In this document: positions 1 through 63,197 of the stretch, piece by piece
Layout of the letters: each line of letters begins with the position of its first letter
How positions within the stretch are numbered: the stretch's first letter is position 1
IMG/VR virus record: IMGVR_UViG_3300036766_001076
Span: 1-63,197 of that record
DNA: 63,197 bases
DNA from: a virus
Lineage: Duplodnaviria; Caudoviricetes
Reading direction: 5' to 3' (one strand)
Position numbers and translations under genes: made by a program
Notes under the pieces: model-generated
Told to the model about the DNA's origin: nothing
Seen by the model: only the letters and a program-made list of their open reading frames with translations
Databases searched by the model: none

Positions 1-127
1 TCACCCCCCGGCCGAGCCGATCCGCCTTGGTCAAGGCGCGGGATTTCTCCTCCGCGAGCCGGTGCCGGGTTTCTGAGAGCGGCTCCCGGGATTCCTGGTG
101 CAGCGTGTGCGCGACCCAGAGACCAAT
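1..127. repeat. Terminal direct repeat (assembly overlap), identical to 63016-63142
   Basis: Exact 127-nt match at both ends; implies a circular or permuted genome of about 63,015 bp. Confidence 0.95.
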
Positions 128-841
128 CGCTCCGGCCATGATCGTGTCGTCGTGGGCGCCGGGCGCAGCTTCGCCGTCCCAGATCGCTCCGGCGGTCTGA
201 AAATCCGCCAGCTCCGTGATCGTGTGCGGCGAGTTGATTTTGTAGTCCGGCTCCCCGGAGTGCTTGTCTACCGTTTTGATCGCGTGGAAATACCGCTGGA
301 GGATCATCGGCCGGGTGCGGCCGTTGGTGTACCACCCGAAGGAGTTGCGGAAGCGTTTGTCCTGATCGACCGAGTCTTCGACCTGCCAGATGAAGAGGTT
401 CTCGTAGCCGACGTGCCGGAGGAGTTCGGACTGGGTGCCGAGCCCGAGGCCGAAGTTGCACTCGATTGCGACGACCGCCGGGAGGCCGTTGGACCCTTTG
501 TAGAGATAGCCGATCGGCGCAATGAGATAGGCGAGATCGATCGGGTCCACGATCGACGAGACAAATTGCGCGACTTGTTCTTCGCCTTCGTAGAGGTTGC
601 CTGCGCGGGTGACTTCGATGACCGAGCGGTCCGCGCCCATGCCTCCGGACACGTCGACCGAGAGGACATAGAGATGCCCGCGGCGCGGAGGCTCCCAGAT
701 AAGCAGGATGTCGAACAGCCCGGCGTCGTCGTCCCAGAGGAGGCGCTCGGCGCGGTCTGCGACGGGGAGGACTTTGAGGCCGTAGCCGGGCGGGATCTGG
801 AGAGCGACTTTGTCAGGAACCTCCGCGACGTCAGGAGCCAT
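1..841 (-). CDS. terL: Large terminase C-terminal nuclease domain as a separate ORF; continues across the join to the stop at 62921
   Basis: Manual translation from ATG 841: MAPDVAEV...YVLSVDVSGGMGADRSVIEV...VAIECN...GWYT...GAHDDTIMAGAIG (RNase H-like terminase acidic motifs); not in the ORF track because it runs off the edge. Confidence 0.85.
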   Translation of the reverse strand, partial: MAPDVAEVPDKVALQIPPGYGLKVLPVADRAERLLWDDDAGLFDILLIWEPPRRGHLYVLSVDVSGGMGADRSVIEVTRAGNLYEGEEQVAQFVSSIVDPIDLAYLIAPIGYLYKGSNGLPAVVAIECNFGLGLGTQSELLRHVGYENLFIWQVEDSVDQDKRFRNSFGWYTNGRTRPMILQRYFHAIKTVDKHSGEPDYKINSPHTITELADFQTAGAIWDGEAAPGAHDDTIMAGAIGLWVAHTLHQESREPLSETRHRLAEEKSRALTKADRLGRGV

Positions 842-1619
842 GTTTGCACACCGTACAATCTTCAACGACTGCCTCCGGGAAATCCTCCGGGTGCACTGAT
901 GCAATCAAAGTACCCCACGCAAACCGACGGCCGAGTCCGAGGATACGTGACTTCCCGTTGGCGAGCGCCTGTGCCTCCATTATCGTAGCCCGTGCGGACA
1001 GCTCAGGATGTCGTAGATGCAGTTCGAGTATCTCGGGCTTTGTACTCGACGGGCAGTAGAAACAGGCCGACTTCGGCGGGATCGGTAGTGATTCCGCGTG
1101 AATACGCCGAACGCATTCATCACGATCCCACTTCCAGTCGATCAGTGGATACACCTTGGTGAAGCCTTTGTCTCCGGCTTCGGTCATTCGTTCTTCTTCA
1201 CCGAACTCAAACCCGATTGCGCGTTGTACAAGCGTACCTGCCGCCCACGCAAGTTGCGCTGGCGCCCATTGAGCAGCCCACCATTTGAAGGGGTCAATCT
1301 TCCATTTGTCCGCGCAGGTCGAGTATCCGTACGCTCGCGAAGGCATATAGCCGAGGCGCAGACACTCTTCTTCCAATGATCGATCACCGGTCTTGGTCCG
1401 CCCGAAATCCGCTCGGCAGACTGTCGTCAGTGGCGGGAAATCATTTGCGGCCAACCACACAGGAAGAATCTGGCGAAGGTAGAAGTACGTCTCTGGTTTC
1501 TCTCCGCGAGTATCGGCGAACACGATAGCATCGGGACGGTAGCCGTGAATCTTCATCCCTATGCACATCGCCAACGAGTCTACCCCGCCGCCGTACGAGA
1601 CCACCAATGGATCAGACAT
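831..1619 (-). CDS. PAPS-reductase-like (PP-loop) protein, probably DNA-modification associated
   Basis: VVSYGGGVDS PP-loop, FADTRGEKPETY, CADKWK, YPLIDW, KSACFYCP. Confidence 0.8.
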   Translation of the reverse strand: MSDPLVVSYGGGVDSLAMCIGMKIHGYRPDAIVFADTRGEKPETYFYLRQILPVWLAANDFPPLTTVCRADFGRTKTGDRSLEEECLRLGYMPSRAYGYSTCADKWKIDPFKWWAAQWAPAQLAWAAGTLVQRAIGFEFGEEERMTEAGDKGFTKVYPLIDWKWDRDECVRRIHAESLPIPPKSACFYCPSSTKPEILELHLRHPELSARATIMEAQALANGKSRILGLGRRFAWGTLIASVHPEDFPEAVVEDCTVCKHGS

Positions 1620-2022
1620 GCGCGATCTCCCCATACGGTTTGACTTCGATCATTCGTCAATACGTGTGTAACCGGCCTCGAACGCCTTTGCAGGGCTGAA
1701 GGACATATAGCCGTCGTCGTAGAGTACGAAGTAACCACCGATTTGTGGCTTGTGCTTCTTCAGATATGGTACATCCACGCGAATCGGCTCTATACCTTCT
1801 TCGACGGGCACAATGTGCGCGCCGTGCAGGCCGATGACGGAGCCGTCGGGCAAAATCTCCACGACCTCATCCTGATCAAGCGCCCGTTCGATTTCGGCAA
1901 TCGAAGGCTGTTCAAGGCGTGCCGTAATGGCCTTGATCTTCACTGCACGGACTTCCTTATGGCACTTGTACCGAGGCATGTCAGACATGGGCGATCTCCC
2001 TGTATGGTTTGACGTCGATCAT
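1612..2022. repeat. 42-bp imperfect direct repeat (1612-1653 and 1981-2022) flanking the 1650-1988 gene
   Basis: 37/42 identical; copies encode MIEVKPYGEIAHV* and MIDVKPYREIAHV* on the minus strand. Confidence 0.9.
1650..1988 (-). CDS. Conserved phage hypothetical protein
   Basis: MPRYKCHKEVRA...GGYFVLYDDGYMSFSPAKAFEAGY, a common small phage protein pattern. Confidence 0.75.
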   Translation of the reverse strand: MSDMPRYKCHKEVRAVKIKAITARLEQPSIAEIERALDQDEVVEILPDGSVIGLHGAHIVPVEEGIEPIRVDVPYLKKHKPQIGGYFVLYDDGYMSFSPAKAFEAGYTRIDE

Positions 2023-3249
2023 CCCCTTGAGCGGCCGGGCCTGCGCCTTGATCCGCTCGCGCAGGAGCACTGGCACCACCGACTTGGTCGCATATTGAAA
2101 CGCCTCGTCATCATCCGCCGGGTGCTCTTGGAGAAATTCTTCCAGTTGCTCTTTCGCTTCTGCCTCAGCGCGGGTTGTCTCGTACCAACAGAGCTGCTCG
2201 CGGGAGAGCTTCACCGGCCGGTGCAGCCAGCGCGGCCCTTGCTCCTCGGCTCGTCGAGCGTGCGCAAGCGTCGTGAGTGAAGGGGACCAGCCCACCGGCG
2301 CTGGCAACCAATGCCTCGACGCCTCCGCGTACCATGGAATGAAAATGTTGTGCGCGCGGGATTTGCCGGACTTGGCAAGCTGCCACTCCAGCCACCACCA
2401 GTTGGTTTTGCCCCGCCCTTGGGCGGTCGATTCCCGCATCCAGAAGGTCAGAGGAGAAACCGCCACCGCTGGCTTGAGCGACACGTCGATCTGCTCAGGC
2501 CGGGTCCAGGTCGCCAATTCTGAATTGTGAATGCAGCTCAGGGTTTTCCCGCGAGCGAGCTGACCCTTGAGGCCGTCCTGCGCGTTCCTCCCGGATTTGT
2601 CCGCGCCGCGGGTGGATTTGGAGGCTCCCCAAAAGAGATGAGACTCCGTGCCGAACAAAAACAAGTCGTTCTTCACCCGCTCTTTCGCGGTCGGCTTCAT
2701 GTACCACGGCAGGTGATCGTAAATCCGCTCGAACATGTCCCAGAGGAAGTCGGAGGAGTCTGGGACATCTGAGGCGAGAAGCCCAAACACGTTCGCGTGC
2801 GTGAGGAGACGATGCGCGAGGATCGCGATGGACAGGGTAGAACCTCCTACCTGTCTGTCCTTGAGCAAATTGACAACGATCCCGTCCGGGTGCCCCTGCT
2901 CGTAGTTCGCCCATTCGACCCTGGCGATCTCGGCGAGGATCAGTTTCTGCGTCTCCCACAGCGGGTAGAGCTTCCCGAGTGCCTGCCCGCCGATGTTGAT
3001 CGTGGTGTACCGCTCCGAGAAATACTTGAAGTCGATCTTGCCGAGGATCTGCTCGTTGACCACAAACGCCTGCTCAGCTTTGGAGAGCGGCCGGGTCTGC
3101 GCGCCTTTCCGGTCCCAGAGGTCCGCCATGCGGAATTGGAATTCCTTGACCTCTTCCACGGAGAATTCCTGCAGTCCGCGCGGGAGATCCTGCGCGAGGG
3201 TACGCTCGACTATTCCACGGCGGATCGCAACGAGTTGAGAGGAGTACAT
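1981..3249 (-). CDS. terL: Large terminase N-terminal ATPase domain
   Basis: LKDRQVGGST (Walker A variant), IHNSE (Walker B), ESTAQG, FIPWY, QEHP...AF; probable start MYSSQ at 3249. Confidence 0.85.
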   Translation of the reverse strand: MYSSQLVAIRRGIVERTLAQDLPRGLQEFSVEEVKEFQFRMADLWDRKGAQTRPLSKAEQAFVVNEQILGKIDFKYFSERYTTINIGGQALGKLYPLWETQKLILAEIARVEWANYEQGHPDGIVVNLLKDRQVGGSTLSIAILAHRLLTHANVFGLLASDVPDSSDFLWDMFERIYDHLPWYMKPTAKERVKNDLFLFGTESHLFWGASKSTRGADKSGRNAQDGLKGQLARGKTLSCIHNSELATWTRPEQIDVSLKPAVAVSPLTFWMRESTAQGRGKTNWWWLEWQLAKSGKSRAHNIFIPWYAEASRHWLPAPVGWSPSLTTLAHARRAEEQGPRWLHRPVKLSREQLCWYETTRAEAEAKEQLEEFLQEHPADDDEAFQYATKSVVPVLLRERIKAQARPLKGMIDVKPYREIAHV

Positions 3250-3268
3250 CTGCGACCCTGTGACGGTC

Positions 3269-3661
3269 TCAGAGGAGCGTCTTCGGGAGGTACTGCTCCA
3301 GGTACGGCCCGGCCCACAGGAAGAAGTCCACAAGCGTATCCCCGGCCGGGAGGTACGCCAGAAACCTCTCCACGCCCTCGTAGAGCAGGCGTAGCGCCGC
3401 GTTCGGATTCTCAGCGATGACCCCGCGCTCCTCGGCCACGAACGCATCGACCTGGGCCATTTGATCCGCCGTGAGGTAGTCCACCCCGAAGGCATGCGCC
3501 GCGCGAACGCCGGTTTCAATCGCGAACAGCGTGTCTGTCGCGATCTGGCGCTGACCGGCGCTGGTGTGCGGATCGTGCGTGGCCTTGAAGGTCGCGCAGC
3601 CGGAGAAGCAGAGGAGCGACGCGAGGAGCATCAGGAGCCGTAGCGGGAGCAACCGTTTCAC
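3269..3661 (-). CDS. Putative lipoprotein, possibly lysis or spanin related
   Basis: Hydrophobic leader ending in lipobox-like FSGC; GTG start overlaps upstream stop. Confidence 0.5.
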   Translation of the reverse strand: MKRLLPLRLLMLLASLLCFSGCATFKATHDPHTSAGQRQIATDTLFAIETGVRAAHAFGVDYLTADQMAQVDAFVAEERGVIAENPNAALRLLYEGVERFLAYLPAGDTLVDFFLWAGPYLEQYLPKTLL

Positions 3662-3885
3662 AGTCCCTCCTTGGGCGCCGCCGCAGGCCCAGGCACCGTC
3701 GCATCCCCGTCGCCGTTTGGCCCGCCCTTCCCGCGCATGGCCACGAGCAGCCCAGTAAAAGACCCGATCATGATGTCCTCGCCTTTGACCAACCCGAGTT
3801 TGGTCATGCCCGCGCCGATGAGGGTGAGCAGAAGCAGGATGAGAATGTGCCCGCCCCGGGTGTCGAGTGCGGCGAGGAGTTGCAT
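3658..3885 (-). CDS. Small two-TM membrane protein (holin candidate)
   Basis: Two hydrophobic segments and a hydrophilic C-tail, in a membrane-protein cluster. Confidence 0.5.
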   Translation of the reverse strand: MQLLAALDTRGGHILILLLLTLIGAGMTKLGLVKGEDIMIGSFTGLLVAMRGKGGPNGDGDATVPGPAAAPKEGL

Positions 3886-3888
3886 GGT

Positions 3889-4092
3889 CTATTTCTCCCA
3901 GTAGAACGATTTGGTGTAGGCAGGCCATTCGCCAAGAATAATCGACTTGAGCGTTTGGATCTCCTGATCGCGCTTCTGGTCCTCGACCGCGTGCGCGCCG
4001 ATGGTCCGGTACGCCCAGCCGCCGAGTGAGAGGAGCCCGAGGAGAATCGGCCAGTAAGGCAGCCAGCCTGCGAGCCCGGATTTCTTCGGCAT
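3889..4092 (-). CDS. Small membrane protein
   Basis: One TM segment WLPYWPILLGLLSLGGWAY. Confidence 0.6.
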   Translation of the reverse strand: MPKKSGLAGWLPYWPILLGLLSLGGWAYRTIGAHAVEDQKRDQEIQTLKSIILGEWPAYTKSFYWEK

Positions 4093-4117
4093 GGCTGATT
4101 ACTCTACCACGGCTTCG

Positions 4118-4207
4118 TCAGGGTTTGCGAAAGCGCAGGTAGCAGACCACGCCGACGACGCAGAGGTACACCGCGCAGATGATCCCTATGGCCTTGAGCC
4201 AGATCAT
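4118..4207 (-). CDS. 29-aa single-TM peptide
   Basis: MIWLKAIGIICAVYLCVVGVVCYLRFRKP; start overlaps upstream stop (ATGA). Confidence 0.5.
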   Translation of the reverse strand: MIWLKAIGIICAVYLCVVGVVCYLRFRKP

Positions 4208-4989
4208 TCCCCGGTCACCTCGCCCTCGACCACGCCGTCGGCATTCGAGGTCTGCATCTTCGAGAGCCGATCCCGCCCGGAGCCGTAGAGCGCGGTATCG
4301 AGCGCCCCGACCAGCCGGTCGTAGGTGTCGGCCTGGACCATCCCGGACATCTGCGCGTTCTGCTGTAGAACAGAGATATGGGTACCTGATGCCTTTTCGA
4401 CCATCTTACCCATTTTGAGGGCCAGCTCCCGCACAGGAGTTTCTGGTACGAAATATGTCTGGCCTGTACCTCGACAGACCGTGCAGGTCACCTCCGCCGG
4501 GGGGCCGTCCGGTGTCGGGTCACCAGCCACAAGCCCGAGGCCCTGACATGCACGACAGGCCCGATTGCCGGGAATCGCGTCTTCCATCACGCCGAGCGCG
4601 ACCTGCGGGAGCTTCTCCGCCACCTTCAGCGAGGCTCTGGCTTTTCCTCTGGCCATCGACGCCGCGGTGATCTTCTCGTAGAGCCCCGCCTTGTCAATCT
4701 TGAGCTGGTGGCACAGCCGCGCGAGCGCCACCCGGTCGTTCGCCGGGTCTGCGAGCGACGCCAGGAGCATGTCTTCTTTCTGGCCATGCTGAGTGACCGC
4801 GAGGAGTTCGACAAACGCCGCGCGCCCGCCGACCTCGGACTCGACCGCCGCGAAGGCGATCTCTTCGAGCTTGGTGACATGGCGCTCGGTTGGAGCGGGA
4901 GCAGGCTTGGCGATGACTTGCAGAGCCGCGCGCTTGGCCGGAGGCGGCGTCTCGCGTGCAGGGCGGCGACCGGGCGGCGGGAGGAGCAT
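4204..4989 (-). CDS. Zn-finger protein, small terminase candidate
   Basis: Two CxxCxGxG motifs; lies upstream of terL; acidic C-terminus VVEGEV. Confidence 0.45.
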   Translation of the reverse strand: MLLPPPGRRPARETPPPAKRAALQVIAKPAPAPTERHVTKLEEIAFAAVESEVGGRAAFVELLAVTQHGQKEDMLLASLADPANDRVALARLCHQLKIDKAGLYEKITAASMARGKARASLKVAEKLPQVALGVMEDAIPGNRACRACQGLGLVAGDPTPDGPPAEVTCTVCRGTGQTYFVPETPVRELALKMGKMVEKASGTHISVLQQNAQMSGMVQADTYDRLVGALDTALYGSGRDRLSKMQTSNADGVVEGEVTGE

Positions 4990-5321
4990 TACGCACTCCC
5001 TCCTTCTATAGTGAGATTCCCCTCGCGGTCCACCCACCCACGCTTCTCTGCCAAGGCCTCGATATCGGTGAGGTCGTCCACAACCTCACCCGAGAGCCGG
5101 GCGTGCTCACGTAGAAACTCCAACCGGCCGAACCCGGCGTCCACCCCTGCGAACGCCGCCCCGAAGTCTTCTACGCCGTCCTCGCCCCTGGCCGTGTAGA
5201 CCGGCCGACGCCCGGCCTGAATCCGCAGCTCGTCGATGAGTTCTTCGAGGAGCTGGTTCTGGCGTGAGAACAACTTCACCAGGTTGCGAAGCAGGCGCAG
5301 CGTCAGCCACCAGCCTTTCAT
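4989..5321 (-). CDS. Hypothetical protein starting MKGWW (copy 3)
   Basis: ATGA overlap with upstream stop. Confidence 0.65.
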   Translation of the reverse strand: MKGWWLTLRLLRNLVKLFSRQNQLLEELIDELRIQAGRRPVYTARGEDGVEDFGAAFAGVDAGFGRLEFLREHARLSGEVVDDLTDIEALAEKRGWVDREGNLTIEGGSA

Positions 5322-5443
5322 CGCTGCCACGCCTTGAACCACTCGAGGATGGCCCAGCGATAGTGACCGTCCCGCCAGTTCAACCGCGTCATCATAATGT
5401 AGAGGCGGAAGGTCAGCCAACGCCGGAGCCACCAGCCTTTCAC
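5318..5443 (-). CDS. 41-aa Trp/Arg-rich peptide starting MKGWW (copy 2)
   Basis: GTG start; MKGWWLRRWLTFRLYIMM...; stop/start overlaps at both ends. Confidence 0.55.
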   Translation of the reverse strand: MKGWWLRRWLTFRLYIMMTRLNWRDGHYRWAILEWFKAWQR

Positions 5444-5658
5444 AGGGATCGGCCCTTCGTATATTGCCAACCGCGCGTTTCGTGCGGGCGCAGGTGCGTC
5501 AACCGCTCACGTACACCGCACCAGCGGCACGCTCGGTAGTTCCATGATCGATCTCGCCCAAGGGTACATGTAACCCAGTCGTGGCGACCGCAGAGGCAGA
5601 TCAGCCGCTCCTTAACATAGAGTAGCCACGCAAGCGCCAGCGTCCACCAGCCTTTCAT
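5440..5658 (-). CDS. Small Cys/His protein starting MKGWW (copy 1)
   Basis: CLCGRHDW...CRWCG; ATGA overlap. Confidence 0.6.
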   Translation of the reverse strand: MKGWWTLALAWLLYVKERLICLCGRHDWVTCTLGRDRSWNYRACRWCGVRERLTHLRPHETRGWQYTKGRSL

Positions 5659-5930
5659 GGATTCTTCCAGTCCTCGACCGCCATGTGCTGCGCGAGCACC
5701 AAGAGGCTGATCTCCTCTTTCTTGCCGATCTTGGCGTACCACCTGCGCGGCCTCAAGGAGCCGTCTGGATTCTCCTCAAAGTACAAAATCATGCGTTTGG
5801 CCGGCTTGGCTTTGCCCGCTTTGATGTCGGCGAGGAACGCTGATACACACTGCTCGCCTGTCCACGTATCGCAGTTCTGCGACTTCGTGGAGATCGGGAC
5901 GACCTTCGGCACGATGTTGGTCGGCGGCAT
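5655..5930 (-). CDS. Hypothetical protein
   Basis: Tightly packed ORF in the operon. Confidence 0.6.
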   Translation of the reverse strand: MPPTNIVPKVVPISTKSQNCDTWTGEQCVSAFLADIKAGKAKPAKRMILYFEENPDGSLRPRRWYAKIGKKEEISLLVLAQHMAVEDWKNP

Positions 5931-6200
5931 TCAGACACGCTCCGGCCAGTGCCAGCTTCCCGGCTTCTTGTTCTCGTCGTACGGCACATGGCGGTTGAAG
6001 AACTGCCCGGTTGGGTTCAGGACGCAGAGCCCAGCCGAGAGGATCTCGCCGTCCTCGTTGACGGTAATGACTCCCTCGCCCGTGAGGAGCGTGTCGACCT
6101 CAGTGACGATCGCCGCTCGGCACACGCCCGCCGGGAATTCTCCGCCCGGTGTGCCGTACGCCGTGTAATGCACGATTCTGCCGACTGCGGGTTTGTCCAT
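5931..6200 (-). CDS. Conserved phage hypothetical protein
   Basis: PAVGRIVHY...CRAAIVTEV...LCVLNPTG...GSWHWPERV, a common phage family pattern. Confidence 0.8.
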   Translation of the reverse strand: MDKPAVGRIVHYTAYGTPGGEFPAGVCRAAIVTEVDTLLTGEGVITVNEDGEILSAGLCVLNPTGQFFNRHVPYDENKKPGSWHWPERV

Positions 6201-6382
6201 TTACGGTTCTCTTCACCTTCTCCCCGGAAAGCAAATCATCTCCTCCGGGTACCTTACGCGTACCTACGCAGGACACTACGCCGAATGCTTCGCGCAAGTC
6301 AATCTCCTAGCCTAGCGTGTTTACGAAATGAACGTGAGGCTTATGCAAATGCCCTAAGTCTTGGCAGACGGCAACGTAGATT

Positions 6383-6403
6383 TTGAAAATTGAAAATTGA
6401 AAA
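6383..6403. repeat. TTGAAAA x3 A-tract repeat
   Basis: Direct reading; AT-rich island in the divergent intergenic region. Confidence 0.8.
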
Positions 6404-6573
6404 TTTGATTGTGGGGATCTCGACGCTCTTCTCGTAGGCCCGGCGCTGTCACCTATAGCGGACAATTCACCGCTGCACTATCTATTCATGTACGTACATG
6501 CGCGGCGTGCAGCGGGCCGGGCAGCCCTGCCAGGGCCAGATCCATATTTACCAGAATCCAACCGGTCTAAGTT

Positions 6574-6699
6574 GCCCTCGCCCTCGCCCTCGCCCTCGCC
6601 CTCGCCCTCGCCCTCGCCCTCGCCCTCGCCCTCGCCCTCGCCCTCGCCCTCGCCCTCGCCCTCGCCCTCGCCCTCGCCCTCGCCCTCGCCCTCGCCCTC
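6574..6699. repeat. (GCCCTC)21 perfect hexamer tandem repeat
   Basis: 126 nt; copy number may be assembly-limited. Confidence 0.95.
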
Positions 6700-6700
6700 A

Positions 6701-6759
6701 GTCCAGAAATGGGACATCGCCGCTCGCCTGTTATATGGGTCCAGAAATGGGACATCGCC
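6701..6759. repeat. 21-bp direct repeat GTCCAGAAATGGGACATCGCC (6701-6721 and 6739-6759)
   Basis: Exact match. Confidence 0.9.
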
Positions 6760-6835
6760 ATCACCAAGTAGCCATGCTGCAAGGGAGATAGTACACGCCT
6801 AGACCTTGTCGTATGACTGACTCCTGAGATGAGGC

Positions 6836-6864
6836 TTGCCATGCGAGGATAGATCGCCTATGTT
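6836..6864 (+). promoter_or_regulatory. Sigma70-like early promoter
   Basis: TTGCCA-N17-TATGTT ahead of the first plus-strand gene. Confidence 0.55.
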
Positions 6865-6918
6865 TATTTGGCCGGGACGCAATCCGGCCAAGTCGACCAA
6901 GGAAAGGGAACGGCACGT

Positions 6919-7461
6919 ATGACGAAGGAGCAGGAGAGGCAGGCAGCGGAAGGCCAGTCTGCCGCGCCCGTGGACGCCCCGACCGCCCTCTCGACCGTGC
7001 CGACGTACGCGATCGTCGTCGGCGGGACGCGGTACCCCGTCGCGTCGCTGCAGGACGCTTCCGAGAAGTTCTCGTACGTGCGTGAGCGTGTGCAGGAAGA
7101 ACAGGGGCCACGCGCGGCCACGATGCACAACGTCGCGCCGGCCGTCATCGAGGAGAATGGCAACCCCATCGGGTACGTGGCCTTTAACGGCCGCGTGTTC
7201 GCTGGCCCGCCGCAGACGTGGACGAAAGACACCCCGATCCTGTACGACCCGCGCCCGTCGGCGCCTGCCGCCACGACCGGCGCGTTCAAGGCCAGTGCAA
7301 GCTCGGCAATCCGCTGGGAAACCGCGACGTTCACTTTCAAATCCCATCCGTCTGACCGCCGAGCAGGTACAGGCGTATGGCGCCAAGATCGACACCGGAC
7401 ACGCGACCGCCGCAGACGCGCGCAAGTAGGGCAATCACGCCCATCACAAGGAACGGCACGT
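6919..7461 (+). CDS. Early hypothetical protein (3' end uncertain)
   Basis: RBS plus ATG at 6919; frame stays open into the 7462 gene; an alternative +1 frame tail stops at 7429. Confidence 0.5.
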
Positions 7462-7719
7462 ATGACGAAGGATGACCGACTGCGCGACGAATTGATGGGG
7501 CTGACGCACGATACCGACTGTCCCGACTGCCACATCCGCGCCGAGAGCCGGACGTGCGAGGACTGCGGACGCACGCTGACGATCACCGACTGCGGCCACT
7601 ATCAGCAGCCGCGCCCGATTGCCGCGAGTCAGTATCAGGGCCACGGTTACGCCTGTGCGGCCTGTGAGCAGGCCCGCGCGACGGCCGTCCGCGACGACGC
7701 GATCGACGACGACCGGTAA
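7462..7719 (+). CDS. Small Cys-rich Zn-binding protein
   Basis: Own RBS and ATG inside a 23-bp repeat; CPDC, CEDC, CAAC. Confidence 0.65.
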   Translation: MTKDDRLRDELMGLTHDTDCPDCHIRAESRTCEDCGRTLTITDCGHYQQPRPIAASQYQGHGYACAACEQARATAVRDDAIDDDR

Positions 7720-7776
7720 AACGACGACGAGTACCCGGCGCAATCCCGCGCCATCACCGAAGGAGCAGTAGTCCGT

Positions 7777-8913
7777 ATGTCTACCATCACCACTGCCGCA
7801 CGCGAGTACGCCTCACGGCCGGCCGACGAACGCTTCGAGAGCGTCTCGGCACTGGTCACACACGCGTTGACCGAACGCCAAGCGTCAGCCGAGCGCAACT
7901 ACAATCTCAAGGATCTGCGGATCGTCGCCGGACGGGAGAATCAGGCGTACGGTAGCGTCCCCGCGACGACGCTCAGACTCGCATCGCCCAAGGGCGAAGC
8001 CAATTTCACCCATTGGAGCTTTGGCCAGCTTTGCCGCAGCTTGGGCGCGCCCGCCTCATACCTCCGCGAACTCCCGCCCACCATCGCCGCCGACGCGCTC
8101 AATTTCGGCCTGCAAGACTCGCCAGTCGGAACCGCGGCCAACCTGCTCGTACGCGCGCCCAACGGCCGACCCGAACCCACGCTGCGGGCCTGCACGTCGG
8201 ATTCCTACGGCCGGATGTATGACTCGGAACTGTACGACGCCGTACAGAAGCAGATCATCGGATACGATCCTCCGATAGGGGATGCGCAATCGCTGACGCG
8301 CAGTGATCGGGACTCATTCGTCATCTTGACAAACAAACAGAGCGTCATCACCGATCCCTCGCTGATCAACACCGCCGCCGACTGGACCAATAGCGGCCCG
8401 GATGGCGGCCCGGTGATGTACCGCGGGATCCTGCTCCGAAACTCCGAGGTCGGCGCTGCGTCAGTCACCATCGACACGATCCTCTACCGTTGCCGCTGCA
8501 AAAATCGGATGTCTTGGAGCAGCGGCAAGGATCGATCCTTCCGGCGCCGGCACATCGGTACGCACGTACTGCGAGACGTGATACGGCAAATTGCCACGAT
8601 CGCGCGTGAATGGACGCAGCAGAGCGCCGCGCGAGACGAGGCGATCATCCGTGGGCTGATCAGCCACGAGCTCGCCGCGACCAAGGACGCGGTTGTCGAC
8701 GAACTCCGCGCGATCGGCTACACCAAGGACCAGGCGACCGAGGCGTACGAGACCTGTGAGCGGAAGGAGAACGCCAGCCCGCGCAGCTTCTGGGGCATCG
8801 CGCAAGGGACGACACGGAACAGCCAGACGACCGAATGGCAGGACGATCGGTACTTGCTCGACCAGCTCGCGGCCAAAGTGCTGGCGCGTGGGGCGAAGCT
8901 GGTAGCGGTGTAG
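7777..8913 (+). CDS. DUF932/DUF945-like protein
   Basis: THWSFGQLC...PASYLRELP, RGILLRNSEVG, RRRHIG. Confidence 0.7.
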   Translation: MSTITTAAREYASRPADERFESVSALVTHALTERQASAERNYNLKDLRIVAGRENQAYGSVPATTLRLASPKGEANFTHWSFGQLCRSLGAPASYLRELPPTIAADALNFGLQDSPVGTAANLLVRAPNGRPEPTLRACTSDSYGRMYDSELYDAVQKQIIGYDPPIGDAQSLTRSDRDSFVILTNKQSVITDPSLINTAADWTNSGPDGGPVMYRGILLRNSEVGAASVTIDTILYRCRCKNRMSWSSGKDRSFRRRHIGTHVLRDVIRQIATIAREWTQQSAARDEAIIRGLISHELAATKDAVVDELRAIGYTKDQATEAYETCERKENASPRSFWGIAQGTTRNSQTTEWQDDRYLLDQLAAKVLARGAKLVAV

Positions 8914-8915
8914 TC

Positions 8916-9659
8916 ATGGCGAAGTCCAAAACGGGCGTACGCAAATCCTGGACGGTGGCGGCTGTCCTCGCGGAGTCCCCTTGCTACTCCGAGGATCGCA
9001 TCCGCGCGATCTTCGGCCGACATCGATCACTGACGCTGAGACAGATCCTCGCGCTCGACATCCCGGCGGCGGACCGCGTATGGATGGCCTGTCGAGAATC
9101 GGCACTACCGAAGGAAATATACGAGGCGTGGAAGACCGTGGTACTGACGCGCGTGATCACCACTCATGCGCGAAGCTGTGGCATAGCCACAGTCGAATCA
9201 TGGGCACAACGATGGATCGACGGAACGGATCGCACCGAACGATCCGCGGCTCGGGCGGCTGAGGCTCGGGCGACTTGGGCGGCTCGGGCGACTTGGGCGG
9301 CTGAGGCGGCTCGGGCGGCTGAGGCTCGGGCGGCTGAGGCTCGGGCGACTTGGGCGACTTGGGCGACTTGGGCGGCTGGGGCGGCTCGGGCGGCTGAGGC
9401 TCGGGCGGCTGAGGCTCGGGCGGCTGAGGCTCGGGCGGCTCGGGCGGCTGAGGCTCGGGCGACTTGGGCGACTTGGGCGACTTGGGCGACTTGGGCGACT
9501 TGGGCGGCTCGGGCGGCTGAGGCTCGGGCGGCTGAGGCTCGGGCGGCTGGGGCGGCTGAGGCTCGGGCGGCTGAGGCGGCTCGGGCGGCTGAGGCGGCCG
9601 AATACGAGGCACAGATCATGGAACTGTGCACGCTACTGGATCACAAGGAGAAGTCATGA
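8916..9659 (+). CDS. Protein with AAEAR/ATW low-complexity repeat tract
   Basis: Repeat units GGCTGAGGCTCGGGC and GACTTGGGC across about 9245-9600. Confidence 0.7.
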   Translation: MAKSKTGVRKSWTVAAVLAESPCYSEDRIRAIFGRHRSLTLRQILALDIPAADRVWMACRESALPKEIYEAWKTVVLTRVITTHARSCGIATVESWAQRWIDGTDRTERSAARAAEARATWAARATWAAEAARAAEARAAEARATWATWATWAAGAARAAEARAAEARAAEARAARAAEARATWATWATWATWATWAARAAEARAAEARAAGAAEARAAEAARAAEAAEYEAQIMELCTLLDHKEKS

Positions 9660-9961
9660 CCATCAAGATCACGCCGAACGACAAGGGGAACCCTGTCGGC
9701 AAGCTGGCCGACGCCGAGCTGCACTTCGGTGACGGCCCGCTTGACGGCCTCAAGCTGATCGGCTTCTCCATCTGGGAGCGGCGCGGCGGCGACGGTGGCC
9801 GCAACGTGACGTTTCCCTCGCGCCAGTACACCGTCAACGGCGAGCGGCGCAGCTTTGCCCTGCTGCGACCGATCGTCGACGCCAGCACACAGAACCGCGT
9901 CCGTGCGTTGATCCTCGAAGCGTACGCCGACTTCGAGGAACGCGCCGCCAGCGCAGAGTAA
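9656..9961 (+). CDS. SpoVG-like nucleic-acid-binding protein
   Basis: KLADAELHF...LKLIGFSIWERR...VTFPSRQY...ILEAY matches the SpoVG-fold pattern. Confidence 0.6.
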   Translation: MTIKITPNDKGNPVGKLADAELHFGDGPLDGLKLIGFSIWERRGGDGGRNVTFPSRQYTVNGERRSFALLRPIVDASTQNRVRALILEAYADFEERAASAE

Positions 9962-9981
9962 GCCCGTTCGCCGCCTGCACA

Positions 9982-10014
9982 CCCGGCCGGAGTCATTCGA
10001 GGGTTCCGGCCGGG
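9982..10014. terminator. GC-rich hairpin after the SpoVG-like gene
   Basis: CCCGGCCGGA / TCCGGCCGGG 10-bp stem; no U-tract, so function is uncertain. Confidence 0.4.
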
Positions 10015-10032
10015 AATGGAGGTTACGAAAAC

Positions 10033-10251
10033 ATGGCGTACTTGTTGGTCGTCGTAAATTGGGAAGATCGTATCGTACGTGTATATCGCAACACCGCCGA
10101 AGCACGCGCCGCTTTGAACGCATGGCGTACATTGGATGCCGCATATGTACGCGGAGAAGTCTCCGACACGCACTATCTTTCGTTCACGGAGTACATGGAA
10201 GCAGCAGATATCGACGGGTACACAACACAAACCGAAAGTCAAGAAGCATGA
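10033..10251 (+). CDS. Hypothetical protein
   Basis: GGAGG RBS and ATG. Confidence 0.6.
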   Translation: MAYLLVVVNWEDRIVRVYRNTAEARAALNAWRTLDAAYVRGEVSDTHYLSFTEYMEAADIDGYTTQTESQEA

Positions 10252-10658
10252 CGCCCGCCGCCATCCTACACGCGCTCGGCTTTCCCCCGCCGCCTCTCGC
10301 TGGCCCAGAGTCCACCGCCTACACCTACGGCGCCCAGATCCTCGCCTACATCCTCGCGGCCGACGTGGTGGTGTACGGCCTGCTCTCAGACGAAGATCTT
10401 CGGCTCGCGCGCCATGTCGCTGGGTACGCAGTGGCGAGCCGCGGCATCGAGCCGAAGGCAGCTACCAGGATCAGCGATGTACAGATTGAGATAGCTGGGG
10501 TACTCGCAGTACGCGCGGCTGAACGGGGCGATCAAGCGCCAGCCGTCGAACCGCCTGCACTGGCGCCGGAACAGCCGAACCAAGGGCCAATGGCGCGGTT
10601 GCTCCCGAGGCCGATCCCGCAACCGCCATCCGGACAGAAGGTGACGATTGACTTCTAA
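10248..10658 (+). CDS. Hypothetical protein
   Basis: ATGA overlap; starts MTPAAILH. Confidence 0.55.
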   Translation: MTPAAILHALGFPPPPLAGPESTAYTYGAQILAYILAADVVVYGLLSDEDLRLARHVAGYAVASRGIEPKAATRISDVQIEIAGVLAVRAAERGDQAPAVEPPALAPEQPNQGPMARLLPRPIPQPPSGQKVTIDF

Positions 10659-10977
10659 GGCGCAGAGAATCATTGACGTGCTCACGATCCTCGCGCTAGG
10701 GGTACTGGGGTACCTCTGGCTGATAGGAGTCATGCTGCTATGACCAAATACTTTGTCCGCTTCAAGTTCGTCCGTACCGGCCACGTCATCGATCAGGCGT
10801 TTGGCTCCATGACGGAACGGGAGATCATGATCATCACCTTGGCGAGTACCGCCGTGGTACTGGACACATGGGAAGCCTGATGATCTGTCAATGTTGCGGC
10901 CAACGCATCGGGTACAAACGTGTAGGGTCCGGCCTACTTCTCTGCGTCCTCTGCTACCTGTACCTCAAGGCTCAACG

Positions 10978-11415
10978 ATGATTCTCCGCGAACTCAAAAT
11001 CCTGTACGCCCCCGGTCGCCGAGTCGACCACGACAACCGCCGAGCCTGCACACAACCGCGCGACGCCGCAGCGATCTTGATCCCGCTATTGCAGGACCAG
11101 CCCTCCGAGGTATTCGCGGTACTCCTCTTGGACACCCGCTTGCGCGTGCTCGCCTTCCACGAATGCGCCCGTGGTCAGCTCGCCGGAGTCAACATCGAGC
11201 CTAGGGAGGTATTCCGGCCGGCCATCATCACCAATACTCACACGCTCATACTCGCGCATTGTCACCCGAGCGGAGATCCGACGCCCAGCCCGGACGATGT
11301 AGCACTGACCGTCCGGATGCAGACGGCCGGCGTGCTACTGGGGATTGAGATCCAAGATCACATCATCGTTGGACACGAGAGATATTGGAGTTTCAAGGAC
11401 GCCGGACAACTATGA
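10978..11415 (+). CDS. radC: RadC-like JAB domain protein
   Basis: EVFAVLLLD, PREVF, AHCHPSGDPTPSPDD, DHIIVG. Confidence 0.9.
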   Translation: MILRELKILYAPGRRVDHDNRRACTQPRDAAAILIPLLQDQPSEVFAVLLLDTRLRVLAFHECARGQLAGVNIEPREVFRPAIITNTHTLILAHCHPSGDPTPSPDDVALTVRMQTAGVLLGIEIQDHIIVGHERYWSFKDAGQL

Positions 11416-11645
11416 AACGAACTCCGCAATACTGGCGCGAACACTATCAGATGCGCAAGATGAAGTACGGCCAGGTAATCGCTGTCCGCAATGGCGAGCT
11501 CGTACGCGTCGACGCACGTACATGGGCGTTACACCAGACCGGCGTACGTTCCCGTTGCCGGTTCGGTCGCTGCGATCAAATCAGCGAAGACGTTGCACAC
11601 ATCGAAGAATTCGGAGTCCTCCCAAAGCCATCCGGCCGGCCGTGA
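11412..11645 (+). CDS. Hypothetical protein
   Basis: ATGA overlap with radC-like gene. Confidence 0.5.
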   Translation: MKRTPQYWREHYQMRKMKYGQVIAVRNGELVRVDARTWALHQTGVRSRCRFGRCDQISEDVAHIEEFGVLPKPSGRP

Positions 11646-11658
11646 TAAAAACCCGCCC

Positions 11659-11994
11659 ATGAAAACCCCTCCCGCCGAACACGATCCTTCCTGTTGCTCT
11701 GGTCCCTGTGCCTATTGCGACGCCCAGGACAAGCAGCGCAAGCCGCGCGCCACAAGGGCGCCAAGCAAATCTGGAGGATCTGTGCCAAGGGCGCCAAGCG
11801 ATCCTGGGGTACAGAATTATTGGATGCTGCTTGGGGATGAGGGGGTTGAGGCACTGGGGAGGGGGGAAGTGCTTGCGCCACTCTATATCGTGCTGATGAA
11901 TCCGGAGGAGGGAGATCAGATAATCAAGGGGAAGGTACCTGAGAATATTCAAGAGCAAGCGAGGAGGATGAGGACATGGATGAGAAACGCGTAG
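11659..11994 (+). CDS. Hypothetical protein
   Basis: ORF with a Cys cluster; start uncertain. Confidence 0.45.
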   Translation: MKTPPAEHDPSCCSGPCAYCDAQDKQRKPRATRAPSKSGGSVPRAPSDPGVQNYWMLLGDEGVEALGRGEVLAPLYIVLMNPEEGDQIIKGKVPENIQEQARRMRTWMRNA

Positions 11995-12147
11995 CACTAC
12001 CGGAGAACAAGTACTGCTGGGATCCTCGACATGGCGAGCCGTGCTCACGGTTCTGCAAGGAATGCCGGGAGAACTGTCCGATCAAGTACTGGGAGGATTC
12101 GGAAGTCAGCCGTCAGCGTACTGCGGAATGGGAGGTGCGGAAACCTC

Positions 12148-12597
12148 ATGTTTAAGGATCGGCTTCCCGCCTCGCGCTTCTTCGCCCGAATCATCGACCT
12201 GGACATCGAGTGCCCGCGCTGTGGCACGGTCATCGCCGGCCGTGCGCGCGGAGGTCGCGGCGGCTGGGACCGGACCACGCAACGCTTCGAGTGTACCGCC
12301 TGCAAGTTGATACTCGGCTTAGGCGTCCTCGCTTGGCCGCTCTCGATTGCCCCGTCTGGAGATCGCGGCGCTGGAGACGCGCGGCCGAACTATAGACAAG
12401 CACTCGCACTAAGAGCACAAGCCGGCGGGTTTCTGGTCGAAGAGAAGAAGCGCCAAGCCGCAAGCAAGGATAGGAATGTGGTACTTGTACAAGGGTGTAC
12501 ATGTACTGAGATAGGAGTACCAGGAGTACCAGGAGTACTAGGAGTACTAGGAGTACACCCAGGGTGTCCGGTACATGGACACGGAGAAAAGGTATGA
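12148..12597 (+). CDS. Zn-ribbon protein with GVP/GVL repeat
   Basis: CPRC...CTAC, CTC...CPVHG. Confidence 0.6.
   Translation: MFKDRLPASRFFARIIDLDIECPRCGTVIAGRARGGRGGWDRTTQRFECTACKLILGLGVLAWPLSIAPSGDRGAGDARPNYRQALALRAQAGGFLVEEKKRQAASKDRNVVLVQGCTCTEIGVPGVPGVLGVLGVHPGCPVHGHGEKV
12513..12556. repeat. AGGAGTAC x5 with 9-bp period
   Basis: Copies at 12513, 12522, 12531, 12540 and 12549. Confidence 0.9.
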
Positions 12598-13334
12598 TCG
12601 AGAAATGCGCACATGCGGAGGCCACGTACCAGAAGTACGGTACGCTCTATTGTGAGGATTGCTGGAGAGCTGCGCTCGCGCGTGGGCTGACTCCGGAGGA
12701 ATGGGGCAAACTCAATGCGCAGGCGGCGCTACAGTACTCGCGCAGCCCACGACCCAAGACTACCGAGATCCCGCCTGCGCCAAAACCACAGAGGCAGACC
12801 GACGCACAGATCATTGCGACGCTGACGGAATCCATGAAGCAGGAGACCAATCCTCCGGGCGGGATCGTCGGACTGACGTACGCAGGTTGGACCGTTGTCG
12901 CAACCGATGGCCACAGGTTCTTGGCCATCCCCGCCAAAGAACAAGGCAAGGATCTGAAGCTCGGGGCGTACGTGAGCACCCCGGCTGAGTTGTCTTTCAT
13001 GAGTGAACCGGCAGGCTTCCCGATGGCCCTGCGTCGGGTGCTGACCTGTGCGGACAAGGGCTATGTGAAGTTTGTCAAGGCGGCGGAGGAGGAAGAAGAG
13101 GATCTCGTAATTACCGGGTACACCTATCATCCGGCGGACTATACATGCGAAGCCTCCGAGACGATCCCAGTTTCTGTAAGCGGCTCCTGCGAGTTCTCCT
13201 GTAACGCCGAATGGCTCTTGCCTGCGCTGGCAACCGTCTGCCGCGTGGAATTCTGTGGTGGGGCACTCGGCTATGTGCGAGTACGCGCCGGGTCCGCAGC
13301 GTGGATGTACGTGCAAATGGGAGTGAGACTATGA
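12594..13334 (+). CDS. Sliding-clamp (DnaN)-like partial protein with N-terminal Cys region
   Basis: VVATDGHRF motif; ends YVQMGVRL like clamp C-termini. Confidence 0.5.
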   Translation: MIEKCAHAEATYQKYGTLYCEDCWRAALARGLTPEEWGKLNAQAALQYSRSPRPKTTEIPPAPKPQRQTDAQIIATLTESMKQETNPPGGIVGLTYAGWTVVATDGHRFLAIPAKEQGKDLKLGAYVSTPAELSFMSEPAGFPMALRRVLTCADKGYVKFVKAAEEEEEDLVITGYTYHPADYTCEASETIPVSVSGSCEFSCNAEWLLPALATVCRVEFCGGALGYVRVRAGSAAWMYVQMGVRL

Positions 13335-13704
13335 GAATCTGCCAAATTTGCAAACGTCAGCCAATGGAGTACTGGCCCCAACGCTGCTGCCTCTCGTGCC
13401 TGTTGCGCGAGATGCTGAGAAAGTGCGGGTTCTGACCATGAGCAACGAATTCTGGCCAGATCACCAAGCCCGATGTACGAAGTGCGGACGGACTACCGCT
13501 GTCGCAGACGCACGCCCCGATGGGTGGAAATTGCCGAGCCTGGAGGCGTATCAGCACAATACGACCCCGATCACAGTGCCCGCCCTCTGTTGGCGCTGCG
13601 ATCGGGACGCGCGAGCGGCCGAGATGGCCAAGGAACCGGACCCCCGCGACTAAGGGCGCTAAGCGAATTTGGGCTATCTCGTTTTATCTATTGGATTTAT
13701 AGCC

Positions 13705-13909
13705 TTGTTCACTTGTCCACTAACCCCCCGGTGAACAAGTACCCTCCGAAAGCCCTACCCCTAGACACCCCCCTAAAATGAGTGAACAAACTCTCTATCT
13801 CTTTATTGTTCTAGTACTTAAATTGTTCAGTGGCCTGACTGAACAAACTCCCAGTTCAGTGAACAATACGACTTCCTTACAAGTTTGTTCAGTTGTTCAC
13901 CGTTGTTCA
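13705..13909. other. Putative replication origin (AT-rich, TGAACAA iterons)
   Basis: Nine exact TGAACAA/TTGTTCA copies at 13705, 13732, 13783, 13823, 13840, 13860, 13885, 13893 and 13903, next to the RepA-like gene 3' end. Confidence 0.65.
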
Positions 13910-13960
13910 GTCGCTCTTATTTAACCTTTAAGTACTATGTATTAGAGGTACTTAAGTGAG

Positions 13961-15067
13961 TTAGTTCACCGTATCTCCCCCCTCCGGAGGGGCGGGGCGG
14001 GAGACGTATCCGCGCTTGGGAACGAGGAGCATCTCCTTTTCTATCAACCAGTTCCGGTAGAAAAAGATGCGTACCCGTCGAAGACCGATTGTGGTCATGA
14101 TTAGGTCCACAACCTCTTTGAATGGAATCATTTCCGGCTCAAGTGGGACGGACGCGAGGATGGCCGCGACGCACTGGGCGTTCTCGCGGACCTCCTGCTC
14201 CGCAAGCCCTTGAACATCGTCGTAGGGAATGAACAACCCGTCCGCGCCGCGGGTGAAGTAGAACTTCTCCTCCGGCGCATGGCGCGGTACCCACCCAAGT
14301 TCGTGCGCAGGCTGGTCAGACTCTGGAGGAATCAGGTAGACCTGGGTATCGGTGTAGCCGACAAAGGACACAGACCCCGCGATGCGGTCCTGCGGCCGGG
14401 CGTAGCGATCTTCCTTTTTGCCGGGTTGCTTAGAGAAATGCCCTGTGAAGACCATCGTGAGTTGGCGCTGACGGGAGATACGCGAGTAGTGCAGCATCGA
14501 GAGCGCGACGTCACGTTGTTCGTTTGGCCGGCCGACGACGAAGAGCGGGGTGATCGGGTCGACTACGAGGAGGGCGCCGGGCGGGAGTTGAAGTTGGTCA
14601 ACTGACCTATTGAAGATGTCGATGACTTTTGTGGAGACTTTCAGGTCGTTGATCGGGAAGGATGGGTCGTCCGCGATGCAGTAGACCTTGACTTGGTCGC
14701 CTAAACCAACGGCGTCCAGCCATTTACGGGAGCCGGTGGCTTGCCGATCAGCGATGAGGAGCCCCAAGGCAGTCGGCGGGTTGGTGGGTTTCCCGCAGAT
14801 CGGCTCGCCGTGGAGCCAGCGTCGGAACCAATCGACGAGGAGTGTGGTCTTCCCGGCTCCTGGCGGGCCTGCGAACATCGTCAAGGAGCCGAAGGCGATC
14901 ACGTCGGGGATCGGGTCCGGGAAGGCAGGCGCGGGCGCTGGGGCAGGCGGCGGGGGTATCCGAGAGGTGGACGAGACTTCCGCCGCGGTGAGCGGCGGAT
15001 CAGGTGTGTCAATTTCTTGACGTGATACTTGACGAGACCGGGCGCGGTGGCGTAGTCTTTCCGTCAC
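13961..15067 (-). CDS. RepA-like (AAA_25) helicase with probable C-terminal wHTH
   Basis: GPPGAGKT, LLVVDP, HFSK, RIAGS; AGGAG RBS and GTG at 15067. Confidence 0.8.
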   Translation of the reverse strand: MTERLRHRARSRQVSRQEIDTPDPPLTAAEVSSTSRIPPPPAPAPAPAFPDPIPDVIAFGSLTMFAGPPGAGKTTLLVDWFRRWLHGEPICGKPTNPPTALGLLIADRQATGSRKWLDAVGLGDQVKVYCIADDPSFPINDLKVSTKVIDIFNRSVDQLQLPPGALLVVDPITPLFVVGRPNEQRDVALSMLHYSRISRQRQLTMVFTGHFSKQPGKKEDRYARPQDRIAGSVSFVGYTDTQVYLIPPESDQPAHELGWVPRHAPEEKFYFTRGADGLFIPYDDVQGLAEQEVRENAQCVAAILASVPLEPEMIPFKEVVDLIMTTIGLRRVRIFFYRNWLIEKEMLLVPKRGYVSRPAPPEGGDTVN

Positions 15068-15298
15068 CGGCCGGTCTCCTGAGGAAGCAGGAGCATCGGT
15101 GGCCTCTTGGAAATTAGGGGCTGAAGAGGGGAGAGCCTTGGCGGACCCTTTCGGCCTCTCGGTCGATGTTGCGTCGTGCGGGTGGGCGCACGCTGCATCC
15201 ACTCTTCAGCAGAAGTCGCGACGATATACCCTTCAGGGATCCTGAGCAAGCCCCAACCGGCAGGGGTTGAGAATTTTGCTGGTCTGCTATTTTGTGGG

Positions 15299-15327
15299 TT
15301 GACAACCCGGCCAAGTTCGCCTAGATT
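15299..15327 (+). promoter_or_regulatory. Sigma70-like promoter
   Basis: TTGACA-N17-TAGATT. Confidence 0.7.
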
Positions 15328-15338
15328 ATCCCGTATCC

Positions 15339-15746
15339 GTGGCCAAAGACCCTGACGACGACCGCACCCCAGACCTCCTGACTGAATCGCTCGGCGCCGA
15401 GCAACCTTCGCCCCCGCTCGGCCATGTGGTGAAGAACCGTACCGCGCTCGCCGAGGAACGGCTCCAGCAAATCTACCGCGTGGTCACCGCCCGGCGGCAA
15501 CCGATTCGTATCCGGACGGCGCTGCATCTCTGGCACCCCGACGAGGAACAGTACAAGGGCTGGCCGGGGAATAGCTGGACCATGCAGGCAGCGAATCCGG
15601 ACGAAGCGCGGGCGTTTGCGGAGGTCCTAGAGACGGTGTTCGATTGTTTGAGCGTGGAGAATGTCAAGGTGGTGCTGGCGCGGGTGCAGGAATTGAAAGA
15701 GGACTTGCAGGCCGGGGCTACTGCACACCCCTTGACAACCCGATAA
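15339..15746 (+). CDS. Hypothetical protein
   Basis: ORF directly after the promoter. Confidence 0.6.
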   Translation: MAKDPDDDRTPDLLTESLGAEQPSPPLGHVVKNRTALAEERLQQIYRVVTARRQPIRIRTALHLWHPDEEQYKGWPGNSWTMQAANPDEARAFAEVLETVFDCLSVENVKVVLARVQELKEDLQAGATAHPLTTR

Positions 15747-15760
15747 GGTTCCTGTAGAGT
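15732..15760 (+). promoter_or_regulatory. Sigma70-like promoter
   Basis: TTGACA-N17-TAGAGT; shares TTGACAACCCG with the 15299 promoter. Confidence 0.7.
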
Positions 15761-15817
15761 CGCCCGGTTTTACGAAATACCTGTAGAGACCTGTGAAGGT
15801 CGCGGAGGAGTTCTCAA

Positions 15818-16213
15818 ATGGTACCACAAACATTCCGGCGTAAATCCTCGACGGTAACCGCGATCTCGTGGAACGGGACCAACCTGCGCGAGGTGCAGGA
15901 GTTCATGTTCCCGGATTCGCCGTTGTCTCCCGTGCCCCCCGGAGGGCCGCTGGGCGTACGCGGGCCGGGAACAGGCGGTAGCCTGCACTGGTGCGGCGTT
16001 GGCGACTGGATCGTCAAGGATGTCGAGGGATGCCGGATTGTCACCGGCGCGGTGTTCGTGGCCGAGTTCGAGCTGGCCGGGCCGCAGGAGATTGTAGGCC
16101 CGAAACTCTACGAAGATACTCCGAGCACGAGTGAAGTACCCTGTATTGCTAAGGGAGTAACGATCGGCGGCCCCTCCGTACCGATTCGCCCTTGCACGGA
16201 AGAGACCAAGTAG
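15818..16213 (+). CDS. Conserved phage hypothetical protein
   Basis: FRRK...AISWNGTN...GDWIVK. Confidence 0.7.
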   Translation: MVPQTFRRKSSTVTAISWNGTNLREVQEFMFPDSPLSPVPPGGPLGVRGPGTGGSLHWCGVGDWIVKDVEGCRIVTGAVFVAEFELAGPQEIVGPKLYEDTPSTSEVPCIAKGVTIGGPSVPIRPCTEETK

Positions 16214-16215
16214 CC

Positions 16216-17667
16216 GTGGCTTCGATCCTCTGGCTGACTGATCGCTCCCGCTTTGAACGCGGCACCCAATTCTGCCCGTTTGCGCGCTTCCAGGAGTACC
16301 ACGCCGGCCCCTACGGTTACGGCTTCTCGCGCAAAGCCCTCTCGGTCCCGCTCGCTACCGGGATCTACGTCGACCGTGGGCTCTCCTCAGTCTGTCAGTG
16401 GATTATCGACGCGCGGAAATCGTCAGGGACGCAGCCGACTCACGCCACGTACGAAGTGATCACCTGGGCCGCGGAACTGGCCGTGGAGCAGTACCACGCG
16501 GTCATCGCCAAGCGCGGCGTGCTGACCCTCGCGGCCGATGATCCCGATACCCTCGCCCGGCTCAATCTGCTGGTGGCCGAGCAGAGTTGCCTGATTGAAG
16601 GTCTCATTTGGGCATGGTGCTTGGTTCGGCTCCCGCAGATCCTCGAAGCGTACGAACTCACCGATTCCCAAACCGAGGAGATGCACGTCCTCGACTGCAC
16701 CTGTGGCATCGGGTCCGGGATCGGCGAACTTGCGGACCATGAAGCCCGCGACTGCACAGGGATTGGGCTGCAATCCAAGCCGGACTGCTTGGCCCGCCGC
16801 CGCAGCGACGGCACCTACGCCTACATCGAGTTCAAAACGACGTCCCAAGCCAAGCGCGCGTGGGCCGAAGGCTACGAGCGCAAGCAACAGCTCATTATCG
16901 GGATTCTCGGCGCCGAGCGCAGGTACGGGATCAACATCTCCCATGTCTGGGTTGAAGGGCTGGTCAAGGGCGCGCGGAAGGAAGATTATCCCTACGGGGA
17001 AGGGAAGCCCAAGCGTCAACAGAGCTTTCTGTGCTACGGGTACTATCGTCCCGCGACCGGCCCGGGGTCGGTCCCGGAATGGCACCCGGAATTCAACTGG
17101 TACGACACCGAAGGGCTGAAGAACTCTCCCGGCAAGGGAAAGGACGCCCCGCGCCGCATCTCGCTCTGGGACGCGCCGCCGGATGCCTTCCCGGACCCAT
17201 CAATCTCCCGGATGGCATGGTGGATTCAGCACTGGGCCGTGCATGCCCCGATGACCGTGGCGAAGTGTCTCCACGCGATTGGCCCGATTCCCAAGCGCAC
17301 CGACATGATCGACTCGGTGGTCCGGAGCTTCGTCGTGGAAGAGCGGCTCTGGCAGGATCGGCTCTGGCAGGTGTACGACTGGAGCTTGGCGAACGGGAAG
17401 CATTGGGCGGACCCGGAGTACCAGGCGTTTGTGGAGACGGTGATCCCGCGAAGCTACAACTGCGACCCGTTCGGGCCGGACCACCCGTGCAGTTTCCAGC
17501 CGCTGTGCTTCAAGCAGGAGGGGTGGCAGGATCCGATTGCGAGCGGGTTGTTTGTGTACCGGGCACCACATCATCAGTCAGAAGAAGATCAAATGCGTGC
17601 CCGCGGCCTGAAGCCCGATCATGGGATGGCCGAAGAAGAGGGAGAGGTGGAGAGTGAGGAGACGTAA
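16216..17667 (+). CDS. PD-(D/E)XK (Cas4/RecB-like) exonuclease
   Basis: N-terminal Cys, SKPDCL...IEFKTT, QQL, C-terminal Cys cluster. Confidence 0.75.
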   Translation: MASILWLTDRSRFERGTQFCPFARFQEYHAGPYGYGFSRKALSVPLATGIYVDRGLSSVCQWIIDARKSSGTQPTHATYEVITWAAELAVEQYHAVIAKRGVLTLAADDPDTLARLNLLVAEQSCLIEGLIWAWCLVRLPQILEAYELTDSQTEEMHVLDCTCGIGSGIGELADHEARDCTGIGLQSKPDCLARRRSDGTYAYIEFKTTSQAKRAWAEGYERKQQLIIGILGAERRYGINISHVWVEGLVKGARKEDYPYGEGKPKRQQSFLCYGYYRPATGPGSVPEWHPEFNWYDTEGLKNSPGKGKDAPRRISLWDAPPDAFPDPSISRMAWWIQHWAVHAPMTVAKCLHAIGPIPKRTDMIDSVVRSFVVEERLWQDRLWQVYDWSLANGKHWADPEYQAFVETVIPRSYNCDPFGPDHPCSFQPLCFKQEGWQDPIASGLFVYRAPHHQSEEDQMRARGLKPDHGMAEEEGEVESEET

Positions 17668-18124
17668 TCGCGTGGAGTTGCCAGGAGACGTCAAACGGGG
17701 CAAGGACGGGAAGGCAACGACCGTGCGGCGGCCGTCGCGGGCACTCGTGCAGGAGTTGGAACAGCAACTCCTCCAGACCCGAGACGAGCGAGATCGCGCC
17801 CGACGTGGCATGGACCTCGCCGAGAAGGACGCCAAACTCTTCATGAAGGAAGGCTCCGCCGAGGTCCGCGTGCTCCGCATCATCGAGTACCGCGGTCCGC
17901 AACGCTGGGTCGAGGAGACCGTCCGGAAGTCCATCCACGGCACGAGGCAGATCGACCGCGAGAAGTCGATCACCGCGGTGACCTTGCACGAGTACCCGGA
18001 GCAGATCCGCGTCGCCCGGCACGCAACGAACATCCCGACCGGCAGCGATGCGCCGGCGCCGGTGACCGACTACGCGAAGGGCATCCCGGACACGCTGGCG
18101 AATCGGGAGCCGTTCCGTGGCTGA
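17654..18124 (+). CDS. Hypothetical coiled-coil protein
   Basis: ORF; start approximate. Confidence 0.55.
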   Translation: MRRRNRVELPGDVKRGKDGKATTVRRPSRALVQELEQQLLQTRDERDRARRGMDLAEKDAKLFMKEGSAEVRVLRIIEYRGPQRWVEETVRKSIHGTRQIDREKSITAVTLHEYPEQIRVARHATNIPTGSDAPAPVTDYAKGIPDTLANREPFRG

Positions 18125-18611
18125 TCTCGGCATCCAGATCATCGCATCGCAGCGCAGCGACGGCAAGTTCGACCTCTCGCTTGAAATGCAGGGGATCGAA
18201 CCGATCCTCCTGCAAGGCGAGGTGGCGAGTCCTGAGGACGCGCTGCGGCTAATCTACGATGCTCTTACCGCTCCGCTCGCCGACGCCGACAAACTCAAGA
18301 CCCTCGACGAACTCTCTACGCAAGTGCAGTCGATGGTCGACGAACTCGGCAACGCGATCGAACGCCTCTCGCAGCTCGAACAACGCGTGTCCGGCGTGGA
18401 CGTCCTTAGCGAACTTGCCAAACTCACGGAGAGTCTGCGCGGAGGAGGCGGAGGCGGAGGCGGAGATGGTACCCCCACTCGCCCTACGCTGCGCCAGCAA
18501 CAGCCGAGTGGACCGGACCGGGGCTTGCGCCGCAAAGTGATGGTCCCGCACGAGGCGGTCGGTGGCGCCGTGCCGCGGCACGAAGTTACCGGCGAACATG
18601 GCGAAGGATAA
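18117..18611 (+). CDS. Hypothetical coiled-coil protein
   Basis: ORF with heptad pattern and Gly linker. Confidence 0.6.
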   Translation: MADLGIQIIASQRSDGKFDLSLEMQGIEPILLQGEVASPEDALRLIYDALTAPLADADKLKTLDELSTQVQSMVDELGNAIERLSQLEQRVSGVDVLSELAKLTESLRGGGGGGGGDGTPTRPTLRQQQPSGPDRGLRRKVMVPHEAVGGAVPRHEVTGEHGEG

Positions 18612-18630
18612 CGAAGATTTGGAGGGTGGT

Positions 18631-18990
18631 ATGGCCGTCGTGGACATCAACGATCTGACACTCGGACAAGCACGGGAACTCGCACGGATTTTCTCGGCGA
18701 CGCTGGGAGTTCCGCGTCCGGCTGACGACAACAACGCGTGGGAACTCGGCAAGAACTACCTCATCCGAACCGTCACCATGATCGACACCGGACGACTGGT
18801 GGCCGTGACCGAACACGAACTCGTGCTCGAAGACGCCGCGTGGATTGCAGATACTGGGCGATTCTCAGATGCGTTGAAGACAGCAGCGTTCGGCGAAGTC
18901 GAGCCGTTCCCCGACGGTCGCGTGCTCGTTGGGCGCGGTTCAGTGATCGACGCCGTCGAGATCAAGATCGCATCGCGGTCGCAGAAGTGA
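18631..18990 (+). CDS. Sm-like/DUF6948-like small beta protein
   Basis: GKNYLIRTVTMIDTGRL...LEDAAWIADTGRF; GGAGG RBS. Confidence 0.65.
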   Translation: MAVVDINDLTLGQARELARIFSATLGVPRPADDNNAWELGKNYLIRTVTMIDTGRLVAVTEHELVLEDAAWIADTGRFSDALKTAAFGEVEPFPDGRVLVGRGSVIDAVEIKIASRSQK

Positions 18991-19193
18991 ACGCCGCGAT
19001 TCTGCGAATGGGTTTCGACTGGTCGGGGGCGTGGTCGCGGTCGCGGTCGGAGGCGTGGTCGCGGTCGCGGTCGGGGTCGCGGTCGCTGTCGCTGTCGCGG
19101 TCGCGGTCGTGGTCGCTGTCGCGGTCGCGGTCGGGGTCGCGGTCGCGGTCGTGGTCGTGGTCGTGGTCGGGGTCGCGGTCGTGGTCGTGGTGA
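18987..19193 (+). CDS. Ser-Arg/Ser-Trp dipeptide repeat peptide
   Basis: GTGA overlap; GGTCG(C/T/G) hexamer tract at about 19020-19190. Confidence 0.55.
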   Translation: MNAAILRMGFDWSGAWSRSRSEAWSRSRSGSRSLSLSRSRSWSLSRSRSGSRSRSWSWSWSGSRSWSW

Positions 19194-19198
19194 AAAAC

Positions 19199-19447
19199 AT
19201 GCCTCTCCCAGTGGATCAACTCGTGGCCGACTTCGGCCTGTCAGGGCTGAAGATGCTCAACGCGATCATGGGCGAGGGGTATAACCCGCTCGAAGAACCC
19301 AAGGATCTGATCACGCTGCAACTCCTTGGGCTGGGCATCGGGAAAGCCCTCGCGGGCGGGAACACTGACCAGATGTTCAAGAATTTGCGCGCCGTGGTCG
19401 ACGCGCTCGATGTCACACCGATTGAGGAGTTAATGGATAGGCTATGA
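19199..19447 (+). CDS. Hypothetical protein
   Basis: Starts MPLPVDQL. Confidence 0.6.
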   Translation: MPLPVDQLVADFGLSGLKMLNAIMGEGYNPLEEPKDLITLQLLGLGIGKALAGGNTDQMFKNLRAVVDALDVTPIEELMDRL

Positions 19448-21105
19448 TCATGACCAACGACGCTGTTTCGCAGATGGCGGAGGCTGTTGCAGTTTTACCC
19501 GCCTTGCCCGCGCAAGACATCGCAGCCAAAGCCGCCGAAGATCGGCTCGCCGAACTGCTCTCGCTCGGCTCCCAAGCCAACGCCGCAACGTGTGTCTACG
19601 GCGACACCGGCACCGGAAAAACCCGGCTCCTCTGTACCGCTATCGAGTACAACTGGGAGACGTATCATCGTCTCTCGCGCGTGCTCACGGTGGATCTGGG
19701 CGGCTTCGGCAACAAGTTGCTCTCGCTGATCCGTCTCGGGATTGCGCAAGTCTACAACCCGACCACGCACATCGAGCCGTTCGAGACCTTCGAGCTGGTC
19801 TCGCTCGGGTACTGGCCGGAGACGATCTCCGATCCCTACACCGGCTACGCCGACCCGCATGTCCGGCTTATCGCACCGCGCGTGAAACGCTGGTCGATCT
19901 ATTGCCCGAGCGGGCATCTGGTCCGGACCCTCACCGATGGGAGAAACCTTTACGGGTTCCAGGTCGCCTGCCCGACGTGTCAGCAGATCACCTCCCCGGC
20001 GAACTGGTCCAAGTGCGATCAGCAGACCGTGATCTCCCCCGGGTTCAAGCACGTCGGGCTCTGGGCGTTCGACTCGATGACCGCGCTCGAAGAAGGCGTC
20101 ATGGCGGACATGGCGAACCGCAAGGATCTCGGTGGCGAAAAAGGCGCGATCAACACGATTGTCTCCGGAAGTATGTCATTCGGGAGCAACAACCGGGCGC
20201 ATTACGGCTTCGCGCAGAACCGGGCCTACCAGTGGATCAAGAACGCCCGGACCATTCCCGGACAGACGATGCCGCCGATCTTCACGTTTCTCGAGCTGCG
20301 CGCGGCAGACGAAGGGAAAGGAATCCCGCTCTTCGGGCCGAAGATCGCGGGCAACGCGAAGACCGCCGATGTCCCGAGCTGGTTCGGCAACTGCCTGAAC
20401 TCCACCAAGGAGAAGGATGAGAAGGGTCGGGATGTCTACCGTCTCTACACCGAGACGCACATGAACCTCTTGGAGGGCAACATCCCGCATGTCGCGAAGA
20501 CCAGGGCCGACCCCGGCGCGTTTGTCCCGCCGTATTTGCAGGACCAGGACGGCGAGCAGCCATTCACGACGTTCTCGCTGGCGTACTTCTTCCGGACGCT
20601 GGACGTCGCGCTGGAGCGGAATACCCGGCAGGACGCGGCGAAATATCAGGACGCTCCGGCGTTCCAGCCGTTCGCGGATGACGACAAGGAGGAAGTGGTC
20701 GAGGAGACCACGCTCGGGACCGGCCCGGCGATGATCTCGGCGGCGGGAGCGGTCGTCCCGCAGGGCGCGGCCGGGGCGGTGGTTTCGCGAGCGCGCGGCC
20801 GTGCAGCCGGACGGCCAGCCTTGCCGCCGCCGGTGCAGGCTCCTACGATTTCTCTGCCAAGTCCAAGTTCGGCACCGGGGCCGTCTCCGGCAGGTCCGGC
20901 GGTGGTCGCCCAACCGGTGCCGACGGGCGGACCTGCGGCTCCTGTTGCTGGCCCGGCGGCGATGCTGCCGACGGGGGTTCAGGGTCCGCAGACTCCGCCC
21001 GCGTTGCTGACGCCGCCGACGGGCCCGGTCGCGGCTCCGGTTCGACCGAGTCGGGCGCGTGCGCGGCCGGCGGTTCCACCCCCCGCCGGGGCGAAGACAT
21101 CATAG
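19444..21105 (+). CDS. AAA_24/Sak4-like ATPase with Zn-ribbon insert and Pro/Ala-rich tail
   Basis: YGDTGTGKT, FDSMT, GPKIAG...VPSWF; CPSGH...CPTC insert. Confidence 0.75.
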   Translation: MIMTNDAVSQMAEAVAVLPALPAQDIAAKAAEDRLAELLSLGSQANAATCVYGDTGTGKTRLLCTAIEYNWETYHRLSRVLTVDLGGFGNKLLSLIRLGIAQVYNPTTHIEPFETFELVSLGYWPETISDPYTGYADPHVRLIAPRVKRWSIYCPSGHLVRTLTDGRNLYGFQVACPTCQQITSPANWSKCDQQTVISPGFKHVGLWAFDSMTALEEGVMADMANRKDLGGEKGAINTIVSGSMSFGSNNRAHYGFAQNRAYQWIKNARTIPGQTMPPIFTFLELRAADEGKGIPLFGPKIAGNAKTADVPSWFGNCLNSTKEKDEKGRDVYRLYTETHMNLLEGNIPHVAKTRADPGAFVPPYLQDQDGEQPFTTFSLAYFFRTLDVALERNTRQDAAKYQDAPAFQPFADDDKEEVVEETTLGTGPAMISAAGAVVPQGAAGAVVSRARGRAAGRPALPPPVQAPTISLPSPSSAPGPSPAGPAVVAQPVPTGGPAAPVAGPAAMLPTGVQGPQTPPALLTPPTGPVAAPVRPSRARARPAVPPPAGAKTS

Positions 21106-21132
21106 GGGTACTTTTCCGAGGAGACAGCAGTC

Positions 21133-21891
21133 ATGACCGACACACCGATGTTCAGAGACGACGTCGTCGACACGATTCCGGGGGACATCGATCTCCCGCC
21201 GCAGATGGGGAGCTTCGCGCCGCCGCTCCCGCCCGGGGGCTATCTCTTCCGCATCCCGGCCAACGTCGCGCAGCTTTACGAGTTGTACGACGAGACGCCC
21301 AAGGACAAGGACGGCAACGAGATCGCGGGCGGGAAACCTATCCAGCGCATCCGGTTCAAGTTCACCCGTGAGCACCCGCTCGTGGTCGTCGGTGGTCCGC
21401 ACGATGGGGACGGGCTGGCGGCGACGATCTCCAGCTCGCCCAGGAAGCGCGGCAAGAAAGGGAGCGACGCGCCGAGCGTCGCGGATCTGACGTATCTCCT
21501 CCGTGAGAGCCTCAAGGACCGGGCCACTGTCGTCGGCACCACGAAGCAGTGGTACGCCGCGATCTGCGCGCACGCCGGGCACCTCGTGCAGCTCAAGACC
21601 GGGCTGCAGGGCAACTGCCGTCAGGACAAGGCGCGGTACGTTGACGCAGCGGCCGAAGTCCTGCGGTTGCAGGCCGCGAACCTGCCGGTCCCGATCGAGG
21701 TGCAGGAACGGGCGCAGGCGAGTGGGTCCATCGAAGACCCGCAGGGGACCACGGGCTGCGGGGTCAGGTACTACACCAAGGACTTCAAGGACGAGAAGGG
21801 CGCGGTCGTGTTCGAGATCGACTGCGACTGCGGCGCGGTGCTGCGGGGGTTTCCGAGCATCGAGCAGTTTCTGCCACCGATCACGGGCTGA
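21133..21891 (+). CDS. Putative ssDNA-binding protein
   Basis: PLPPGGYLFRI OB-like start; follows the nuclease and AAA_24 genes. Confidence 0.45.
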   Translation: MTDTPMFRDDVVDTIPGDIDLPPQMGSFAPPLPPGGYLFRIPANVAQLYELYDETPKDKDGNEIAGGKPIQRIRFKFTREHPLVVVGGPHDGDGLAATISSSPRKRGKKGSDAPSVADLTYLLRESLKDRATVVGTTKQWYAAICAHAGHLVQLKTGLQGNCRQDKARYVDAAAEVLRLQAANLPVPIEVQERAQASGSIEDPQGTTGCGVRYYTKDFKDEKGAVVFEIDCDCGAVLRGFPSIEQFLPPITG

Positions 21892-21894
21892 GCG

Positions 21895-22263
21895 GTGGGC
21901 GACCACGCAGATCGGATCAACGACGGTTCACTCGACTACGAGGAGATGCAGATGCCCAGACAGACCACCTCAGAAATGACCCGCGTCGTGCGATTCGCCA
22001 ATTCCGCACCGCTGGCCGAAGTCGAACAGGCGCTCGAACTGATCAAGGACGCGGTGAAAACCCGGCGCGCGGCGTCGGCGGATCGCAGCGAGAAGATCAG
22101 GGCCGGGCGCAAGGCGGCCAAGCCGAGGAAGCGCCGCGGGAAGAAGATCGAGATGCCGAGCGGCGAGGCCGCACAGGCAGCGCCGGTGGCGAAGGTCAGG
22201 AAGCTGCGCAGGAAGAAGGGCACGAGCGAGGTCACCGGCGGGGAGCTGCCGTCACAGGACTAG
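21895..22263 (+). CDS. Basic hypothetical protein
   Basis: Lys/Arg-rich C-terminal half. Confidence 0.6.
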   Translation: MGDHADRINDGSLDYEEMQMPRQTTSEMTRVVRFANSAPLAEVEQALELIKDAVKTRRAASADRSEKIRAGRKAAKPRKRRGKKIEMPSGEAAQAAPVAKVRKLRRKKGTSEVTGGELPSQD

Positions 22264-22266
22264 GGT

Positions 22267-22431
22267 TGAACCGGTCCGGAGAGTGGTGCGGGCGTCAGCG
22301 GGGGTAGGACAAGTAGGAATACGCGCCCGGGCGTGGATTTTGACGGACCGAGACCCTGACGTTCCAAGATCGCTAGAGGCGTCTAGGGGTAACCCTGATT
22401 CCTCCAACAGCTTCCACGTCGGGCCGGTTCA
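22267..22431 (+). ncRNA. Putative structured RNA of about 165 nt
   Basis: Closing stem 22267-22278 with 22420-22431, inner stem 22290-22298 with 22356-22364, GNRA hairpin 22386-22395. Confidence 0.5.
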
Positions 22432-22462
22432 TGTTTCTCAGTTACGCAGGAGTGCCAAAGTA

Positions 22463-23068
22463 ATGGACTTCTTGGAGTTTCCGAAGATCGCACGATTCGC
22501 CCGTGACATCATCATCACCGAGAAGATCGATGGCACAAACGGCGTGATCGGGATCGAGGACGATGGCGTGACGATGCATGTCGGATCGCGGACGCGCTGG
22601 CTGACGCCGGAGAGCGGAGATAACGTCGGGTTCCTTCTCTGGGCCACGGTTCACCGTGACGAGCTGCTGACGCTCGGGCCGGGGCGTCACTTCGGAGAAT
22701 GGTGGGGCAGCGACATCCAGCGTGGCTACGGTCTACAGAAGGGCGAGAAGCGGTTCAGCCTGTTCAACGTGCAGCGATGGGTGCTTCACGGTCAGACGCC
22801 GCAACGTCTCAAGGTGAACGATCCGCGCGTGGAGAAATACCAGGAGGTGTTGCCGCCCTGTGTTGGGTTGGTTCCGATACTCTACCGAGGCGAATTCAGC
22901 CCGTTCGCGATCCCCGACACGCTGCACGCGCTCGCGGTGGCGGGATCGAAAGCGGTGCCGGGCTTCATGCAGCCTGAGGGGATCGTCATTTTCCACACGG
23001 CGGGAAACGTCGTCTTCAAGCAGACCCTCATGAAGGACGGCGAACCGAAGTCAAGGGAGGTACGCTAA
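22463..23068 (+). CDS. RNA ligase (Rnl2-like nucleotidyltransferase)
   Basis: FPKIAR, TEKIDGTN (motif I), FGEWWG, LFN, EGIV, FKQ. Confidence 0.85.
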   Translation: MDFLEFPKIARFARDIIITEKIDGTNGVIGIEDDGVTMHVGSRTRWLTPESGDNVGFLLWATVHRDELLTLGPGRHFGEWWGSDIQRGYGLQKGEKRFSLFNVQRWVLHGQTPQRLKVNDPRVEKYQEVLPPCVGLVPILYRGEFSPFAIPDTLHALAVAGSKAVPGFMQPEGIVIFHTAGNVVFKQTLMKDGEPKSREVR

Positions 23069-23530
23069 GTGGGCAGAGACGAAGAGTTCAATCAGCGCCG
23101 CCGCAAGCAACTCCTCGTCGATACCGCCGCGTCGGCCAAAATCCTCGACCGCTTCGGCCGGGTGCTGATCCCCGGCGCGCAGGTCGTCTACCGATCACCG
23201 ATCGATCTGGTCTTCACGGTCGCCGACGTGGCCCCGGTGCTCGACCCTCGCGCACAGGCCGGGCTGCACCAAGTCAAACTCCTCTGCGAGGTCACGCTTC
23301 CGGCGATGGACCGGCTCCCGGTGGATCTCTTGATCATGGTGGCGGCGCCGCGTACGGCAGCGGAGCAAGCGGCGGACAACGGTGACCAGCGCGCAGAAGC
23401 GGAAACCCCGCCCGCTCCGGCCGGATCAGCGCCGCTCATCGTCCTCCCGCCGGGGACGGCGGTTGACACTGAGGAACCTGCGGCACCGGACAGCCCGGGC
23501 GCGCCGCCCGAATTTGACGACGAACCGTAG
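23069..23530 (+). CDS. Hypothetical protein
   Basis: ORF adjacent to the ligase stop. Confidence 0.6.
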   Translation: MGRDEEFNQRRRKQLLVDTAASAKILDRFGRVLIPGAQVVYRSPIDLVFTVADVAPVLDPRAQAGLHQVKLLCEVTLPAMDRLPVDLLIMVAAPRTAAEQAADNGDQRAEAETPPAPAGSAPLIVLPPGTAVDTEEPAAPDSPGAPPEFDDEP

Positions 23531-23542
23531 GAGAACATTGCG

Positions 23543-23815
23543 ATGGCTGACCGTGCTGCTGCGCGTACCAACGACAACGATCGTGAACCGACCTCGGCGG
23601 ACATCGGCCCGGTCAACGGGACCGTCCGGAGGATCCTCGCCGACAAAGGCTTCGGGTTCGTGCTGCTCGAAGACGGCAAGACGGAGATTTTCTTCCACAA
23701 GACAAGCTTCGGCGGCGAGGAGGCCTTCGAGGATCTGCAACCCGACGACAAGGTCACCGTGGTCTACGCCAACACGCGCAAGGGGTGGCGGGCGAGCCGG
23801 GTGAATCTGCGGTGA
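23543..23815 (+). CDS. Cold-shock domain protein
   Basis: KGFGFV (RNP1), IFFH (RNP2). Confidence 0.9.
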   Translation: MADRAAARTNDNDREPTSADIGPVNGTVRRILADKGFGFVLLEDGKTEIFFHKTSFGGEEAFEDLQPDDKVTVVYANTRKGWRASRVNLR

Positions 23816-25107
23816 CCGACGATCTTGGGTTTCGTGACGATGCTCCGGCAGGCGAGATGCCTGCCCCGCCGCCTGTAGAGAACGTCGACGACCCGCTCTG
23901 GGCGGCGATCATGGGCACGGCAGGCACCGGGAAAACCACCCTCGCCCGGCTCGACGCCGACACCTGCGACGACGTCATTCTCTGCGCAACGACCGGGATC
24001 GCGGCGGTGAACATCGGCGCGTGTACGATAAATAGTTTGCTCTGGTACTACGACACCGCGGATCTCCGTACACAGTACGAAGTAGGCAAACTGAACGTCG
24101 CCCTGCGGAAGATCGCGGATTCAGGGTTTCGGCGGATCTACCTGGACGAAGTCTCTATGATGGACGGACGCCAGCTCGACATTCTCTGCCTCGCGCTCGA
24201 TCAACTCAACGAGACCCGCGCCGGCCGGGACGAAGCGCCGCTCGGGATGACCCTCATCGGAGATTTCGCGCAGCTCCCGCCGGTGAACGCGCCGTTTGTG
24301 TTCGAGCGCCCCGCATGGAAACGCTTCGAGGCCGGGATGATCACGCTAACCGAGCCGCGCCGCCAAGCCGACGCCTCGTTTGTGGCCGCGCTCCAGGCCG
24401 TACGCCGTGGAGACATCGGCCACGCGCTCGCCTACTTCAGTACGAGAATCCAGCCCTACGAGCAGCGCGACTTCAATGGGACGACCATCCTCGCCAAGAA
24501 CGACGAGGTCGATCGATACAACGCCGTGCGGATGCTGGAACTGACGACGCCTGAGCACGAGTACCTCGCCAAGCGCACCGGCCAAGGGGATCCGGCGTGG
24601 AAGCACATCCCGGAAAAACTCATCCTCAAACCCGGAGCCTTGGTCATGATCCTAGCGAACCGCCGCGAGAAGGTCGACGGGTTGGAGCCGCACGAATGGC
24701 CGATGATCTACGCGAATGGGGATCTTGGGATCTATCTTGGGCAGGACGGCGGCGGACGGGCGAGGGTCGAGCTGCATCGGGGCGGCGAGGTCACCGTGCA
24801 ATCCGTGACGCGGCAGAGAACCAAAGCCACCGGGAACAAGGGCGTGAAGGTGGCGCGCGAGGACGTGCTAGGGAGTATTACGTACACTCCCGTACGAGTG
24901 GCGTACGCCTCGACTTGTCACCGATCACAGGGTCTCTCACTCGACAATGTCCAAGTCATGTTCCACAGTCATTTCTGGACGCAGCCCTCGATGTTGTACG
25001 TGGCCATGTCTCGCGCGAGAACGCCTGAAGGGCTGCGGCTCGTCGGCAATGTGAAGCAATTCGAGAAGAGGATCGTGGTCGATCCTAAGATCAGGAGATG
25101 GCTGTGA
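23812..25107 (+). CDS. Pif1/RecD-like SF1B helicase
   Basis: GTAGTGKT, TTGIAA, DEVSM, GDFAQLPPV, RRQ, HRSQGLSL, YVAMSR. Confidence 0.92.
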   Translation: MTDDLGFRDDAPAGEMPAPPPVENVDDPLWAAIMGTAGTGKTTLARLDADTCDDVILCATTGIAAVNIGACTINSLLWYYDTADLRTQYEVGKLNVALRKIADSGFRRIYLDEVSMMDGRQLDILCLALDQLNETRAGRDEAPLGMTLIGDFAQLPPVNAPFVFERPAWKRFEAGMITLTEPRRQADASFVAALQAVRRGDIGHALAYFSTRIQPYEQRDFNGTTILAKNDEVDRYNAVRMLELTTPEHEYLAKRTGQGDPAWKHIPEKLILKPGALVMILANRREKVDGLEPHEWPMIYANGDLGIYLGQDGGGRARVELHRGGEVTVQSVTRQRTKATGNKGVKVAREDVLGSITYTPVRVAYASTCHRSQGLSLDNVQVMFHSHFWTQPSMLYVAMSRARTPEGLRLVGNVKQFEKRIVVDPKIRRWL

Positions 25108-25295
25108 TCGATCCCCACGACGTGATCGTCACTGTGGCCTGGGCCGTCGTCGCGGTCTGCGCGGTGCAGGCCGCGCTCGTCTACGGGGTGACGCGGTTGT
25201 TCCTGCACGGGCCGATGTTCAAGGCCAAGCAGGAGCGGGAGCGAGAGCATACCTACGAGCCGATTCAGGGGGAGTTCGGTGGACGTACACGATAA
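25098..25295 (+). CDS. Small membrane protein
   Basis: One hydrophobic segment. Confidence 0.5.
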   Translation: MAVIDPHDVIVTVAWAVVAVCAVQAALVYGVTRLFLHGPMFKAKQEREREHTYEPIQGEFGGRTR

Positions 25296-25953
25296 GCAGA
25301 TCATTCATTCCTCTGACGAGAGCAACTGGCGGACGCCGCCGGAGCTTTTCGAAGCCCTCGACAGGGAGGTCAAGTTCTGCATCGATCTCGCAGCGAACGC
25401 GCAGAACTACTGCACGCGCAATAATCAGAGCGACGACAGGCACCGATGGCTCGGTCCTGGATCGGGCGTCAGTACCCCCGACGCGCTCTCGGTTGATTGG
25501 ACGGCGTTGGTACAGTCGTTCAATGACCTCGATGACCTACGGCAGTTACCGCCCGGATTCCTCAACCCGCCCTACTCTCGCAAGAAGTACCGCGCGACCA
25601 AAGACCCGGCGATGCTGGTGGAGAACTGGGCACGGAAAGCCTACGAGGAGTCGATCAGGGGGTTTACGACCTACGGCCTGTTCCCGTTCGCACCACAGAC
25701 AGGCTGGTTTCGGGAGTTCGTCTACGGCCATCGATACGAACAGAACATCATGGGCGAGCGTCTTGCAGCGAACGAGTGGTCCGGCCATGCCGCAATGGAA
25801 GTCCGGCGTTTCCCGTACCGCCTCTCCTTCCTCCGCCCGGATGGCTCCCCCGCGCAGAATGCCGGCGTGAACTCCTGCGTGATCATCTGGAAACCCAATC
25901 CTGGGTACGTGGGGCCGTGGGTACCGACGGAGAGATATTGGAGTTTCAAATGA
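25279..25953 (+). CDS. Phage DNA N6-adenine methyltransferase (Dam family)
   Basis: WRTPPELF, IDLAA, FLNPPYS, TGWF. Confidence 0.88.
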   Translation: MDVHDKQIIHSSDESNWRTPPELFEALDREVKFCIDLAANAQNYCTRNNQSDDRHRWLGPGSGVSTPDALSVDWTALVQSFNDLDDLRQLPPGFLNPPYSRKKYRATKDPAMLVENWARKAYEESIRGFTTYGLFPFAPQTGWFREFVYGHRYEQNIMGERLAANEWSGHAAMEVRRFPYRLSFLRPDGSPAQNAGVNSCVIIWKPNPGYVGPWVPTERYWSFK

Positions 25954-26402
25954 GCCCCTACGCACAGGACACCAATGTCTCAATTGCGCGATCCAAACAA
26001 GAGATCGAGTCCATGCTCAAATTGCGCGGGGCGTCTCAATTTGCCTCGGGCTGGGACGAGACCGGCGGCGAGCGGATCCAGTTCTGTCTGAACAAGGTCA
26101 CGATCCGGTTCACGCTGCCACCGATGGCGCCGGAGAGCTACGGCATCTCCAAGGCCGGACGACAACGCAACGCCGAAAAGTCCGCAAAGGCCAAGGGTCA
26201 GCTCGAACGGTCTCGCTGGCGTCAGCTCTACTTAGTCATCAAGGCCAAGCTGGAAGCCGTGGACGCTGGGATCTCGATCTACGAGGAAGAGTTCAGGGCG
26301 TTCGTCGTTATGGCGAACGGGCAGACAATTGGGAGTGTGCTCACATCGAGAATCCAAGGTGGCGGGAGGCTCGCGCTCGGGGACGGCAAGGACAGTGGCT
26401 GA
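25950..26402 (+). CDS. Conserved phage hypothetical protein
   Basis: SKQEIESML...GA...WRQLYLVIKAKLEAVDAGI...EEEF. Confidence 0.75.
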   Translation: MSPYAQDTNVSIARSKQEIESMLKLRGASQFASGWDETGGERIQFCLNKVTIRFTLPPMAPESYGISKAGRQRNAEKSAKAKGQLERSRWRQLYLVIKAKLEAVDAGISIYEEEFRAFVVMANGQTIGSVLTSRIQGGGRLALGDGKDSG

Positions 26403-26639
26403 TCTCCTCCCTCCTCCCTGCCCGATGCGCGGCGCGCGGCTGACGACCGCCCCGTGCGGATGTACCTACTACGCCGAGCCGCTCCTTGCCTACTTGGAGT
26501 TCCGGGCGAAGGGACTCCAGCTCCCGCCGACGACCTACTGCAAGGAACATGATTCACGCGCGCTGGCTGGGTCCGTTGAGCGAGCGCGGGAGATTCTGAG
26601 GACGCACGCGGACGGGAGTCACACTGGCTGAAAGGGAGG

Positions 26640-26867
26640 ATGAAGCAAATGATCAGCGCAGATTACGACACCCTAATGAGACAGGCCCCCATGACAGTAC
26701 AGGGGTACCTGCTCGCGGCGATTAAGTACATTGACGGAGCCTTGGGAAAGGGTTACGCGCACGCACATCCCGAATTACTCGCGGCGTGCGTATCGGCGTC
26801 GGCAGCGGACTTTCACACGTCGATGGTCTGCAAGACACAAGAGGCCACGGCAACGACGGATGACTAA
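26640..26867 (+). CDS. Hypothetical protein
   Basis: GGAGG RBS; GYAHAHPELLAA. Confidence 0.65.
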   Translation: MKQMISADYDTLMRQAPMTVQGYLLAAIKYIDGALGKGYAHAHPELLAACVSASAADFHTSMVCKTQEATATTDD

Positions 26868-27138
26868 GGATCTCCCCTTCCGCGACGACCCCGCGCAGGC
26901 GAACTCGCAGCTCCCGGTGGCAACCCGGCCGTGGGAGAAGATGGTACAGAAGATCAAAGGCATGCTCGTCGGCGTGGAGTACGAATATGCCGGGGGTACC
27001 CTCCGTGGGATTCTCGCGTCAGTCGAGCGGACCAGGATCGTGACCGACGGCCAAGAGCGCGCGGTCGGGAATATCGCGGACAATCCCAGTCGGGACGGGA
27101 GTGCGGGGAGACGATCTCAGCGGTGGTACGGAGGCTAG
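26860..27138 (+). CDS. Hypothetical protein starting MTKDLPFRDD
   Basis: ATG at 26860 overlaps the upstream gene. Confidence 0.6.
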   Translation: MTKDLPFRDDPAQANSQLPVATRPWEKMVQKIKGMLVGVEYEYAGGTLRGILASVERTRIVTDGQERAVGNIADNPSRDGSAGRRSQRWYGG

Positions 27139-27444
27139 ATGCTTCCGAAACTCCAGAAACCTCTCCCGCCACTTACACTCTCCTCCTACTATCCGAATGT
27201 GTACCTTCGGATGGAATGGTACGAAACCTATTGGCGTCCGCTGCGCGGCGGTCCGTGGGAACTGCACGATGCCCTAGATCATGTAGACGAGCCTATGTGG
27301 GAAGCGATGCAGGAGACATTCAACTGCGGTGGTGTGATCAACCTCATGAACCGGGCGACGATACGTACGGGTCCGATGTGGTCAAACCGGCGGCACCAGA
27401 CAACTCATGCATCTATGCGCGTCCGCTACGGCCATGCTACCTAA
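27139..27444 (+). CDS. Hypothetical protein starting MLPKLQKP
   Basis: GGAGG RBS; ORF. Confidence 0.6.
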   Translation: MLPKLQKPLPPLTLSSYYPNVYLRMEWYETYWRPLRGGPWELHDALDHVDEPMWEAMQETFNCGGVINLMNRATIRTGPMWSNRRHQTTHASMRVRYGHAT

Positions 27445-27904
27445 GCTCCAAAAACCGCGCGGTCAGCGCTTTCAGGGCAGGACGTACTGTGTCAATCGCC
27501 GTATGCTGCGCGATCTGTACGCTTCTGGTTTAAGTACACGACAGGTAGCCGCACAGATGGGCTGTCGTGAGACAATAGTATGTAAGGTTTGCAAAGACAT
27601 TATTCGGGACAAAAGCAGCGCCGCGCGTCTCCGTCGACCACCTACGAGTAAGCATTGGCGGTCTGCTCGCCAACAAGCCCGTCGAAAGATGGAACGACAT
27701 CTCGGACGCAGACTGTGCCGAGAGGAACACGTACATCACAGGAACGGTAACTATACTGATCAGAGATTAGAAAATCTGGTGGTTGTCTCTGCGGCTGATC
27801 ATGCACGCATTCACCATCCAGCAAATCCAATTCCCCGACATCTTCGTCCGGAGCGGCAAGCGTACATGAAGAAGTACCTTGTCAATTACCGTCGTGCTTC
27901 CTAA
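27434..27904 (+). CDS. HNH homing endonuclease with N-terminal HTH
   Basis: MERHLGRRL...HVHHRNGNYTDQRLENL...HARIH; lower GC. Confidence 0.88.
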   Translation: MLPKLQKPRGQRFQGRTYCVNRRMLRDLYASGLSTRQVAAQMGCRETIVCKVCKDIIRDKSSAARLRRPPTSKHWRSARQQARRKMERHLGRRLCREEHVHHRNGNYTDQRLENLVVVSAADHARIHHPANPIPRHLRPERQAYMKKYLVNYRRAS

Positions 27905-30900
27905 GTATACGAAGCCGACGCACGGACCCAATGGCGGTCTGGGTTGTACCAATTGCGATCTCCACAAGGCCGGGTTCGGCTTCGTGCCCGCGTCCGGTCC
28001 CGCGACTGCGCCGCTCCTCTTCATAGGAGAATCTTCCGGATACCATGAGGCCATCGAAGGCATCCCCTTCATCGGCGCTGCAGGCGGGCTCTTCGGCCGG
28101 ATCCTCCGGCGCTCCTCCCTCGAACGGGACAATGTTCGGGTACACAATTGCCTATCTTGCCGTCCGCCCGAGGACTGGCTCGAAGGCGCCCCGTGGGAAT
28201 TCTCGGCGATCAACCACTGTTCTCAGTACCTCTCGGAGACCTTGAATGAACCCCATAAAGTCGTTGTTACGTTGGGCGGGACGGCGCTCAGAACGGTCCT
28301 CGGACTCCAAGGGTACTCAGGCGTCCGTGTCCAAGATTTTCACGGAACTGTACATCGAGATCCCGCCGATCGATTCTGGGTCATTCCGACATTCCATCCA
28401 TCTCACCTCCAACGAGGGGCGCTTAACCTGCTCGATGTGGTGCGGTTCGACCTCAGCATTGCTCAGCGTCTCGTCCGAGACGGCGGAATTACTCGGCGGC
28501 CGGTGTCCGTGCTGCAAGACCCGCCTGTGGACTTCTTCGCTGCCTGGGTCGAACGCTATCTGGCTGCGTCCTCCGTTGATCCCGACGCCGTCCCCCTCGC
28601 CGTCGACATCGAAACCAACGACAAGGCCGGTGGCCGCGACGAAGGTGAACTCACCGCCGATGACACCTCCACCGAAATCACCCGCTGGAACTTTTCCTGC
28701 AACCCGGATGAAGGGATCACGGTCCCGGACCATGAAGCCTACCGGCCGCTGATTGCCAAACTCCTCGCAGCGCCAGGAGTGAAGTACCTCTGGAACAAGT
28801 GGTACGACCGGAGCAGGATTCTCCTGCACGGCTATCAGGTCGGCGGCGAATGGCTCGACCTCATGTGGGCGGCCAAGCACCGGCAGAGCGACCTGCCTCT
28901 CGGGTTGGGGTTCTGGGCACCGTTCTACTCTGACTACGGCGCGTGGAAGCACCTCGGGAAGCTCCAAGGTAGAGAAGCAGAATATGCCGCTGTGGACGGG
29001 CTACAGACCCGCCGGGTAGGCGATGGGCTGGTTGGAGAACTCGTGCAGCGCGGGCTGTGGGACGCCTTTTACCGGCACAATCACGAACTGGAGCAGGAAG
29101 TGCTCCGGCCCGCGTACGACGTAGGGGTACTCGTAGACAAGGATCGGCTGAACGCATTTCATACCAAGCTCGATAGAATTGCGGGAGAGAAACTTGAGGA
29201 ACTCAAAAAAGCCGAAGCCGCCGGGAGTCTCCGGCCGAAGAATGGCTATGCCAAGAAACCGAAAGGCGATCCGCCCATCCCGCCGGCCAGCATCCTCGGG
29301 AAGAAGAAAGGGAAGGAGCGCACATCGAAGGACGAGTACGTCGAATCCGGCGTGCACCTCGTGGATAGACCCCTCGACGTGGGAGTTCGTGTCTGTCGGA
29401 CGTGCGGGGCAGTTGAGGTCGGTCCTAAGCATGACTGTTTGCGGGCGGCCCGCAAGAGGGACGTTGAAGGCGCTGGCGGATCTCGTCCTCTACCTGATAT
29501 CGCAACCGAAGTTCGGACGGTTCGTCGGTGGTTCTGGTCTCTCCCCTTCAACCCCGACTCCCCCCAACAAATCCTCCGGTACATAAAAGAGACCGGCTCC
29601 CAGCCCGGCCGCGCCAAGAAAACGCGCAAGGACACGACCGACAAGAAAACCCTGCGTAAACTCGCCGCGCAAACAGGCGATCTGATCTACTCGACCATCT
29701 TGGATTACAAGGCGGTCAAGAAGGTCGACTCGACCTACGCGCTCGGCTCTTTGAGGAGGATCTGGGCAGATGGCCGCTTACATCCGCAGTACACGTTCAG
29801 GCCGAGTACGTTCCGCCTCAGCTACATCAACCCGAACATTACGAATGTCGTCGCCGACAAAGACGGCAAAGAGTCCTTGGCGGCCGGTTTCCGGGCCTGT
29901 ATCGTTGCAGCTCCCGGGTGTCGGTTGCTTGAGGTCGACTACCGCGGCGTCGAGGCAGTCGAAACAGGATGGTGTTGTGGAGATCCTGATTACGTTCGGC
30001 TTGCCTCGCTCGGCGTCCACGCCTTCGTTACGTCATTCGTCATTGGGAAACCGGCCTCGCTGAGTTGGTCAGACGATGACTTGGCGATGTACTTCGCCGA
30101 CATCAAGAAGCACTATCCGCTGGAATACGATCGCTGCAAGCGCACCGTCCACGGGAAGAACTACGGATTGACCATCTACGGCATGGTGGAGAACTTTCCG
30201 GAGACCTATCCGAGCCTGAAGATCGCGCAGCAGTACGAGGATCTCTATTACCAGGTCGCCACTAAACTCTCACCGTGGCACAAGATGCTTCGGGACCGCG
30301 CCCACGAGCACGGGTTTCTCGGCGGACCGCCCTCAGCGAACTACGGTCAGCTCATCTCCTCCGGGCAACATCATCCGTTTGGGTACCAACACTGGTTCTG
30401 GGGCGTGCTGGCCTACCAGCCAATCTCCGCTGCGGAGCTGCACCACATGAAGCGGCAGGGGAGATCGAACTGGTGTTTGATCCAAGGCAGGCCGTTCAAG
30501 GTGAAGTACGGCGAGGATTCAAAACGTTGCATCGCGTTTTTTCCACAGAGCACGGCGGCCGGCGTCCTCAAGGAAGCCATGCTTCGGTTGTTCCACCGGG
30601 AGTCCCCGTCCTACATTGGAGACGCCTACTACGGTAGAACTCCACTCCGTGCGCCGATTCATGACTCGTTGCTGTTGGAGATTCCAGACGCTAAGTTTGA
30701 CTTGGTAGCGTCGATCATTATCAACGAGATGCAACGGCCGATTCTGGAGCAGCCGATCCCGCCGGAGTGGGGCAGGGGCACGCACCTCGCGGTAGGGGTT
30801 GCGGCCAAGACCGGCCGAGACTGGGAGGCGATGGAGGATCTGGCGGTACCTAAAGTACTGTACGTACCGACCGAGAGTACAGAGTACTTAGGTGAGTGTG

Positions 30901-30944
30901 CGGAAGACGAGGAAGAGATTCAAGCGTTGGAGCGGAGGGTGTAA
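27894..30944 (+). CDS. polA: DNA polymerase family A with N-terminal family-4 UDG domain and 3'-5' exonuclease
   Basis: UDG: CTNC, GESSG, PFIGAAG, HPSHLQR; Exo: DIET, NKWYD, YAAVD; Pol: DYRGVE, KRTVHGKNYG, IHDS. Confidence 0.93.
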   Translation: MLPKYTKPTHGPNGGLGCTNCDLHKAGFGFVPASGPATAPLLFIGESSGYHEAIEGIPFIGAAGGLFGRILRRSSLERDNVRVHNCLSCRPPEDWLEGAPWEFSAINHCSQYLSETLNEPHKVVVTLGGTALRTVLGLQGYSGVRVQDFHGTVHRDPADRFWVIPTFHPSHLQRGALNLLDVVRFDLSIAQRLVRDGGITRRPVSVLQDPPVDFFAAWVERYLAASSVDPDAVPLAVDIETNDKAGGRDEGELTADDTSTEITRWNFSCNPDEGITVPDHEAYRPLIAKLLAAPGVKYLWNKWYDRSRILLHGYQVGGEWLDLMWAAKHRQSDLPLGLGFWAPFYSDYGAWKHLGKLQGREAEYAAVDGLQTRRVGDGLVGELVQRGLWDAFYRHNHELEQEVLRPAYDVGVLVDKDRLNAFHTKLDRIAGEKLEELKKAEAAGSLRPKNGYAKKPKGDPPIPPASILGKKKGKERTSKDEYVESGVHLVDRPLDVGVRVCRTCGAVEVGPKHDCLRAARKRDVEGAGGSRPLPDIATEVRTVRRWFWSLPFNPDSPQQILRYIKETGSQPGRAKKTRKDTTDKKTLRKLAAQTGDLIYSTILDYKAVKKVDSTYALGSLRRIWADGRLHPQYTFRPSTFRLSYINPNITNVVADKDGKESLAAGFRACIVAAPGCRLLEVDYRGVEAVETGWCCGDPDYVRLASLGVHAFVTSFVIGKPASLSWSDDDLAMYFADIKKHYPLEYDRCKRTVHGKNYGLTIYGMVENFPETYPSLKIAQQYEDLYYQVATKLSPWHKMLRDRAHEHGFLGGPPSANYGQLISSGQHHPFGYQHWFWGVLAYQPISAAELHHMKRQGRSNWCLIQGRPFKVKYGEDSKRCIAFFPQSTAAGVLKEAMLRLFHRESPSYIGDAYYGRTPLRAPIHDSLLLEIPDAKFDLVASIIINEMQRPILEQPIPPEWGRGTHLAVGVAAKTGRDWEAMEDLAVPKVLYVPTESTEYLGECAEDEEEIQALERRV

Positions 30945-31033
30945 TGACGAAGGAGAAGCTGCAGAACGTCGGCGAACGACAACTCGACTTCGGACTCTTC
31001 ACGCAAGAGTGCGAAGGCATGTGCGGAGTCTAG
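30944..31033 (+). pseudogene. 29-aa remnant resembling the C-terminus of phage PAPS-reductase-like proteins
   Basis: ...QLDFGLFTQECEGMCGV*. Confidence 0.5.
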
Positions 31034-31039
31034 CCAGTT

Positions 31040-31468
31040 ATGCGGCCTCCTATTTGGTGGCTGACGAAGGACGGGGACCGTGACTGCCTTGCGCTCTACA
31101 ACCGGCACTACTCGCGCCGGCGATACGCAGACGGGCGAGTGCCAACCTTGTTCATCGGGCCGGGGGAAAAGGTCGTCCTCCGCACAGCGGACGGCCTCGC
31201 CTGTTTCGCGTGGCGCAAGTTCAAAGACGACAGCGGACAGACCGGCATCAACTGCGCCGTCTTCCGTAACGAGACGGCACATCGAAGCTCGGAACTCATT
31301 CGACAAGCGGACGCGATTGCTGATTGCCTCTGGCCTCATAGTCGGCACTACACCTACGTCAACGCGAAAAAGGTCCGGTCAACGAACCCTGGATTTTGCT
31401 TCATCGCTGCCGGATGGCGACGATGCGGAGTAACCAAGAGCGGACTGCTCATTTTGGAGCGGCCGTGA
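31040..31468 (+). CDS. Mom-like/GNAT-fold putative DNA-modification protein
   Basis: RHYS, GPGEKVVL, CAVFRNE, TYV...NPGFCFIAAGW. Confidence 0.6.
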   Translation: MRPPIWWLTKDGDRDCLALYNRHYSRRRYADGRVPTLFIGPGEKVVLRTADGLACFAWRKFKDDSGQTGINCAVFRNETAHRSSELIRQADAIADCLWPHSRHYTYVNAKKVRSTNPGFCFIAAGWRRCGVTKSGLLILERP

Positions 31469-31478
31469 GAATAGACAG

Positions 31479-32014
31479 AGGGAGTCATGTATATAGGTAT
31501 GAACACTCAACTGGTTGTAGGACAGCATGTTGTACTAGAGTCCAGTCAGGGCCGGATTCAGCGCGTGGTGGTCGAGGACATGGGAGAGATCGTCCTGGTG
31601 ACACGCGAGGAGGAGTATAGGACCGCGAAAATGGCAGGAAATCAGCCCGTTTCTATAGGTTTTCGGCGCGCGGACATCATCGATACCGAATAGACTTGAC
31701 GTGGCGGTAGTGCTCAAGCATTGCGCTCAATACGCGCCTCGCACATCGGTGGATCATCGTGGCTGGACTGGACGGGTTCGAAGTTCACGAGCACACAACG
31801 TCAAAATTCACACGCTCGGCCGGCTCGATTCCTTCGTAGACGGGATGGCCGACAAGCACCTGACGTACGCGAGGTTGACCGCATGAAGGCCAAGCCTCCG
31901 AAGGTGCTCGATTCGATTGTCGACCTCGTGCTGGCCTATCGGCCGAAGCCGAAGAGCAAGCCCGCACGACGACGGAAGCGGCGAGCAGCGAAGCTGGCGA
32001 AGCATGGAGGCTGA
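31479..32014 (+). mobile_element. Degenerate IS1595-family remnant
   Basis: 31790-31886 encodes NVKIHTLGRLDSFVDGMADKHLTYARLTA (transposase C-terminus like), followed by a small basic ORF at 31883-32014; IR-like GGGAGTCATGTATATA at 31480; family recalled, not searched. Confidence 0.5.
31487..31693 (+). CDS. Small hypothetical protein
   Basis: ORF after AGGGAG. Confidence 0.55.
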   Translation: MYIGMNTQLVVGQHVVLESSQGRIQRVVVEDMGEIVLVTREEEYRTAKMAGNQPVSIGFRRADIIDTE

Positions 32015-32591
32015 AAGCGTTGAACTGCTCGGGGACGCTCGTAGGTTGGCTATCCAGACCATTCGAGCAAGGCATTACAGCCAGTCTGTTCCGTCTGGAA
32101 AATCGCACTACTACCAGCACGGAACTGCTCTGGTTGTGTTCTCGATACCGGCGAATCAATTCGTCGGTCGGTTTCTGTTTGGGCGCCCGCGTGTGGTATG
32201 GGAATTGAGCCGTCTGTGGGCACCAGACGGCCACGAGCGCAATCTGTTGACGCGGGCGATCTCCTGCTCCGTGAAAGCCTTCAAGCAGCACGAGCGCGGC
32301 GTCTGGGCATTGGTGTCCTACGCAGATCCGAACGTCGGCCATTCCGGTTTTGTCTACCGGGCGGCGTCCTGGCTGGCGTGCGGACAGGTTGAAGAATCTC
32401 GGTACTACCGATCCGTCGCGACCGGAACCGTTGTGAGTCGTCGCAAGTTTCATTCTGGCGGAACCTCTATGACGAAAGCGCAGATCCTCGCGTTGGGCTA
32501 CACGGAAACAAAACAACCCGGTCGCTACCGTTACTGCCTGCCGTTGACATCCACGGCTCGGCGCGAGTTCCTGCGAAAATGGTCGGCGTAG
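32004..32591 (+). CDS. Mom-family adenine-modification (GNAT-fold) protein
   Basis: RHYS, WELSRLW, LVSYADPNVGHSGFVYRAASW, YRY. Confidence 0.82.
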   Translation: MEAESVELLGDARRLAIQTIRARHYSQSVPSGKSHYYQHGTALVVFSIPANQFVGRFLFGRPRVVWELSRLWAPDGHERNLLTRAISCSVKAFKQHERGVWALVSYADPNVGHSGFVYRAASWLACGQVEESRYYRSVATGTVVSRRKFHSGGTSMTKAQILALGYTETKQPGRYRYCLPLTSTARREFLRKWSA

Positions 32592-32715
32592 CTCATTGGA
32601 CTGAGCGTGCTCGCAGCCGTCCGGGCTCAGGGCGAGGAAGCGCCTCACTGCTACGACTGCAAGCGCCCGGTGACGTGGGAATTTGTTCGGGTGAAGCGAC
32701 GGCCGATCGGATTCG

Positions 32716-33135
32716 TTACTTTGTAGGCTTTTCGTTCGTTCGGTTGATGAACTGCTGGATCGCGTCGGCACGATAGCCGAACAGCAGCCCGCCGATCCAC
32801 GCGCGGTCAACGTCGGGGAGTTCTGCACGGTCGAGGAAGTCGAGCGCGTCGAGCACCCATCCTTCCCGATAGAACCCATATCGCACTCGATTGCCGATCG
32901 TCGTCCGCGTCCAGACGCGCACGTTGTCGGCGTGGCCCGCGAGCTTCATGCACTCACGGAGATCATCTTCGAGCGCGGCGGTCGACGTGACTTTCTGACA
33001 GCCAACTTCTACAACAGGTTTCTCTGAACGCGCGATGATTTCTGCGGCGAGGATTGCGCGACCGATCTCGTACTCCGTGAGGACGGCTGGAGTCCAACCG
33101 GCTTCTGCTTGTGGCTTCCGCGCTGGCTGCCCCAT
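32716..33135 (-). CDS. Hypothetical protein
   Basis: ORF ending WIGGLLFGYRADAIQQFI. Confidence 0.6.
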   Translation of the reverse strand: MGQPARKPQAEAGWTPAVLTEYEIGRAILAAEIIARSEKPVVEVGCQKVTSTAALEDDLRECMKLAGHADNVRVWTRTTIGNRVRYGFYREGWVLDALDFLDRAELPDVDRAWIGGLLFGYRADAIQQFINRTNEKPTK

Positions 33136-33277
33136 GGAATTGCGGAAGCGTACGCGAAGTGCGCACGTGCAGTCAAGCCGTGGTCAACCGCGTGCAGACA
33201 CGCGCGAACTTGCCGCGAAAATGCGTGCGTCCACACAGCAACTTGGGCCAGTCGTGGAGGCGAAGTAGATAGATTCG

Positions 33278-33286
33278 TGGTACAAT
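33278..33286 (+). promoter_or_regulatory. Extended -10 promoter
   Basis: TGGTACAAT upstream of ATG 33301. Confidence 0.5.
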
Positions 33287-33300
33287 AGACGAAAATAGAC

Positions 33301-33528
33301 ATGCGAGGACCAGCTTATCAACTGCGTGGCAGTACGACCTATCGCGCGCTTGGCGTTGTACGTCGCTGCCGGAAGCCCTACACGGCAACGGACATCGCAC
33401 GGAAGATTCACGCTGCGCCGTCTACCGTCGCAAGCGTGCTCAAGAAGGCGTGCGACAAGGGTTTGATTTCTCGATGCATGAGCACGTCGGATTTTCGCAA
33501 CGTTCCGGTGTGGAGATACATGCGATGA
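33301..33528 (+). CDS. Small wHTH protein
   Basis: TATDIARKIHAAPSTVASVLKK...KGLI. Confidence 0.65.
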   Translation: MRGPAYQLRGSTTYRALGVVRRCRKPYTATDIARKIHAAPSTVASVLKKACDKGLISRCMSTSDFRNVPVWRYMR

Positions 33529-33598
33529 CTGGCGAAATAAGCTGATCGCGATACTTGAGGCGCATCACACTCGGGGCTGAGAGGAGACGAGCGGCGAG

Positions 33599-33880
33599 AT
33601 GACTGACCTAATCAACTGTCGAAAATGTGGAGCTGAGCCCGGACCAGTCTTCGGCCTGTGTGCGGCATGTGTTCAAGCGGATGATGCAGAGGGGGCCGCT
33701 CCCGTGTCCGAGCGCCCCGCCGAATTACCGCCGTTGGACATTCCCGATCCGTGTCCGACTTGTCAGCGGCCGACTCGATACACCGTCAACACGTCAGTGT
33801 TTGAAATCTGCTTCACCTGCGGCCAAGCATTTCCGGCGGCGGTGCCGGTGCCCGTGTCCACCCCGACGCCCTATGGGTGA
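33599..33880 (+). CDS. Small Zn-finger protein
   Basis: Four CxxC pairs. Confidence 0.55.
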   Translation: MTDLINCRKCGAEPGPVFGLCAACVQADDAEGAAPVSERPAELPPLDIPDPCPTCQRPTRYTVNTSVFEICFTCGQAFPAAVPVPVSTPTPYG

Positions 33881-34067
33881 CTTGATCTTCTACAGTGCCG
33901 GCGGAGCCGCCCCCCGCGAATCTCCTTGCGGTTCTCCTGACGGCTCCTCCGTTGGTGCCGGAGGCGTCTCGGTCTCCTCCACGGTCTTCATCTGTGCATT
34001 CCATTCCTTCCACCGGTCAATCTTTTGTACCGCCGCCGGAGACTCTCCTTAAAGGCATACACCGTGC

Positions 34068-34850
34068 TCAGATCGTCGGCGGCGGCGATCCGCGCAGGGA
34101 CCACCGAGGCGGCGCAGTACCGACGGTGCGGAGACTGTGCGGAATTTGATCGGCAAGGTGTGTGGTCCACGTCTCCAACGGCGTCACGTCCGGCGACGTC
34201 CCCACGAGTTCGGTCAGGTACTCAAATGCGCTTTTCCCCGTGGCTGCCTCTTTGGGCGGGAGTTGTGGAACGGCGCGGATCTTCGGATTGTGTACCGTCG
34301 CCTGCCAATCGGGGGTGATGACCAGCAACCCGCCGTGTTTCACGGGATTCTCGGCATGGAAGACCGCAGGGTCCAGGTCCATGCCACGGCCTGCGGCAAG
34401 CCCGAGGAGTGCCTGGATGTTTCGGCCGTGTGTGACAAGGACATGCGTGTGGGGAGAGGTAATCATGCCGTGGACTGCGGGAACAAAGCGATCCAAGTAC
34501 GTATGCAGGGATTCTCCACGCGGGGCTGGGTGATCAGGGGTGGTGAGGAGACGCGCGATCGCCGCCTGCTGGGTGGCGGGTGGGGGTCCGTCATGATCTC
34601 CGAGGTTCCACGGACGAAAGGCGGCGGCCGGTTCTACCGGGAGTCCGAGGACGGCCGCAATCGGGGCGGCAGATTGTTGCGATCGCGCAAAATCGGAACT
34701 GTGGAGATGATCGACGGCCGTGTACCCGCGAAACTCCTCAGCGGCGTTGGTCGCTTCCCCACGTCCGAGAGGGGTCAGCGGGAGATCCGCATAGGCCCGT
34801 GTCGCGGACTGGTTCAGGGCCGTACGGCCGTGGCGCACGGCAATGAGCAT
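34068..34850 (-). CDS. Histidine phosphatase (phosphoglycerate mutase family)
   Basis: VRHGRT, SSDFARS, GES, VTHG. Confidence 0.88.
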   Translation of the reverse strand: MLIAVRHGRTALNQSATRAYADLPLTPLGRGEATNAAEEFRGYTAVDHLHSSDFARSQQSAAPIAAVLGLPVEPAAAFRPWNLGDHDGPPPATQQAAIARLLTTPDHPAPRGESLHTYLDRFVPAVHGMITSPHTHVLVTHGRNIQALLGLAAGRGMDLDPAVFHAENPVKHGGLLVITPDWQATVHNPKIRAVPQLPPKEAATGKSAFEYLTELVGTSPDVTPLETWTTHLADQIPHSLRTVGTAPPRWSLRGSPPPTI

Positions 34851-37096
34851 CACTGATCTCCAGTAGCGTACGCCGCTTCGGCGGCACGGAGCAGATCCGC
34901 GACGGCCGCACCGGGAAGGGGTCCCGTGACCGCGCGGACAAACGCTTGTGTACGGGGCGTCGAGAGTGCCGCGTAGTGAATCAGATCCGCAATGCGCGGG
35001 CCACTCATGACATCCCGGATGAGGGCGGCACGCGCCCACGGGGAGTGCGTGGCCAGCAGGATATGGGTCGCTGGCCAGGCGAGGTCTTCAAAGGACGGGG
35101 GCGGGGATCCCAACGAGGAGCGCCCGAACCGGGTGACGTCGGAGGCAATCGCACGTCGTTCGGCCTCGGCCGTGGTACGGGCGGCCTGGGTGACCTGCTT
35201 GGTTGTGGCGGCGTCCGCGCGCAGGGCCGTCGATCCGACGTGCCGGACGTTGGCCGCGGTCTGCGCGGCCGTCGCCCGCGCACCACGCATGGTCGAGGCG
35301 GCCGTGGCACGGGCGGCGGAGGCCGTCTGCGCCGCTGTGGTACTGGCGTCGGTCGTCAGGGTGTTCCCAAGGGCCTGCGCGGCATCTTCCGCGGTCTGCG
35401 CCATGCGCCACGCCGAATGGATTGTGTGCAGGTTGTCGAGGACGGCCTTCCCCGCCTCATCGCCGTAGAGGAGGTGTTGGACCTCGGGAGACATACGAGT
35501 GACCGCGTCCTCAAAGCCTTTCAGTCCGCCTTGGATCAGCCGTTCATGGGTAATCGCCGATCGGAGGCTGTCCCATGCGGCTTGCCCGGCCCCGACCATG
35601 TCGCCGCCTTCTGCGGCGTGATGGAGGAGGAGATCGTGGAGGATTTGCAACCGGGTACTGTCCTGTAACGTGATGTTCTTGATCAGGGTTTGCGGACGGT
35701 CCAGGATGGCACGGTTGAGATTGGCCGCAATGCCCTTGTTGAAGAGGGGAATGGTTGCTTCGTACGCGGCTGTGGCGAGGTTGTACGGCTCGTGTACGGA
35801 CATCGACGCACGAATCGCGTTCCGCGTGGCCTTGGTGATTTGCTGCACTTGCCGCCGAGCCGGACTAGCCCAGTGAACCGTTTCGTCCAGGAGCCGCTTG
35901 GCTTTGTGCGCCTCGGCAAACGGTACGCGATCCGGCATGGCGGCGATGTCGCGTAGCACGCCCGGAAGCGGATGGTCAGGTTCAAGAGCGGTCACCCCCG
36001 CAGGGGACATACTCTCCGGGGTCAGGCGCGCAATCGCTGAGAGTTTTTCCGCCTGCGAGAGGTGCGATCCCGTATCCCCGCCGAACAGCCGGGCGTACTC
36101 GGCATCGGCTGACGAAAGGTGCGAGGTCACGGGTCGGATCTGTTGCGCGAGTTGTGCGGCGTAGTCCTTGATCGGGGTCCAGTCAAGTTCCGGACCGGAT
36201 TCTGCCGTGGTACCTACCGCCTTGCCGATCGTTTCCAGCGACTGGCGGGCGGGGCCTTGAATCACGGCGTTCACGCGCTGTCCGACAGCCGTCGGAGAAT
36301 GCGCCGGGAGGGGCAGATTCTCCCATCGGGCGCTGGCCTGGGTGACGGCCTGGTGGGCGGCCGTCTGCTTGGCGGCCCACGTTGCCTCAACCGCTGCACG
36401 GTCTGCGGCGGTCTGTGTGAGCGTCGTCTGCAAGGCAGTCCGCGCATCGGCGATGACGCGATCGCGAAGTGCCGTCGCACGCGTGAGGGCATCGGCGCTG
36501 TAGGTTCTCCACGAATCTTTGGCCGTGGTCAGCGCATGATCGGCGACGTCGAGCGCGGACTGGAGGCGAGAGGCTGCGGCATCGTGGAGGGCGGTGAAAT
36601 GCGCACGGGCATCCTCGGCCACGCGTACGGCCGCGCGAGATCGTAAGACTTTGGCAATCGGCCACGAGATTGCACGCCCGACGAGTTCTTGGCCCGCACC
36701 ACTTTCCGCACCTTCAATCGGTGTCGCGCCGGTGAGCGGACTCCCGATCGCCCCGCCGATCGCGGAGCCGAGGATCGGGGGGATATTCCGTAGCCCAAAC
36801 CGTGCGGCGGCGGCGAGCAGCCCGGCCCCTTCAATTTCTCCAAGCCCCGGAATGAGGAGCGTGGCTGCAGCTCCGGCCGCTGGCAATCCGTACTCGCCGA
36901 GATCATGGGCGAATCGACTTGCCGATGCCGGATCGTACGCCGTGCCTCGCCCTGCGGCAGGTGGGCGGGGGGTGTCGGAAAGGGTGGTTGGCGCAGGACC
37001 GAGGCTCCACCCCTCTGCGGAAGTCTCCACGCTCGGCGGCGGAGTCCTTGGCGAGGAGGGTGCAGGACCGGGGATCCATCCCTCTTGCGCTTGCAT
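34850..37096 (-). CDS. Putative internal virion/ejection protein
   Basis: Large, Ala-rich and helical with a Gly-rich hydrophobic patch; position after tail genes. Confidence 0.55.
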   Translation of the reverse strand: MQAQEGWIPGPAPSSPRTPPPSVETSAEGWSLGPAPTTLSDTPRPPAAGRGTAYDPASASRFAHDLGEYGLPAAGAAATLLIPGLGEIEGAGLLAAAARFGLRNIPPILGSAIGGAIGSPLTGATPIEGAESGAGQELVGRAISWPIAKVLRSRAAVRVAEDARAHFTALHDAAASRLQSALDVADHALTTAKDSWRTYSADALTRATALRDRVIADARTALQTTLTQTAADRAAVEATWAAKQTAAHQAVTQASARWENLPLPAHSPTAVGQRVNAVIQGPARQSLETIGKAVGTTAESGPELDWTPIKDYAAQLAQQIRPVTSHLSSADAEYARLFGGDTGSHLSQAEKLSAIARLTPESMSPAGVTALEPDHPLPGVLRDIAAMPDRVPFAEAHKAKRLLDETVHWASPARRQVQQITKATRNAIRASMSVHEPYNLATAAYEATIPLFNKGIAANLNRAILDRPQTLIKNITLQDSTRLQILHDLLLHHAAEGGDMVGAGQAAWDSLRSAITHERLIQGGLKGFEDAVTRMSPEVQHLLYGDEAGKAVLDNLHTIHSAWRMAQTAEDAAQALGNTLTTDASTTAAQTASAARATAASTMRGARATAAQTAANVRHVGSTALRADAATTKQVTQAARTTAEAERRAIASDVTRFGRSSLGSPPPSFEDLAWPATHILLATHSPWARAALIRDVMSGPRIADLIHYAALSTPRTQAFVRAVTGPLPGAAVADLLRAAEAAYATGDQ

Positions 37097-38983
37097 CTAC
37101 TTGACCAGGATCCACCCAGCCGGGAGCACTGTACCCGCCCGTGCGTGGTGAACCACCCCTTGAGGGTCGCGGGCCTCGATGTACCCCGTACCTGCGGCGT
37201 TGGACCGCACGGGCGCCGGAGGCGGCGTTTCCGTGACGGACGGTGGAGGCGTGGGTGTTCGCGCAGAAGGCGGAGGCGGGGATGTTCGCGGGGTACCAGT
37301 GGCACGGTCCGGTACTTTGCCTAGCGTCGTCAGGATTTCCTGCTGCCGGGCCTTCAGTACATCGACCAAGTCACCAAGCTTGGTGTACGCGGCCTTGCCG
37401 GAATCGTACGACTGCTGCCCTACGAGTCCGACCATTGTCGGGTTGACGAGTTTGCCGACGCCGGGAACGCCGGACCATCCCGCCTCCAGTGGCGTTGGAG
37501 CCGTCGGCGTATGCACTAGCGCCTTCTGGAAAATCTGGACGGCCTGCCGTCCTGTGATGAGGGCACGAGCACTAGACAACCCCGCGAGACTATTCCGCAC
37601 CGCAATGTTGGTCGGATCAGTATCCGTCCCCGCGTGCCCACTGTAGTACTGCTTCCAGAGTGCCAGCATCTTCTGGGGGTTGTCGTTGGTGTGCAGCCCT
37701 GCGGCTTCGAGAGCCGCACGGGCCTCAACCGCTTGCCGGTAGGTTTCACGCACCTGCTCGTACTCTTGGAGCAGTCCCTGCGCAGGTTTGCCGGGGATGA
37801 AACCTTGGAGGGGCTGATCCGGTTGTCGAGGGTCGTACGCGATCTTGTGAATGGCATCGAAGTCGGCCGTGACCTCCGAGATGGTCCCGTCCGGATTGAG
37901 AACCGCGCCTTCTTGTGGACGCGTCTCGACCGTCTTGTCTCCGACGCGCTGCGTACGCGCTCCGGAGGGCGTACGCATTGGGGGAGCCGTGACGCTGGGC
38001 GGAGCGGTGCTCGTCGAGGGTACCACGGTCACCCCACCCCCCGCAGAGACCGTCGGCGGTGGGACATTGGCGCCAGGGCGTTGAAACCCTTGCGGTTGCG
38101 TTGTGAGATTGACTTCGCCGTGTTCACCGGGGGTGACGAAATACTTGTCGGCGACAGCGAGTTCGCTCCCGCGAATCGGATGGGCGTAGGGCACGTCAGA
38201 GTCCGGTGTCGGCCCTGTCCCCGGCTGAAAAATCGCGACGCGGATCGGCTCCCCTTGTTCATTCCGGCCAGTGACGACGCGCGGACGCAGCGCGGGCGGA
38301 TCTTCCACCGGGTCGAAGGTGGTGTCGCCCATCGTGTTTCGGCTCCGTCGGTAGGTCGCCAACGGATCAGGATCGACGCCTGCCTGTTCCCGGTACAGTG
38401 CCTTGTCCTGCGCGGACATCCGGCTGCTGTGGACCGTTCCGGCAAAATGCGGGGTGAGTGCCGCCGGGTGGAGGTGTGGATCTGTCAGGAGCGCATTGCG
38501 TTTGTACTCCGGCGAATCCTTCCCGTAGAGATCCGCGAGTCCTTTCAGCCGGGAGGTGCGTTCGCCGGTATCTTTTGCGGCGGCGTCGCGTTCGATCTGC
38601 TGTGTCCGTTGCTGTGCGCGTTCCTCAGGCGTATAGAACATCGAGGGGGCGGAACCGCTGGCTCCCGATTGTTCCTCAGTGCCCTCTGTAGACATGCCGA
38701 CGAGGCTCTGCATGACCGGGAACATCGGATGTTTCTGGTGCTTCCCGAACCACTTCTCCAGTCCAGAGGTTTTGTCTCCGCGAGCGGTCATCGCGGTGAG
38801 CGCGGCAGCTTTGTACTCCGGTTTGAGATCGGGGTGGCTCAGGAGCGCGGCGGCAAGGGTTTCGTCGTGAGACCGTTCGGTTTCGTACGCATCGGTATTT
38901 TCTTTGCGGAGGCGGGTAGCGGTCTCGTTGAACCCGCCGGGGCCGCCGAGGAAATCGCCGAGGAGGGCGGACATGAAAGGCAT
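37097..38983 (-). CDS. Putative internal virion/ejection protein
   Basis: Position and composition. Confidence 0.5.
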   Translation of the reverse strand: MPFMSALLGDFLGGPGGFNETATRLRKENTDAYETERSHDETLAAALLSHPDLKPEYKAAALTAMTARGDKTSGLEKWFGKHQKHPMFPVMQSLVGMSTEGTEEQSGASGSAPSMFYTPEERAQQRTQQIERDAAAKDTGERTSRLKGLADLYGKDSPEYKRNALLTDPHLHPAALTPHFAGTVHSSRMSAQDKALYREQAGVDPDPLATYRRSRNTMGDTTFDPVEDPPALRPRVVTGRNEQGEPIRVAIFQPGTGPTPDSDVPYAHPIRGSELAVADKYFVTPGEHGEVNLTTQPQGFQRPGANVPPPTVSAGGGVTVVPSTSTAPPSVTAPPMRTPSGARTQRVGDKTVETRPQEGAVLNPDGTISEVTADFDAIHKIAYDPRQPDQPLQGFIPGKPAQGLLQEYEQVRETYRQAVEARAALEAAGLHTNDNPQKMLALWKQYYSGHAGTDTDPTNIAVRNSLAGLSSARALITGRQAVQIFQKALVHTPTAPTPLEAGWSGVPGVGKLVNPTMVGLVGQQSYDSGKAAYTKLGDLVDVLKARQQEILTTLGKVPDRATGTPRTSPPPPSARTPTPPPSVTETPPPAPVRSNAAGTGYIEARDPQGVVHHARAGTVLPAGWILVK

Positions 38984-38986
38984 AGG

Positions 38987-39697
38987 CTACCCGGGATTCG
39001 AGGTCCAGCCGGGCAGACTGAAGGGGTTCACGCCGCCAAGATCCGTGATCCCACCAAATTTTCCTGTGGCTCCCTTTCCCTTACTGCCTCCGTAGATGTT
39101 CATGAGCTGCGCCATCAGCCCGCCGAACCCGCTTGCGGTCTTCCCCCCGGTTTCCAAGCCGAGGCGCTTGTTCTTTCCAGCGACATCGCCCATGTTACCG
39201 TAGAGACTCCCTGCACCGCTCTCGAAGCCTCCGGCCGACCCGATGAGGTTGCCAGCCAAGCCGCCCTGCGCCTGCGCGGCGTTCCCTTGGACTCCGGTGA
39301 CCAGCCGCGACATTTGTCCGGCCTTCTCGCGGTTGAGATCCGCGAGCGCAGTATCTCTCGCCCCGCCCTGCACGCCGCTCTTGACCAGCCCGCGCGCGGC
39401 ACCTTTATAGACGGAGGAGACATTCTCCCGTGCAGGAGCAGTCAGCGCATCCGCCGCCGAACGCCCGCCGCGGCCCATGAGGGTCTGGTAGTAGCTAAGG
39501 GTGTTTTGGAGCGCAGGCATCGCGGTACCGAAGAGTTTCGTACCCTGCGACTTCATTTGATCGGCGAGGCCGGATTGGGCGTCGTACGCGCGGCGTTCCT
39601 CTGGGGTGAGCTTCATGGCCTCGGAGGCGGCGTGTGAGCCGATGAGGGAGGAGCCGATCGCGCCGCCGGCACCGATGATCGCAGGCACCGCCGGCAT
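38987..39697 (-). CDS. Putative pilot/ejection protein
   Basis: Gly/Ala-rich N-terminus IIGAGGAIGSSLIG typical of podovirus ejection proteins. Confidence 0.6.
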   Translation of the reverse strand: MPAVPAIIGAGGAIGSSLIGSHAASEAMKLTPEERRAYDAQSGLADQMKSQGTKLFGTAMPALQNTLSYYQTLMGRGGRSAADALTAPARENVSSVYKGAARGLVKSGVQGGARDTALADLNREKAGQMSRLVTGVQGNAAQAQGGLAGNLIGSAGGFESGAGSLYGNMGDVAGKNKRLGLETGGKTASGFGGLMAQLMNIYGGSKGKGATGKFGGITDLGGVNPFSLPGWTSNPG

Positions 39698-40092
39698 CAG
39701 AGTTCCTTTCGCCAGAGCCGCCCGTCGAGCGGGGCGAACCCGGCTTTCTCGGCGAGGCGTTCGACGGCGGGGTCTTGAATCAAGGTCACGACCTCTCGGA
39801 TGTTTCTCGCACGGAGCCGATCAAGCATTCCATAGAGGAGTTTCTTCGCCGCGCCGTACTTTCCTCGGTACTCCGACGCGATGAACAACCCTTCGAGTAC
39901 TACCGCATCGAGCGCCATCCACCGGCCGACGAAGCTTCCACCCGCCGTCTCGACGAGAATGAACGAACGCTCGGCGGCCGGGAGGATCGGTGGGAGCACT
40001 CCACGGACTTGGAGCGCCCGCCGCTCGCCCGGGGGGATCTCCCGGAGCGTATATGGAGGGAGTGTAGCACAGGGCGCGAGAGAGTCGGTCAT
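39697..40092 (-). CDS. GNAT-fold protein
   Basis: LFIASEYRGKYG...LAEKAGF. Confidence 0.6.
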   Translation of the reverse strand: MTDSLAPCATLPPYTLREIPPGERRALQVRGVLPPILPAAERSFILVETAGGSFVGRWMALDAVVLEGLFIASEYRGKYGAAKKLLYGMLDRLRARNIREVVTLIQDPAVERLAEKAGFAPLDGRLWRKEL

Positions 40093-40475
40093 TCGCCCTT
40101 CGGCTCCTCTACGACCGGCGCGGCGCTGAGGAAGTCGTACAGCTCGGCGACGGCGATCATGTCCAGCCCGCCCCACGGCACGGCGGAGACGAGCTTCTCG
40201 ATGTGTTCGAGTTCGGCCTGCTCAACGACAATCTCCTGTGGACCTGCACGGAGCGCCCGAGCGCCCTGTACGCGCGTGCCCCGCGCGGTGTCGGGAACTT
40301 CCTCGCTGATGCTGCGCAGCCGCCGTTGAATGGCCGCTTCAAGACGAGTACGTGCTTTGACATCCTTGGGCGGGTCGGCCTGCCGGAGGAACTGGCTCCC
40401 GATGACCACGCCGTCGGAGAGTTTCTCAAAGAGGCCGTCACTGAGTACTGGAAAGAAGATCAACCGTTTCTGCAT
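40089..40475 (-). CDS. Hypothetical protein
   Basis: Starts MQKRLIFF. Confidence 0.6.
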   Translation of the reverse strand: MQKRLIFFPVLSDGLFEKLSDGVVIGSQFLRQADPPKDVKARTRLEAAIQRRLRSISEEVPDTARGTRVQGARALRAGPQEIVVEQAELEHIEKLVSAVPWGGLDMIAVAELYDFLSAAPVVEEPKGE

Positions 40476-40507
40476 GTGCTTCAACCTTTCTGCGCGGCCC
40501 AACGGTA

Positions 40508-40801
40508 CTACGATCCTTTGCCGGCCGCAATGGCGGCGAGCACGGGTTTCAGCGTCGTGAGTGTCTGGGCGCACTCGGTAGAGACTTGGACCGCGTTCCG
40601 GGAGGCTTCGAGGGCGGATTGGGCGACCGCTGCTGCCGTGGCCGCGATAGACTCGGCGGCCGTGGTGCCTGCGATGACGGCATCCGCTTTCTCTGTCGTG
40701 GCATTGGCCTTTGCCAAGGCCGCCGCGCAGGAGACTTTGAGCGCGGTGAACTCGACCATGAGTTGATTGAAGGCGGCTTGGGTGTCTGAGTCGAGGGGCA
40801 T
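40508..40801 (-). CDS. Ala-rich coiled-coil protein
   Basis: AAGGAG RBS. Confidence 0.6.
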   Translation of the reverse strand: MPLDSDTQAAFNQLMVEFTALKVSCAAALAKANATTEKADAVIAGTTAAESIAATAAAVAQSALEASRNAVQVSTECAQTLTTLKPVLAAIAAGKGS

Positions 40802-40814
40802 AGAACACTCCTTC

Positions 40815-42275
40815 TTATGCGGCTTCGTAGAAGCCGGTGATGATCAGATCGGAATTGTTGTTGAAGTCGGTCTCCGCGAGTGCCGTCACTGCGCCGGTTG
40901 CGAATCTATAGAGGTTAATCGTGGTTCCACTATTCGTAAACAGCGCCATCGGACACAGCACGCCGACCGCAAGATTGTTCGCCCACACACTTATCGAATT
41001 TTGAAATCCAGCAACCGTGATAGGGAGCCCTGTGAGTAACGCTGTTCCTGTCGAAGAGCCCTTGTTTGAAAACAGAATCCGGGCGAATACATAGACGATT
41101 TTATTGACTTGGGCGTACCGTCCTTGTTGCAGGGTGAACGTCTGTCCGGTAGACCCGCCGCCGAAGGTAATGACGGGCGTCCAGTCCGTCCATGCCGTCA
41201 CGTCTGAGAGCCCTGTAGAGGCTATCGTCCCGACGGTGAATGCTGCTCCAGCACTTGCTTGCTTGACGATCTGATTCGTGCCCCCTGTCGCGGAGAAGTC
41301 GGTTGACCCTTTCGGGAGTGTGATCGTGTAGTCCCCGCCGACTGTGGCGGCAACTGCAATTGACACCGATCCTGAAGTCGTCCCGGTAATCTTTAGCGTG
41401 CTCGCCCCGCCCGCCGCCCCGCCAAGCCCCAGCGCCGAGAACTGCGGTGTGGAACTCGTGGCAATTGATTGTGGGAGTGAGAGCGTCACGGCACTCGTCG
41501 AGGCGGAGGCAATCACCTGATTCGCGGTCCCGGTGATCGACTCCACGACAGGTTGCCACGAAGGCGCCCCCGATGAGACCTGTTGCAGATATTTATTGGT
41601 AGCGGTGCTGTTCACGGCCAGTCCAGATAGGATGCCTCCAGTACCTGCGTAGATGACGTTGTTCGCCGTGGGCGTGAACCATGAAGGCGTGGTACTGGCC
41701 CCGGATACGAGCGCAAGTCCTGCGGTGGCTGTCCCGGCCAATACAGCGAAGGCGGTCGCGGTCGAGTACACCATCCCGCCGTTGCTTGCGACGAGCGCCG
41801 CGTTCGTCCCGCCGTTCGCCAAGGGCACCGTCGACACCGATACGGTGACGGCCCCCGTTGCCCCGGAGATTGTAATGGCCGTCCCTGCGACCAACGATGT
41901 CACGCCTGTGTTGGTAAACGTTACCGCCCCGGTTGCTGCGGAGACGCCGATGCCAGTACCAGCGACGGCGGAGGTCACCCCAGTATTGGTGACGGTAACG
42001 TCCCCTGTGGCGGCAGAGACACTCATTCCGGCACCTGCCGTGAGGCTACTGACTCCCGACACTCCGCTGCTACTGCTTGGCGTTGCCGCGACGTACGACG
42101 CGACAAACTGTTGCACCGTCGCAAGCGTCACTCCCGTAGTAGCCACTGGTGTTTCCGCCGCCGCGTTGAGATCCGCGACCTGTTTCTCCAGCGCCCCGAT
42201 ATTGTCGAGCACCGCCTTGAACAAGGTTCGGGACGGTTCGTGCGGAATCCGGGAAAGATGACCGTAGCTAGGCAT
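40815..42275 (-). CDS. Tail fibre/receptor-binding protein
   Basis: GVTS-xxAGTGI repeats; C-terminal WTP...GRY...GLP domain; Ser/Thr-rich. Confidence 0.75.
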   Translation of the reverse strand: MPSYGHLSRIPHEPSRTLFKAVLDNIGALEKQVADLNAAAETPVATTGVTLATVQQFVASYVAATPSSSSGVSGVSSLTAGAGMSVSAATGDVTVTNTGVTSAVAGTGIGVSAATGAVTFTNTGVTSLVAGTAITISGATGAVTVSVSTVPLANGGTNAALVASNGGMVYSTATAFAVLAGTATAGLALVSGASTTPSWFTPTANNVIYAGTGGILSGLAVNSTATNKYLQQVSSGAPSWQPVVESITGTANQVIASASTSAVTLSLPQSIATSSTPQFSALGLGGAAGGASTLKITGTTSGSVSIAVAATVGGDYTITLPKGSTDFSATGGTNQIVKQASAGAAFTVGTIASTGLSDVTAWTDWTPVITFGGGSTGQTFTLQQGRYAQVNKIVYVFARILFSNKGSSTGTALLTGLPITVAGFQNSISVWANNLAVGVLCPMALFTNSGTTINLYRFATGAVTALAETDFNNNSDLIITGFYEAA

Positions 42276-45200
42276 CAGGCATTGCCCCTACCGCTGCTCG
42301 CCAAGCGCGCCTCTCTGCTGCGGCACTGGCATTCCGCATGGCACGGACGTTGTCGAAGTCGTCATCGCCGAATGGCCGCTGTGCTTGGAGTTCTCCTCCG
42401 GCGACCGGCTGCACCCAAACGATGGATTCCTCGCGGTAGAGCCAGAACGCCGAGGCGCAAGTGAAGAGGAATTTGTAGAGGTAGCCTTTGCGACCGGCGA
42501 AGGGCACATAGCGGGATTGCTTGAGTGAGGCGGTTGACGCGAGTGCGTAGGAGTCCGTGGCCACGACCTGACCGGCGTCGCCGTAGACCGTCATGGTCAA
42601 GGTTACTTCTGCAGAGGATTTCAGCGCGATCTCCGCGAAGGGGAGGATCTTCCACCCTGGCACGCCGCAGGTCAGCTCTTGGGTCTCGTACCGGGTCAGC
42701 GCGAAGGGTTCTTCATCGAAGAGGAACTGCGGCGCGGAGTACAACCGGGCCGGGTTGGAGTCGGTCGCGTAGACACGGAAGATGCGCCCGAGTGTCTGCG
42801 CCCATGCGAGGTTCACCACCTTGCGCCCATTGGCAAGGAACGTCGGTGAGGAAATCACCATCCCGTCCACCTCGACATTGAGAGTTTTCGTCTGATTGAA
42901 CGTATCCACTTCGAGGATGATGCCCTTCAGCCATTTATCCGTCAGCGATCCTGCCGCCGTGAACCCGAGATTCAGGTTGTACTGTTCCCCCGGTTCCTTC
43001 TCGTAGACCCATTTGTACTCATAAAGAAGTCCTTTGATTCCATCGGTCGAGAGAATCTGCCCGATGTGCCCGCGCAGCGGAGTAGAGATATCAAACGAAA
43101 TATGCACGAGCCGCTTCCCCGCTACCGCACCGAGTTGCGAGGTTTTGATCAGGGCAGTGTCCACGTAGAACTTGACTTCCTTGTCCAGCCCGCCGGTATC
43201 TACGACCAGGTCCACCCCGGTGATGTACGAATCTCCGAGAATATCGCCTTGGGTGTCCCACCCGGCGATGTAGTCCGGGAGTTCCTTGTAGATCCACCGG
43301 CAGCCGAACAGCAGCCACGGCTCGCAGGTGCCGCTGGGGCGGAGCCGGACCTGATCCACGCGCTGAGCAACCCACGAGAACCACTGCCGGCGCCCGGCGG
43401 CGGAGTTCACCGAGAGCGTTGCCAAGGTCACGGTGGCGGAATCCTGCAAGCCTTCCACGACGATGGTCCGTGCGGAGCCGCCGGTGTCGGAGTCGATCCA
43501 GCAGCCATAGAGATAGATCGGGTGCTCCGAGGGCGCGTCCCACGCCGTCGCCCGGTTCATCGTGGTCTCCGGCTGCGTTTGGAAGGCCACGCCGATCTTG
43601 GCAAGCGAGGGCGAGATTCCCGCAGTGCCCGACCACGTCAGGTCAATCGAGAGGCTCCGGCCGTGTTGAGGCTGTGTGCCAAACGGCTCGAACACGTACC
43701 GGTTGTAGCCGGAGAGCCCCGAGACCGCCTGTGCAGTATTGGTCACGCTTTCGCCGTTGAGGAAGGTCTGGCCGGTGAGCCCGGCCGTCAGCAGATCCCC
43801 CTCGACGAAGAACTCGCCGAGGAGTTTCTCCTCCGACAGATCGAAGTCTTCCGCCCCGGAGCGATACTGACAACTGATCGCGGCGCCGTCGTCGGTGGAC
43901 CCGGAGTGGATGTAGCCCTTGCCGCTGGCCTGCCCGCCGACCAGGATGTAGGTGCCTGGGTCGCCCACTGCCGCACCAGAGCGCACGGTCAGCCCCGCGA
44001 CGACGTTGGTGGCTACGGCAAAACTCACCGACCGCCATGTCTGCGTGATGAAGGAGTAGACCATCCAGCGATACGCCGCCGCGGTGTCCTTATAGCCGAA
44101 CCAGAGTTCGTTGTCGACGGCGGTCAGGCGAAGACTGTTCCGCGCGGTGAAATCAATCGGGGAGTACCCGTTGACGGATTTGCCGTGGAAGAGCGGGTCG
44201 AGGGCGACCGAGAGCAGGGTCGATGCCCCGCCTTGGGTCACGCGTACACCCGACAGAGAGACAAACGCGATACCGAGTTGGCAGGCACAACAGCACCAGT
44301 ATCCCGCCATGCCCTCGGAGCAATCGGTCGGAACGGCCTGTACCTGTTGCTCTGCCGCGAGGTTGACTTGGATGGAGTACCCGCGCTCGCGCGAGAACAC
44401 GAAGCCTTGCCCGCCCCACCGGACCCCGTTCATCAGCTCTTCCGAGGGCGGGCACACCGGCAGGCGGTTCGCCGCAGGCCACGAGTCATAATCGCCGGGC
44501 TTGCTCCAATAGAGATCGCCGGGCCGATTGATATCCCCAAGCGCGAACATCAGATCGTCGATGAGCCCGAAAAACACCCGTACCGGTTGCGCGAGGAGAG
44601 CATTCCCGGAGGTATCCACCGACGTCACCGGCTGATCATGATCGATCTCCAGCGCGCCCGCGGCGAGCGCGTCGACATCGTTCACGTCGTCGATGATCGC
44701 GCCACCATCGACCGTGTTCGGCCCGATGAAGTACCAGTCATCGACGTTCTGCCCGCCGCGCCGGTAGAGACGCTGTTTCGCCCCCGCCAAGCCCGACGCC
44801 GCAGGGGTCACCGTGACCTGCTGGCGCAGCGCCGTGAACGTCCCGGGCGTGCCGATGGTAATCGCGTCCGTCGTCGGCATGACGTCGGATGGGTTGCCTT
44901 CAGCCCCAGTGAGCGGATCGAAGTTCGTCACGCGGTAGTCGTACGGCTGCGACCCGGGTTCAGAGGTGTCGGGGCCGTAGCCGCCGGTGAGGTACATATC
45001 GTCCAAGGCGACGGTCGGAGGGGTCGTCGCCGGAGCCACCACCCCTTCGGTCTGCACGGCGATGATGATCCCGGTGACGGTAGACCAGTTCCGTGTGGAG
45101 GTCGGATCGACGAGCTGGAAATCGCCACGGCGCAGTGGGACACCGATCCGGCCGAACTCCGCCCAGCGCAGTTTTGCCAAAGGCGACGCCGCCGGGTCGG

Positions 45201-46203
45201 CGGTTTGTACCGCGATGGTGGTTTCAGAGACCGCCGCGGCTGCCGCAGGCACCGATTGCTGACTGGCGACCTGCGCGTCTTTCAACCGCGATCCCGGAAT
45301 CGAAATCCAGTACGCGTCGTTGTTCACGGCGTTGTTGTCCGTCCCCGGGAGAGTGAAGTTAACCGGCGCGGCCGAGGTCACCAGATAGATTGCGATGCCT
45401 ACCAGTGCGTCGACGTTGTCGGTACGGATCCAAATATGGATAAGATCGTCATCGGATGCAGCCACGCCTCCCGGGAGCACCGAGAGGTCCAACGGCGAGG
45501 AAAACACCAGCCCCATCGACTGAGAAAATGGCGCGGTCTGCACACCGCTGCTGATGAGCACGGCGTTGTCCCCGCGCGGGGTGGCAATATCGGAGAGGAC
45601 CGGAATCTCCCAGATATCTCCGGGGATTACCGCCCCGGTGGGGTAGGCCGTGGCCCAGTTCGCGGCTTGGGTACCATCAGACGAATCAAACGCGCAGATC
45701 GGTGTTTTGATCGGGGCAGCGACACTGACTGACGGCTGCGCGGGCTTCGGGTAGCCGATAAATTGAGGAACGCCGGTGCGAGTGATCTTGCCGACTTGGT
45801 TGGTGTCCGCGACGTAGATCCAGGTTTCCGCCGCCTGTGGCGGCTTGGCCGAGACCATCGTGAGCGGGTTGCCGGAGAACCCGGCCGAGAGGAGAGTAGG
45901 CACGCCTGCGGCATCGGTCCTGACCCAATTCGCGTCGATGCCCCAGAAGAGAGCGAAGGTGTTGTTCTTCGCGTCGTTCAGGATTTTGATCGTGTGGAGG
46001 GAGGTACCGTACGTGAGATAGGTGGTCAGCCCGAGCCGGGTGTCGAGGCCGCCACCAACCCGGGGAATGCAGTTGGTCAGGCGCGAGGCTTCGACCGGCT
46101 CAAGATTGGTGAGCGGTTTGTTGAGCTGCAGTCCCTTGGGCGCGAGCGGGAGAATCCGTGTCTGCCACGGTTGGTGGTTGACGGCCGGGGATTCCTGCGG
46201 CAT
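42268..46203 (-). CDS. Large tail (nozzle/tubular B-like) protein
   Basis: 1311 aa, beta-rich; LYWSKPGDYDSWP; follows adaptor genes. Confidence 0.65.
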   Translation of the reverse strand: MPQESPAVNHQPWQTRILPLAPKGLQLNKPLTNLEPVEASRLTNCIPRVGGGLDTRLGLTTYLTYGTSLHTIKILNDAKNNTFALFWGIDANWVRTDAAGVPTLLSAGFSGNPLTMVSAKPPQAAETWIYVADTNQVGKITRTGVPQFIGYPKPAQPSVSVAAPIKTPICAFDSSDGTQAANWATAYPTGAVIPGDIWEIPVLSDIATPRGDNAVLISSGVQTAPFSQSMGLVFSSPLDLSVLPGGVAASDDDLIHIWIRTDNVDALVGIAIYLVTSAAPVNFTLPGTDNNAVNNDAYWISIPGSRLKDAQVASQQSVPAAAAAVSETTIAVQTADPAASPLAKLRWAEFGRIGVPLRRGDFQLVDPTSTRNWSTVTGIIIAVQTEGVVAPATTPPTVALDDMYLTGGYGPDTSEPGSQPYDYRVTNFDPLTGAEGNPSDVMPTTDAITIGTPGTFTALRQQVTVTPAASGLAGAKQRLYRRGGQNVDDWYFIGPNTVDGGAIIDDVNDVDALAAGALEIDHDQPVTSVDTSGNALLAQPVRVFFGLIDDLMFALGDINRPGDLYWSKPGDYDSWPAANRLPVCPPSEELMNGVRWGGQGFVFSRERGYSIQVNLAAEQQVQAVPTDCSEGMAGYWCCCACQLGIAFVSLSGVRVTQGGASTLLSVALDPLFHGKSVNGYSPIDFTARNSLRLTAVDNELWFGYKDTAAAYRWMVYSFITQTWRSVSFAVATNVVAGLTVRSGAAVGDPGTYILVGGQASGKGYIHSGSTDDGAAISCQYRSGAEDFDLSEEKLLGEFFVEGDLLTAGLTGQTFLNGESVTNTAQAVSGLSGYNRYVFEPFGTQPQHGRSLSIDLTWSGTAGISPSLAKIGVAFQTQPETTMNRATAWDAPSEHPIYLYGCWIDSDTGGSARTIVVEGLQDSATVTLATLSVNSAAGRRQWFSWVAQRVDQVRLRPSGTCEPWLLFGCRWIYKELPDYIAGWDTQGDILGDSYITGVDLVVDTGGLDKEVKFYVDTALIKTSQLGAVAGKRLVHISFDISTPLRGHIGQILSTDGIKGLLYEYKWVYEKEPGEQYNLNLGFTAAGSLTDKWLKGIILEVDTFNQTKTLNVEVDGMVISSPTFLANGRKVVNLAWAQTLGRIFRVYATDSNPARLYSAPQFLFDEEPFALTRYETQELTCGVPGWKILPFAEIALKSSAEVTLTMTVYGDAGQVVATDSYALASTASLKQSRYVPFAGRKGYLYKFLFTCASAFWLYREESIVWVQPVAGGELQAQRPFGDDDFDNVRAMRNASAAAERRAWRAAVGAMPDA

Positions 46204-46844
46204 CAGTGCCGCCCTTCAAGGAGGTACCCTGCGAGTTTCACGCCTTCGTCAAACCGGGATTCGAAATACGCCGCCAGTTCCAAGTTTTGTACCCGGCTGA
46301 TCTTCGAGAACATATCCGCGAGCACGCCGTAGGTGATGTACGGCACGAAATCGTCCGGCACGTCGAAGAGATCGCCCGCGCCGCCAAGGACTTCGAGAAT
46401 CGAAATGTAGAGCAGCTCGAAATGCCCGAGCGCGTCCGGAGCCGTGGGAGCCACGTCGAAGGCGAGCAGCGGCGGTGTCGATTCATCGAACCATGTCGGA
46501 CGCGTCGGGAGCCTCCCGGCCGGGAGGCTGTCCATGACCCGCGAATCCACTATCGCCATCGGTGTCGCGAGCCCGGCCGAGTCGAAATACACCACGCGCT
46601 GCGTGGCGATCCAATCTTCGACCGGGAGCCCGTCGGTGTACCGGGTCTGCCCTGCGACAGTCGGCACGTCGGCAATCGCGAGCAGGAGACCGGTTTCTTT
46701 GTTGAACCGATTCTGCCGCTGATTGAAATAATCGAGGATCTCGGTCGGGGTCCACAGACCGGAGGGAAACGTCGCCCCGGAGTCATTCGGCTCCAGTACG
46801 CGAAGCTGAACCTCGGCAAGTTGGTCTTGGTCCGTGACGCTCAT
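46203..46844 (-). CDS. Head-tail adaptor-like protein
   Basis: WTPTEILDYFNQ...YITYGVLADMFSK. Confidence 0.6.
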   Translation of the reverse strand: MSVTDQDQLAEVQLRVLEPNDSGATFPSGLWTPTEILDYFNQRQNRFNKETGLLLAIADVPTVAGQTRYTDGLPVEDWIATQRVVYFDSAGLATPMAIVDSRVMDSLPAGRLPTRPTWFDESTPPLLAFDVAPTAPDALGHFELLYISILEVLGGAGDLFDVPDDFVPYITYGVLADMFSKISRVQNLELAAYFESRFDEGVKLAGYLLEGRH

Positions 46845-47545
46845 GGCTGGCCCTGCGGTGTGGCCACTGCACTGCCGCTGGTCACGTCAGCGGTACGCGC
46901 GGCGTCAGAAAAGCGCATCCGGTCCAGTCCAATGAGCTTGCGGTAGAACGAGGAGTTGGCGAAGTACTCGTTGCGGACCGCCGCGGCTTTCATGAACTGG
47001 ATGTACTGCGGCTGCGTAGATTTGAGCGCGGCCACCCCGAGAGACTGGCTGAGAACATGGAGGGCATACCCCAACAGTGTCGAGAGTTCCTCCGAGCCGA
47101 TATTGATGAAGTCTCCAGCGGCGACCAGAATAGGCGCAGGGGAATACGCATCGACGGTGATGGCTGTGCCTCCCACCCCGTCGTTCGGGTAGATGACCAC
47201 CGTCGTCAGTGACACCGGTGCCCAGAGATACGGCGTGCCTGCGGTGGAGCGCCAGTTCGGGAACCGTGCATCGAGCGCGTTCAGCGAGGAGAGGTTCAGT
47301 GCGTCGCTGTTGTACTTCACGCGCAGCGCCTTGAACACACCGCCGGTCAGGGGGACGTAGGGATCGTTGGGAAGGCTTGTGAAACTGTAGAGCGTTCGCC
47401 ACTGCCCCACAAGCACATTCCACACCCGCATCGCTTCGTTGATCGCGCGACGGGCTTGGTCGGCCGACCAGAAAATTCTTCCGTCGTACCGCTCCGCGAG
47501 CATCGTCTCGATTTGCGTCAGGGTGTAAGTGACGTACCCGGCCAT
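46841..47545 (-). CDS. Head-tail adaptor-like protein (paralog)
   Basis: FWSADQARRAINEA...IYP...LLGYA. Confidence 0.6.
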   Translation of the reverse strand: MAGYVTYTLTQIETMLAERYDGRIFWSADQARRAINEAMRVWNVLVGQWRTLYSFTSLPNDPYVPLTGGVFKALRVKYNSDALNLSSLNALDARFPNWRSTAGTPYLWAPVSLTTVVIYPNDGVGGTAITVDAYSPAPILVAAGDFINIGSEELSTLLGYALHVLSQSLGVAALKSTQPQYIQFMKAAAVRNEYFANSSFYRKLIGLDRMRFSDAARTADVTSGSAVATPQGQP

Positions 47546-47546
47546 G

Positions 47547-47810
47547 TTAGTCCTTGGGCGGCGTCTCGGCCGGGAGCGGTGGCTTGGCGGCGGCTGGAGG
47601 CGCAGGCGGCGCAGGCGGCGCAGCGACCGGCCCGGGAAGCTGTTCCAGATGCCCCTTGGCGATGTTGTACTGGAGGAACTGAAACACCGCGTGGTGATCG
47701 ATGTGGTCCTGCCAGAGATGCAGACCGCCGAGCAGGAGCAGGAACACAAGCGTCGCGGCTCCTGCGCCCCAGAGGATCGAGGAGAGATTCGCGCGGAGAT
47801 TCGTCAGCAT
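47547..47810 (-). CDS. Small membrane protein with Pro-rich tail
   Basis: One TM segment. Confidence 0.55.
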   Translation of the reverse strand: MLTNLRANLSSILWGAGAATLVFLLLLGGLHLWQDHIDHHAVFQFLQYNIAKGHLEQLPGPVAAPPAPPAPPAAAKPPLPAETPPKD

Positions 47811-47830
47811 GGCTGTCAATCTACCACTGC

Positions 47831-49516
47831 TCAGGGCACCACGACAACGTAGTTAAAGGTCTGGTTCTCCGGCGTGATCGATCCGGCGGTCGGATTGCAA
47901 ATGGTCAGGTTGACGGTGTCTGCAGTGGCGTAGAAGACCGGCCGTACGCCGGTTTTCCAGTTTGTCTGGAGCGCCGTATTCGGCGAACCAAAGACCGCCG
48001 CCGTGGTGAGCAGCCCGGTGATTGTCGCCGTGACCGGCGTTGAGCAGGTGCCGTTGGTCACGGCGGTCGTCGCAAAGGCCAAGGTGCCGCGCTTGATGAG
48101 CGCGAGCTTGACCGTCGTGAGCTTGGGATCATCTGCCGTCGCCACGGTGCCTTGAGAGAATGCCGCCGGCTGAATCGTTAGGTTGTTCGTTGCGGCGGTA
48201 CCGAGGATCGCCGAGAGAAATGGGAGTGCCGTTGTACCGAGAGTGGAGGTACCTGCGGTGCCCGTGTAATTGCCATTGGCAAGGACCGTCCCTCCCTTGT
48301 TGATCGCGAACTCCACCGTGGTGCCTGCGGCGCCGCCGAGCCAGCGCGCGTAGGTGGAGGCGGCGGCTGAGGCGGTTTCGGTAAATACGTACTCCACTCC
48401 GCGGAAGGTCACTCCGGCGGCGTTCCACGTCTGCGTCCAATTCCACGGCGTCGAGGAGGTGATCGTTCCGGAGGCCAAGGTCAACGGGATGTCCGCCGAG
48501 ACCAGCGCGCGGAAGGTCGGCGCGGCGGCAGACCCGGAGGTGGGTCCGGCCCAGACCAAGTTCGCCGCTTCAGTCGCGAGCGAAACGGTGATCGTACCTG
48601 AAGTGGTAATCGGCGAGCTTGCCACCGAGAAGATCGCGGGCATGGCGAGCCCGGCGGACGTGACAGTGCCGGTGCCGACGGCTACAGCGATGCAGGAAAA
48701 GGTATTCGTTGCGGTGGTATACCCCAGCGCCGAGGTCGTCGTCGTGCAGTTGGGGACCGCCTTGGCGACCCACGCGGACCCGGAGCTGACCATGACGGTG
48801 TCGTCCGCCGCAGTGGAGAGATTGGTCCCACCGTTAGCGAAGGGCAGAACTCCGGCGACGTCGGTGGTCAGCGTGATCCCGGCCGCGAGGCTCAGCTTGG
48901 ATCGGACGATCGCCGCACCGGCCGCAATCTCCGTGTTCGTGATACCGACGAGCCGCGCGAGCGGCACCGTCCCCGAAGTCAGTTGCGTCGCGTTGAGCGC
49001 AGTGAGATTCACTCCGGAGATGGCCCCGAGCGTACCTGTGATATTCGCCGCCGGGATGCTCGTCAGCGCGGAGGCGTCAGTTCCCCAGGTGACATCTGTG
49101 CCGTCGTTCGTCAAGACGTACTTCGTGGTACCGCGTGCGAGGCGCTTCCACGTCGGCGAGGCGCCCTGCCCGGTGATGACATCCCCACGAACGACGGTAT
49201 CCGCCGTCGTATCCGCGTGCGTCGTCGAGAGGATATTGTGCGGCGTGACGCCGCCGCCCGACCCCGCAATCAGGCCGCCGTTGAAGTACAGATTCCCGGC
49301 GGTATCCGCGTAGATTCGGTAGGTTGTGATGGAGGGGATCGCCGCGTTCGCCACGCGAAGATCCGAGAAGGTCTGCGTCCCGGTCCACGGGGAATTCCGC
49401 GTGAGCAATCGCAGGACTTGGTTGGAGAGGGTATCCTGCGCAACGAGACGCGGCGCGGCGTTCAGCGCCAAGAGTCCTGCGATTACCAATACTGTCAGCC
49501 GAGTACGTGCGGCCAT
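47831..49516 (-). CDS. Thr/Ser-rich fibre-like protein with N-terminal signal peptide
   Basis: MAARTRLTVLVIAGLLALNAAPRLVA/QD; fibre motifs GVLPFANGGT, AGPTSGSAAAPTFRALV. Confidence 0.65.
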   Translation of the reverse strand: MAARTRLTVLVIAGLLALNAAPRLVAQDTLSNQVLRLLTRNSPWTGTQTFSDLRVANAAIPSITTYRIYADTAGNLYFNGGLIAGSGGGVTPHNILSTTHADTTADTVVRGDVITGQGASPTWKRLARGTTKYVLTNDGTDVTWGTDASALTSIPAANITGTLGAISGVNLTALNATQLTSGTVPLARLVGITNTEIAAGAAIVRSKLSLAAGITLTTDVAGVLPFANGGTNLSTAADDTVMVSSGSAWVAKAVPNCTTTTSALGYTTATNTFSCIAVAVGTGTVTSAGLAMPAIFSVASSPITTSGTITVSLATEAANLVWAGPTSGSAAAPTFRALVSADIPLTLASGTITSSTPWNWTQTWNAAGVTFRGVEYVFTETASAAASTYARWLGGAAGTTVEFAINKGGTVLANGNYTGTAGTSTLGTTALPFLSAILGTAATNNLTIQPAAFSQGTVATADDPKLTTVKLALIKRGTLAFATTAVTNGTCSTPVTATITGLLTTAAVFGSPNTALQTNWKTGVRPVFYATADTVNLTICNPTAGSITPENQTFNYVVVVP

Positions 49517-50347
49517 CTACCCTCCTCCACTATCCGATCCTGGGGCGACCGTGGCGCTGCAGGCATCGCCGCCCTCGGTCCCCGGCGCGACTGTTGAGGA
49601 ACACCCCGCCCCGCCGCCGGTGTCCGTGCCCGGAGACAGCGTAGACGAATTTCCCGCCGTCGTCGAGGGGATGGTGATCGTGTAGACCTTCGAGACGCCC
49701 GGGCACGCGGCCCCGGCTACGTCGGTACAGTACGCCGAAAATGCGTAGACTCCGGTAGTCGTCGGTGTACCGCTGATGAGGCCCCCCGAAGAGAGCGAGA
49801 GCCCCGGCGGGAGGCTCCCTGAATAGAGAGTGAAGGTGTAGGGGGCGGTTCCCCCCGACCCGATAAGTTGCTGCGCGGCCGGATAGGTCACGCCGACGGC
49901 TCCGTTAGCCAAACTCGTCGGCAGGAGAATCGCGAGTTGGGTGTTGCAGACAATCGTCAGGGTGCCGCTGCCCGGCCCCGGCGTGTTCACGTTGTTAGTG
50001 TCGAAGATCCCGTGGGCGAGGTAGACCAAGACTGCGTGCGTGCCCGGTCCGAGATCCCGGATGATCGTATTGGAGATCGTAATCGAGACGATCGCGCCAT
50101 CGCCGAGGCCGACGGCGCCGATCAGCCCGGTCTTGGTCGAGGAATTCCACGCGGCCGTGGTACCGATGTAAATTGCGGTACTGGCGTCAGCGGTGGTTGT
50201 TGGACCAGTGCATCCACCGAGACCGTCATAGCCGTTATTGTGGTAGACCCCGCGATTCGGGCCGATGAATGGGTTTCCAACGCCGCCAGGGTACGATCCA
50301 GAGAGCGTGACCAATCCGCCAGTGAACAGCGGCAGACACGCGGCCAT
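49517..50347 (-). CDS. Ig-like (He_PIG-type) domain virion protein
   Basis: GGTAPYTF...GSLPPGLSLSSGGLISGTPT. Confidence 0.75.
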   Translation of the reverse strand: MAACLPLFTGGLVTLSGSYPGGVGNPFIGPNRGVYHNNGYDGLGGCTGPTTTADASTAIYIGTTAAWNSSTKTGLIGAVGLGDGAIVSITISNTIIRDLGPGTHAVLVYLAHGIFDTNNVNTPGPGSGTLTIVCNTQLAILLPTSLANGAVGVTYPAAQQLIGSGGTAPYTFTLYSGSLPPGLSLSSGGLISGTPTTTGVYAFSAYCTDVAGAACPGVSKVYTITIPSTTAGNSSTLSPGTDTGGGAGCSSTVAPGTEGGDACSATVAPGSDSGGG

Positions 50348-50661
50348 CAGTCCCCGCCACGATCTGCCCTGCGATGACTGCGCATCTCGTCCAGAATCCC
50401 CACGGTGTTCTGCACATGCCCGACGATGGTCGTAATGACCTTTTGTTGTTCGTCGTACCGCGTGGTGACTGCCGCAAAGGATGTTCGCATGTCCGTCTTT
50501 AACTCACTGACGACAGAGCGAAGTTGCCTGACCTGCTCGCGCATGATCGCGAAGGCCACAATCACCCCGACGATGGTCGTCCCGATCATGACAATCTGCC
50601 CAAGGTCGATCTTGGGGTCGAAGGTCAAGGCAAGCAGAGAAAGCGGAAGCCGCGACAGCAC
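50347..50661 (-). CDS. Membrane protein with coiled coil
   Basis: TM segment followed by heptads. Confidence 0.6.
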   Translation of the reverse strand: MLSRLPLSLLALTFDPKIDLGQIVMIGTTIVGVIVAFAIMREQVRQLRSVVSELKTDMRTSFAAVTTRYDEQQKVITTIVGHVQNTVGILDEMRSHRRADRGGD

Positions 50662-50671
50662 CGTCGCCTCC

Positions 50672-51013
50672 TCAGAATCCGATCAGCAAAAAATGCAGCT
50701 TCTCGTTGTTGGTCCCCAAGACGTAGACCGTCGAAGGCTTGATCCGGGACGCCGCCAGCGGACCGATGGAAAATGGCACCGCCGGAATGCTACCGACCGG
50801 TTTCGCCAGCTCGAAGGCGTACACCCCCGAGGCGACATCCGCGTCGCCGACCTTGATGATGTTCGAGTTCGCGCTGTCCGGCTGCAGAAGAATCTGCTGC
50901 ACCGGAATGTCGTCCGCGCCACCTGCGGCCGGCGTTGCAAATGCCGCTGCGAGCGATTGCGCGACGCCCGTAAGCGTCAGGGTGTACTGCCTGACGCTGT
51001 AGCCGTGAGCCAT
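50672..51013 (-). CDS. Small beta-rich structural protein
   Basis: GAGGAGG RBS; position in the structural operon. Confidence 0.55.
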   Translation of the reverse strand: MAHGYSVRQYTLTLTGVAQSLAAAFATPAAGGADDIPVQQILLQPDSANSNIIKVGDADVASGVYAFELAKPVGSIPAVPFSIGPLAASRIKPSTVYVLGTNNEKLHFLLIGF

Positions 51014-51028
51014 GCTGACCTCCTCGCG

Positions 51029-51256
51029 CTACGAGCGCGGCTCCGAACCTTTGATGCCGGTCAGCCCAGTCCCAACCGCCGTGTCGTCGTCACGCACGGA
51101 CATCCCGCCGACCTCGGCCATGATGCCCGCGGTGCCCTTCTGCCCGTCCCGGATGTCGTCCCCGTCGACGATGGTCCCGTCCGGCGTGTCGCGCGGGCCG
51201 GGCGGAGTCACGACGCAGTCTTTGTACGGAGTGTCGATGCCGTTCACGGTTGCCAT
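51029..51256 (-). CDS. Hypothetical protein
   Basis: AAGGAG RBS. Confidence 0.6.
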   Translation of the reverse strand: MATVNGIDTPYKDCVVTPPGPRDTPDGTIVDGDDIRDGQKGTAGIMAEVGGMSVRDDDTAVGTGLTGIKGSEPRS

Positions 51257-51280
51257 GATTCTGATCTCCTTTGATCTCGT

Positions 51281-52249
51281 TTAGAGGTACACGTCGCCCA
51301 GAGAAACATCGTGACTCTGCATCCAGTTCGAGTCCCACGGGACTTGTGCGAGCGGGTAATCGACCAAGACCTTCCACGTCGGGTAGAGATCCTCGTCGTC
51401 GGTCGCCAGTTCGTCCAGCATATCGTAGAACCGCGCCTCGTGGTTGGCTGAGAGATTGAGATTGAAGTACGGATTCTTCTTGTCTGTCCCGTTCAACCCC
51501 GGCCAGAGCGCCGCCCGACACAGCATCCCTTCAAGGAAGATGTCGAACCCGCGTCGCGCGAACGGCCCGACGAAGATCGATTCCTCATCGAGAATTTCCG
51601 GCTTGCGCTTGTAGAGCAGCGGGTAGCTGCGCTTGGTCGTCCCGTACGGCCACATCTCGTACCGGGCCCGTGGGGCGGTGGTGACGTTCGATGTGTCCGC
51701 CACGTTGTAGCGTTGCGACACTAGGCACCGAGGAGAGATCGAGCTCTGCCGCCCCGGATCCCACCGGTTGATCTCGTCTTCGGTGATGCCCCAGCGCAGC
51801 CGCCACTTGTTCACCGGATCGACCACGGCGAGGAACTGCTGAAAGTTCTCCGGCATGGTCACGTAGGCGTCGAGGATCACCGCAGACGCCGCCGGGTCGG
51901 TCGTCCCGGTGAACACCTGGTCAATCGTGCAGGAGGTCGCCCCGGCAAGGCTGACGGTCAGGATTGAGTAGATCGGCAGCGCCGACGCCAGCCGGAACTG
52001 CCGCCCGACATCTGTCGCCGCGAAGACCATGCCGTTTCCGGCGACGGTCGCACTATCGACCGTGACCCCGACGGTACCCGTTTTCTGATCGTTGACGTTG
52101 ATCAGTGACTCGGTCCGCAGGTGCGACCAGTTCCGGCGCTGGCACGCACGGTTGTAGGCCCACTGCGCCCAGGTACGCAGGAGAACCGGGTCTGCGAGAG
52201 GGCAGTGCAACCCGGCCACCTGCCACGCGGCACGAAACGTATCGCTCAT
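51281..52249 (-). CDS. Head-tail adaptor-like protein
   Basis: AYNRACQRRNWSHL...MWPY; position after capsid genes. Confidence 0.55.
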   Translation of the reverse strand: MSDTFRAAWQVAGLHCPLADPVLLRTWAQWAYNRACQRRNWSHLRTESLINVNDQKTGTVGVTVDSATVAGNGMVFAATDVGRQFRLASALPIYSILTVSLAGATSCTIDQVFTGTTDPAASAVILDAYVTMPENFQQFLAVVDPVNKWRLRWGITEDEINRWDPGRQSSISPRCLVSQRYNVADTSNVTTAPRARYEMWPYGTTKRSYPLLYKRKPEILDEESIFVGPFARRGFDIFLEGMLCRAALWPGLNGTDKKNPYFNLNLSANHEARFYDMLDELATDDEDLYPTWKVLVDYPLAQVPWDSNWMQSHDVSLGDVYL

Positions 52250-52278
52250 GCGTCACCGAGGCTGCGCGCCCGGGTGCC

Positions 52279-52626
52279 CTAGCCCTTGCCGAACGCGACC
52301 CCGTTGCCGATGTAGGTCGAGAGGTCGGTGCCGTCGGTGACTTCCTTCAGCGCCGCGTTCGAGCCGGAGTCGAAGAACGCCTGCATCTTGTTGGTCGTCA
52401 GGTTGTAGTGATAGACGACCGCGTGCAGGCCGTCGGTGGGCACGCCGAGGAACGGCGGCACCCACTCGATGACGCCGAGCTTGAAGACCTGTGCGGCCTG
52501 CGCTTCACCCCCGGCCGCGTAGGAAGTCGGGCCGTAGTACTGGAACGGGGAGAGCGCGGAATGTCCGTAGACGTCCATGCCGCGCGGATTGGGAGCAACG
52601 TTTCGTGTGACAGCACCAACAGCCAT
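52279..52626 (-). CDS. Small structural (decoration-like) protein
   Basis: GPTSYAAGG...EVTDGTDLS. Confidence 0.55.
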   Translation of the reverse strand: MAVGAVTRNVAPNPRGMDVYGHSALSPFQYYGPTSYAAGGEAQAAQVFKLGVIEWVPPFLGVPTDGLHAVVYHYNLTTNKMQAFFDSGSNAALKEVTDGTDLSTYIGNGVAFGKG

Positions 52627-52628
52627 GG

Positions 52629-53750
52629 TCAGACTCCTTCAGAAACAGGCGAAATCGAGACCGCCTTCGGGATGAAGGGGTCCATGAGCGAGGGGCAGAG
52701 CAGCAGGAGCCCCTGAGCGGCGACGAGCGAGAATCCGATCATCGGCCGGTACATCTGGTGCTCGTTGATGGCTTCGGTGATGCGCATGAGGAAGCGCGGT
52801 GTCAGATCAACCCCCGCCCAGAGGAGCCCGAAGATGAGGAGATCGTACCGGCGATCAGCCCAAAGGGCGTGACGGCGCAGCCAGAGGTACGTCAGGCCAA
52901 CGGCTAAGGTGACGATTCCCGCGAGCGCGAGGTACTGCACCGGAGCGGCGACTACCTCGAAGTCATGATCGACGGATTGCCCGACAAGCGTCGGAACCAT
53001 GAGGAGATAGCGCCAGACGGCAGTCGCCTGCCACGAAAGAAATTGACCCCCGGAGAAGGCCGTTTCGACATTCGGTGTGATGGCCTGCCCTGTATGCCAT
53101 GCGACACGGACAAGTACTCCCACGGCACCGAGACCTGCAAGCGCCCACATAAGGGAGAGGCGGGTACGGTACTTGTACATAGCGACAAGGACGACGAGCG
53201 GGAGTGCGGTGATCCCTGACTGCTTTCCTGCATATGCGGCGAGACATCCCAGTCCAATACCCAGCCATCGCCAGCGTGAGGACGACAAGGCCGCGACGCA
53301 GGCCAAAAGTACACCCATGGTAGAAAGAATCTCTGTCGCATTCTCTGCGTAGAGTACCGACTCTGAGGAGAGAGGATGCAACAGGAAAATGTACACTCCT
53401 GTCAGCGCAACAGCCCTGCCAATTTGCATGCGCTGGAATAGCCAGTAGAGCAGCGTGCCGTTGAGAAGGTGGCCAGTAAGATTCAGCGCATGAAACGGCC
53501 ACGCCGCGCCGGATCCGAGCCATGTACAGAAGGCGTATCCCACATAAGCGAGCGATTTGGCATCGAGACGTACGATGCCGAGCAGGAGAGATCGGGGGGT
53601 GCTGTTCCCGAAACTTACCAGCCAATCTTCATAGACAAAGGTCGCTCCCAAGGATCGCACGTAGACCAACCCTGTGAGCAGCAGCAGCCCGCAGAGCGTT
53701 ATGGCAGCCCGCGGCACTGCCACCCTCCGCGTTGCTGGTCTGGAGTACAC
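52629..53750 (-). CDS. TMTC-like GT-C membrane glycosyltransferase, N-terminal multi-TM part
   Basis: FVYED, FHALNLTGHLLN, FLLHPLSSESV, KQSG, EHQMYRP; about 10 hydrophobic segments. Confidence 0.75.
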   Translation of the reverse strand: MYSRPATRRVAVPRAAITLCGLLLLTGLVYVRSLGATFVYEDWLVSFGNSTPRSLLLGIVRLDAKSLAYVGYAFCTWLGSGAAWPFHALNLTGHLLNGTLLYWLFQRMQIGRAVALTGVYIFLLHPLSSESVLYAENATEILSTMGVLLACVAALSSSRWRWLGIGLGCLAAYAGKQSGITALPLVVLVAMYKYRTRLSLMWALAGLGAVGVLVRVAWHTGQAITPNVETAFSGGQFLSWQATAVWRYLLMVPTLVGQSVDHDFEVVAAPVQYLALAGIVTLAVGLTYLWLRRHALWADRRYDLLIFGLLWAGVDLTPRFLMRITEAINEHQMYRPMIGFSLVAAQGLLLLCPSLMDPFIPKAVSISPVSEGV

Positions 53751-54061
53751 CCGCCCTGATCAATCTGGGCTTGAAGAAGGATCCCGAGGTTGCGCCGCGC
53801 GAGGGTATGCAGCAGCGCCGAACGCTGATTCGGCCGGGCGTCGATCAGTTGCTCTGCGCGGGTGAATGCGTGAAAGGCCGCAGCGGTTTGCTGGCGCTCG
53901 GCCAGTTCCTTCCCGTAGTTGATCCACGGCCGCGGTTTGTACGGGGCTTTCGCCACCGCGTCTTTCCAGAGAGAAAAATCCGACTGCCACACCTGGACGC
54001 GGCCTGCCGTGAGGATTGGCAAGCAGACGAGCCACGCCCAGATGAGCAGTCGGCGATGCAC
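53699..54061 (-). CDS. TMTC-like C-terminal part (last TM plus TPR)
   Basis: TAGRVQVWQSDFSLWKDAVAKAPYKPRPWINYG followed by TPR-like helices; GTG at 54061. Confidence 0.7.
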   Translation of the reverse strand: MHRRLLIWAWLVCLPILTAGRVQVWQSDFSLWKDAVAKAPYKPRPWINYGKELAERQQTAAAFHAFTRAEQLIDARPNQRSALLHTLARRNLGILLQAQIDQGGCTPDQQRGGWQCRGLP

Positions 54062-54063
54062 GA

Positions 54064-54522
54064 TTAGTACGCCGCGCAGGTGAAGACGAGAATGTCCGAC
54101 GCTGGCCACGCCGTCGCCACGGTCGTCGTCGACGGAGAGTAGTTGGTCACGGTAATCGTGGACGCCGTCACCGTCGTCTGCTTGGTGACGTTGTTCTGCG
54201 TCGTGTAGTCGTACACCTGACAGTTCCACCCATTCGAGGCCGTCGGCAGGGCAATGATGCCGGTCGATGCCGACCCTCCAGTACCCACGTTCACCCGGAA
54301 GGTCGTCGCGCCATTGTTCGACGCGATAGACGGTGTCGATCCGAACCCTGACGAGATCGTCGGCGCGGTGGACGAGAAGACGAGCTTGCCGGTTGATACC
54401 CATGCGATCGACCGGGAAAGCGCCGTCTGTGCCTGCGGAATGGCGACGAGGACCACGAGAGAAAGGATCAGAATCTCGGTGGCGATTCGGATCCACTTGA
54501 ACGTCGGGAGAAATTTTCGCAC
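54064..54522 (-). CDS. Ser/Thr-rich protein with signal peptide
   Basis: MRKF...ILILSLVVLVAIPQAQT; beta-rich mature part. Confidence 0.65.
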   Translation of the reverse strand: MRKFLPTFKWIRIATEILILSLVVLVAIPQAQTALSRSIAWVSTGKLVFSSTAPTISSGFGSTPSIASNNGATTFRVNVGTGGSASTGIIALPTASNGWNCQVYDYTTQNNVTKQTTVTASTITVTNYSPSTTTVATAWPASDILVFTCAAY

Positions 54523-54537
54523 GGTCTCTGCTCCTTT

Positions 54538-55056
54538 CTAGTACTGATCCGGGATGTTGATGTCGACCAGCCCGACATCGCTGGCAACGACACCGGCGGA
54601 GGTTCCGATGAGCGGGAACGCGCCTTGGGTTTCCGAGACGGCGAGGCATTCGGCCTTGCCGTCGGTGTCCGATCCGACCACCGGCTTGCCAGTCGTATCG
54701 GGGGTGGAGGCGGGAGCGGCGACGTAAAGAACCGAGCGCCGGCCCTTCTTGCAGACCCAGATGTAGGAGGCCGCGCCGGCCGCTGCGATCTCGCAGACGC
54801 CCGCGAGCGCGCCGCTGTTGACGGTCGTGACGGTCTTGGCCGCCTTGTCGAGCCAGTAGAGGACGGTCCCGACGACGCCTTGGATGCCCGCGCCCTGCTT
54901 CACGAGCTGGTAGCGGCAGATATTGCGCGCGGCCGAGGTACCCTGATCAAACTCGGCGATCATGCCGAGCTGGCCAGGGGCGTAGAGCGTGGTGGACTCT
55001 TCGGTCTCCGGGTTCCCTGACAGGAAGTAGGGAACGGCGACGGTGTTCTGAGACAT
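54538..55056 (-). CDS. Capsid cement/decoration protein
   Basis: Directly downstream of the capsid gene; GTVLYW, YIWV. Confidence 0.6.
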   Translation of the reverse strand: MSQNTVAVPYFLSGNPETEESTTLYAPGQLGMIAEFDQGTSAARNICRYQLVKQGAGIQGVVGTVLYWLDKAAKTVTTVNSGALAGVCEIAAAGAASYIWVCKKGRRSVLYVAAPASTPDTTGKPVVGSDTDGKAECLAVSETQGAFPLIGTSAGVVASDVGLVDINIPDQY

Positions 55057-55080
55057 GGTCTGCTTTTCTCCTTTCCCTAC

Positions 55081-56136
55081 TTAGCCGTTGATGCCGAAGA
55101 GCTGCCGTTGCAGCCGGGACGAACGGCAGGTCACGTTGCCGCCGAAGAGGATCTGGCCCGCGACCGTGGTCGAGTCCTGCGCCACCTTGAAGCCGGTGAA
55201 GCCGAACTGGAACTTGGTCGAGGTCGAAATCCGCAGTTTGAGGTACGCGTCCTCGCCCTCGGGGCCGGGGTTGAGCCACCAGAAGGTCTCGGTGGCGTTG
55301 TTGTAGTTGCCCAGATCGGCGTCGTTCACGCCGTCGGCGCCGGGGCAGTACTGCGACTCGATGATTGTCGCCTGCTTGAACTTGACCCCGACGTAGCCGA
55401 TGGTCGGCTCGATCGCGTCGACAACCTGATGGGGCTGGAAGTTCTCCGAGATGTAGCCCATCGTCCGGTTGGTCGTGACGCCGATGACCGGATGCTCGGC
55501 ACCGAGCACGAGTGACTGGTACGTGTGTTCGAGTGCCCGGAAGGTGATCGCACCCGCGAGGTTCGAGTTGATGAGGCCGACCGGGGTCTTGATCGCCGCC
55601 CCGACATCCGCGCGGACCTGCGATCCGTAGGACGAGAAGGCCGAGCCTTCCCAGCCTGCGTTGGTGCCGTCGTTGAGGGCTTCATCCAGCCCGTTCAGCA
55701 TGATCGAACGGTCGGTCCCGCCGACATTCTGCCCGTTCTTGTAGAGGTCGATGGCGAGAATCGCCGACATGGTGAGCGCGGCGTTCCCGAGGTCCGTCTT
55801 GACCATCGAGAGGACGGCGGTGGACCCGTTGACCTCGATCTCGATCTCTTCGAGGAGTTCGGGCACTGACACCTGGTAGTAGCGCGGCGTGAACTGCAGA
55901 CCGGCGAAGGTCTGCCGCTTGGAGATGTCGAACCCGCCGACGCCCTTGGCGTAGGCTGAGCCCTTCATCGGCTTGAAGAGGAAGTTCTCCTGCACGAGCG
56001 GGCCGCCGGGGTACTTGTGGACCCGGCGCTTCAGGAACTCCAGCAGTGGATCGTTCTTGAAGAAGTTGTCCGCCAACCCCGGCATGATGTTCTTCGTTGC
56101 CGCGGTGTTGACGGGATCCAGATTGGGCGCTGCCAT
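55081..56136 (-). CDS. Major capsid protein
   Basis: 351 aa; DNFFKNDPLL...GG...NGLDEAL...RLQ; follows the scaffold gene; strongly biased codons. Confidence 0.85.
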   Translation of the reverse strand: MAAPNLDPVNTAATKNIMPGLADNFFKNDPLLEFLKRRVHKYPGGPLVQENFLFKPMKGSAYAKGVGGFDISKRQTFAGLQFTPRYYQVSVPELLEEIEIEVNGSTAVLSMVKTDLGNAALTMSAILAIDLYKNGQNVGGTDRSIMLNGLDEALNDGTNAGWEGSAFSSYGSQVRADVGAAIKTPVGLINSNLAGAITFRALEHTYQSLVLGAEHPVIGVTTNRTMGYISENFQPHQVVDAIEPTIGYVGVKFKQATIIESQYCPGADGVNDADLGNYNNATETFWWLNPGPEGEDAYLKLRISTSTKFQFGFTGFKVAQDSTTVAGQILFGGNVTCRSSRLQRQLFGING

Positions 56137-56198
56137 CGAATCCGTCTCCTAATTCTGCCCAGCCGGATCAGCCTGCGCCGTGCGCAGAGCGGAATCCG

Positions 56199-56939
56199 CT
56201 AGACCTTGGCGAGTTCAGCCTCGACGGTGGCCACGGCCGCCGCGAGGGTGTGATCGTCTGCGACTTGCTTGTCGGACTTGCGCAGCCCGTCCAAGGTGGA
56301 CGGTCCGCCCGGCCCGACCGGGTACGGCCCTTTCTGGTTGAGCGCCTGCATTCGGCCTTCGAGAATGCCGGCGGCTTTCGCGTCCTCGACCTGCTTGGTC
56401 ACTGCCGCGTCGGCCCGCTTTTTCCGCTCCGGGGCGACGATCTCGGCGTAGTGCTGGACGAGGGTCTTCTTGCCCGCGATGGCGTCCTTGGCGAGCTTGT
56501 CCATGTCGATGGTCTCGCCGAACTCCTTGAGGTGCGAGAGGCCAATGTTGGTCATGGTCGCGCCGAGGGCGACGCCCATCGCTTCCATGCCGTTGGTCAG
56601 TTCCGAGAGCCGGGTGTCGAGGGCTTTCTCGTCGATGCCGCCGGGGTTGTGCGTGCCCCCTTTGGTTTTGAGTTCCTCGATGGTCGCTTCGAGCGCGGTG
56701 CGTTCGTTCGACTTCCACCACGTGGTCTGTTTGTCGGCGATGTCCTTCAGGCGCGCCTGTTCCGCGCGCACCGCATCCGCGAGGCGCGTGGATTCCGCCC
56801 GCATCAAGGTCGATTCGCCCGCGAATTCGAGGACGGTGTCGTCTTCGAGGATCGCGGCCTGCTGCTCGGCGGAGAGCTTGGACCGCTTGAGGAGTTCTCC
56901 GACGAAGTCGCGTCCGGCGTCGATCGCTTTGCCTGCCAT
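56199..56939 (-). CDS. Scaffolding protein
   Basis: Charged helical protein upstream of the capsid gene. Confidence 0.65.
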   Translation of the reverse strand: MAGKAIDAGRDFVGELLKRSKLSAEQQAAILEDDTVLEFAGESTLMRAESTRLADAVRAEQARLKDIADKQTTWWKSNERTALEATIEELKTKGGTHNPGGIDEKALDTRLSELTNGMEAMGVALGATMTNIGLSHLKEFGETIDMDKLAKDAIAGKKTLVQHYAEIVAPERKKRADAAVTKQVEDAKAAGILEGRMQALNQKGPYPVGPGGPSTLDGLRKSDKQVADDHTLAAAVATVEAELAKV

Positions 56940-57030
56940 TACGAATACTCCTGCCTCACGGCCTTCAGAGCTGCGCCGTCAGCGCGGGATTGCGCCTGGT
57001 GCAGATGAGTCAGCTTGAGGGTTTCTCGGA

Positions 57031-57570
57031 TCACGACGCGACCTCCGCAGGCACCGAGAGAACAACCTGCTTCGGTTCCGGTACATCACGGTAGAGCCGA
57101 TTGATTCGGCGGCATTCCTCCCAGTACTGTTCCGCGCGAATACGCCTGTCTTCGGACATTCCGTATCCTTGGCGCGGAATTGTCTGTAGATACCAACGCC
57201 CGAACTCAATGCCCAATGACGCGACGTGCCGTTTGTTGACCAAGAACGGAAAAATAGCCTCCAAGAAATACAACGCCCTGGCACCAGTCAAGGACCATCC
57301 CCAATACGTTGTGTTGGGGTGCGTCGCATCCTTTCGCACGATGACTGTCCCTCCGAACCACGCAGCCAGTAGTAACAACGGCTCCTTGTTTCGTTGCGAG
57401 ACGGAGGCACACATTCGGTACGTCGGACGTCCTGCGTACGGCCTCACTACTCCACGGTACAACGCCGGATCTCCTCGATAACGATTCCGCGCAGGCTTCC
57501 GTTGAATACCCACGCTACCTTCACCGTCAAAGAACCCTGCCGTCCATGCGCGTTCAAGTTCGGTTGCCAT
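57031..57570 (-). CDS. Free-standing LAGLIDADG homing endonuclease
   Basis: WTAGFFDGEGSV, VSQ, FGG, PFLVNK; lower GC. Confidence 0.88.
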   Translation of the reverse strand: MATELERAWTAGFFDGEGSVGIQRKPARNRYRGDPALYRGVVRPYAGRPTYRMCASVSQRNKEPLLLLAAWFGGTVIVRKDATHPNTTYWGWSLTGARALYFLEAIFPFLVNKRHVASLGIEFGRWYLQTIPRQGYGMSEDRRIRAEQYWEECRRINRLYRDVPEPKQVVLSVPAEVAS

Positions 57571-57962
57571 TAGGCCAACCTACCCTGTCCAAATCCTCCG
57601 CCGCTGAACTGGACGCCCGCCTGGGTGACGGACCCAGGAGGCGGAGATGAGGGTTCACCGCCGGGCATCATGGATGCGCCGGCCCCGGCCTGCGTCTCCA
57701 ATACCCGCGCGAGCGCGTTTTTGAGGATCCCGTCGCACTGGGCGATGTCATCCGCGATTTCCGGGACGGCCTGCGCGAGCGTGAGGAGACCTTCGGAAAG
57801 TTTCTGCCCGAGCATCAGGAGGCCGGAGAGGTCTGGTTGCTGCGGCGCTCCGGCTTGCGGACCGACGAGGGTCTGCATCGGGTTGGATTCCTGCGCGGCG
57901 GCCGGATCGGTCACGGGAGACGGCGGAGGCCCGTTGAGCGCGCCGGGGTTGAGGCCGGGCAT
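57570..57962 (-). CDS. Hypothetical Pro/Gly-rich protein
   Basis: TGATG overlap. Confidence 0.6.
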   Translation of the reverse strand: MPGLNPGALNGPPPSPVTDPAAAQESNPMQTLVGPQAGAPQQPDLSGLLMLGQKLSEGLLTLAQAVPEIADDIAQCDGILKNALARVLETQAGAGASMMPGGEPSSPPPGSVTQAGVQFSGGGFGQGRLA

Positions 57963-58207
57963 CAGGGGATCCTTTTCGAGCCGGAGGGGGTGTGAATGCC
58001 GTTGACCTTGCGCGGTACGTACGCGTCAGTATCCGATCCAGTCGGACGTGTAAGATGCTTGAGGGGCTGCGGAGTCTCCGGACCACCGGGGGCTTCCAGT
58101 TTGGCGGACAACCCGAGTGCTTCCCCAAGCCGATCAAAATTACGCACACGGCGCGGGGCAGGTCCAATACCCGTGGCTTTCGAAAGTGCCCTCATTGGAT
58201 CGGCCAT
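57962..58207 (-). CDS. Small basic protein starting MADP (paralog 2)
   Basis: Ends VNGIHTPSGSKRIP. Confidence 0.6.
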   Translation of the reverse strand: MADPMRALSKATGIGPAPRRVRNFDRLGEALGLSAKLEAPGGPETPQPLKHLTRPTGSDTDAYVPRKVNGIHTPSGSKRIP

Positions 58208-58402
58208 CTACTTGATCCCCTTCGTTCCCGACGCCGTGTGAATCCCGTTCACGTTCCTGACATCGTCAGCCGTGTACTGCCGCGCATCGAGTTCTCGCAC
58301 CGTCGGCGTGTGCGCACGCGGGGTCGGTGGCGCGAGCGGCGTCATGGATCGGGGCGTCGGTTCCACCTTGGGCTGCACGGCGCGCGGTGTGGGATCGGCC
58401 AT
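58208..58402 (-). CDS. Small protein starting MADP (paralog 1)
   Basis: Ends VNGIHTASGTKGIK. Confidence 0.6.
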   Translation of the reverse strand: MADPTPRAVQPKVEPTPRSMTPLAPPTPRAHTPTVRELDARQYTADDVRNVNGIHTASGTKGIK

Positions 58403-58492
58403 CTACTTCTTGCCGGTGACCGACTGCGTGTACGGCGTGCGAATCCCGCCGATCTTCTTGGACTTGGCTGACGGCTTGCGAATCATTGCCAT
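58403..58492 (-). CDS. 29-aa basic peptide
   Basis: MAMIRKPSAKSKKIGGIRTPYTQSVTGKK; AAGGAG RBS. Confidence 0.5.
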   Translation of the reverse strand: MAMIRKPSAKSKKIGGIRTPYTQSVTGKK

Positions 58493-58504
58493 TGAGAATC
58501 TCCT

Positions 58505-58657
58505 TCAGCGTTTCGCGGAGGCGGACTTGCCGTGCCACTTCTTCGAGCCCGGCTTGCCCTTGTTGATCGAGGCGTAAAAGACGGACTTTCCTTTTTTGCT
58601 GCCGTACTCCTTCGTCATCGACGATAGGACTTTCTCGCCGGAGGAGGTCAGCGGCAT
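58505..58657 (-). CDS. Small basic conserved phage protein
   Basis: MPLTSSGEKVLSSMTKEYGSKKGKSVFYASINKG. Confidence 0.7.
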   Translation of the reverse strand: MPLTSSGEKVLSSMTKEYGSKKGKSVFYASINKGKPGSKKWHGKSASAKR

Positions 58658-58713
58658 CGAGTTACTGCCTCATCGACGCCCACGAGCGCGGCCGAAGATC
58701 CTGAAGCCATCGG

Positions 58714-59112
58714 CTACTCGACCGGCCCGAGTGTCGACGGCACGAGAGGGTCCGAGGGGGCGACCTCCGGGGGCACCACAACGACAGGAGCCGCCTCCGC
58801 AACGACAGGAGCCGCCTCCGCAACGACAGGAGCCGCCGCTTCGGCCACCTTGGTCTTCGAATGCTGCGCCGTGAGCCCGGGATGGCGCGCCATCGCCTTG
58901 CGCGCGGCATCGTCCTTGGTCTCGCCGTGCTGCACGACGACGGTCAGCTGGCCGTTGCCATCGTCGAGGGTGACTTCGAAGTCGGCGCTGGTGTCAGTCA
59001 GACGATTGCGCTCGGCGAGAAGCGGAGCTTTCTCCTCCTGCAATCCCGTGATCGCCGCATCGATCTTGGCGAGGGCGGCGTTCACGTCCTTCAGCCGGGT
59101 CTGCTCGGCCAT
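58714..59112 (-). CDS. Coiled-coil protein with VAEAAPV repeats
   Basis: 21-bp tandem repeat at 58779-58837. Confidence 0.6.
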   Translation of the reverse strand: MAEQTRLKDVNAALAKIDAAITGLQEEKAPLLAERNRLTDTSADFEVTLDDGNGQLTVVVQHGETKDDAARKAMARHPGLTAQHSKTKVAEAAAPVVAEAAPVVAEAAPVVVVPPEVAPSDPLVPSTLGPVE

Positions 59113-59124
59113 CTGTACTCCCAC

Positions 59125-59164
59125 AAAAGAAAAAGGCCCGCCAAGGATTGCTCCTCAACGGGCC
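59125..59164 (-). terminator. Intrinsic terminator
   Basis: GGCCCG...GCAA loop...CGGGCC followed by TTTTTCTTTT on the minus strand. Confidence 0.75.
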
Positions 59165-59219
59165 GATGCCGTGCGCTCCGGAGATACTCCGGAGGGCGGT
59201 CACGAGGGCCGCGACGAAA

Positions 59220-59477
59220 TTACGTAGGAGTGTGCATCGAAGATTGCGCGCTTGTCAAGCGTGGAAGAGAATCCCCGTCCGCCTCCGGCTGCAGTTCGAT
59301 CTGAATCGGCCGCCCAAGCTCCGCCGTGTGCGGGCGTCCGCCGCGAAAATGGAGCGTGATCGACCCGTCGAACCGGGCCTGTTTGAGCAGCGAGAGGATC
59401 CGGCGCAGGTTGAGCGGCTCGCGCATGGCGGATTGTTCGAGCGCGCGGAGGACTGGCGAAGGAGAGAGGCTAGGCAC
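59220..59477 (-). CDS. Hypothetical protein
   Basis: FDGSITLHFRGG. Confidence 0.55.
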   Translation of the reverse strand: MPSLSPSPVLRALEQSAMREPLNLRRILSLLKQARFDGSITLHFRGGRPHTAELGRPIQIELQPEADGDSLPRLTSAQSSMHTPT

Positions 59478-59901
59478 GCAGGGCGGTGTCCTTGACCGGT
59501 TCTATGGTCAGCCAGATGTCCTCGCCGCGGTCGATTGCGGACTGCATTAGCGGTTGAAGGAGTTCCACCGCCACCCGCGAGTTCCCGATCTTGGTAGTGC
59601 TTACCCGTGACTGCCCGAGCAGGATGCACCCGTCGGTGTCTTCGGCGGTGTTCCCGGAATGGAGACGGACACCAGTAAACCCGGGTACATCGTTGACCAG
59701 CGGGAGCGGTCGGCCGAACCGGACCGATTGCGTGATGGTGATCTGGTAGCGACCGAACGGAATCGCGGTCTGGTGCGGGATCTTCTCGCCGGAGGGCCGA
59801 GTCTGGTCTTCGAGCGTGAAGCACTGGAAGCGCCCGTCGACCAGGAGAGTACCTAACGTGCAGCCATCGGCGGACTCTTGGCGCTGGAGGAGAAGTTCCA
59901 C
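59470..59901 (-). CDS. DUF5675-like protein (possible cell-wall enzyme)
   Basis: TLGTL...CFTLED...AIPFGRY...VPGFTGVRLHSGNTAEDTDGCILLG. Confidence 0.8.
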   Translation of the reverse strand: MELLLQRQESADGCTLGTLLVDGRFQCFTLEDQTRPSGEKIPHQTAIPFGRYQITITQSVRFGRPLPLVNDVPGFTGVRLHSGNTAEDTDGCILLGQSRVSTTKIGNSRVAVELLQPLMQSAIDRGEDIWLTIEPVKDTALRA

Positions 59902-59903
59902 GC

Positions 59904-62006
59904 CTACTTCTCCGGCCCCTTCTTGTGGTCGTGCCGGGACTCGGCCATCTTGATACGTTGACCGCCACCGGGCATCGGCTGGGTCTCCACATGCGGCGAG
60001 GTCTGCCCGGAGGCTTTGCGCCCGGCGGGATTGACCTCCATCCCAAGGCCGAGCATGGCTTGGGCTTGCAGCCGCTCGGTGATGGTGGTCGGCTCGCGCA
60101 AGGTCAGCGCCTGCCCGGTGTTCGGGTCGATGTTCGCGCCGGGGACCATGCCTTGTGAGATTGCCAACAAGGTCTGCTCGTCCGGTTGTTTCTCCATCGG
60201 CAGCATCATGATCGGCGGCTTGCCGACATTCGGCACTTCGAGCTTCTCCATGAGCGTCCAGAAATCGCACCAGCCCGCACGGGCGAGCTGGATGTATTTC
60301 ATCTGTTCGGACTTGGCGTTGAGCGCGAGCAAAGAATTCGGCGTGACGTAGAAGGTGAAGAGCTTCAGGAAAAACTGCGCCCGATCGCGCTGGTCAATAT
60401 TGGCGTTGAGCTGCGGGAGGTAGCCTTTGGTCGGCTGGCCGGTTTGGGGATCCGTCTCCTGCATCGCCGGGATGAGATTCCCCGGATCGTAGTCGAAGTC
60501 TTCGAGGGTCAGCCCGGCGTCGCCGAGGACCATCATCCGGCGCTCTTGGTCGTAGAACTGGAAGAAATTCGCCTTCATCATGTCGGCGAGTTCACGCAAG
60601 GTGACTTCGATCTGGCGGCCTTCGAGCTTCAACTCCGGCGAGAGCGCCGCCATGAAGGCTTCGATGGATTCGGGGTCCGGGATCTGGTGGAGCGCCGCCT
60701 GCTGCAAGGCATCGAGCGTGGAATCCCCCGCGATCTCGTGGAAGATCGACCGGAGCGATTGGAAGAGTTCAAACGTGTTCGCGGGGAGATCCGGGAGTAC
60801 CGGGATCTGAATCCCGGTGCCGACTTGTTCATTCGTGTGAATCTTGGTGTTCGGCTTCCGCAGGTCCGTCTGCGCGAGCATGGTCCGCGGCACGCGCGAG
60901 TTCCCGACCATCGCGGGAGCCGCGGCGATTTTGACCTTCTGGATCATCGTTGACGCGAGTTCGTTGATCGCGTCTTGCAGCGGCATCATCGCATTGACAA
61001 TCGGGAGCCCGAAGAAGGACCACGGCCAGCGGTCCAGCATGAGGCGCGTGACCGGGAAGAGTCCGTGCCAGTAGGTGTTCGGGCCGTCGTAGAGGATGAC
61101 GCGCTCCGTGCAGACAATGAGGCGCTTGCGCGGGTAGAGACGGTCGCCCGGTTTCACCAGGTACGACCAGGAGGTACCGGGCTGCCCCATGAGGACCGGG
61201 TGGCTGGTCGTGTTGACCTGCGCGTCGTGCAGGTAGCAGCGGTACAACACGATCTCGTCGCCGATGAGACGCCCGGAGTGGGTTTTGTTCAGCCCGGAGA
61301 GGGTGGAGGTTTCGCCAGACCCCATAATCCGAGCGAAGGTCGCCTTGAATTTGGTGAACACGCCCGCGCCCCACGGAGTGTCCGAGCGGAGTTTGTCTGC
61401 GTGCTGCGGGTACATTGCCTTGAGGACATTCGGCGAGTGCGCTTCCCGGAGAATGCAGCCGAACCAGTTCTGGATCGACCCATCACGCGAAGGGCGGATC
61501 GGGACCGTGTCGCGAGGATCCCGTGCCATGAGCCGCATGTCGCCCATCGGCCCGAAGTAGGGATCGTATTCGAGGACGAGGTCGCCGGCTCCGGCGGTGG
61601 CGGCGTACTTCGCGGCGTCGGCGAGGGCCAGATCGGCGAAGGTGTTGATCCACCAGACCGTGACGAGCGTGTTGAGAAGCAGACCGTGCTGCTGAAAGTT
61701 CGGGTTCCCGGTGCGGTACGCGAACACCGGCTTGATGTCGGTGAGCGCCGAGACATGCCGGCGGATCGAGCGGTGGGTTTCGTTGATGACGACTTTGGAG
61801 AGATAGGCCGGGTTGAAGGCGGTTGAGGCGAGGATTTTCTGCTTCCCGAGGACGTAGTCCATGTTGGAGTCCATGGAGTCGTACAACGGGTCGTTTTTCA
61901 TCAGCCCTTCGCCTTCGAGGACGGCCTCGCGGAGCCAATTGAGGACTGGTCCAGATCCCGGAAAGGCGTTGGAGCCGGTGAGAAGCGGATTGTCGGAGGC
62001 GGCCAT
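59904..62006 (-). CDS. Portal protein
   Basis: 700 aa downstream of terL; NPY-like NTYWHGLFP, GLPIV...LQDAIN. Confidence 0.82.
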   Translation of the reverse strand: MAASDNPLLTGSNAFPGSGPVLNWLREAVLEGEGLMKNDPLYDSMDSNMDYVLGKQKILASTAFNPAYLSKVVINETHRSIRRHVSALTDIKPVFAYRTGNPNFQQHGLLLNTLVTVWWINTFADLALADAAKYAATAGAGDLVLEYDPYFGPMGDMRLMARDPRDTVPIRPSRDGSIQNWFGCILREAHSPNVLKAMYPQHADKLRSDTPWGAGVFTKFKATFARIMGSGETSTLSGLNKTHSGRLIGDEIVLYRCYLHDAQVNTTSHPVLMGQPGTSWSYLVKPGDRLYPRKRLIVCTERVILYDGPNTYWHGLFPVTRLMLDRWPWSFFGLPIVNAMMPLQDAINELASTMIQKVKIAAAPAMVGNSRVPRTMLAQTDLRKPNTKIHTNEQVGTGIQIPVLPDLPANTFELFQSLRSIFHEIAGDSTLDALQQAALHQIPDPESIEAFMAALSPELKLEGRQIEVTLRELADMMKANFFQFYDQERRMMVLGDAGLTLEDFDYDPGNLIPAMQETDPQTGQPTKGYLPQLNANIDQRDRAQFFLKLFTFYVTPNSLLALNAKSEQMKYIQLARAGWCDFWTLMEKLEVPNVGKPPIMMLPMEKQPDEQTLLAISQGMVPGANIDPNTGQALTLREPTTITERLQAQAMLGLGMEVNPAGRKASGQTSPHVETQPMPGGGQRIKMAESRHDHKKGPEK

Positions 62007-62512
62007 CAGGCAGGCTTGCGGGTCGCCCCGCCGTGGATTTTCAACTTTTTCTGCTTCCCGGTGAACTTCTCAACCGGGATTTGCCGCTCCCGCTCAAATT
62101 CACTCCCCTTGAGCGAGTTCACGTCCTTGTTCGAAGAATCCTGGTTGAACGCGCGCACGCTCACCGCGGCGCCGATGCCGTCCTTGGCCTTGCGGTGGGA
62201 CTCAGCTTCGACCGCGCGGATTTCTGAAAGGGAGGAGTAACGGCGAGGACCGTCACCGAGGTCGAACTGGATGTTCTCGGAGAGAAGCGAGCGGTACTGC
62301 TTCGCTGGGATCACGTCCATCTCCGCGCCGCAGTCACAGATCACCGGAAGGCGCGTCTCCTCGCCTTTGTAAGTCCGGGTCTCCTCAGGCACAGGCAACC
62401 ACGGCGCGCGGACGTCTTTTTGCTCAGCGCCGCAGGCCGGGCAGACGAAATCCAGTCGGCCATGGTAGCGGAGTTGATCCGCGATCTTGTCCAGTTCCTC
62501 AACCGCCGTCAT
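62006..62512 (-). CDS. Zn-ribbon (FmdB-like) protein
   Basis: DFVCPACG...CDCGAEM. Confidence 0.6.
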   Translation of the reverse strand: MTAVEELDKIADQLRYHGRLDFVCPACGAEQKDVRAPWLPVPEETRTYKGEETRLPVICDCGAEMDVIPAKQYRSLLSENIQFDLGDGPRRYSSLSEIRAVEAESHRKAKDGIGAAVSVRAFNQDSSNKDVNSLKGSEFERERQIPVEKFTGKQKKLKIHGGATRKPA

Positions 62513-62940
62513 CAGACGTACCTGAAAAATTCCTGCGTCATCCGCTTGAAAATCTCCCCCAGCGCCTGCTCCACGGTTTTCTTCTCGTGCCGCGCACGGC
62601 GGGCGATCTCCTCCATTTGCCCGGCGGTCAGCTCCAGCCGGTGCTCCCCGAAGCGAATCGAGGCCAGCCGCCGGACCTTGGTCAGGAGGTCGGCGGAGTC
62701 CGTGAGAGAGCCGCCGGACAGAGCAGTCTCCAGTTTGGAGAGATCCACCCCGGTGACCACGAACCCCCGCGAGCGCGGGTCCAGGTCAATCGCCGCGTGG
62801 AGCCGGTGGGAGACCGAATCGTCGAGGGTGGATTGGCACGCCGCCGCTTCGTCTTGGAGAATTTCGACCAGATCGTCGGGAAGGGTCAGTTTCACAATCG
62901 CCACGGGCTGCCTCCGAGTCCTAGAGATAATGCGGCTCAT
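62512..62940 (-). CDS. Hypothetical protein, possible ribbon-helix-helix N-terminus
   Basis: VKLTLPDDLVEIL. Confidence 0.6.
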   Translation of the reverse strand: MSRIISRTRRQPVAIVKLTLPDDLVEILQDEAAACQSTLDDSVSHRLHAAIDLDPRSRGFVVTGVDLSKLETALSGGSLTDSADLLTKVRRLASIRFGEHRLELTAGQMEEIARRARHEKKTVEQALGEIFKRMTQEFFRYV

Positions 62941-63197
62941 TCGTAATCATGTCAACCACGTCGCCGTCGGCGGTGCCGGAAATCTCCTCAGTCGTGCAGT
63001 CCATTGTCTGGTGATTCACCCCCCGGCCGAGCCGATCCGCCTTGGTCAAGGCGCGGGATTTCTCCTCCGCGAGCCGGTGCCGGGTTTCTGAGAGCGGCTC
63101 CCGGGATTCCTGGTGCAGCGTGTGCGCGACCCAGAGACCAATGGCCCCGGCGAGAATGCAGTCGTCGTGCGCGCCGGGTGCGGCTTCGCCGTCCCAG
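62921..63197 (-). CDS. terL: 3' end of the terminase nuclease ORF (variant allele at 63143-63197)
   Basis: WDGEAAPGAHDDCILAGAIGLW...NEPHYL*. Confidence 0.8.
   Translation of the reverse strand, partial: WDGEAAPGAHDDCILAGAIGLWVAHTLHQESREPLSETRHRLAEEKSRALTKADRLGRGVNHQTMDCTTEEISGTADGDVVDMITNEPHYL

Follow-up and report, generated by a model that had tools for sequence, protein, structure and literature searches.

Extra genes between duplicated translation starts at five loci of an uncultured phage genome: a proposed origin by recombination at gene borders

The DNA analysed, referred to here as the window, makes up an entire IMG/VR virus record (IMGVR_UViG_3300036766_001076; 63,197 nt, 62% G+C) of an uncultured phage of about 63 kb. 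A terminal repeat links positions 1-182 and 63016-63197 (94% identical), and about 95 genes were counted from the codon-model gene calls of this analysis. In a preliminary description, five sets of repeated gene starts separated by extra genes had been reported. All five were located and measured, and a start codon was found in every duplicated segment, as had been claimed. The term 'genome-wide' was an overstatement, as the five loci stand among about 95 genes and three of them fall within a single 7-kb variable region beside terL.

At locus 1, accessory genes lie behind terL on the minus strand. The last 13 codons of terL (J1, 1981..2022) lead into an overlap of the terL stop with the start of X, which reads ATG-TCT-GA, and because of this overlap any gene placed after terL starts with MSD. 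X (1650..1988) is a 112-aa accessory ORF assigned to phrog_11049, a PHROG of unknown function. Behind it, the terL tail appears once more, now carrying the ATG of Y (J2, 1612..1653), and is followed by Y itself (831..1619), a PAPS-reductase-like PP-loop protein (phrog_424, E 2.9e-28) unrelated to X. The repeat, made of the terL 3' end and ATG-TCT-GA, is identical at 37 of 42 positions between 1612-1653 and 1981-2022. The TGA stop of X falls inside the first four bases of J2, and at this joint only ATGA is common to the end of X and the terL tail.

Three gene orders were found at this site: terL-X-J2-Y-Z in the window, terL-X-Z in the relative L002 and terL-Z in the relative L003, where Z begins at the same ATG-TCT-GA as X does in the window. 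X is present in L002 and missing from L003; Y is missing from both and from the contigs of run X3, among which the two shorter forms were also seen. J2 matches J1 at 37/42 positions, the terL tail of L002 at 39/42 and that of L003 at 40/42, so that it is closer to the L003 tail than to its own J1 by a difference of three bases. Locus 1 is probably a recombination scar. The Y region (about 877-1533) has zero Logan contig cover in each of the 4 runs, and the X-J2-Y join is therefore without independent assembly; such a hole in cover proves nothing.

Locus 2 consists of three minus-strand ORFs with M/V-KGWW starts. ORF a (5440..5658; 72 aa, Cys-rich) starts MKGWW in an ATGA overlap with the upstream gene, ORF b (5318..5443; 41 aa) has a GTG start within a GTGA overlap and reads MKGWW, and ORF c (4989..5321; 110 aa) is the resident gene. 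All three starts overlap the upstream stop in one of these two ways, and an exact repeat of 14-16 nt is present at 5305, 5427 and 5644. ORFs a and b are furthermore alike over nt 16-105 (5/1000 shuffles). Two of the four non-self homologs of ORF c, the two closest (73% and 66% identity), have an MKGWWL start; MKGWW is native to the resident ORF c.

Two contigs carry shorter forms of this locus. The metagenome contig L005 has b-c only and is missing precisely ORF a and one repeat: its bases 1-51 correspond to window 5694-5644 and its bases 38-1534 to window 5442-3946, and the joint thus falls within the repeat of 14 nt. A 643-nt contig of run X3 carries a-c, and a 122-nt skip between flanks of 556 and 87 nt takes out exactly ORF b. 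Empty sites in relatives had been expected in the preliminary description, which stands on this point because one-copy natural alleles exist at loci 1 and 2, with the locus 2 joints inside the repeat. These alleles were taken from assembled contigs, which give no frequencies, and at every locus the data are compatible with either gain or loss.

At locus 3, on the plus strand, a segment composed of an RBS and ATG-ACG-AAG-GA, which encodes MTK, is present at the start of t1 (6907..6929) and, identical over its 23 nt, at the start of t2 (7450..7472); the repeat can also be described as 52 nt at 73% identity. t1 (6919..7429) belongs to a small-domain family, and its coding frame moves to +1 near 7320-7340. 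t2 (7462..7719) encodes 85 aa, is Cys-rich and matches no family. The sole t2 homolog starts with MATTHQ, and an MTK start is found in 2 of 59 short t1 relatives. It had been proposed that an intervening gene uses the start of the resident, which keeps a copy. This was borne out for ORF c and for the polymerase of locus 4; at locus 3, neither t1 nor t2 stood out as the resident. No close-range relatives spanning loci 3, 4 or 5 were found.

Locus 4, also on the plus strand, lies before a DNA polymerase gene. m1 (27139..27444; 101 aa, no family match) and m2 (27434..27904) both start with MLPKLQKP, and the resident gene m3 (27894..30944), a UDG-PolA DNA polymerase, starts with V-LPKYTKP; the three starts, at 27139, 27434 and 27894, thus encode M/V-LPK(L/Y)(Q/T)KP. 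m2 is an HNH endonuclease matching Pfam HNH_3 (E 9.5e-7, score 28.8, cut-off 24.8) and three PHROG HNH families. Between copies 1 and 2 of the repeat, 19 of 24 nt agree and the five that differ are all synonymous changes. The TAA stop of m1 lies within codons 3-4 of m2, and that of m2 within codons 3-4 of m3. In copies 2 and 3, it is the synonymous change of CCG-AAA to CCT-AAG that makes the stop of the upstream ORF. The similarity of m1 and m3 (z 4.2) extends across 25 residues only.

The N-terminus M[LI][APS][KR][FYL]xK[PAG] was found in 21 of the 25 best polymerase homologs and in 24/120 overall, and MLPKxxKP is the native N-terminus of the UDG-PolA polymerase, copied onto m1. Among 34 polymerase loci, two have an immediately upstream ORF that begins with the polymerase's own N-terminus. 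One is a 74-aa ORF in L009 (8/8 N-terminal residues), where the same stop-making device is used (CCG to CCT-AG). The other is a D12 methyltransferase in L020 (6/8 residues), where the peptide is kept despite synonymous and even Ser-family codon changes. The relative L034 has the same anatomy, with a 61-aa ORF placed between 22-nt copies of RBS+MDET. Recurrence at the polymerase start together with a kept N-terminal peptide shows more regularity than pure chance would lead one to expect, and this counts against the explanation preferred below.

m2 occupies the position of a free-standing HNH ORF, directly upstream of the polymerase and between conserved genes, and the probable origin of locus 4 is a homing-endonuclease insertion in which the homing activity of m2 is putative. 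Homing endonucleases might be held to drive the whole pattern: an HNH enzyme would cut near conserved gene starts of relatives that have no endonuclease, repair would copy its gene with the flanks, and synonymous recoding would shield the carrier. That m2 directly precedes the polymerase and bears its N-terminus is in line with this proposal, as are a second HNH gene about 400 nt from locus 5, the inteins or HNH domains often found with polymerase homologs and, in the part of PMC2988022 drawn upon here, T4 free-standing endonuclease genes that overlap upstream ORFs, with coupling proposed. However, loci 1-3 are without an endonuclease gene, neither m1 nor the ORF of L009 nor the methyltransferase of L020 is an endonuclease, and homing copies but makes no duplications by itself, all of which make a general role improbable.

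At locus 5, two minus-strand genes follow each other: q (58208..58402, or 58208..58408 with the junction copy 58392-58408; 64 aa, MADP...NGIHTASGTKGIK) and r (57962..58207, or 57962..58213 with the junction copy 58197-58213; 81 aa, MADP...NGIHTPSGSKRIP). A 17-nt segment encoding K-stop-MADP is repeated exactly at 58197 and 58392. The two genes are paralogs of each other (z 6.1, 0/300 shuffles), p has the same C-terminal motif, and the distant relative L006 is without q and without r. The second HNH gene mentioned above occupies 57031..57570.

Paralog arrays are thus present at locus 5 and in part at locus 2. If all five loci were such tandem duplications, an accordion whose copies had diverged except at their ends, the kinship of q, r and p and the likeness of a and b beyond the repeat would be expected. 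Against this, X/Y, t1/t2, m1/m2 and m2/m3 are dissimilar beyond the start (z -1.1 to 0.2), neighbours belong to different families or to none (X, Y, t1, m2 and m3 differ; m1 and t2 are unmatched), and J2 resembles J1 less than it does the terL tail of a relative; as a common origin, the accordion is quite improbable. Origins are mixed across the loci, not single. The one mechanism previously put forward for all of them does not agree with paralogs q and r, partly alike a and b, an HNH gene m2 and unrelated X and Y.

The likeness of the five repeat sets is far above chance expectation. Exact local direct repeats (spacing 20-2000 nt, low-complexity arrays masked) were compared with 30 second-order Markov simulations: the window had 3 of 14 nt (simulated mean 0.73), 2 of 15 nt (0.2), 1 of 16 nt (0.03) and 2 of at least 17 nt (0). 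Of these eight pairs of at least 14 nt, five, from three loci, span a start codon and three do not (50419/50566, 11753/11786 and 61835/62047). In addition, 95 start windows (-25 to +17) were compared in register, with a mean identity of 10.6/39 (sd 2.9). At least 20 of 39 bases were shared by 5 of 173 adjacent same-strand pairs versus 4 of 4292 other pairs, which upholds the enrichment at starts expected earlier. When the windows were shifted by +60, +90 and -60 nt, 1, 1 and 0 of the 173 adjacent pairs, and 12, 10 and 3 of the other pairs, had at least 20 identities.

In the loci examined, relatives included, each duplicated segment covers the start codon and extends 9-28 nt into the coding region. 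The lengths vary (14, 17, 23, 24 and 42 nt), and no motif beyond the start codon is common to repeats of different loci. Nor was any motif repeated genome-wide: each locus has its own repeat, and the high scorers among the 4465 start-window pairs were neighbours. No inverted repeats flank the junction repeats. In the region 700-7800, none of the 3 promoter-like and 2 terminator-like sites is at a junction repeat, and no transposase or integrase was found among the 77 ORFs scanned. Insertion by a transposon or an insertion sequence, with duplication of the target site, was rejected for want of a transposase, inverted repeats and a fixed duplication length.

Compared with L003, gene-sized differences without repeats were seen at three other gene borders (near 62916, near 59900-59920 and at 4112-4212); confinement to borders is accordingly a general feature that does not depend on repeats. 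These results bear on the dedicated mechanism favoured in the preliminary description, which would recognise translation-initiation regions and insert DNA with duplication. The start codon in every duplicated segment and the return of the pattern at the polymerase start of three lineages are what it would produce. Yet repeats of 14-42 nt offer it neither a common motif nor a fixed length, inverted repeats and a candidate enzyme are missing at or near the loci, the three border differences came without duplication, and selection alone predicts the same anatomy. We therefore consider such a capture mechanism very improbable.

A module of nuclease, Sak4-like protein and SSB had also been suggested. 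A Sak4-like protein is encoded at 19444..21105 (plus strand; 553 aa, phrog_124 match at residues 209-390, E 1.2e-9) and is a candidate for short-homology recombination, while no SSB and no nuclease for the module were identified in the profile and family scans. This protein would suit start regions that serve as functional recombination linkers, PeSL-like or resembling the boundary sequences of modular theory, kept for cassette swap, circle excision and reinsertion. So would the existence of a-b-c, b-c and a-c forms with joints within the repeat, the exact 14-23 nt identity kept in repeats while the ORF bodies differ and, in the portion of PMC2839356 used here, the PeSL crossover in the Shine-Dalgarno region. 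However, with its own repeat at each locus, a cassette would be mobile only within one site; homology is lowered by 5/24 nt differences at locus 4 and by far more in L020; and the survival of repeats can be explained without second-order selection for evolvability. Such a function is unlikely.

The explanation we prefer, with a probability of roughly 60%, is general recombination at gene borders combined with selection for intact initiation, with no special capture machine. This corresponds to the simpler alternative of the preliminary description, selection on insertions or tandem duplications, which fits best. The repeats would be by-products, and later substrates, of ordinary border recombination in a tightly packed, translationally coupled genome. 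First, a new ORF would be brought in: at locus 1 by out-of-register joining of co-infecting relatives at the level of microhomology, at locus 5 and partly at locus 2 by partial or whole tandem duplication, and at locus 4 by an insertion associated with a homing endonuclease. Only products keeping the initiation region of the downstream resident intact would then survive. With a left joint lying a few codons into the resident, the newcomer would be translated from the resident start and would therefore be flanked by the duplicated start region. Finally, recombination between repeats of 14-42 nt, by a phage annealing protein or by replication slippage, could lose or gain exactly one ORF and one repeat, as in the natural alleles, and would thereby give presence/absence polymorphism among co-circulating relatives.

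A more regular process, a 'start hitch-hiking' route of gene gain in phages of this group, is rather unlikely. In it, new ORFs would acquire the first 3-9 codons of a well-expressed resident by fusion, and the start would be regenerated behind them. It would be biased to initiation regions, for example because templates are switched or breaks repaired at 5' ends that are occupied by ribosomes or cut by an endonuclease, and would recur at the polymerase start in separate lineages. The copied peptide would itself be selected, which would explain the purely synonymous recoding.

Border recombination with selection bears on a long-standing question of phage mosaicism, namely how small accessory genes are added or dropped without breaking tightly coupled operons. 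The window and its relatives provide base-level snapshots of the same site with zero, one or two extra genes, and the pattern requires no new enzyme. If it is general, N-terminal codons common to neighbours would be a simple mark of recent gene gain in viral metagenomes and would flag N-termini that are uninformative on a protein's own function. It may also offer a design rule for placing genes into phage operons.

Phage mosaicism is attributed to illegitimate recombination and selection, with joints at gene borders because other products die (as summarised in PMC3029335), and phage recombinases act on short or diverged homology, as in the relaxed homologous recombination carried out by phage annealing proteins (PMC3945230, PMC5928155). 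In the parts of these papers considered here, duplicated starts are not predicted as a regular product, whereas in the present genome they can be frequent.

PeSL, the mobile regulatory cassettes of T4-type phages, combine a sigma-70-like promoter with a stem-loop terminator over about 100 bp; they are shared genome-wide, and mini-circles were demonstrated for them (Arbiol et al. 2010, PMC2839356). As there, small ORFans in variable regions have repeated expression signals on either side, and recombination between copies deletes or inserts an ORF, leaving one copy in a sister phage; the single copy with a missing ORF has its counterparts in L005 and the X3 contig at locus 2 and in L002 and L003 at locus 1. 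Unlike PeSL as presented in that excerpt, the repeats described here are translation starts of 14-42 nt, different at each locus, with no promoter- or terminator-like site at those in the region 700-7800. A PeSL-type composite cassette was accordingly rejected, as both the motif of about 100 bp and its genome-wide repetition are absent.

In work on free-standing homing endonuclease genes and intronless homing in T-even phages, expression of such genes by translational coupling has been proposed (Edgell et al. 2010, PMC2988022). Like them, m2 is placed between conserved genes, has an overlap with its neighbour and is without a clear initiation region of its own; unlike m2, the endonuclease ORFs are not mentioned, in the sections of that account consulted, as carrying the first codons of the target.

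A further likeness is with mycobacteriophages. Repeats of about 50-60 bp at 3' ends flank an extra gene at Island3 genes 67/68, and the 1.35-kb insert of LRRHood has a 29-bp repeat at one gene's end and upstream of the next; a close relative has one recombinant copy, gain versus loss was left undecided by the authors, and Pope et al. 2011 invoked general recombination at short boundary sequences (PMC3029335). Here too, one or more extra genes lie between direct repeats placed at gene ends, and the single copy of L005 has the left flank of the first repeat and the right flank of the second. In contrast to these cases, as far as the excerpted report describes them, our repeats comprise the resident's start codon and its first 3-9 codons, and the newcomer therefore shares its N-terminus. 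Also beyond what that excerpt covers are five loci in one genome and recurrence at one gene in other lineages. The pattern represents a variant of known boundary-repeat shuffling in which start sites are repeated.

The five sets of repeats were each recovered at their place in the window. With 30 Markov simulations as the chance baseline, exact local direct repeats of 14, 15, 16 and at least 17 bases numbered 3, 2, 1 and 2, against simulated means of 0.73, 0.2, 0.03 and 0, respectively. Five of the eight pairs of at least 14 bases (three loci) span start codons; the three that do not are an internal TTIVG repeat (50419/50566), a 33-base tandem repeat (11753/11786) and a pair at 61835/62047. 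When the 95 start windows were compared in register, at least 20 of 39 identities were reached by 5 of 173 adjacent same-strand pairs versus 4 of 4292 other pairs, and control windows shifted by +60, +90 and -60 bases gave 1, 1 and 0 of 173 adjacent pairs. This excess over simulations and shifted controls indicates that the pattern is real and specific to starts. The preliminary description, in which extra genes sit between duplicated starts throughout the genome, was therefore right about the pattern but too strong about its extent: five loci are concerned, three of which lie in one variable 7-kb stretch beside the terminase gene (terL).

In the set of 42 polymerase loci (398 kb in total), the top four local repeats by length measured 30, 22, 22 and 18 bases. 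Start duplications account for two of these, one at the polymerase start of contig L009 and the other in L034, where RBS+MDET is repeated around a 61-aa ORF; the remaining two look intergenic. Tight ORF pairs were also surveyed (20063 pairs from the window and the 42 loci); the outcome served as an example list only, the shuffle control being flawed because repeated entries match themselves.

The window is a complete IMG/VR virus record (63,197 bases, 62% G+C) with repeated termini (1-182 versus 63016-63197, 94% identity). Gene Z, located downstream of terL and 314 aa long in the relative L003, spans both record ends, and the terminal repeat is only 94% identical; the two differing ends probably stem from two variants in the sample. 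By family scans this is a tailed phage, with the terminase large subunit (1981..3249, open frame to 3519), portal (59904..62006), major head protein (55081..56136), a UDG-PolA DNA polymerase (27894..30944), two HNH endonucleases (27434..27904 and 57031..57570), a protein with a Sak4-like match (19444..21105), a Dda-like helicase, an RNA ligase, a Dam-type methyltransferase and a RadC-like protein. What was initially read as a single 512-aa terL frame in fact comprises two genes. Gene calls were made with our own codon-usage model and a few manual corrections, and are weak at 9-15 kb and 31-34 kb. Long arrays lie within ORFs at 6574-6699 (6-base units), 9171-9610 (9/15-base units) and 18997-19206 (12-base units), and the encoded proteins are of low complexity (Glu-Gly-like and similar); array composition probably explains the Pfam TrAA12 match of 6478..6717. 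No cultured near relative was found: megablast of 15000-35000 against the phage collection came back empty, and in tblastn terL matched cultured phages at no more than 28% identity.

At locus 2, three consecutive minus-strand ORFs (a, b and c, starting at 5658, 5443 and 5321) have in common 14-16 exact bases, which comprise the upstream stop, the start and the KGWW codons. The one metagenome scan returned a single 1534-nt contig (L005), 98.5% identical, in which bases 1-51 correspond to window 5694-5644 and bases 38-1534 to 5442-3946, so that exactly ORF a and one repeat are absent from it. Furthermore, a 643-base contig of sequencing run X3 follows 5426-5981 and then resumes at 5303; the skip of 122 bases, exactly one period of the repeat, removes ORF b. 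An independent Logan contig of run X1 spans 4903-6510 with no difference and supports a-b-c. The arrangements a-b-c, b-c and a-c all occur in nature, and the exact loss at repeats that had been proposed beforehand is borne out by the L005 and X3 contigs. Run alleles were read from contigs (1-6560 compared), a format unable to show circles; no backward-going joints were listed in them over this interval. An assembly artefact was considered at this locus and rejected, since the X1 contig is independent and the repeats are shorter than the assembly words in usual use.

An MKGWWL start is present in the c homologs at 73% and 66% identity and absent from two at 49%. The presence of this sequence in the close homologs means that the start common to a, b and c is c's own. 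The similarity of a and b extends past the repeat, with a score reached by 5 of 1000 codon shuffles, and neither a nor b showed significant resemblance to c.

At locus 1, also on the minus strand, the last 13 terL codons, with the stop overlapping the next ATG (junction J1), recur at 1612-1653 (junction J2), 37 of 42 bases being identical. A search of IMG/VR with terL gave two contigs, L002 and L003, at about 90-92% DNA identity. In L003, terL is directly joined to Z, which there takes the ATG-TCT-GA start that X has in the window, and reads MSDAAPDV. The order is terL-X-Z in L002 (Z reading MTDLPVLPDV) and terL-X-J2-Y-Z in the window (Z reading MAPDV). Both shorter forms were also found in contigs of run X3, with skips from 836 to 1650 and from 839 to 1980. 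An MSD start is forced on any gene after terL by the 8-base overlap with the last terL codons.

J2 agrees with the terL tails of L003, L002 and the window's own J1 at 40, 39 and 37 of 42 bases, respectively, which weakly suggests that J2 and Y may have come from another lineage rather than by duplication in place. The end of X and the terL tail have only ATGA in common at their joint, which places this join at the level of microhomology. In three other phage contigs carrying Y homologs, none adjoins a terL, so that the presumed terL-Y-Z parent was not found; the Y region is without contig cover in any run, which is neutral either way. The Z protein of L003 gave no Pfam or PHROG match. The idea that Z is a split-off terminase nuclease domain was dropped because known terminases align nearly to the end of the 422-aa terL. 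Both relatives carry about 190 bases more (L002 686-899; L003 4085-4292) between a 130-aa ORF (3269..3661) and terL, at window 3248-3274 (minus strand).

At locus 4, on the plus strand, the three consecutive genes m1, m2 (an HNH endonuclease by family scan) and m3 (the polymerase) start with M/V-LPK(L/Y)(Q/T)KP. A start of the form M[LI][APS][KR][FYL]xK[PAG] was present in 21 of the 25 best polymerase homologs (24 of 120 overall), from which it follows that the octapeptide is the native N-terminus of the polymerase, and that m1 and m2 bear copies of it. Five of the 24 bases differ between copies 1 and 2, and every difference is synonymous. The TAA stops of m1 and m2 fall within codons 3-4 of the next gene and result from the synonymous change of CCG-AAA (copy 1) to CCT-AAG (copies 2 and 3). 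The synonymous differences can be explained by divergence as polymerase N-termini in separate lineages, together with stop placement, or by selection on the peptide itself. Functional linkers of the PeSL type are, in our view, an unlikely origin of the duplicated starts.

Among 34 more distant IMG/VR polymerase loci, two have an ORF directly upstream with the polymerase's own N-terminus. In L009 this is a 74-aa ORF that matches at all 8 residues and has an exact repeat of 22 bases; its stop is likewise made by a synonymous change, in polymerase codon 2. In L020 it is a D12 adenine methyltransferase, with a Pfam match from residue 14 and 6 of 8 residues matching, and the copies use very different codons (e.g. 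serine AGT versus TCG). These were the only matches among 2738 upstream ORF starts tested; 2925 downstream ORF starts gave two, both mis-called polymerase starts. Events driven by an endonuclease would fit m2, and the inserted ORFs across the loci are of mixed kinds and origins; this explanation seems less likely again than linkers. Selfish elements often target the UDG-PolA family; intein or HNH domains were seen inside the homologs P0006, P0007, P0024, P0034, P0073, P0078 and P0088.

At locus 5 (minus strand), the repeat is 17 exact bases long (K, stop, MADP), with copies at 58197 and 58392. ORFs q and r both start with MADP and have in common a C-terminal motif, NGIHT-x-SG-x-K (z 6.1, 0 of 300 shuffles); p, a small basic ORF upstream, ends in a related motif. 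In the distant contig L006 (portal 60% identical), a p homolog is directly followed by a homolog of 57570..57962, and q and r are absent. The best reading of locus 5 is an array of tandem paralogs. Pure tandem duplication as the origin of all the duplicated starts would accord with this array; we place it below the endonuclease explanation.

At locus 3 (plus strand), 23 exact bases (RBS, ATG, TK) occur at 6907 and 7450. ORF t1 is a member of a widely distributed family of domain proteins of 80-110 aa (89 matches, E up to 0.001), with an MTK start in only 2 of 59 short relatives; t2, an 85-aa ORF rich in Cys, has a single homolog, which starts MATTHQ. The resident gene could not be named from these homolog starts, and no relative spanning the site was found. 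Within 6919-7719 (plus strand), the coding potential of t1 lies in frame 0 up to about 7320-7340 and in frame +1 from there; frame +1 stops at 7427-7429, and frame 0 continues without a stop past the second RBS and start codon and into t2. This could reflect an indel in the assembly, a mutational frameshift or fusion of t1 with t2. Two further plus-strand genes (30944-31033 and 26860-27138) start like t1 and t2 with ATG-ACx-AAG-GA (MTKE, MTKD), one of them overlapping the polymerase stop by ATGA. The 12 bases common to the MTK-type starts hold an AAGGAG word just past the start; by our own arithmetic, the chance of such an in-register match among 95 starts is about 0.02. For loci 3-5, no close IMG/VR relatives were found with anchors 25279..25953, 56199..56939 and 7777..8913, and no empty-site alleles were seen at close range (IMG/VR anchors, one metagenome scan).

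Comparison of L003 with the window revealed gene-sized differences at three more gene borders: inserts of 663 bases near 62916 and 547 bases near 59900-59920, and 2143 bases in place of 100 at 4112-4212. No flanking duplications were found at these three borders beyond stop and RBS. From these comparisons, confinement to gene borders is the rule, and duplication an optional outcome. The extra L003 gene after the portal (L003 10183-10705) starts MLPGST and has borders without a repeat. In addition, a 20-base exact repeat occurs 14.5 kb apart on the plus strand (11377-11396 and 25930-25949). Its copy in the RadC-like gene (10891..11415) specifies ERYWSFK, a C-terminal sequence typical of the family, with DAGQL after it, and in the Dam-type methyltransferase (25279..25953) ERYWSFK forms the final residues, directly before the next gene's ATGA. 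This looks like a recombination scar that would have given the methyltransferase its RadC tail.

Across the loci, the repeats, 14 to 42 bases long, have only the start codon in common. No inverted repeats flanking the inserts and no promoter-like or terminator-like sites coinciding with the repeats were found, and the 77 ORFs scanned contained no transposase or integrase. The absence of a common motif, length or enzyme, together with the mixed inserts, favours general recombination followed by selection, to which we assign a probability of about 0.6. In such a process, a newcomer joined a few codons into a resident gene would acquire a working start, viable products would be limited to those in which the resident gene also retains its initiation region intact, and the leftover repeats would then permit exact gain or loss. 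A dedicated capture process, as the preliminary description had inferred, would likewise place newcomers at initiation regions; with no motif, fixed length, inverted repeats, transposase or integrase, it is neither needed nor indicated, and is the least probable of the explanations, indeed very improbable. The part of that description in which the newcomer uses the resident start and the resident receives a fresh copy agrees with the starts of the ORF c and polymerase homologs.

Related arrangements are described in other phages. In mycobacteriophages, an extra gene is reported between 50-60-bp repeats at gene 3' ends, the sister phage having one recombinant copy, as is a 1.35-kb insert between 29-bp repeats; gain versus loss was left open (Pope et al. 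2011, PMC3029335). Repeated promoter-terminator cassettes are described as shuffling ORFans and forming circles (Arbiol et al. 2010, PMC2839356). Among the free-standing endonuclease ORFs of T4, 5 of 12 are reported to overlap the upstream ORF, and translational coupling was proposed (Edgell et al. 2010, PMC2988022). Start-codon duplication in phages was not found in a full-text literature search with most subscription journals outside its reach, and the start-sharing variant may already be in print. The pattern in the window is a start-site variant of known phage gene shuffling, unusually well documented here by one genome and its relatives.

Follow-up and report, generated by a model that had tools for sequence, protein, structure and literature searches.

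A GTAC peak in a GC-rich phage genome probably stems from a copy-number-variable coding repeat in a zinc-ribbon gene

Introduction

Dense packing of a 4-bp palindrome, far above the density of the surrounding genome, is known from the Dam-controlled GATC clusters of P1 pac and Escherichia coli oriC. Such elements can share their sequence with codons: P1 pac lies within a coding gene, and the iterons of the lambda origin lie inside gene O. Coding VNTRs of the Gly-X-Y type, known from phage and viral genes, provide a further comparison, as do the operators of Phd/YefM repressors, which carry GTAC or TGTACA cores and form paired palindromes 11-13 bp apart in the phd/yefM promoter (PMC1802561).

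Here, we analyse GTAC sites in a window of 63,197 nucleotides, the whole stretch of phage DNA under study. The segment 10030-12643 holds 43 GTAC sites in 2614 bp, while the genome as a whole averages 5.95 per kb. The original prediction listed 13 sites between 12481 and 12640, every one of which is GTAC, and roughly 30 more counted by eye, of which there are exactly 30, from 10038 to 12293. It read them as a target of modification, a protein-binding signal or a restriction decoy. None of the literature matches listed describes an excess of GTAC in phages.

Results

The two 1-kb bins richest in GTAC among 63 are 12001-13000 (20 sites) and 10001-11000 (18), and the high local density claimed for the early region thus holds. 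The excess, however, is not confined to this region: the genome contains 376 GTAC sites, whereas dinucleotide-shuffled sequences contain 125.7+-9.9, and none of 100 shuffles attained 376. For the whole genome, the ratio of observed to expected sites is 1.73 under base composition, 3.03 under a dinucleotide model and 1.06 under a trinucleotide Markov model. Disappearance under a null preserving codons and dinucleotides had been named as the outcome that would speak against a signal, and this is largely what happens, given that within-gene synonymous shuffling lowers the excess from 3.0x to 1.34x (z ~7-8), and to 1.28x once the base preceding each codon is also held fixed. The codon-aware residual is no larger than those of GATC (equal at 1.34x) and CGAT (1.30x), and does not point to a tetranucleotide signal selected genome-wide.

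Several features place the origin of the excess in the use of TA. C follows TA in 376 of 715 cases when G precedes and in 148 of 273 when C precedes, without synergy between the flanks, and 187 of the 376 sites are in the G|TAC phase. TA words with A/T flanks are depleted (0.5-0.7 in the synonymous-shuffle test). GTAC density is equal in coding (5.96 per kb) and non-coding sequence (5.9 per kb), the metagene profile at gene starts and stops is flat with no positional preference, and no recurring longer word was found around GTAC sites genome-wide. Mycobacteriophage L5, which is GC-rich but unrelated, and L059, a piece of the relative G001, likewise have GTAC as their top 4-mer by dinucleotide observed/expected ratio (2.05 and 2.27, respectively). 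In a TA-poor genome of 62% GC, TA would be retained mainly in the tyrosine codon TAC where the preceding codon ends in G or C, or where C comes after GTA or NGT, with TAA, TAG, TAT, ATA and TTA being avoided. Because TA is kept in these forms, the dinucleotide null sets the GTAC expectation too low, while the trinucleotide null predicts the count. Codon and trinucleotide usage accounts for most of the genome-wide GTAC excess.

The early region follows the same rule. The run of small genes at 10030..12480 (plus strand, 30 GTAC sites) consists of curated gene calls at 10033-10251, 10248-10658 and 10740-10880, a RadC/JAB gene at 10891-11415 (PF04002, E 1.4e-36), further curated calls at 11412-11645, 11659-11994 and 11976-12155, and the start of 12148-12597, all on the plus strand. 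GC3 is 0.65 in the early genes and 0.77 in the rest, and the GTA share of valine codons is 0.34-0.40 as opposed to 0.089. Conditional on the TA count, 30 of 81 TA dinucleotides in the run are GTAC, compared to 28% genome-wide (p=0.05), which is not a significant enrichment. Within-gene synonymous shuffling predicts 21.6+-2.4 sites where 30 are seen, a ratio equal to that of the whole genome, and local trinucleotide expectations of 14.8 and 5.9 compare with 18 and 8 observed. We therefore ascribe the enrichment at 10.0-12.5 kb to the lower GC3 of these genes and to the higher TA content that results from it: more A-ending codons in the small genes between 10.0 and 13.3 kb would yield more TA and, proportionally, more GTAC. 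A promoter scan of 9.5-14 kb returned 0 sigma-70-like sites, and the 5 terminator-like sites found in this interval are no more than in shuffles.

The peak belongs to the gene at 12148..12597 (plus strand), which holds 11 GTAC sites and whose stop overlaps the next start (ATGA, 12594-12597). Its frame is open throughout and encodes a Cys-rich protein of 149 amino acids, in which the N-terminal part forms a zinc ribbon (ECPRCG...CxxC) and the C-terminal part bears the motif GCxC...VHPGCP[VI]HG. In a library of 5.8 billion proteins it has 8 homologues of 32-44% identity, six of which span 97-100% of the query, and the Cys/His columns are invariant across the alignment. Of the 25 differences listed for strain variants, 20 affect third codon positions in this frame. 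The AlphaFold model is poor (pLDDT 50), and Pfam returns a weak Mu Com zinc ribbon match (E 0.002, below the cut-off) that covers the CPRC knuckle only. The frame at 12148-12597 is a real gene for a small, conserved zinc-ribbon protein in a phage lineage with hardly any annotation. Amino acids and genome codon usage predict 2.0 GTAC sites instead of 11, making it the top outlier of 91 genes.

Ten sites of the peak lie in the 3' part of this gene, all within coding sequence. The peak is neither intergenic nor scattered over unrelated sequence: 10 of its 13 sites share this one gene, five of these a single 9-bp tandem repeat, and the other three are in the next gene, within its first 50 bases. 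Between 12478 and 12597, 10 GTAC sites occur where 1.4-1.5 are expected, with 4 of the 10 being extra copies of one unit; 10 of 13 TA dinucleotides in the peak are GTAC, and the cluster at 12481-12575 is denser than every null used. It begins with an unstranded palindrome block at 12481..12506 that packs 4 GTAC into 26 bp, contains the perfect palindromes CTTGTACAAG (12484-12493) and GTACATGTAC (12497-12506) as well as 2 of the 8 TGTACA words in the genome, and forms inverted repeat I4 (11 nt, 91% complementary). This block codes for V-L-V-Q-G-C-T-C-T across the conserved NVV..GCxC motif, using the rare codons GTA, TGT, ACA and ACT. The tandem repeat follows at 12513..12556 (plus strand; 4.9 copies of AGGAGTACY, TRF period 9, 97% matches); it is read as GGA GTA CCA/CTA, that is Gly-Val-Pro/Leu, and supplies the sites at 12517, 12526, 12535, 12544 and 12553. 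The third element is a hairpin, GTGTCC-gGTACat-GGACAC, at 12564..12582 (plus strand), located in the codons for the conserved CP-V-H-G-H motif and ending one base 5' of the GGAG that serves the next gene as ribosome-binding site. The right arm of this hairpin is complementary to 12495-12506 as well (I3; 12 nt, 92% complementary).

The 9-bp repeat is an insertion between GCxC and VHPGCP that is missing from all 8 homologues. The loop between these motifs differs in length in all homologue groups, G001 and a second relative, C38, included, and is thus tolerant of length change; the repeat occurs in none of these groups. A 98%-identical contig of 1054 bp (L058), the single one that a metagenome scan returned, carries 4 repeat copies instead of the 5 found here. 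Among strain contigs from two sediment runs (~90% strains), one is 9 bases shorter in the array and two have 18 and 20 gap letters. As in coding VNTRs, the period is a multiple of three, the frame is truly coding, open and conserved, the Gly-Val-Pro/Leu copies are near-identical, and copy number varies by whole units between near-identical strains at a site that accepts changes in length. The word GGAGTACNN also forms Gly-Val-X runs in unrelated viral contigs: 54 unrelated viral loci carry at least 3 units, 20 of the 54 in Gly-X-Y runs of at least 8 triplets. Other tandem arrays in the genome with periods that are multiples of three have periods of 6, 9, 6, 27, 9 and 21. The repeat departs from the known coding VNTRs in its place, which is not a fibre protein but a loop flanked by zinc-ligand motifs in a protein of 149 amino acids. 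Its 5 triplets (GVP GVP GVL GVL GVH) do not amount to a collagen-like Gly-X-Y domain, since a collagen-like helix needs a longer run. Given that its units differ at one position only, the repeat is young. Underlying the sharp GTAC peak in the zinc-ribbon gene is a short coding repeat whose copy number varies.

The three peak sites beyond this gene (12626, 12635 and 12640) are formed by the codons ACG TAC CAG AAG TAC GGT ACG (T-Y-Q-K-Y-G-T) of a gene for a 246-amino-acid protein at 12594..13334 (plus strand). This protein has an N-terminal Cys motif and a C-terminal part that is weakly beta-clamp-like (best solved match DNA polymerase III beta, E 0.039), and YQKYGT is retained in homologues of 98% and 79% identity. 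The gene has no match in G001 or C38, and no relatives of it were found in IMG/VR.

Rare codons also form a second GTAC cluster, at 30846..30887 (plus strand), which fits 6 sites into 42 bp of the non-conserved C-terminal tail of a family A DNA polymerase (27984-30944). Here, 6 of 8 TA dinucleotides are GTAC, and 1.05-1.35 sites are expected; the maximum in 200+200 simulations was 4, so that all 400 are exceeded. Its 5 sites in 30 bp likewise compare with a null maximum of 4, and the cluster surpasses every null used. This tail cannot be aligned with G001, in which the corresponding place has no GTAC cluster. With tandem repeats masked, the best GTAC cluster in the genome has 6 sites in 50 bp, a figure equalled by AGAG and CGTA.

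Discussion

We consider it fairly probable that trinucleotide and codon usage, early genes of low GC3 and a slipped coding repeat jointly account for the GTAC pattern, with no recognised GTAC site being needed. The unit GGA GTA CYA, located where the conserved small zinc-ribbon protein has a loop of variable length between two of its zinc-ligand motifs, would have been amplified in frame by replication slippage, and the GTAC sites beside the repeat would be codons for conserved residues of this protein and of the next one. The array probably originated by slippage and is presumably neutral at the DNA level. Several observations fit this explanation less well. A GTAC excess of 1.28-1.42x persists genome-wide under every codon-aware null (z ~7), whereas phage L5 gives only 0.98 in the same test. 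Even without tandem copies 2-5, GTAC accounts for 6 of the 7 TA dinucleotides left in the peak (p=0.003), and the remaining peak sites use rare codons where homologues have other amino acids. The cluster at 30846-30887, moreover, surpasses 400 of 400 simulations. There is, in sum, a modest hint of a genuine DNA signal in the GTAC pattern.

Such a signal might be a cis-acting element in which a dimeric phage protein, perhaps the zinc-ribbon protein encoded alongside, recognises the GTAC palindromes and the AGGAGTAC array as operator- or iteron-like sites. This element would be tied to the RadC / zinc-ribbon / AAA_25 neighbourhood of the phage group and, in this phage, superimposed on coding sequence, by analogy with the lambda origin in gene O. 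This reading, which we hold to be possible but doubtful, derives from the palindromes flanking the repeat and from the densest clusters of the relatives, which adjoin the homologous gene. In G001, this cluster comprises 5 sites in 48 bp, in the 75-bp spacer directly upstream of the zinc-ribbon homologue; in C38, a 34.5-kb fragment ending within the helicase-homologous region, it comprises 7 sites in 250 bp, 300-430 bp downstream of the homologue, in a genome that otherwise under-represents GTAC (0.52x). The top 100-bp GTAC cluster is therefore at most 340 bp from the homologous gene in 3 of 3 genomes, and GTAC, together with the overlapping TACA/TGTA, is alone among 136 tetranucleotides in co-localising in this way in all three. 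With the comparison covering two relatives, G001 and C38, the chance is 21/136 and 13/136 per genome, or ~0.015 for both together. The clusters are also significant given the TA count, both in this phage (10 of 13; 6 of 7 without the extra tandem copies) and in the relatives (5 of 6 in G001; 7 of 13 in C38, against 12% genome-wide). C38 has perfect palindromes of its own, GCAAGTACTTGC and TTGTACGTACAA, to set beside CTTGTACAAG and GTACATGTAC, and rare codons are used where GTAC sites are formed.

Other findings weaken the case for a cis-acting element. Its placement relative to the gene differs by genome (upstream in G001, inside the 3' end here, downstream in C38), and 9- and 10-mers common to the GTAC elements are not above chance, being matched by 6-12% and 2.2% of random windows. 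The 9-bp repeat is young and unstable, and the second cluster lacks a counterpart in G001. As in an initiator gene of the lambda type, direct repeats and palindromes occupy a tolerant linker beside replication genes (RadC, clamp-like, AAA_25), but the units are 9 bp long and contiguous, and no AT-rich unwinding stretch adjoins them. A much clearer, AT-rich array, 9 copies of TGAACAA in 205 bp (13705-13909), lies 1.1 kb away in a true intergenic region and is the better candidate for an origin or operator.

GTAC-core palindromes are proven operators of Phd/YefM repressors (PMC1802561), and the locus shares with them two close TGTACA words (12486-12491 and 12496-12501), the first an extended palindrome like the L repeat TCATTGTACAATGA. 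In contrast to those operators (PMC1802561), the centre-to-centre distance is 10 bp and not 11-13, and the sites are inside a gene and not in a promoter. The pair thus departs from a Phd/YefM-type operator, and a Pfam scan of 94 ORFs returned no PhdYeFM family match and no HTH or other known DNA-binding regulator.

As far as the sequence data go, the protein-binding option of the original prediction would be compatible with this picture. Carried further, it would define a new group of GC-rich, podovirus-like phages with a GTAC-core palindromic control element beside a double-zinc-motif gene, bound by the encoded protein or a partner, which in the present phage has moved into the variable loop and expanded as 9-bp iterons; we see this as unlikely. 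In the phage collection, neither near-identity nor protein searches turned up a close relative, and scanning with a conserved gene from the neighbourhood yielded G001 once more and nothing else. One member of the phage group has been binned with an Acidobacteria genome.

At the RNA level, the self-complementary GUAC and five AGGAG Shine-Dalgarno-like units near the end of the upstream gene could influence how the mRNA folds or how ribosomes load on the translationally coupled next gene. The ATGA overlap, the AGGAG present in every repeat unit and the hairpin stopping one base ahead of the GGAG would suit such a function, and the RNA hairpin at 12476-12512 reaches -11.9 kcal/mol (z -2.55), with z -2.06 for the whole 146-nt stretch. 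However, 8 of 200 shuffles fold as well as this stretch, the hairpin beside the ribosome site is no more stable than shuffles (z -0.24) and the GTAC element of G001 is unstructured (z -0.53), which together render the idea improbable.

Least probable, and in our view close to dismissal, is the proposal that GTAC is the target of a phage modification enzyme, either a Dam-family methyltransferase or a Mom-like enzyme, with the cluster acting as a methylation-controlled switch or as a decoy that draws off a host restriction enzyme specific for GTAC. The phage does encode a Mom-family protein (PF25680, E 1.1e-19) and, at 25279..25953 (plus strand), a distant member of the N6-adenine methyltransferase (Dam) family (PF05869, E 8e-07; PHROG 111); G001 has no match to either enzyme. 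The trinucleotide observed/expected ratio of GTAC is 1.06 here and 0.67-0.91 in relatives and phage L5, and this lack of avoidance would fit a protected site. Local GTAC density also resembles that of a methylation-site cluster of the P1 pac or oriC type, beyond composition. Yet the family match is marginal (29.3 bits for PF05869 against a cut-off of 28.1; 31.6 bits for TIGR01712, far below the cut-off of 97). Genome-wide, there is no tetranucleotide-level selection on GTAC, and GATC behaves alike under the codon-aware null. The cluster is coding, and half of it, unlike in P1 pac and oriC, is one recent duplication. It is located ~9 kb from the terminase large subunit gene (1981-3249), away from the terminase genes and the Mom-like gene, in a neighbourhood of replication genes. 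Two relatives have GTAC clusters, one of which, G001, is without both enzymes. In our analysis of the sequence, nothing connects GTAC with the methyltransferase (25279-25953) or with a function as decoy.

Our results illustrate that a striking k-mer excess, here threefold and with a peak of 13 sites, can arise from trinucleotide and codon usage together with one slipped coding repeat in a GC-rich phage, and that in genomes of this type a null based on dinucleotide shuffling is wrong for words that contain TA. They also define a real, conserved small gene for a zinc-ribbon protein in a phage lineage almost without annotation. The recurrence of GTAC-dense palindromes beside this gene in distant relatives is the lead that is left and, if the control-element reading were true, one stretch of DNA would serve as codons and binding sites at once.

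Composition and GTAC abundance

GTAC stands at all 13 positions listed for the peak (12481-12640), and the early region (10030-12643) contains exactly 30 further sites, between 10038 and 12293, where roughly 30 had been counted by eye; the mean is 6 per kb, but 18 sites fall in bin 10001-11000 and 20 in bin 12001-13000. The excess originally noted for the early region is present, but it is not special to that region: the whole genome, a complete virus record of 63,197 bp with 62.4% GC, carries 376 sites, compared with 125.7±9.9 after shuffling with dinucleotides preserved. In this genome the dinucleotide null is misleading for GTAC, whose observed/expected ratio is 1.73 given base composition, 3.03 given dinucleotides and 1.06 given trinucleotides. 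G precedes 715 and C follows 662 of the 1336 TA dinucleotides, and since C is no commoner after GTA (376/715) than after CTA (148/273), the two sides vary independently and the 4-mer as such is not under selection. Tyr codons TAC that follow a codon ending in G account for 187 of the 376 sites in the first-pass annotation, the rest being split GTA/C (63) or GT/AC (69) or lying outside genes (57). The curated annotation, comprising 91 genes called with a self-trained codon model and inspected by eye across 10-13.4 kb, gives equal densities inside and outside coding sequence (5.96 and 5.9 per kb, respectively). Genome-wide, no dominant 7- to 9-mer contains GTAC, and the sites show no preference for gene starts or stops.

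Codon-aware nulls remove most of the 3.03-fold excess while keeping a modest residual. Within-gene synonymous shuffling predicted 236.5±10.2 coding sites versus 319 observed and, in a second run that ranked GTAC third behind GATC (1.34) and CGAT (1.30), 238.7 versus 321 (ratio 1.34, z 7.4). Sampling codons at genome usage given the protein sequences predicted 277±12 of the 376 sites, or 293.5±12 when the preceding base was also conditioned. TA words flanked by A or T are depleted (observed/expected: ATAC 68/107, TTAC 64/95, GTAT 54/77, GTAA 31/62); the GTAC residual mirrors this depletion and is therefore a trinucleotide-level effect.

No near relative was found in the phage collection searched. 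Trinucleotide-corrected GTAC is 1.06 in the window, 0.91 in the distant relative G001 (a complete IMG/VR record of 68,485 bp with matches for 30 of the 91 window proteins), 0.67 in the distant relative C38 (a colinear 34.5-kb contig whose portal is 63-66% identical) and 0.69 in each of two other compared sequences, L002 and L003. Relatives range from 1.33 to 2.27 by dinucleotides and from 0.67 to 0.97 by trinucleotides, and in mycobacteriophage L5 (25 kb, 63% GC) GTAC is likewise the top tetranucleotide by dinucleotide ratio (2.05), with a synonymous-shuffle ratio of 0.98. By these controls the window phage carries about 1.3-fold more GTAC than a neutral codon model predicts and its relatives slightly less, a difference that is real but small. 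CTAG is strongly avoided in the window, G001, C38, L002 and L003 alike (0.2-0.77). The Acidobacteria-labelled genome bin that contains C38 is the sole hint of a host, and C38 could be either a prophage or a co-binned phage contig.

The early genes (10033-13334) have their own codon usage, with a GC3 of 0.65 versus 0.77 elsewhere, A-ending codons about twice as frequent, a GTA share among Val codons of 0.34-0.40 compared with 0.089, and 31-48 TA per kb in the early region against a mean of 21. Given its TA count, 30 of 81 TA in the early region are GTAC versus 28% expected (p=0.05), and within-gene shuffling yields 21.6±2.4 for the 30 observed, a ratio equal to that of the genome. Genome-wide codon usage predicts 14-15±3, and the apparent twofold enrichment simply restates the different usage of the early genes. 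The over-representation of GTAC, both region- and genome-wide, is compositional.

A coding repeat at the peak

The peak consists of a coding repeat of variable copy number together with codons of conserved motifs. Ten of its 13 sites occupy the final 120 bases of the zinc-ribbon gene (12148-12597, plus strand), the strongest outlier of the 91 genes (11 GTAC versus 2.0 expected). This ORF is a real gene: its product has eight homologues at 32-44% identity, six of which cover 97-100% of its length, and invariant alignment columns include an N-terminal ECP.C...C..C zinc ribbon and a C-terminal NVV..GC.C...VHPGCP[VI]HG. In strain contigs from sediment metagenomes (roughly 90% identical), 20 of 25 listed differences within 12180-12429 fall at position 3 of its codons, with 96 more lying outside this count.

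Five sites derive from 4.9 tandem copies of AGGAGTACY, read in the frame GGA GTA CCA/CTA as Gly-Val-Pro/Leu. The array is an insertion relative to all eight homologues, in a loop of group-specific length; four copies are present in a contig of 98% identity, and strain contigs lack 9, 18 and 20 bases inside the array. With just one variable position among its units, the array is young. Among 54 unrelated viral loci with at least three GGAGTACNN units, 26 are open over ±150 nt in the Gly-Val frame and 20 fall within Gly-X-Y runs of at least eight triplets. The last three peak sites are codons of T-Y-Q-K-Y-G-T, at the start of the next gene (12594-13334, plus strand), a motif kept in the 98% and 79% homologues of its product.

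Residual clustering and alternative roles

Without the four extra tandem copies, GTAC still accounts for 6 of the 7 TA dinucleotides in the peak (p=0.003). Two perfect palindromes of 10 bp and an inverted repeat of 11 nt are formed by these residual sites, which are built from the rare codons GTA, TGT, ACA and ACT, where homologues often have other residues. The gene for the family A DNA polymerase (27984-30944) holds a second cluster (six sites in 42 bp; simulation maximum four in 400) where it encodes the C-terminal tail, which is not conserved. With tandem repeats masked, AGAG and CGTA, which are similarly abundant, equal the six GTAC in 50 bp. In G001, the densest cluster (five in 48 bp) fills a 75-bp spacer directly upstream of the homologous zinc-ribbon gene; in C38, where GTAC is under-represented overall (0.52-fold), it comprises seven sites in 250 bp, 300-430 bp downstream of the homologous gene, inside a nested inverted repeat with GCAAGTACTTGC and TTGTACGTACAA (0 of 1000 random placements reach seven). 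Among 136 strand-symmetric tetranucleotides, a top cluster less than 700 bp from the zinc-ribbon gene in all three genomes is seen for GTAC and the overlapping TACA/TGTA alone, per-genome chance rates being 8/136, 21/136 and 13/136.

These observations make a cis-acting protein-binding element tied to the zinc-ribbon gene conceivable, yet we regard it as doubtful: the cluster takes a different position relative to the gene in each of the three genomes, common 9- and 10-mers are at chance level, the polymerase-tail cluster is missing in G001, and none of the 94 ORFs scanned matched a known family of DNA-binding regulators. Phd/YefM repressors have established operators that are palindromes with a GTAC core (PMC1802561); the window palindromes, however, are spaced 10 bp and intragenic, and the window lacks a Phd/YefM gene. 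A role of the cluster at the RNA level is improbable, the folding scores being weak (z of -2.06, -2.55 and -0.24 for the whole stretch, the first hairpin and the hairpin adjoining the ribosome site, respectively), and the originally predicted use of GTAC as a methylation signal or decoy array is less probable still. We lean towards the absence of any GTAC-specific function, a leaning that overlaps in part with the weights placed on the cis-element, RNA and methylation or decoy readings.

A far better candidate than the peak for an origin or operator array is the AT-rich (GC 0.42) non-coding stretch at 13654-13960, which adjoins the AAA_25 gene (minus strand) at its 3' end. This stretch has three copies of GTACTTAA, although the whole genome has just 16 TTAA, and 9 of the genome's 19 TGAACAA/TTGTTCA heptamers (3.9 expected genome-wide) lie there on both strands within 205 bp (13705-13909).

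Gene content, module exchange and repeats

Profile matches include terminase, portal, major head protein, an SU10-type adaptor, a Dda-like helicase, RadC, the AAA_25 ATPase, an RNA ligase and a cold-shock domain protein. The family A polymerase has an N-terminal uracil-DNA-glycosylase (UDG)-superfamily domain (PF03167, residues 4-146), and its final ~30 residues do not align with the G001 homologue. Also encoded are a Mom-family protein (32136-32591) and, at 25279-25953, an N6-adenine methyltransferase distantly related to the Dam family, neither being matched in G001.

The gene at 12594-13334 overlaps the zinc-ribbon gene by ATGA. Its 246-aa product has an N-terminal Cys motif and just three homologues in 5.8 billion proteins; among solved structures, its C-terminal part best matches beta sliding clamps of bacteria (4trt_A, E 0.039; three of four hits). 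As it is missing from both distant relatives, this clamp-like gene seems to have been inserted downstream of the zinc-ribbon gene. In contigs of the ~90% strains, sequence is unrelated beyond exactly 12147 (zinc-ribbon gene start) and 13335 (clamp-like gene end), and these breaks at gene boundaries suggest module exchange.

Further long tandem arrays, all with periods that are multiples of three, are formed by GCCCTC (6574-6699, 21 perfect copies of the 6-mer), the 9-mer GCGGCTCGG (9246-9603, or 9246-9598 by another count; ~43 imperfect copies), the 6-mer GGTCGC (19021-19191, 28.5 copies) and a 21-mer (58779-58837, 2.8 perfect copies). The genome of this phage seems unusually prone to coding repeats.
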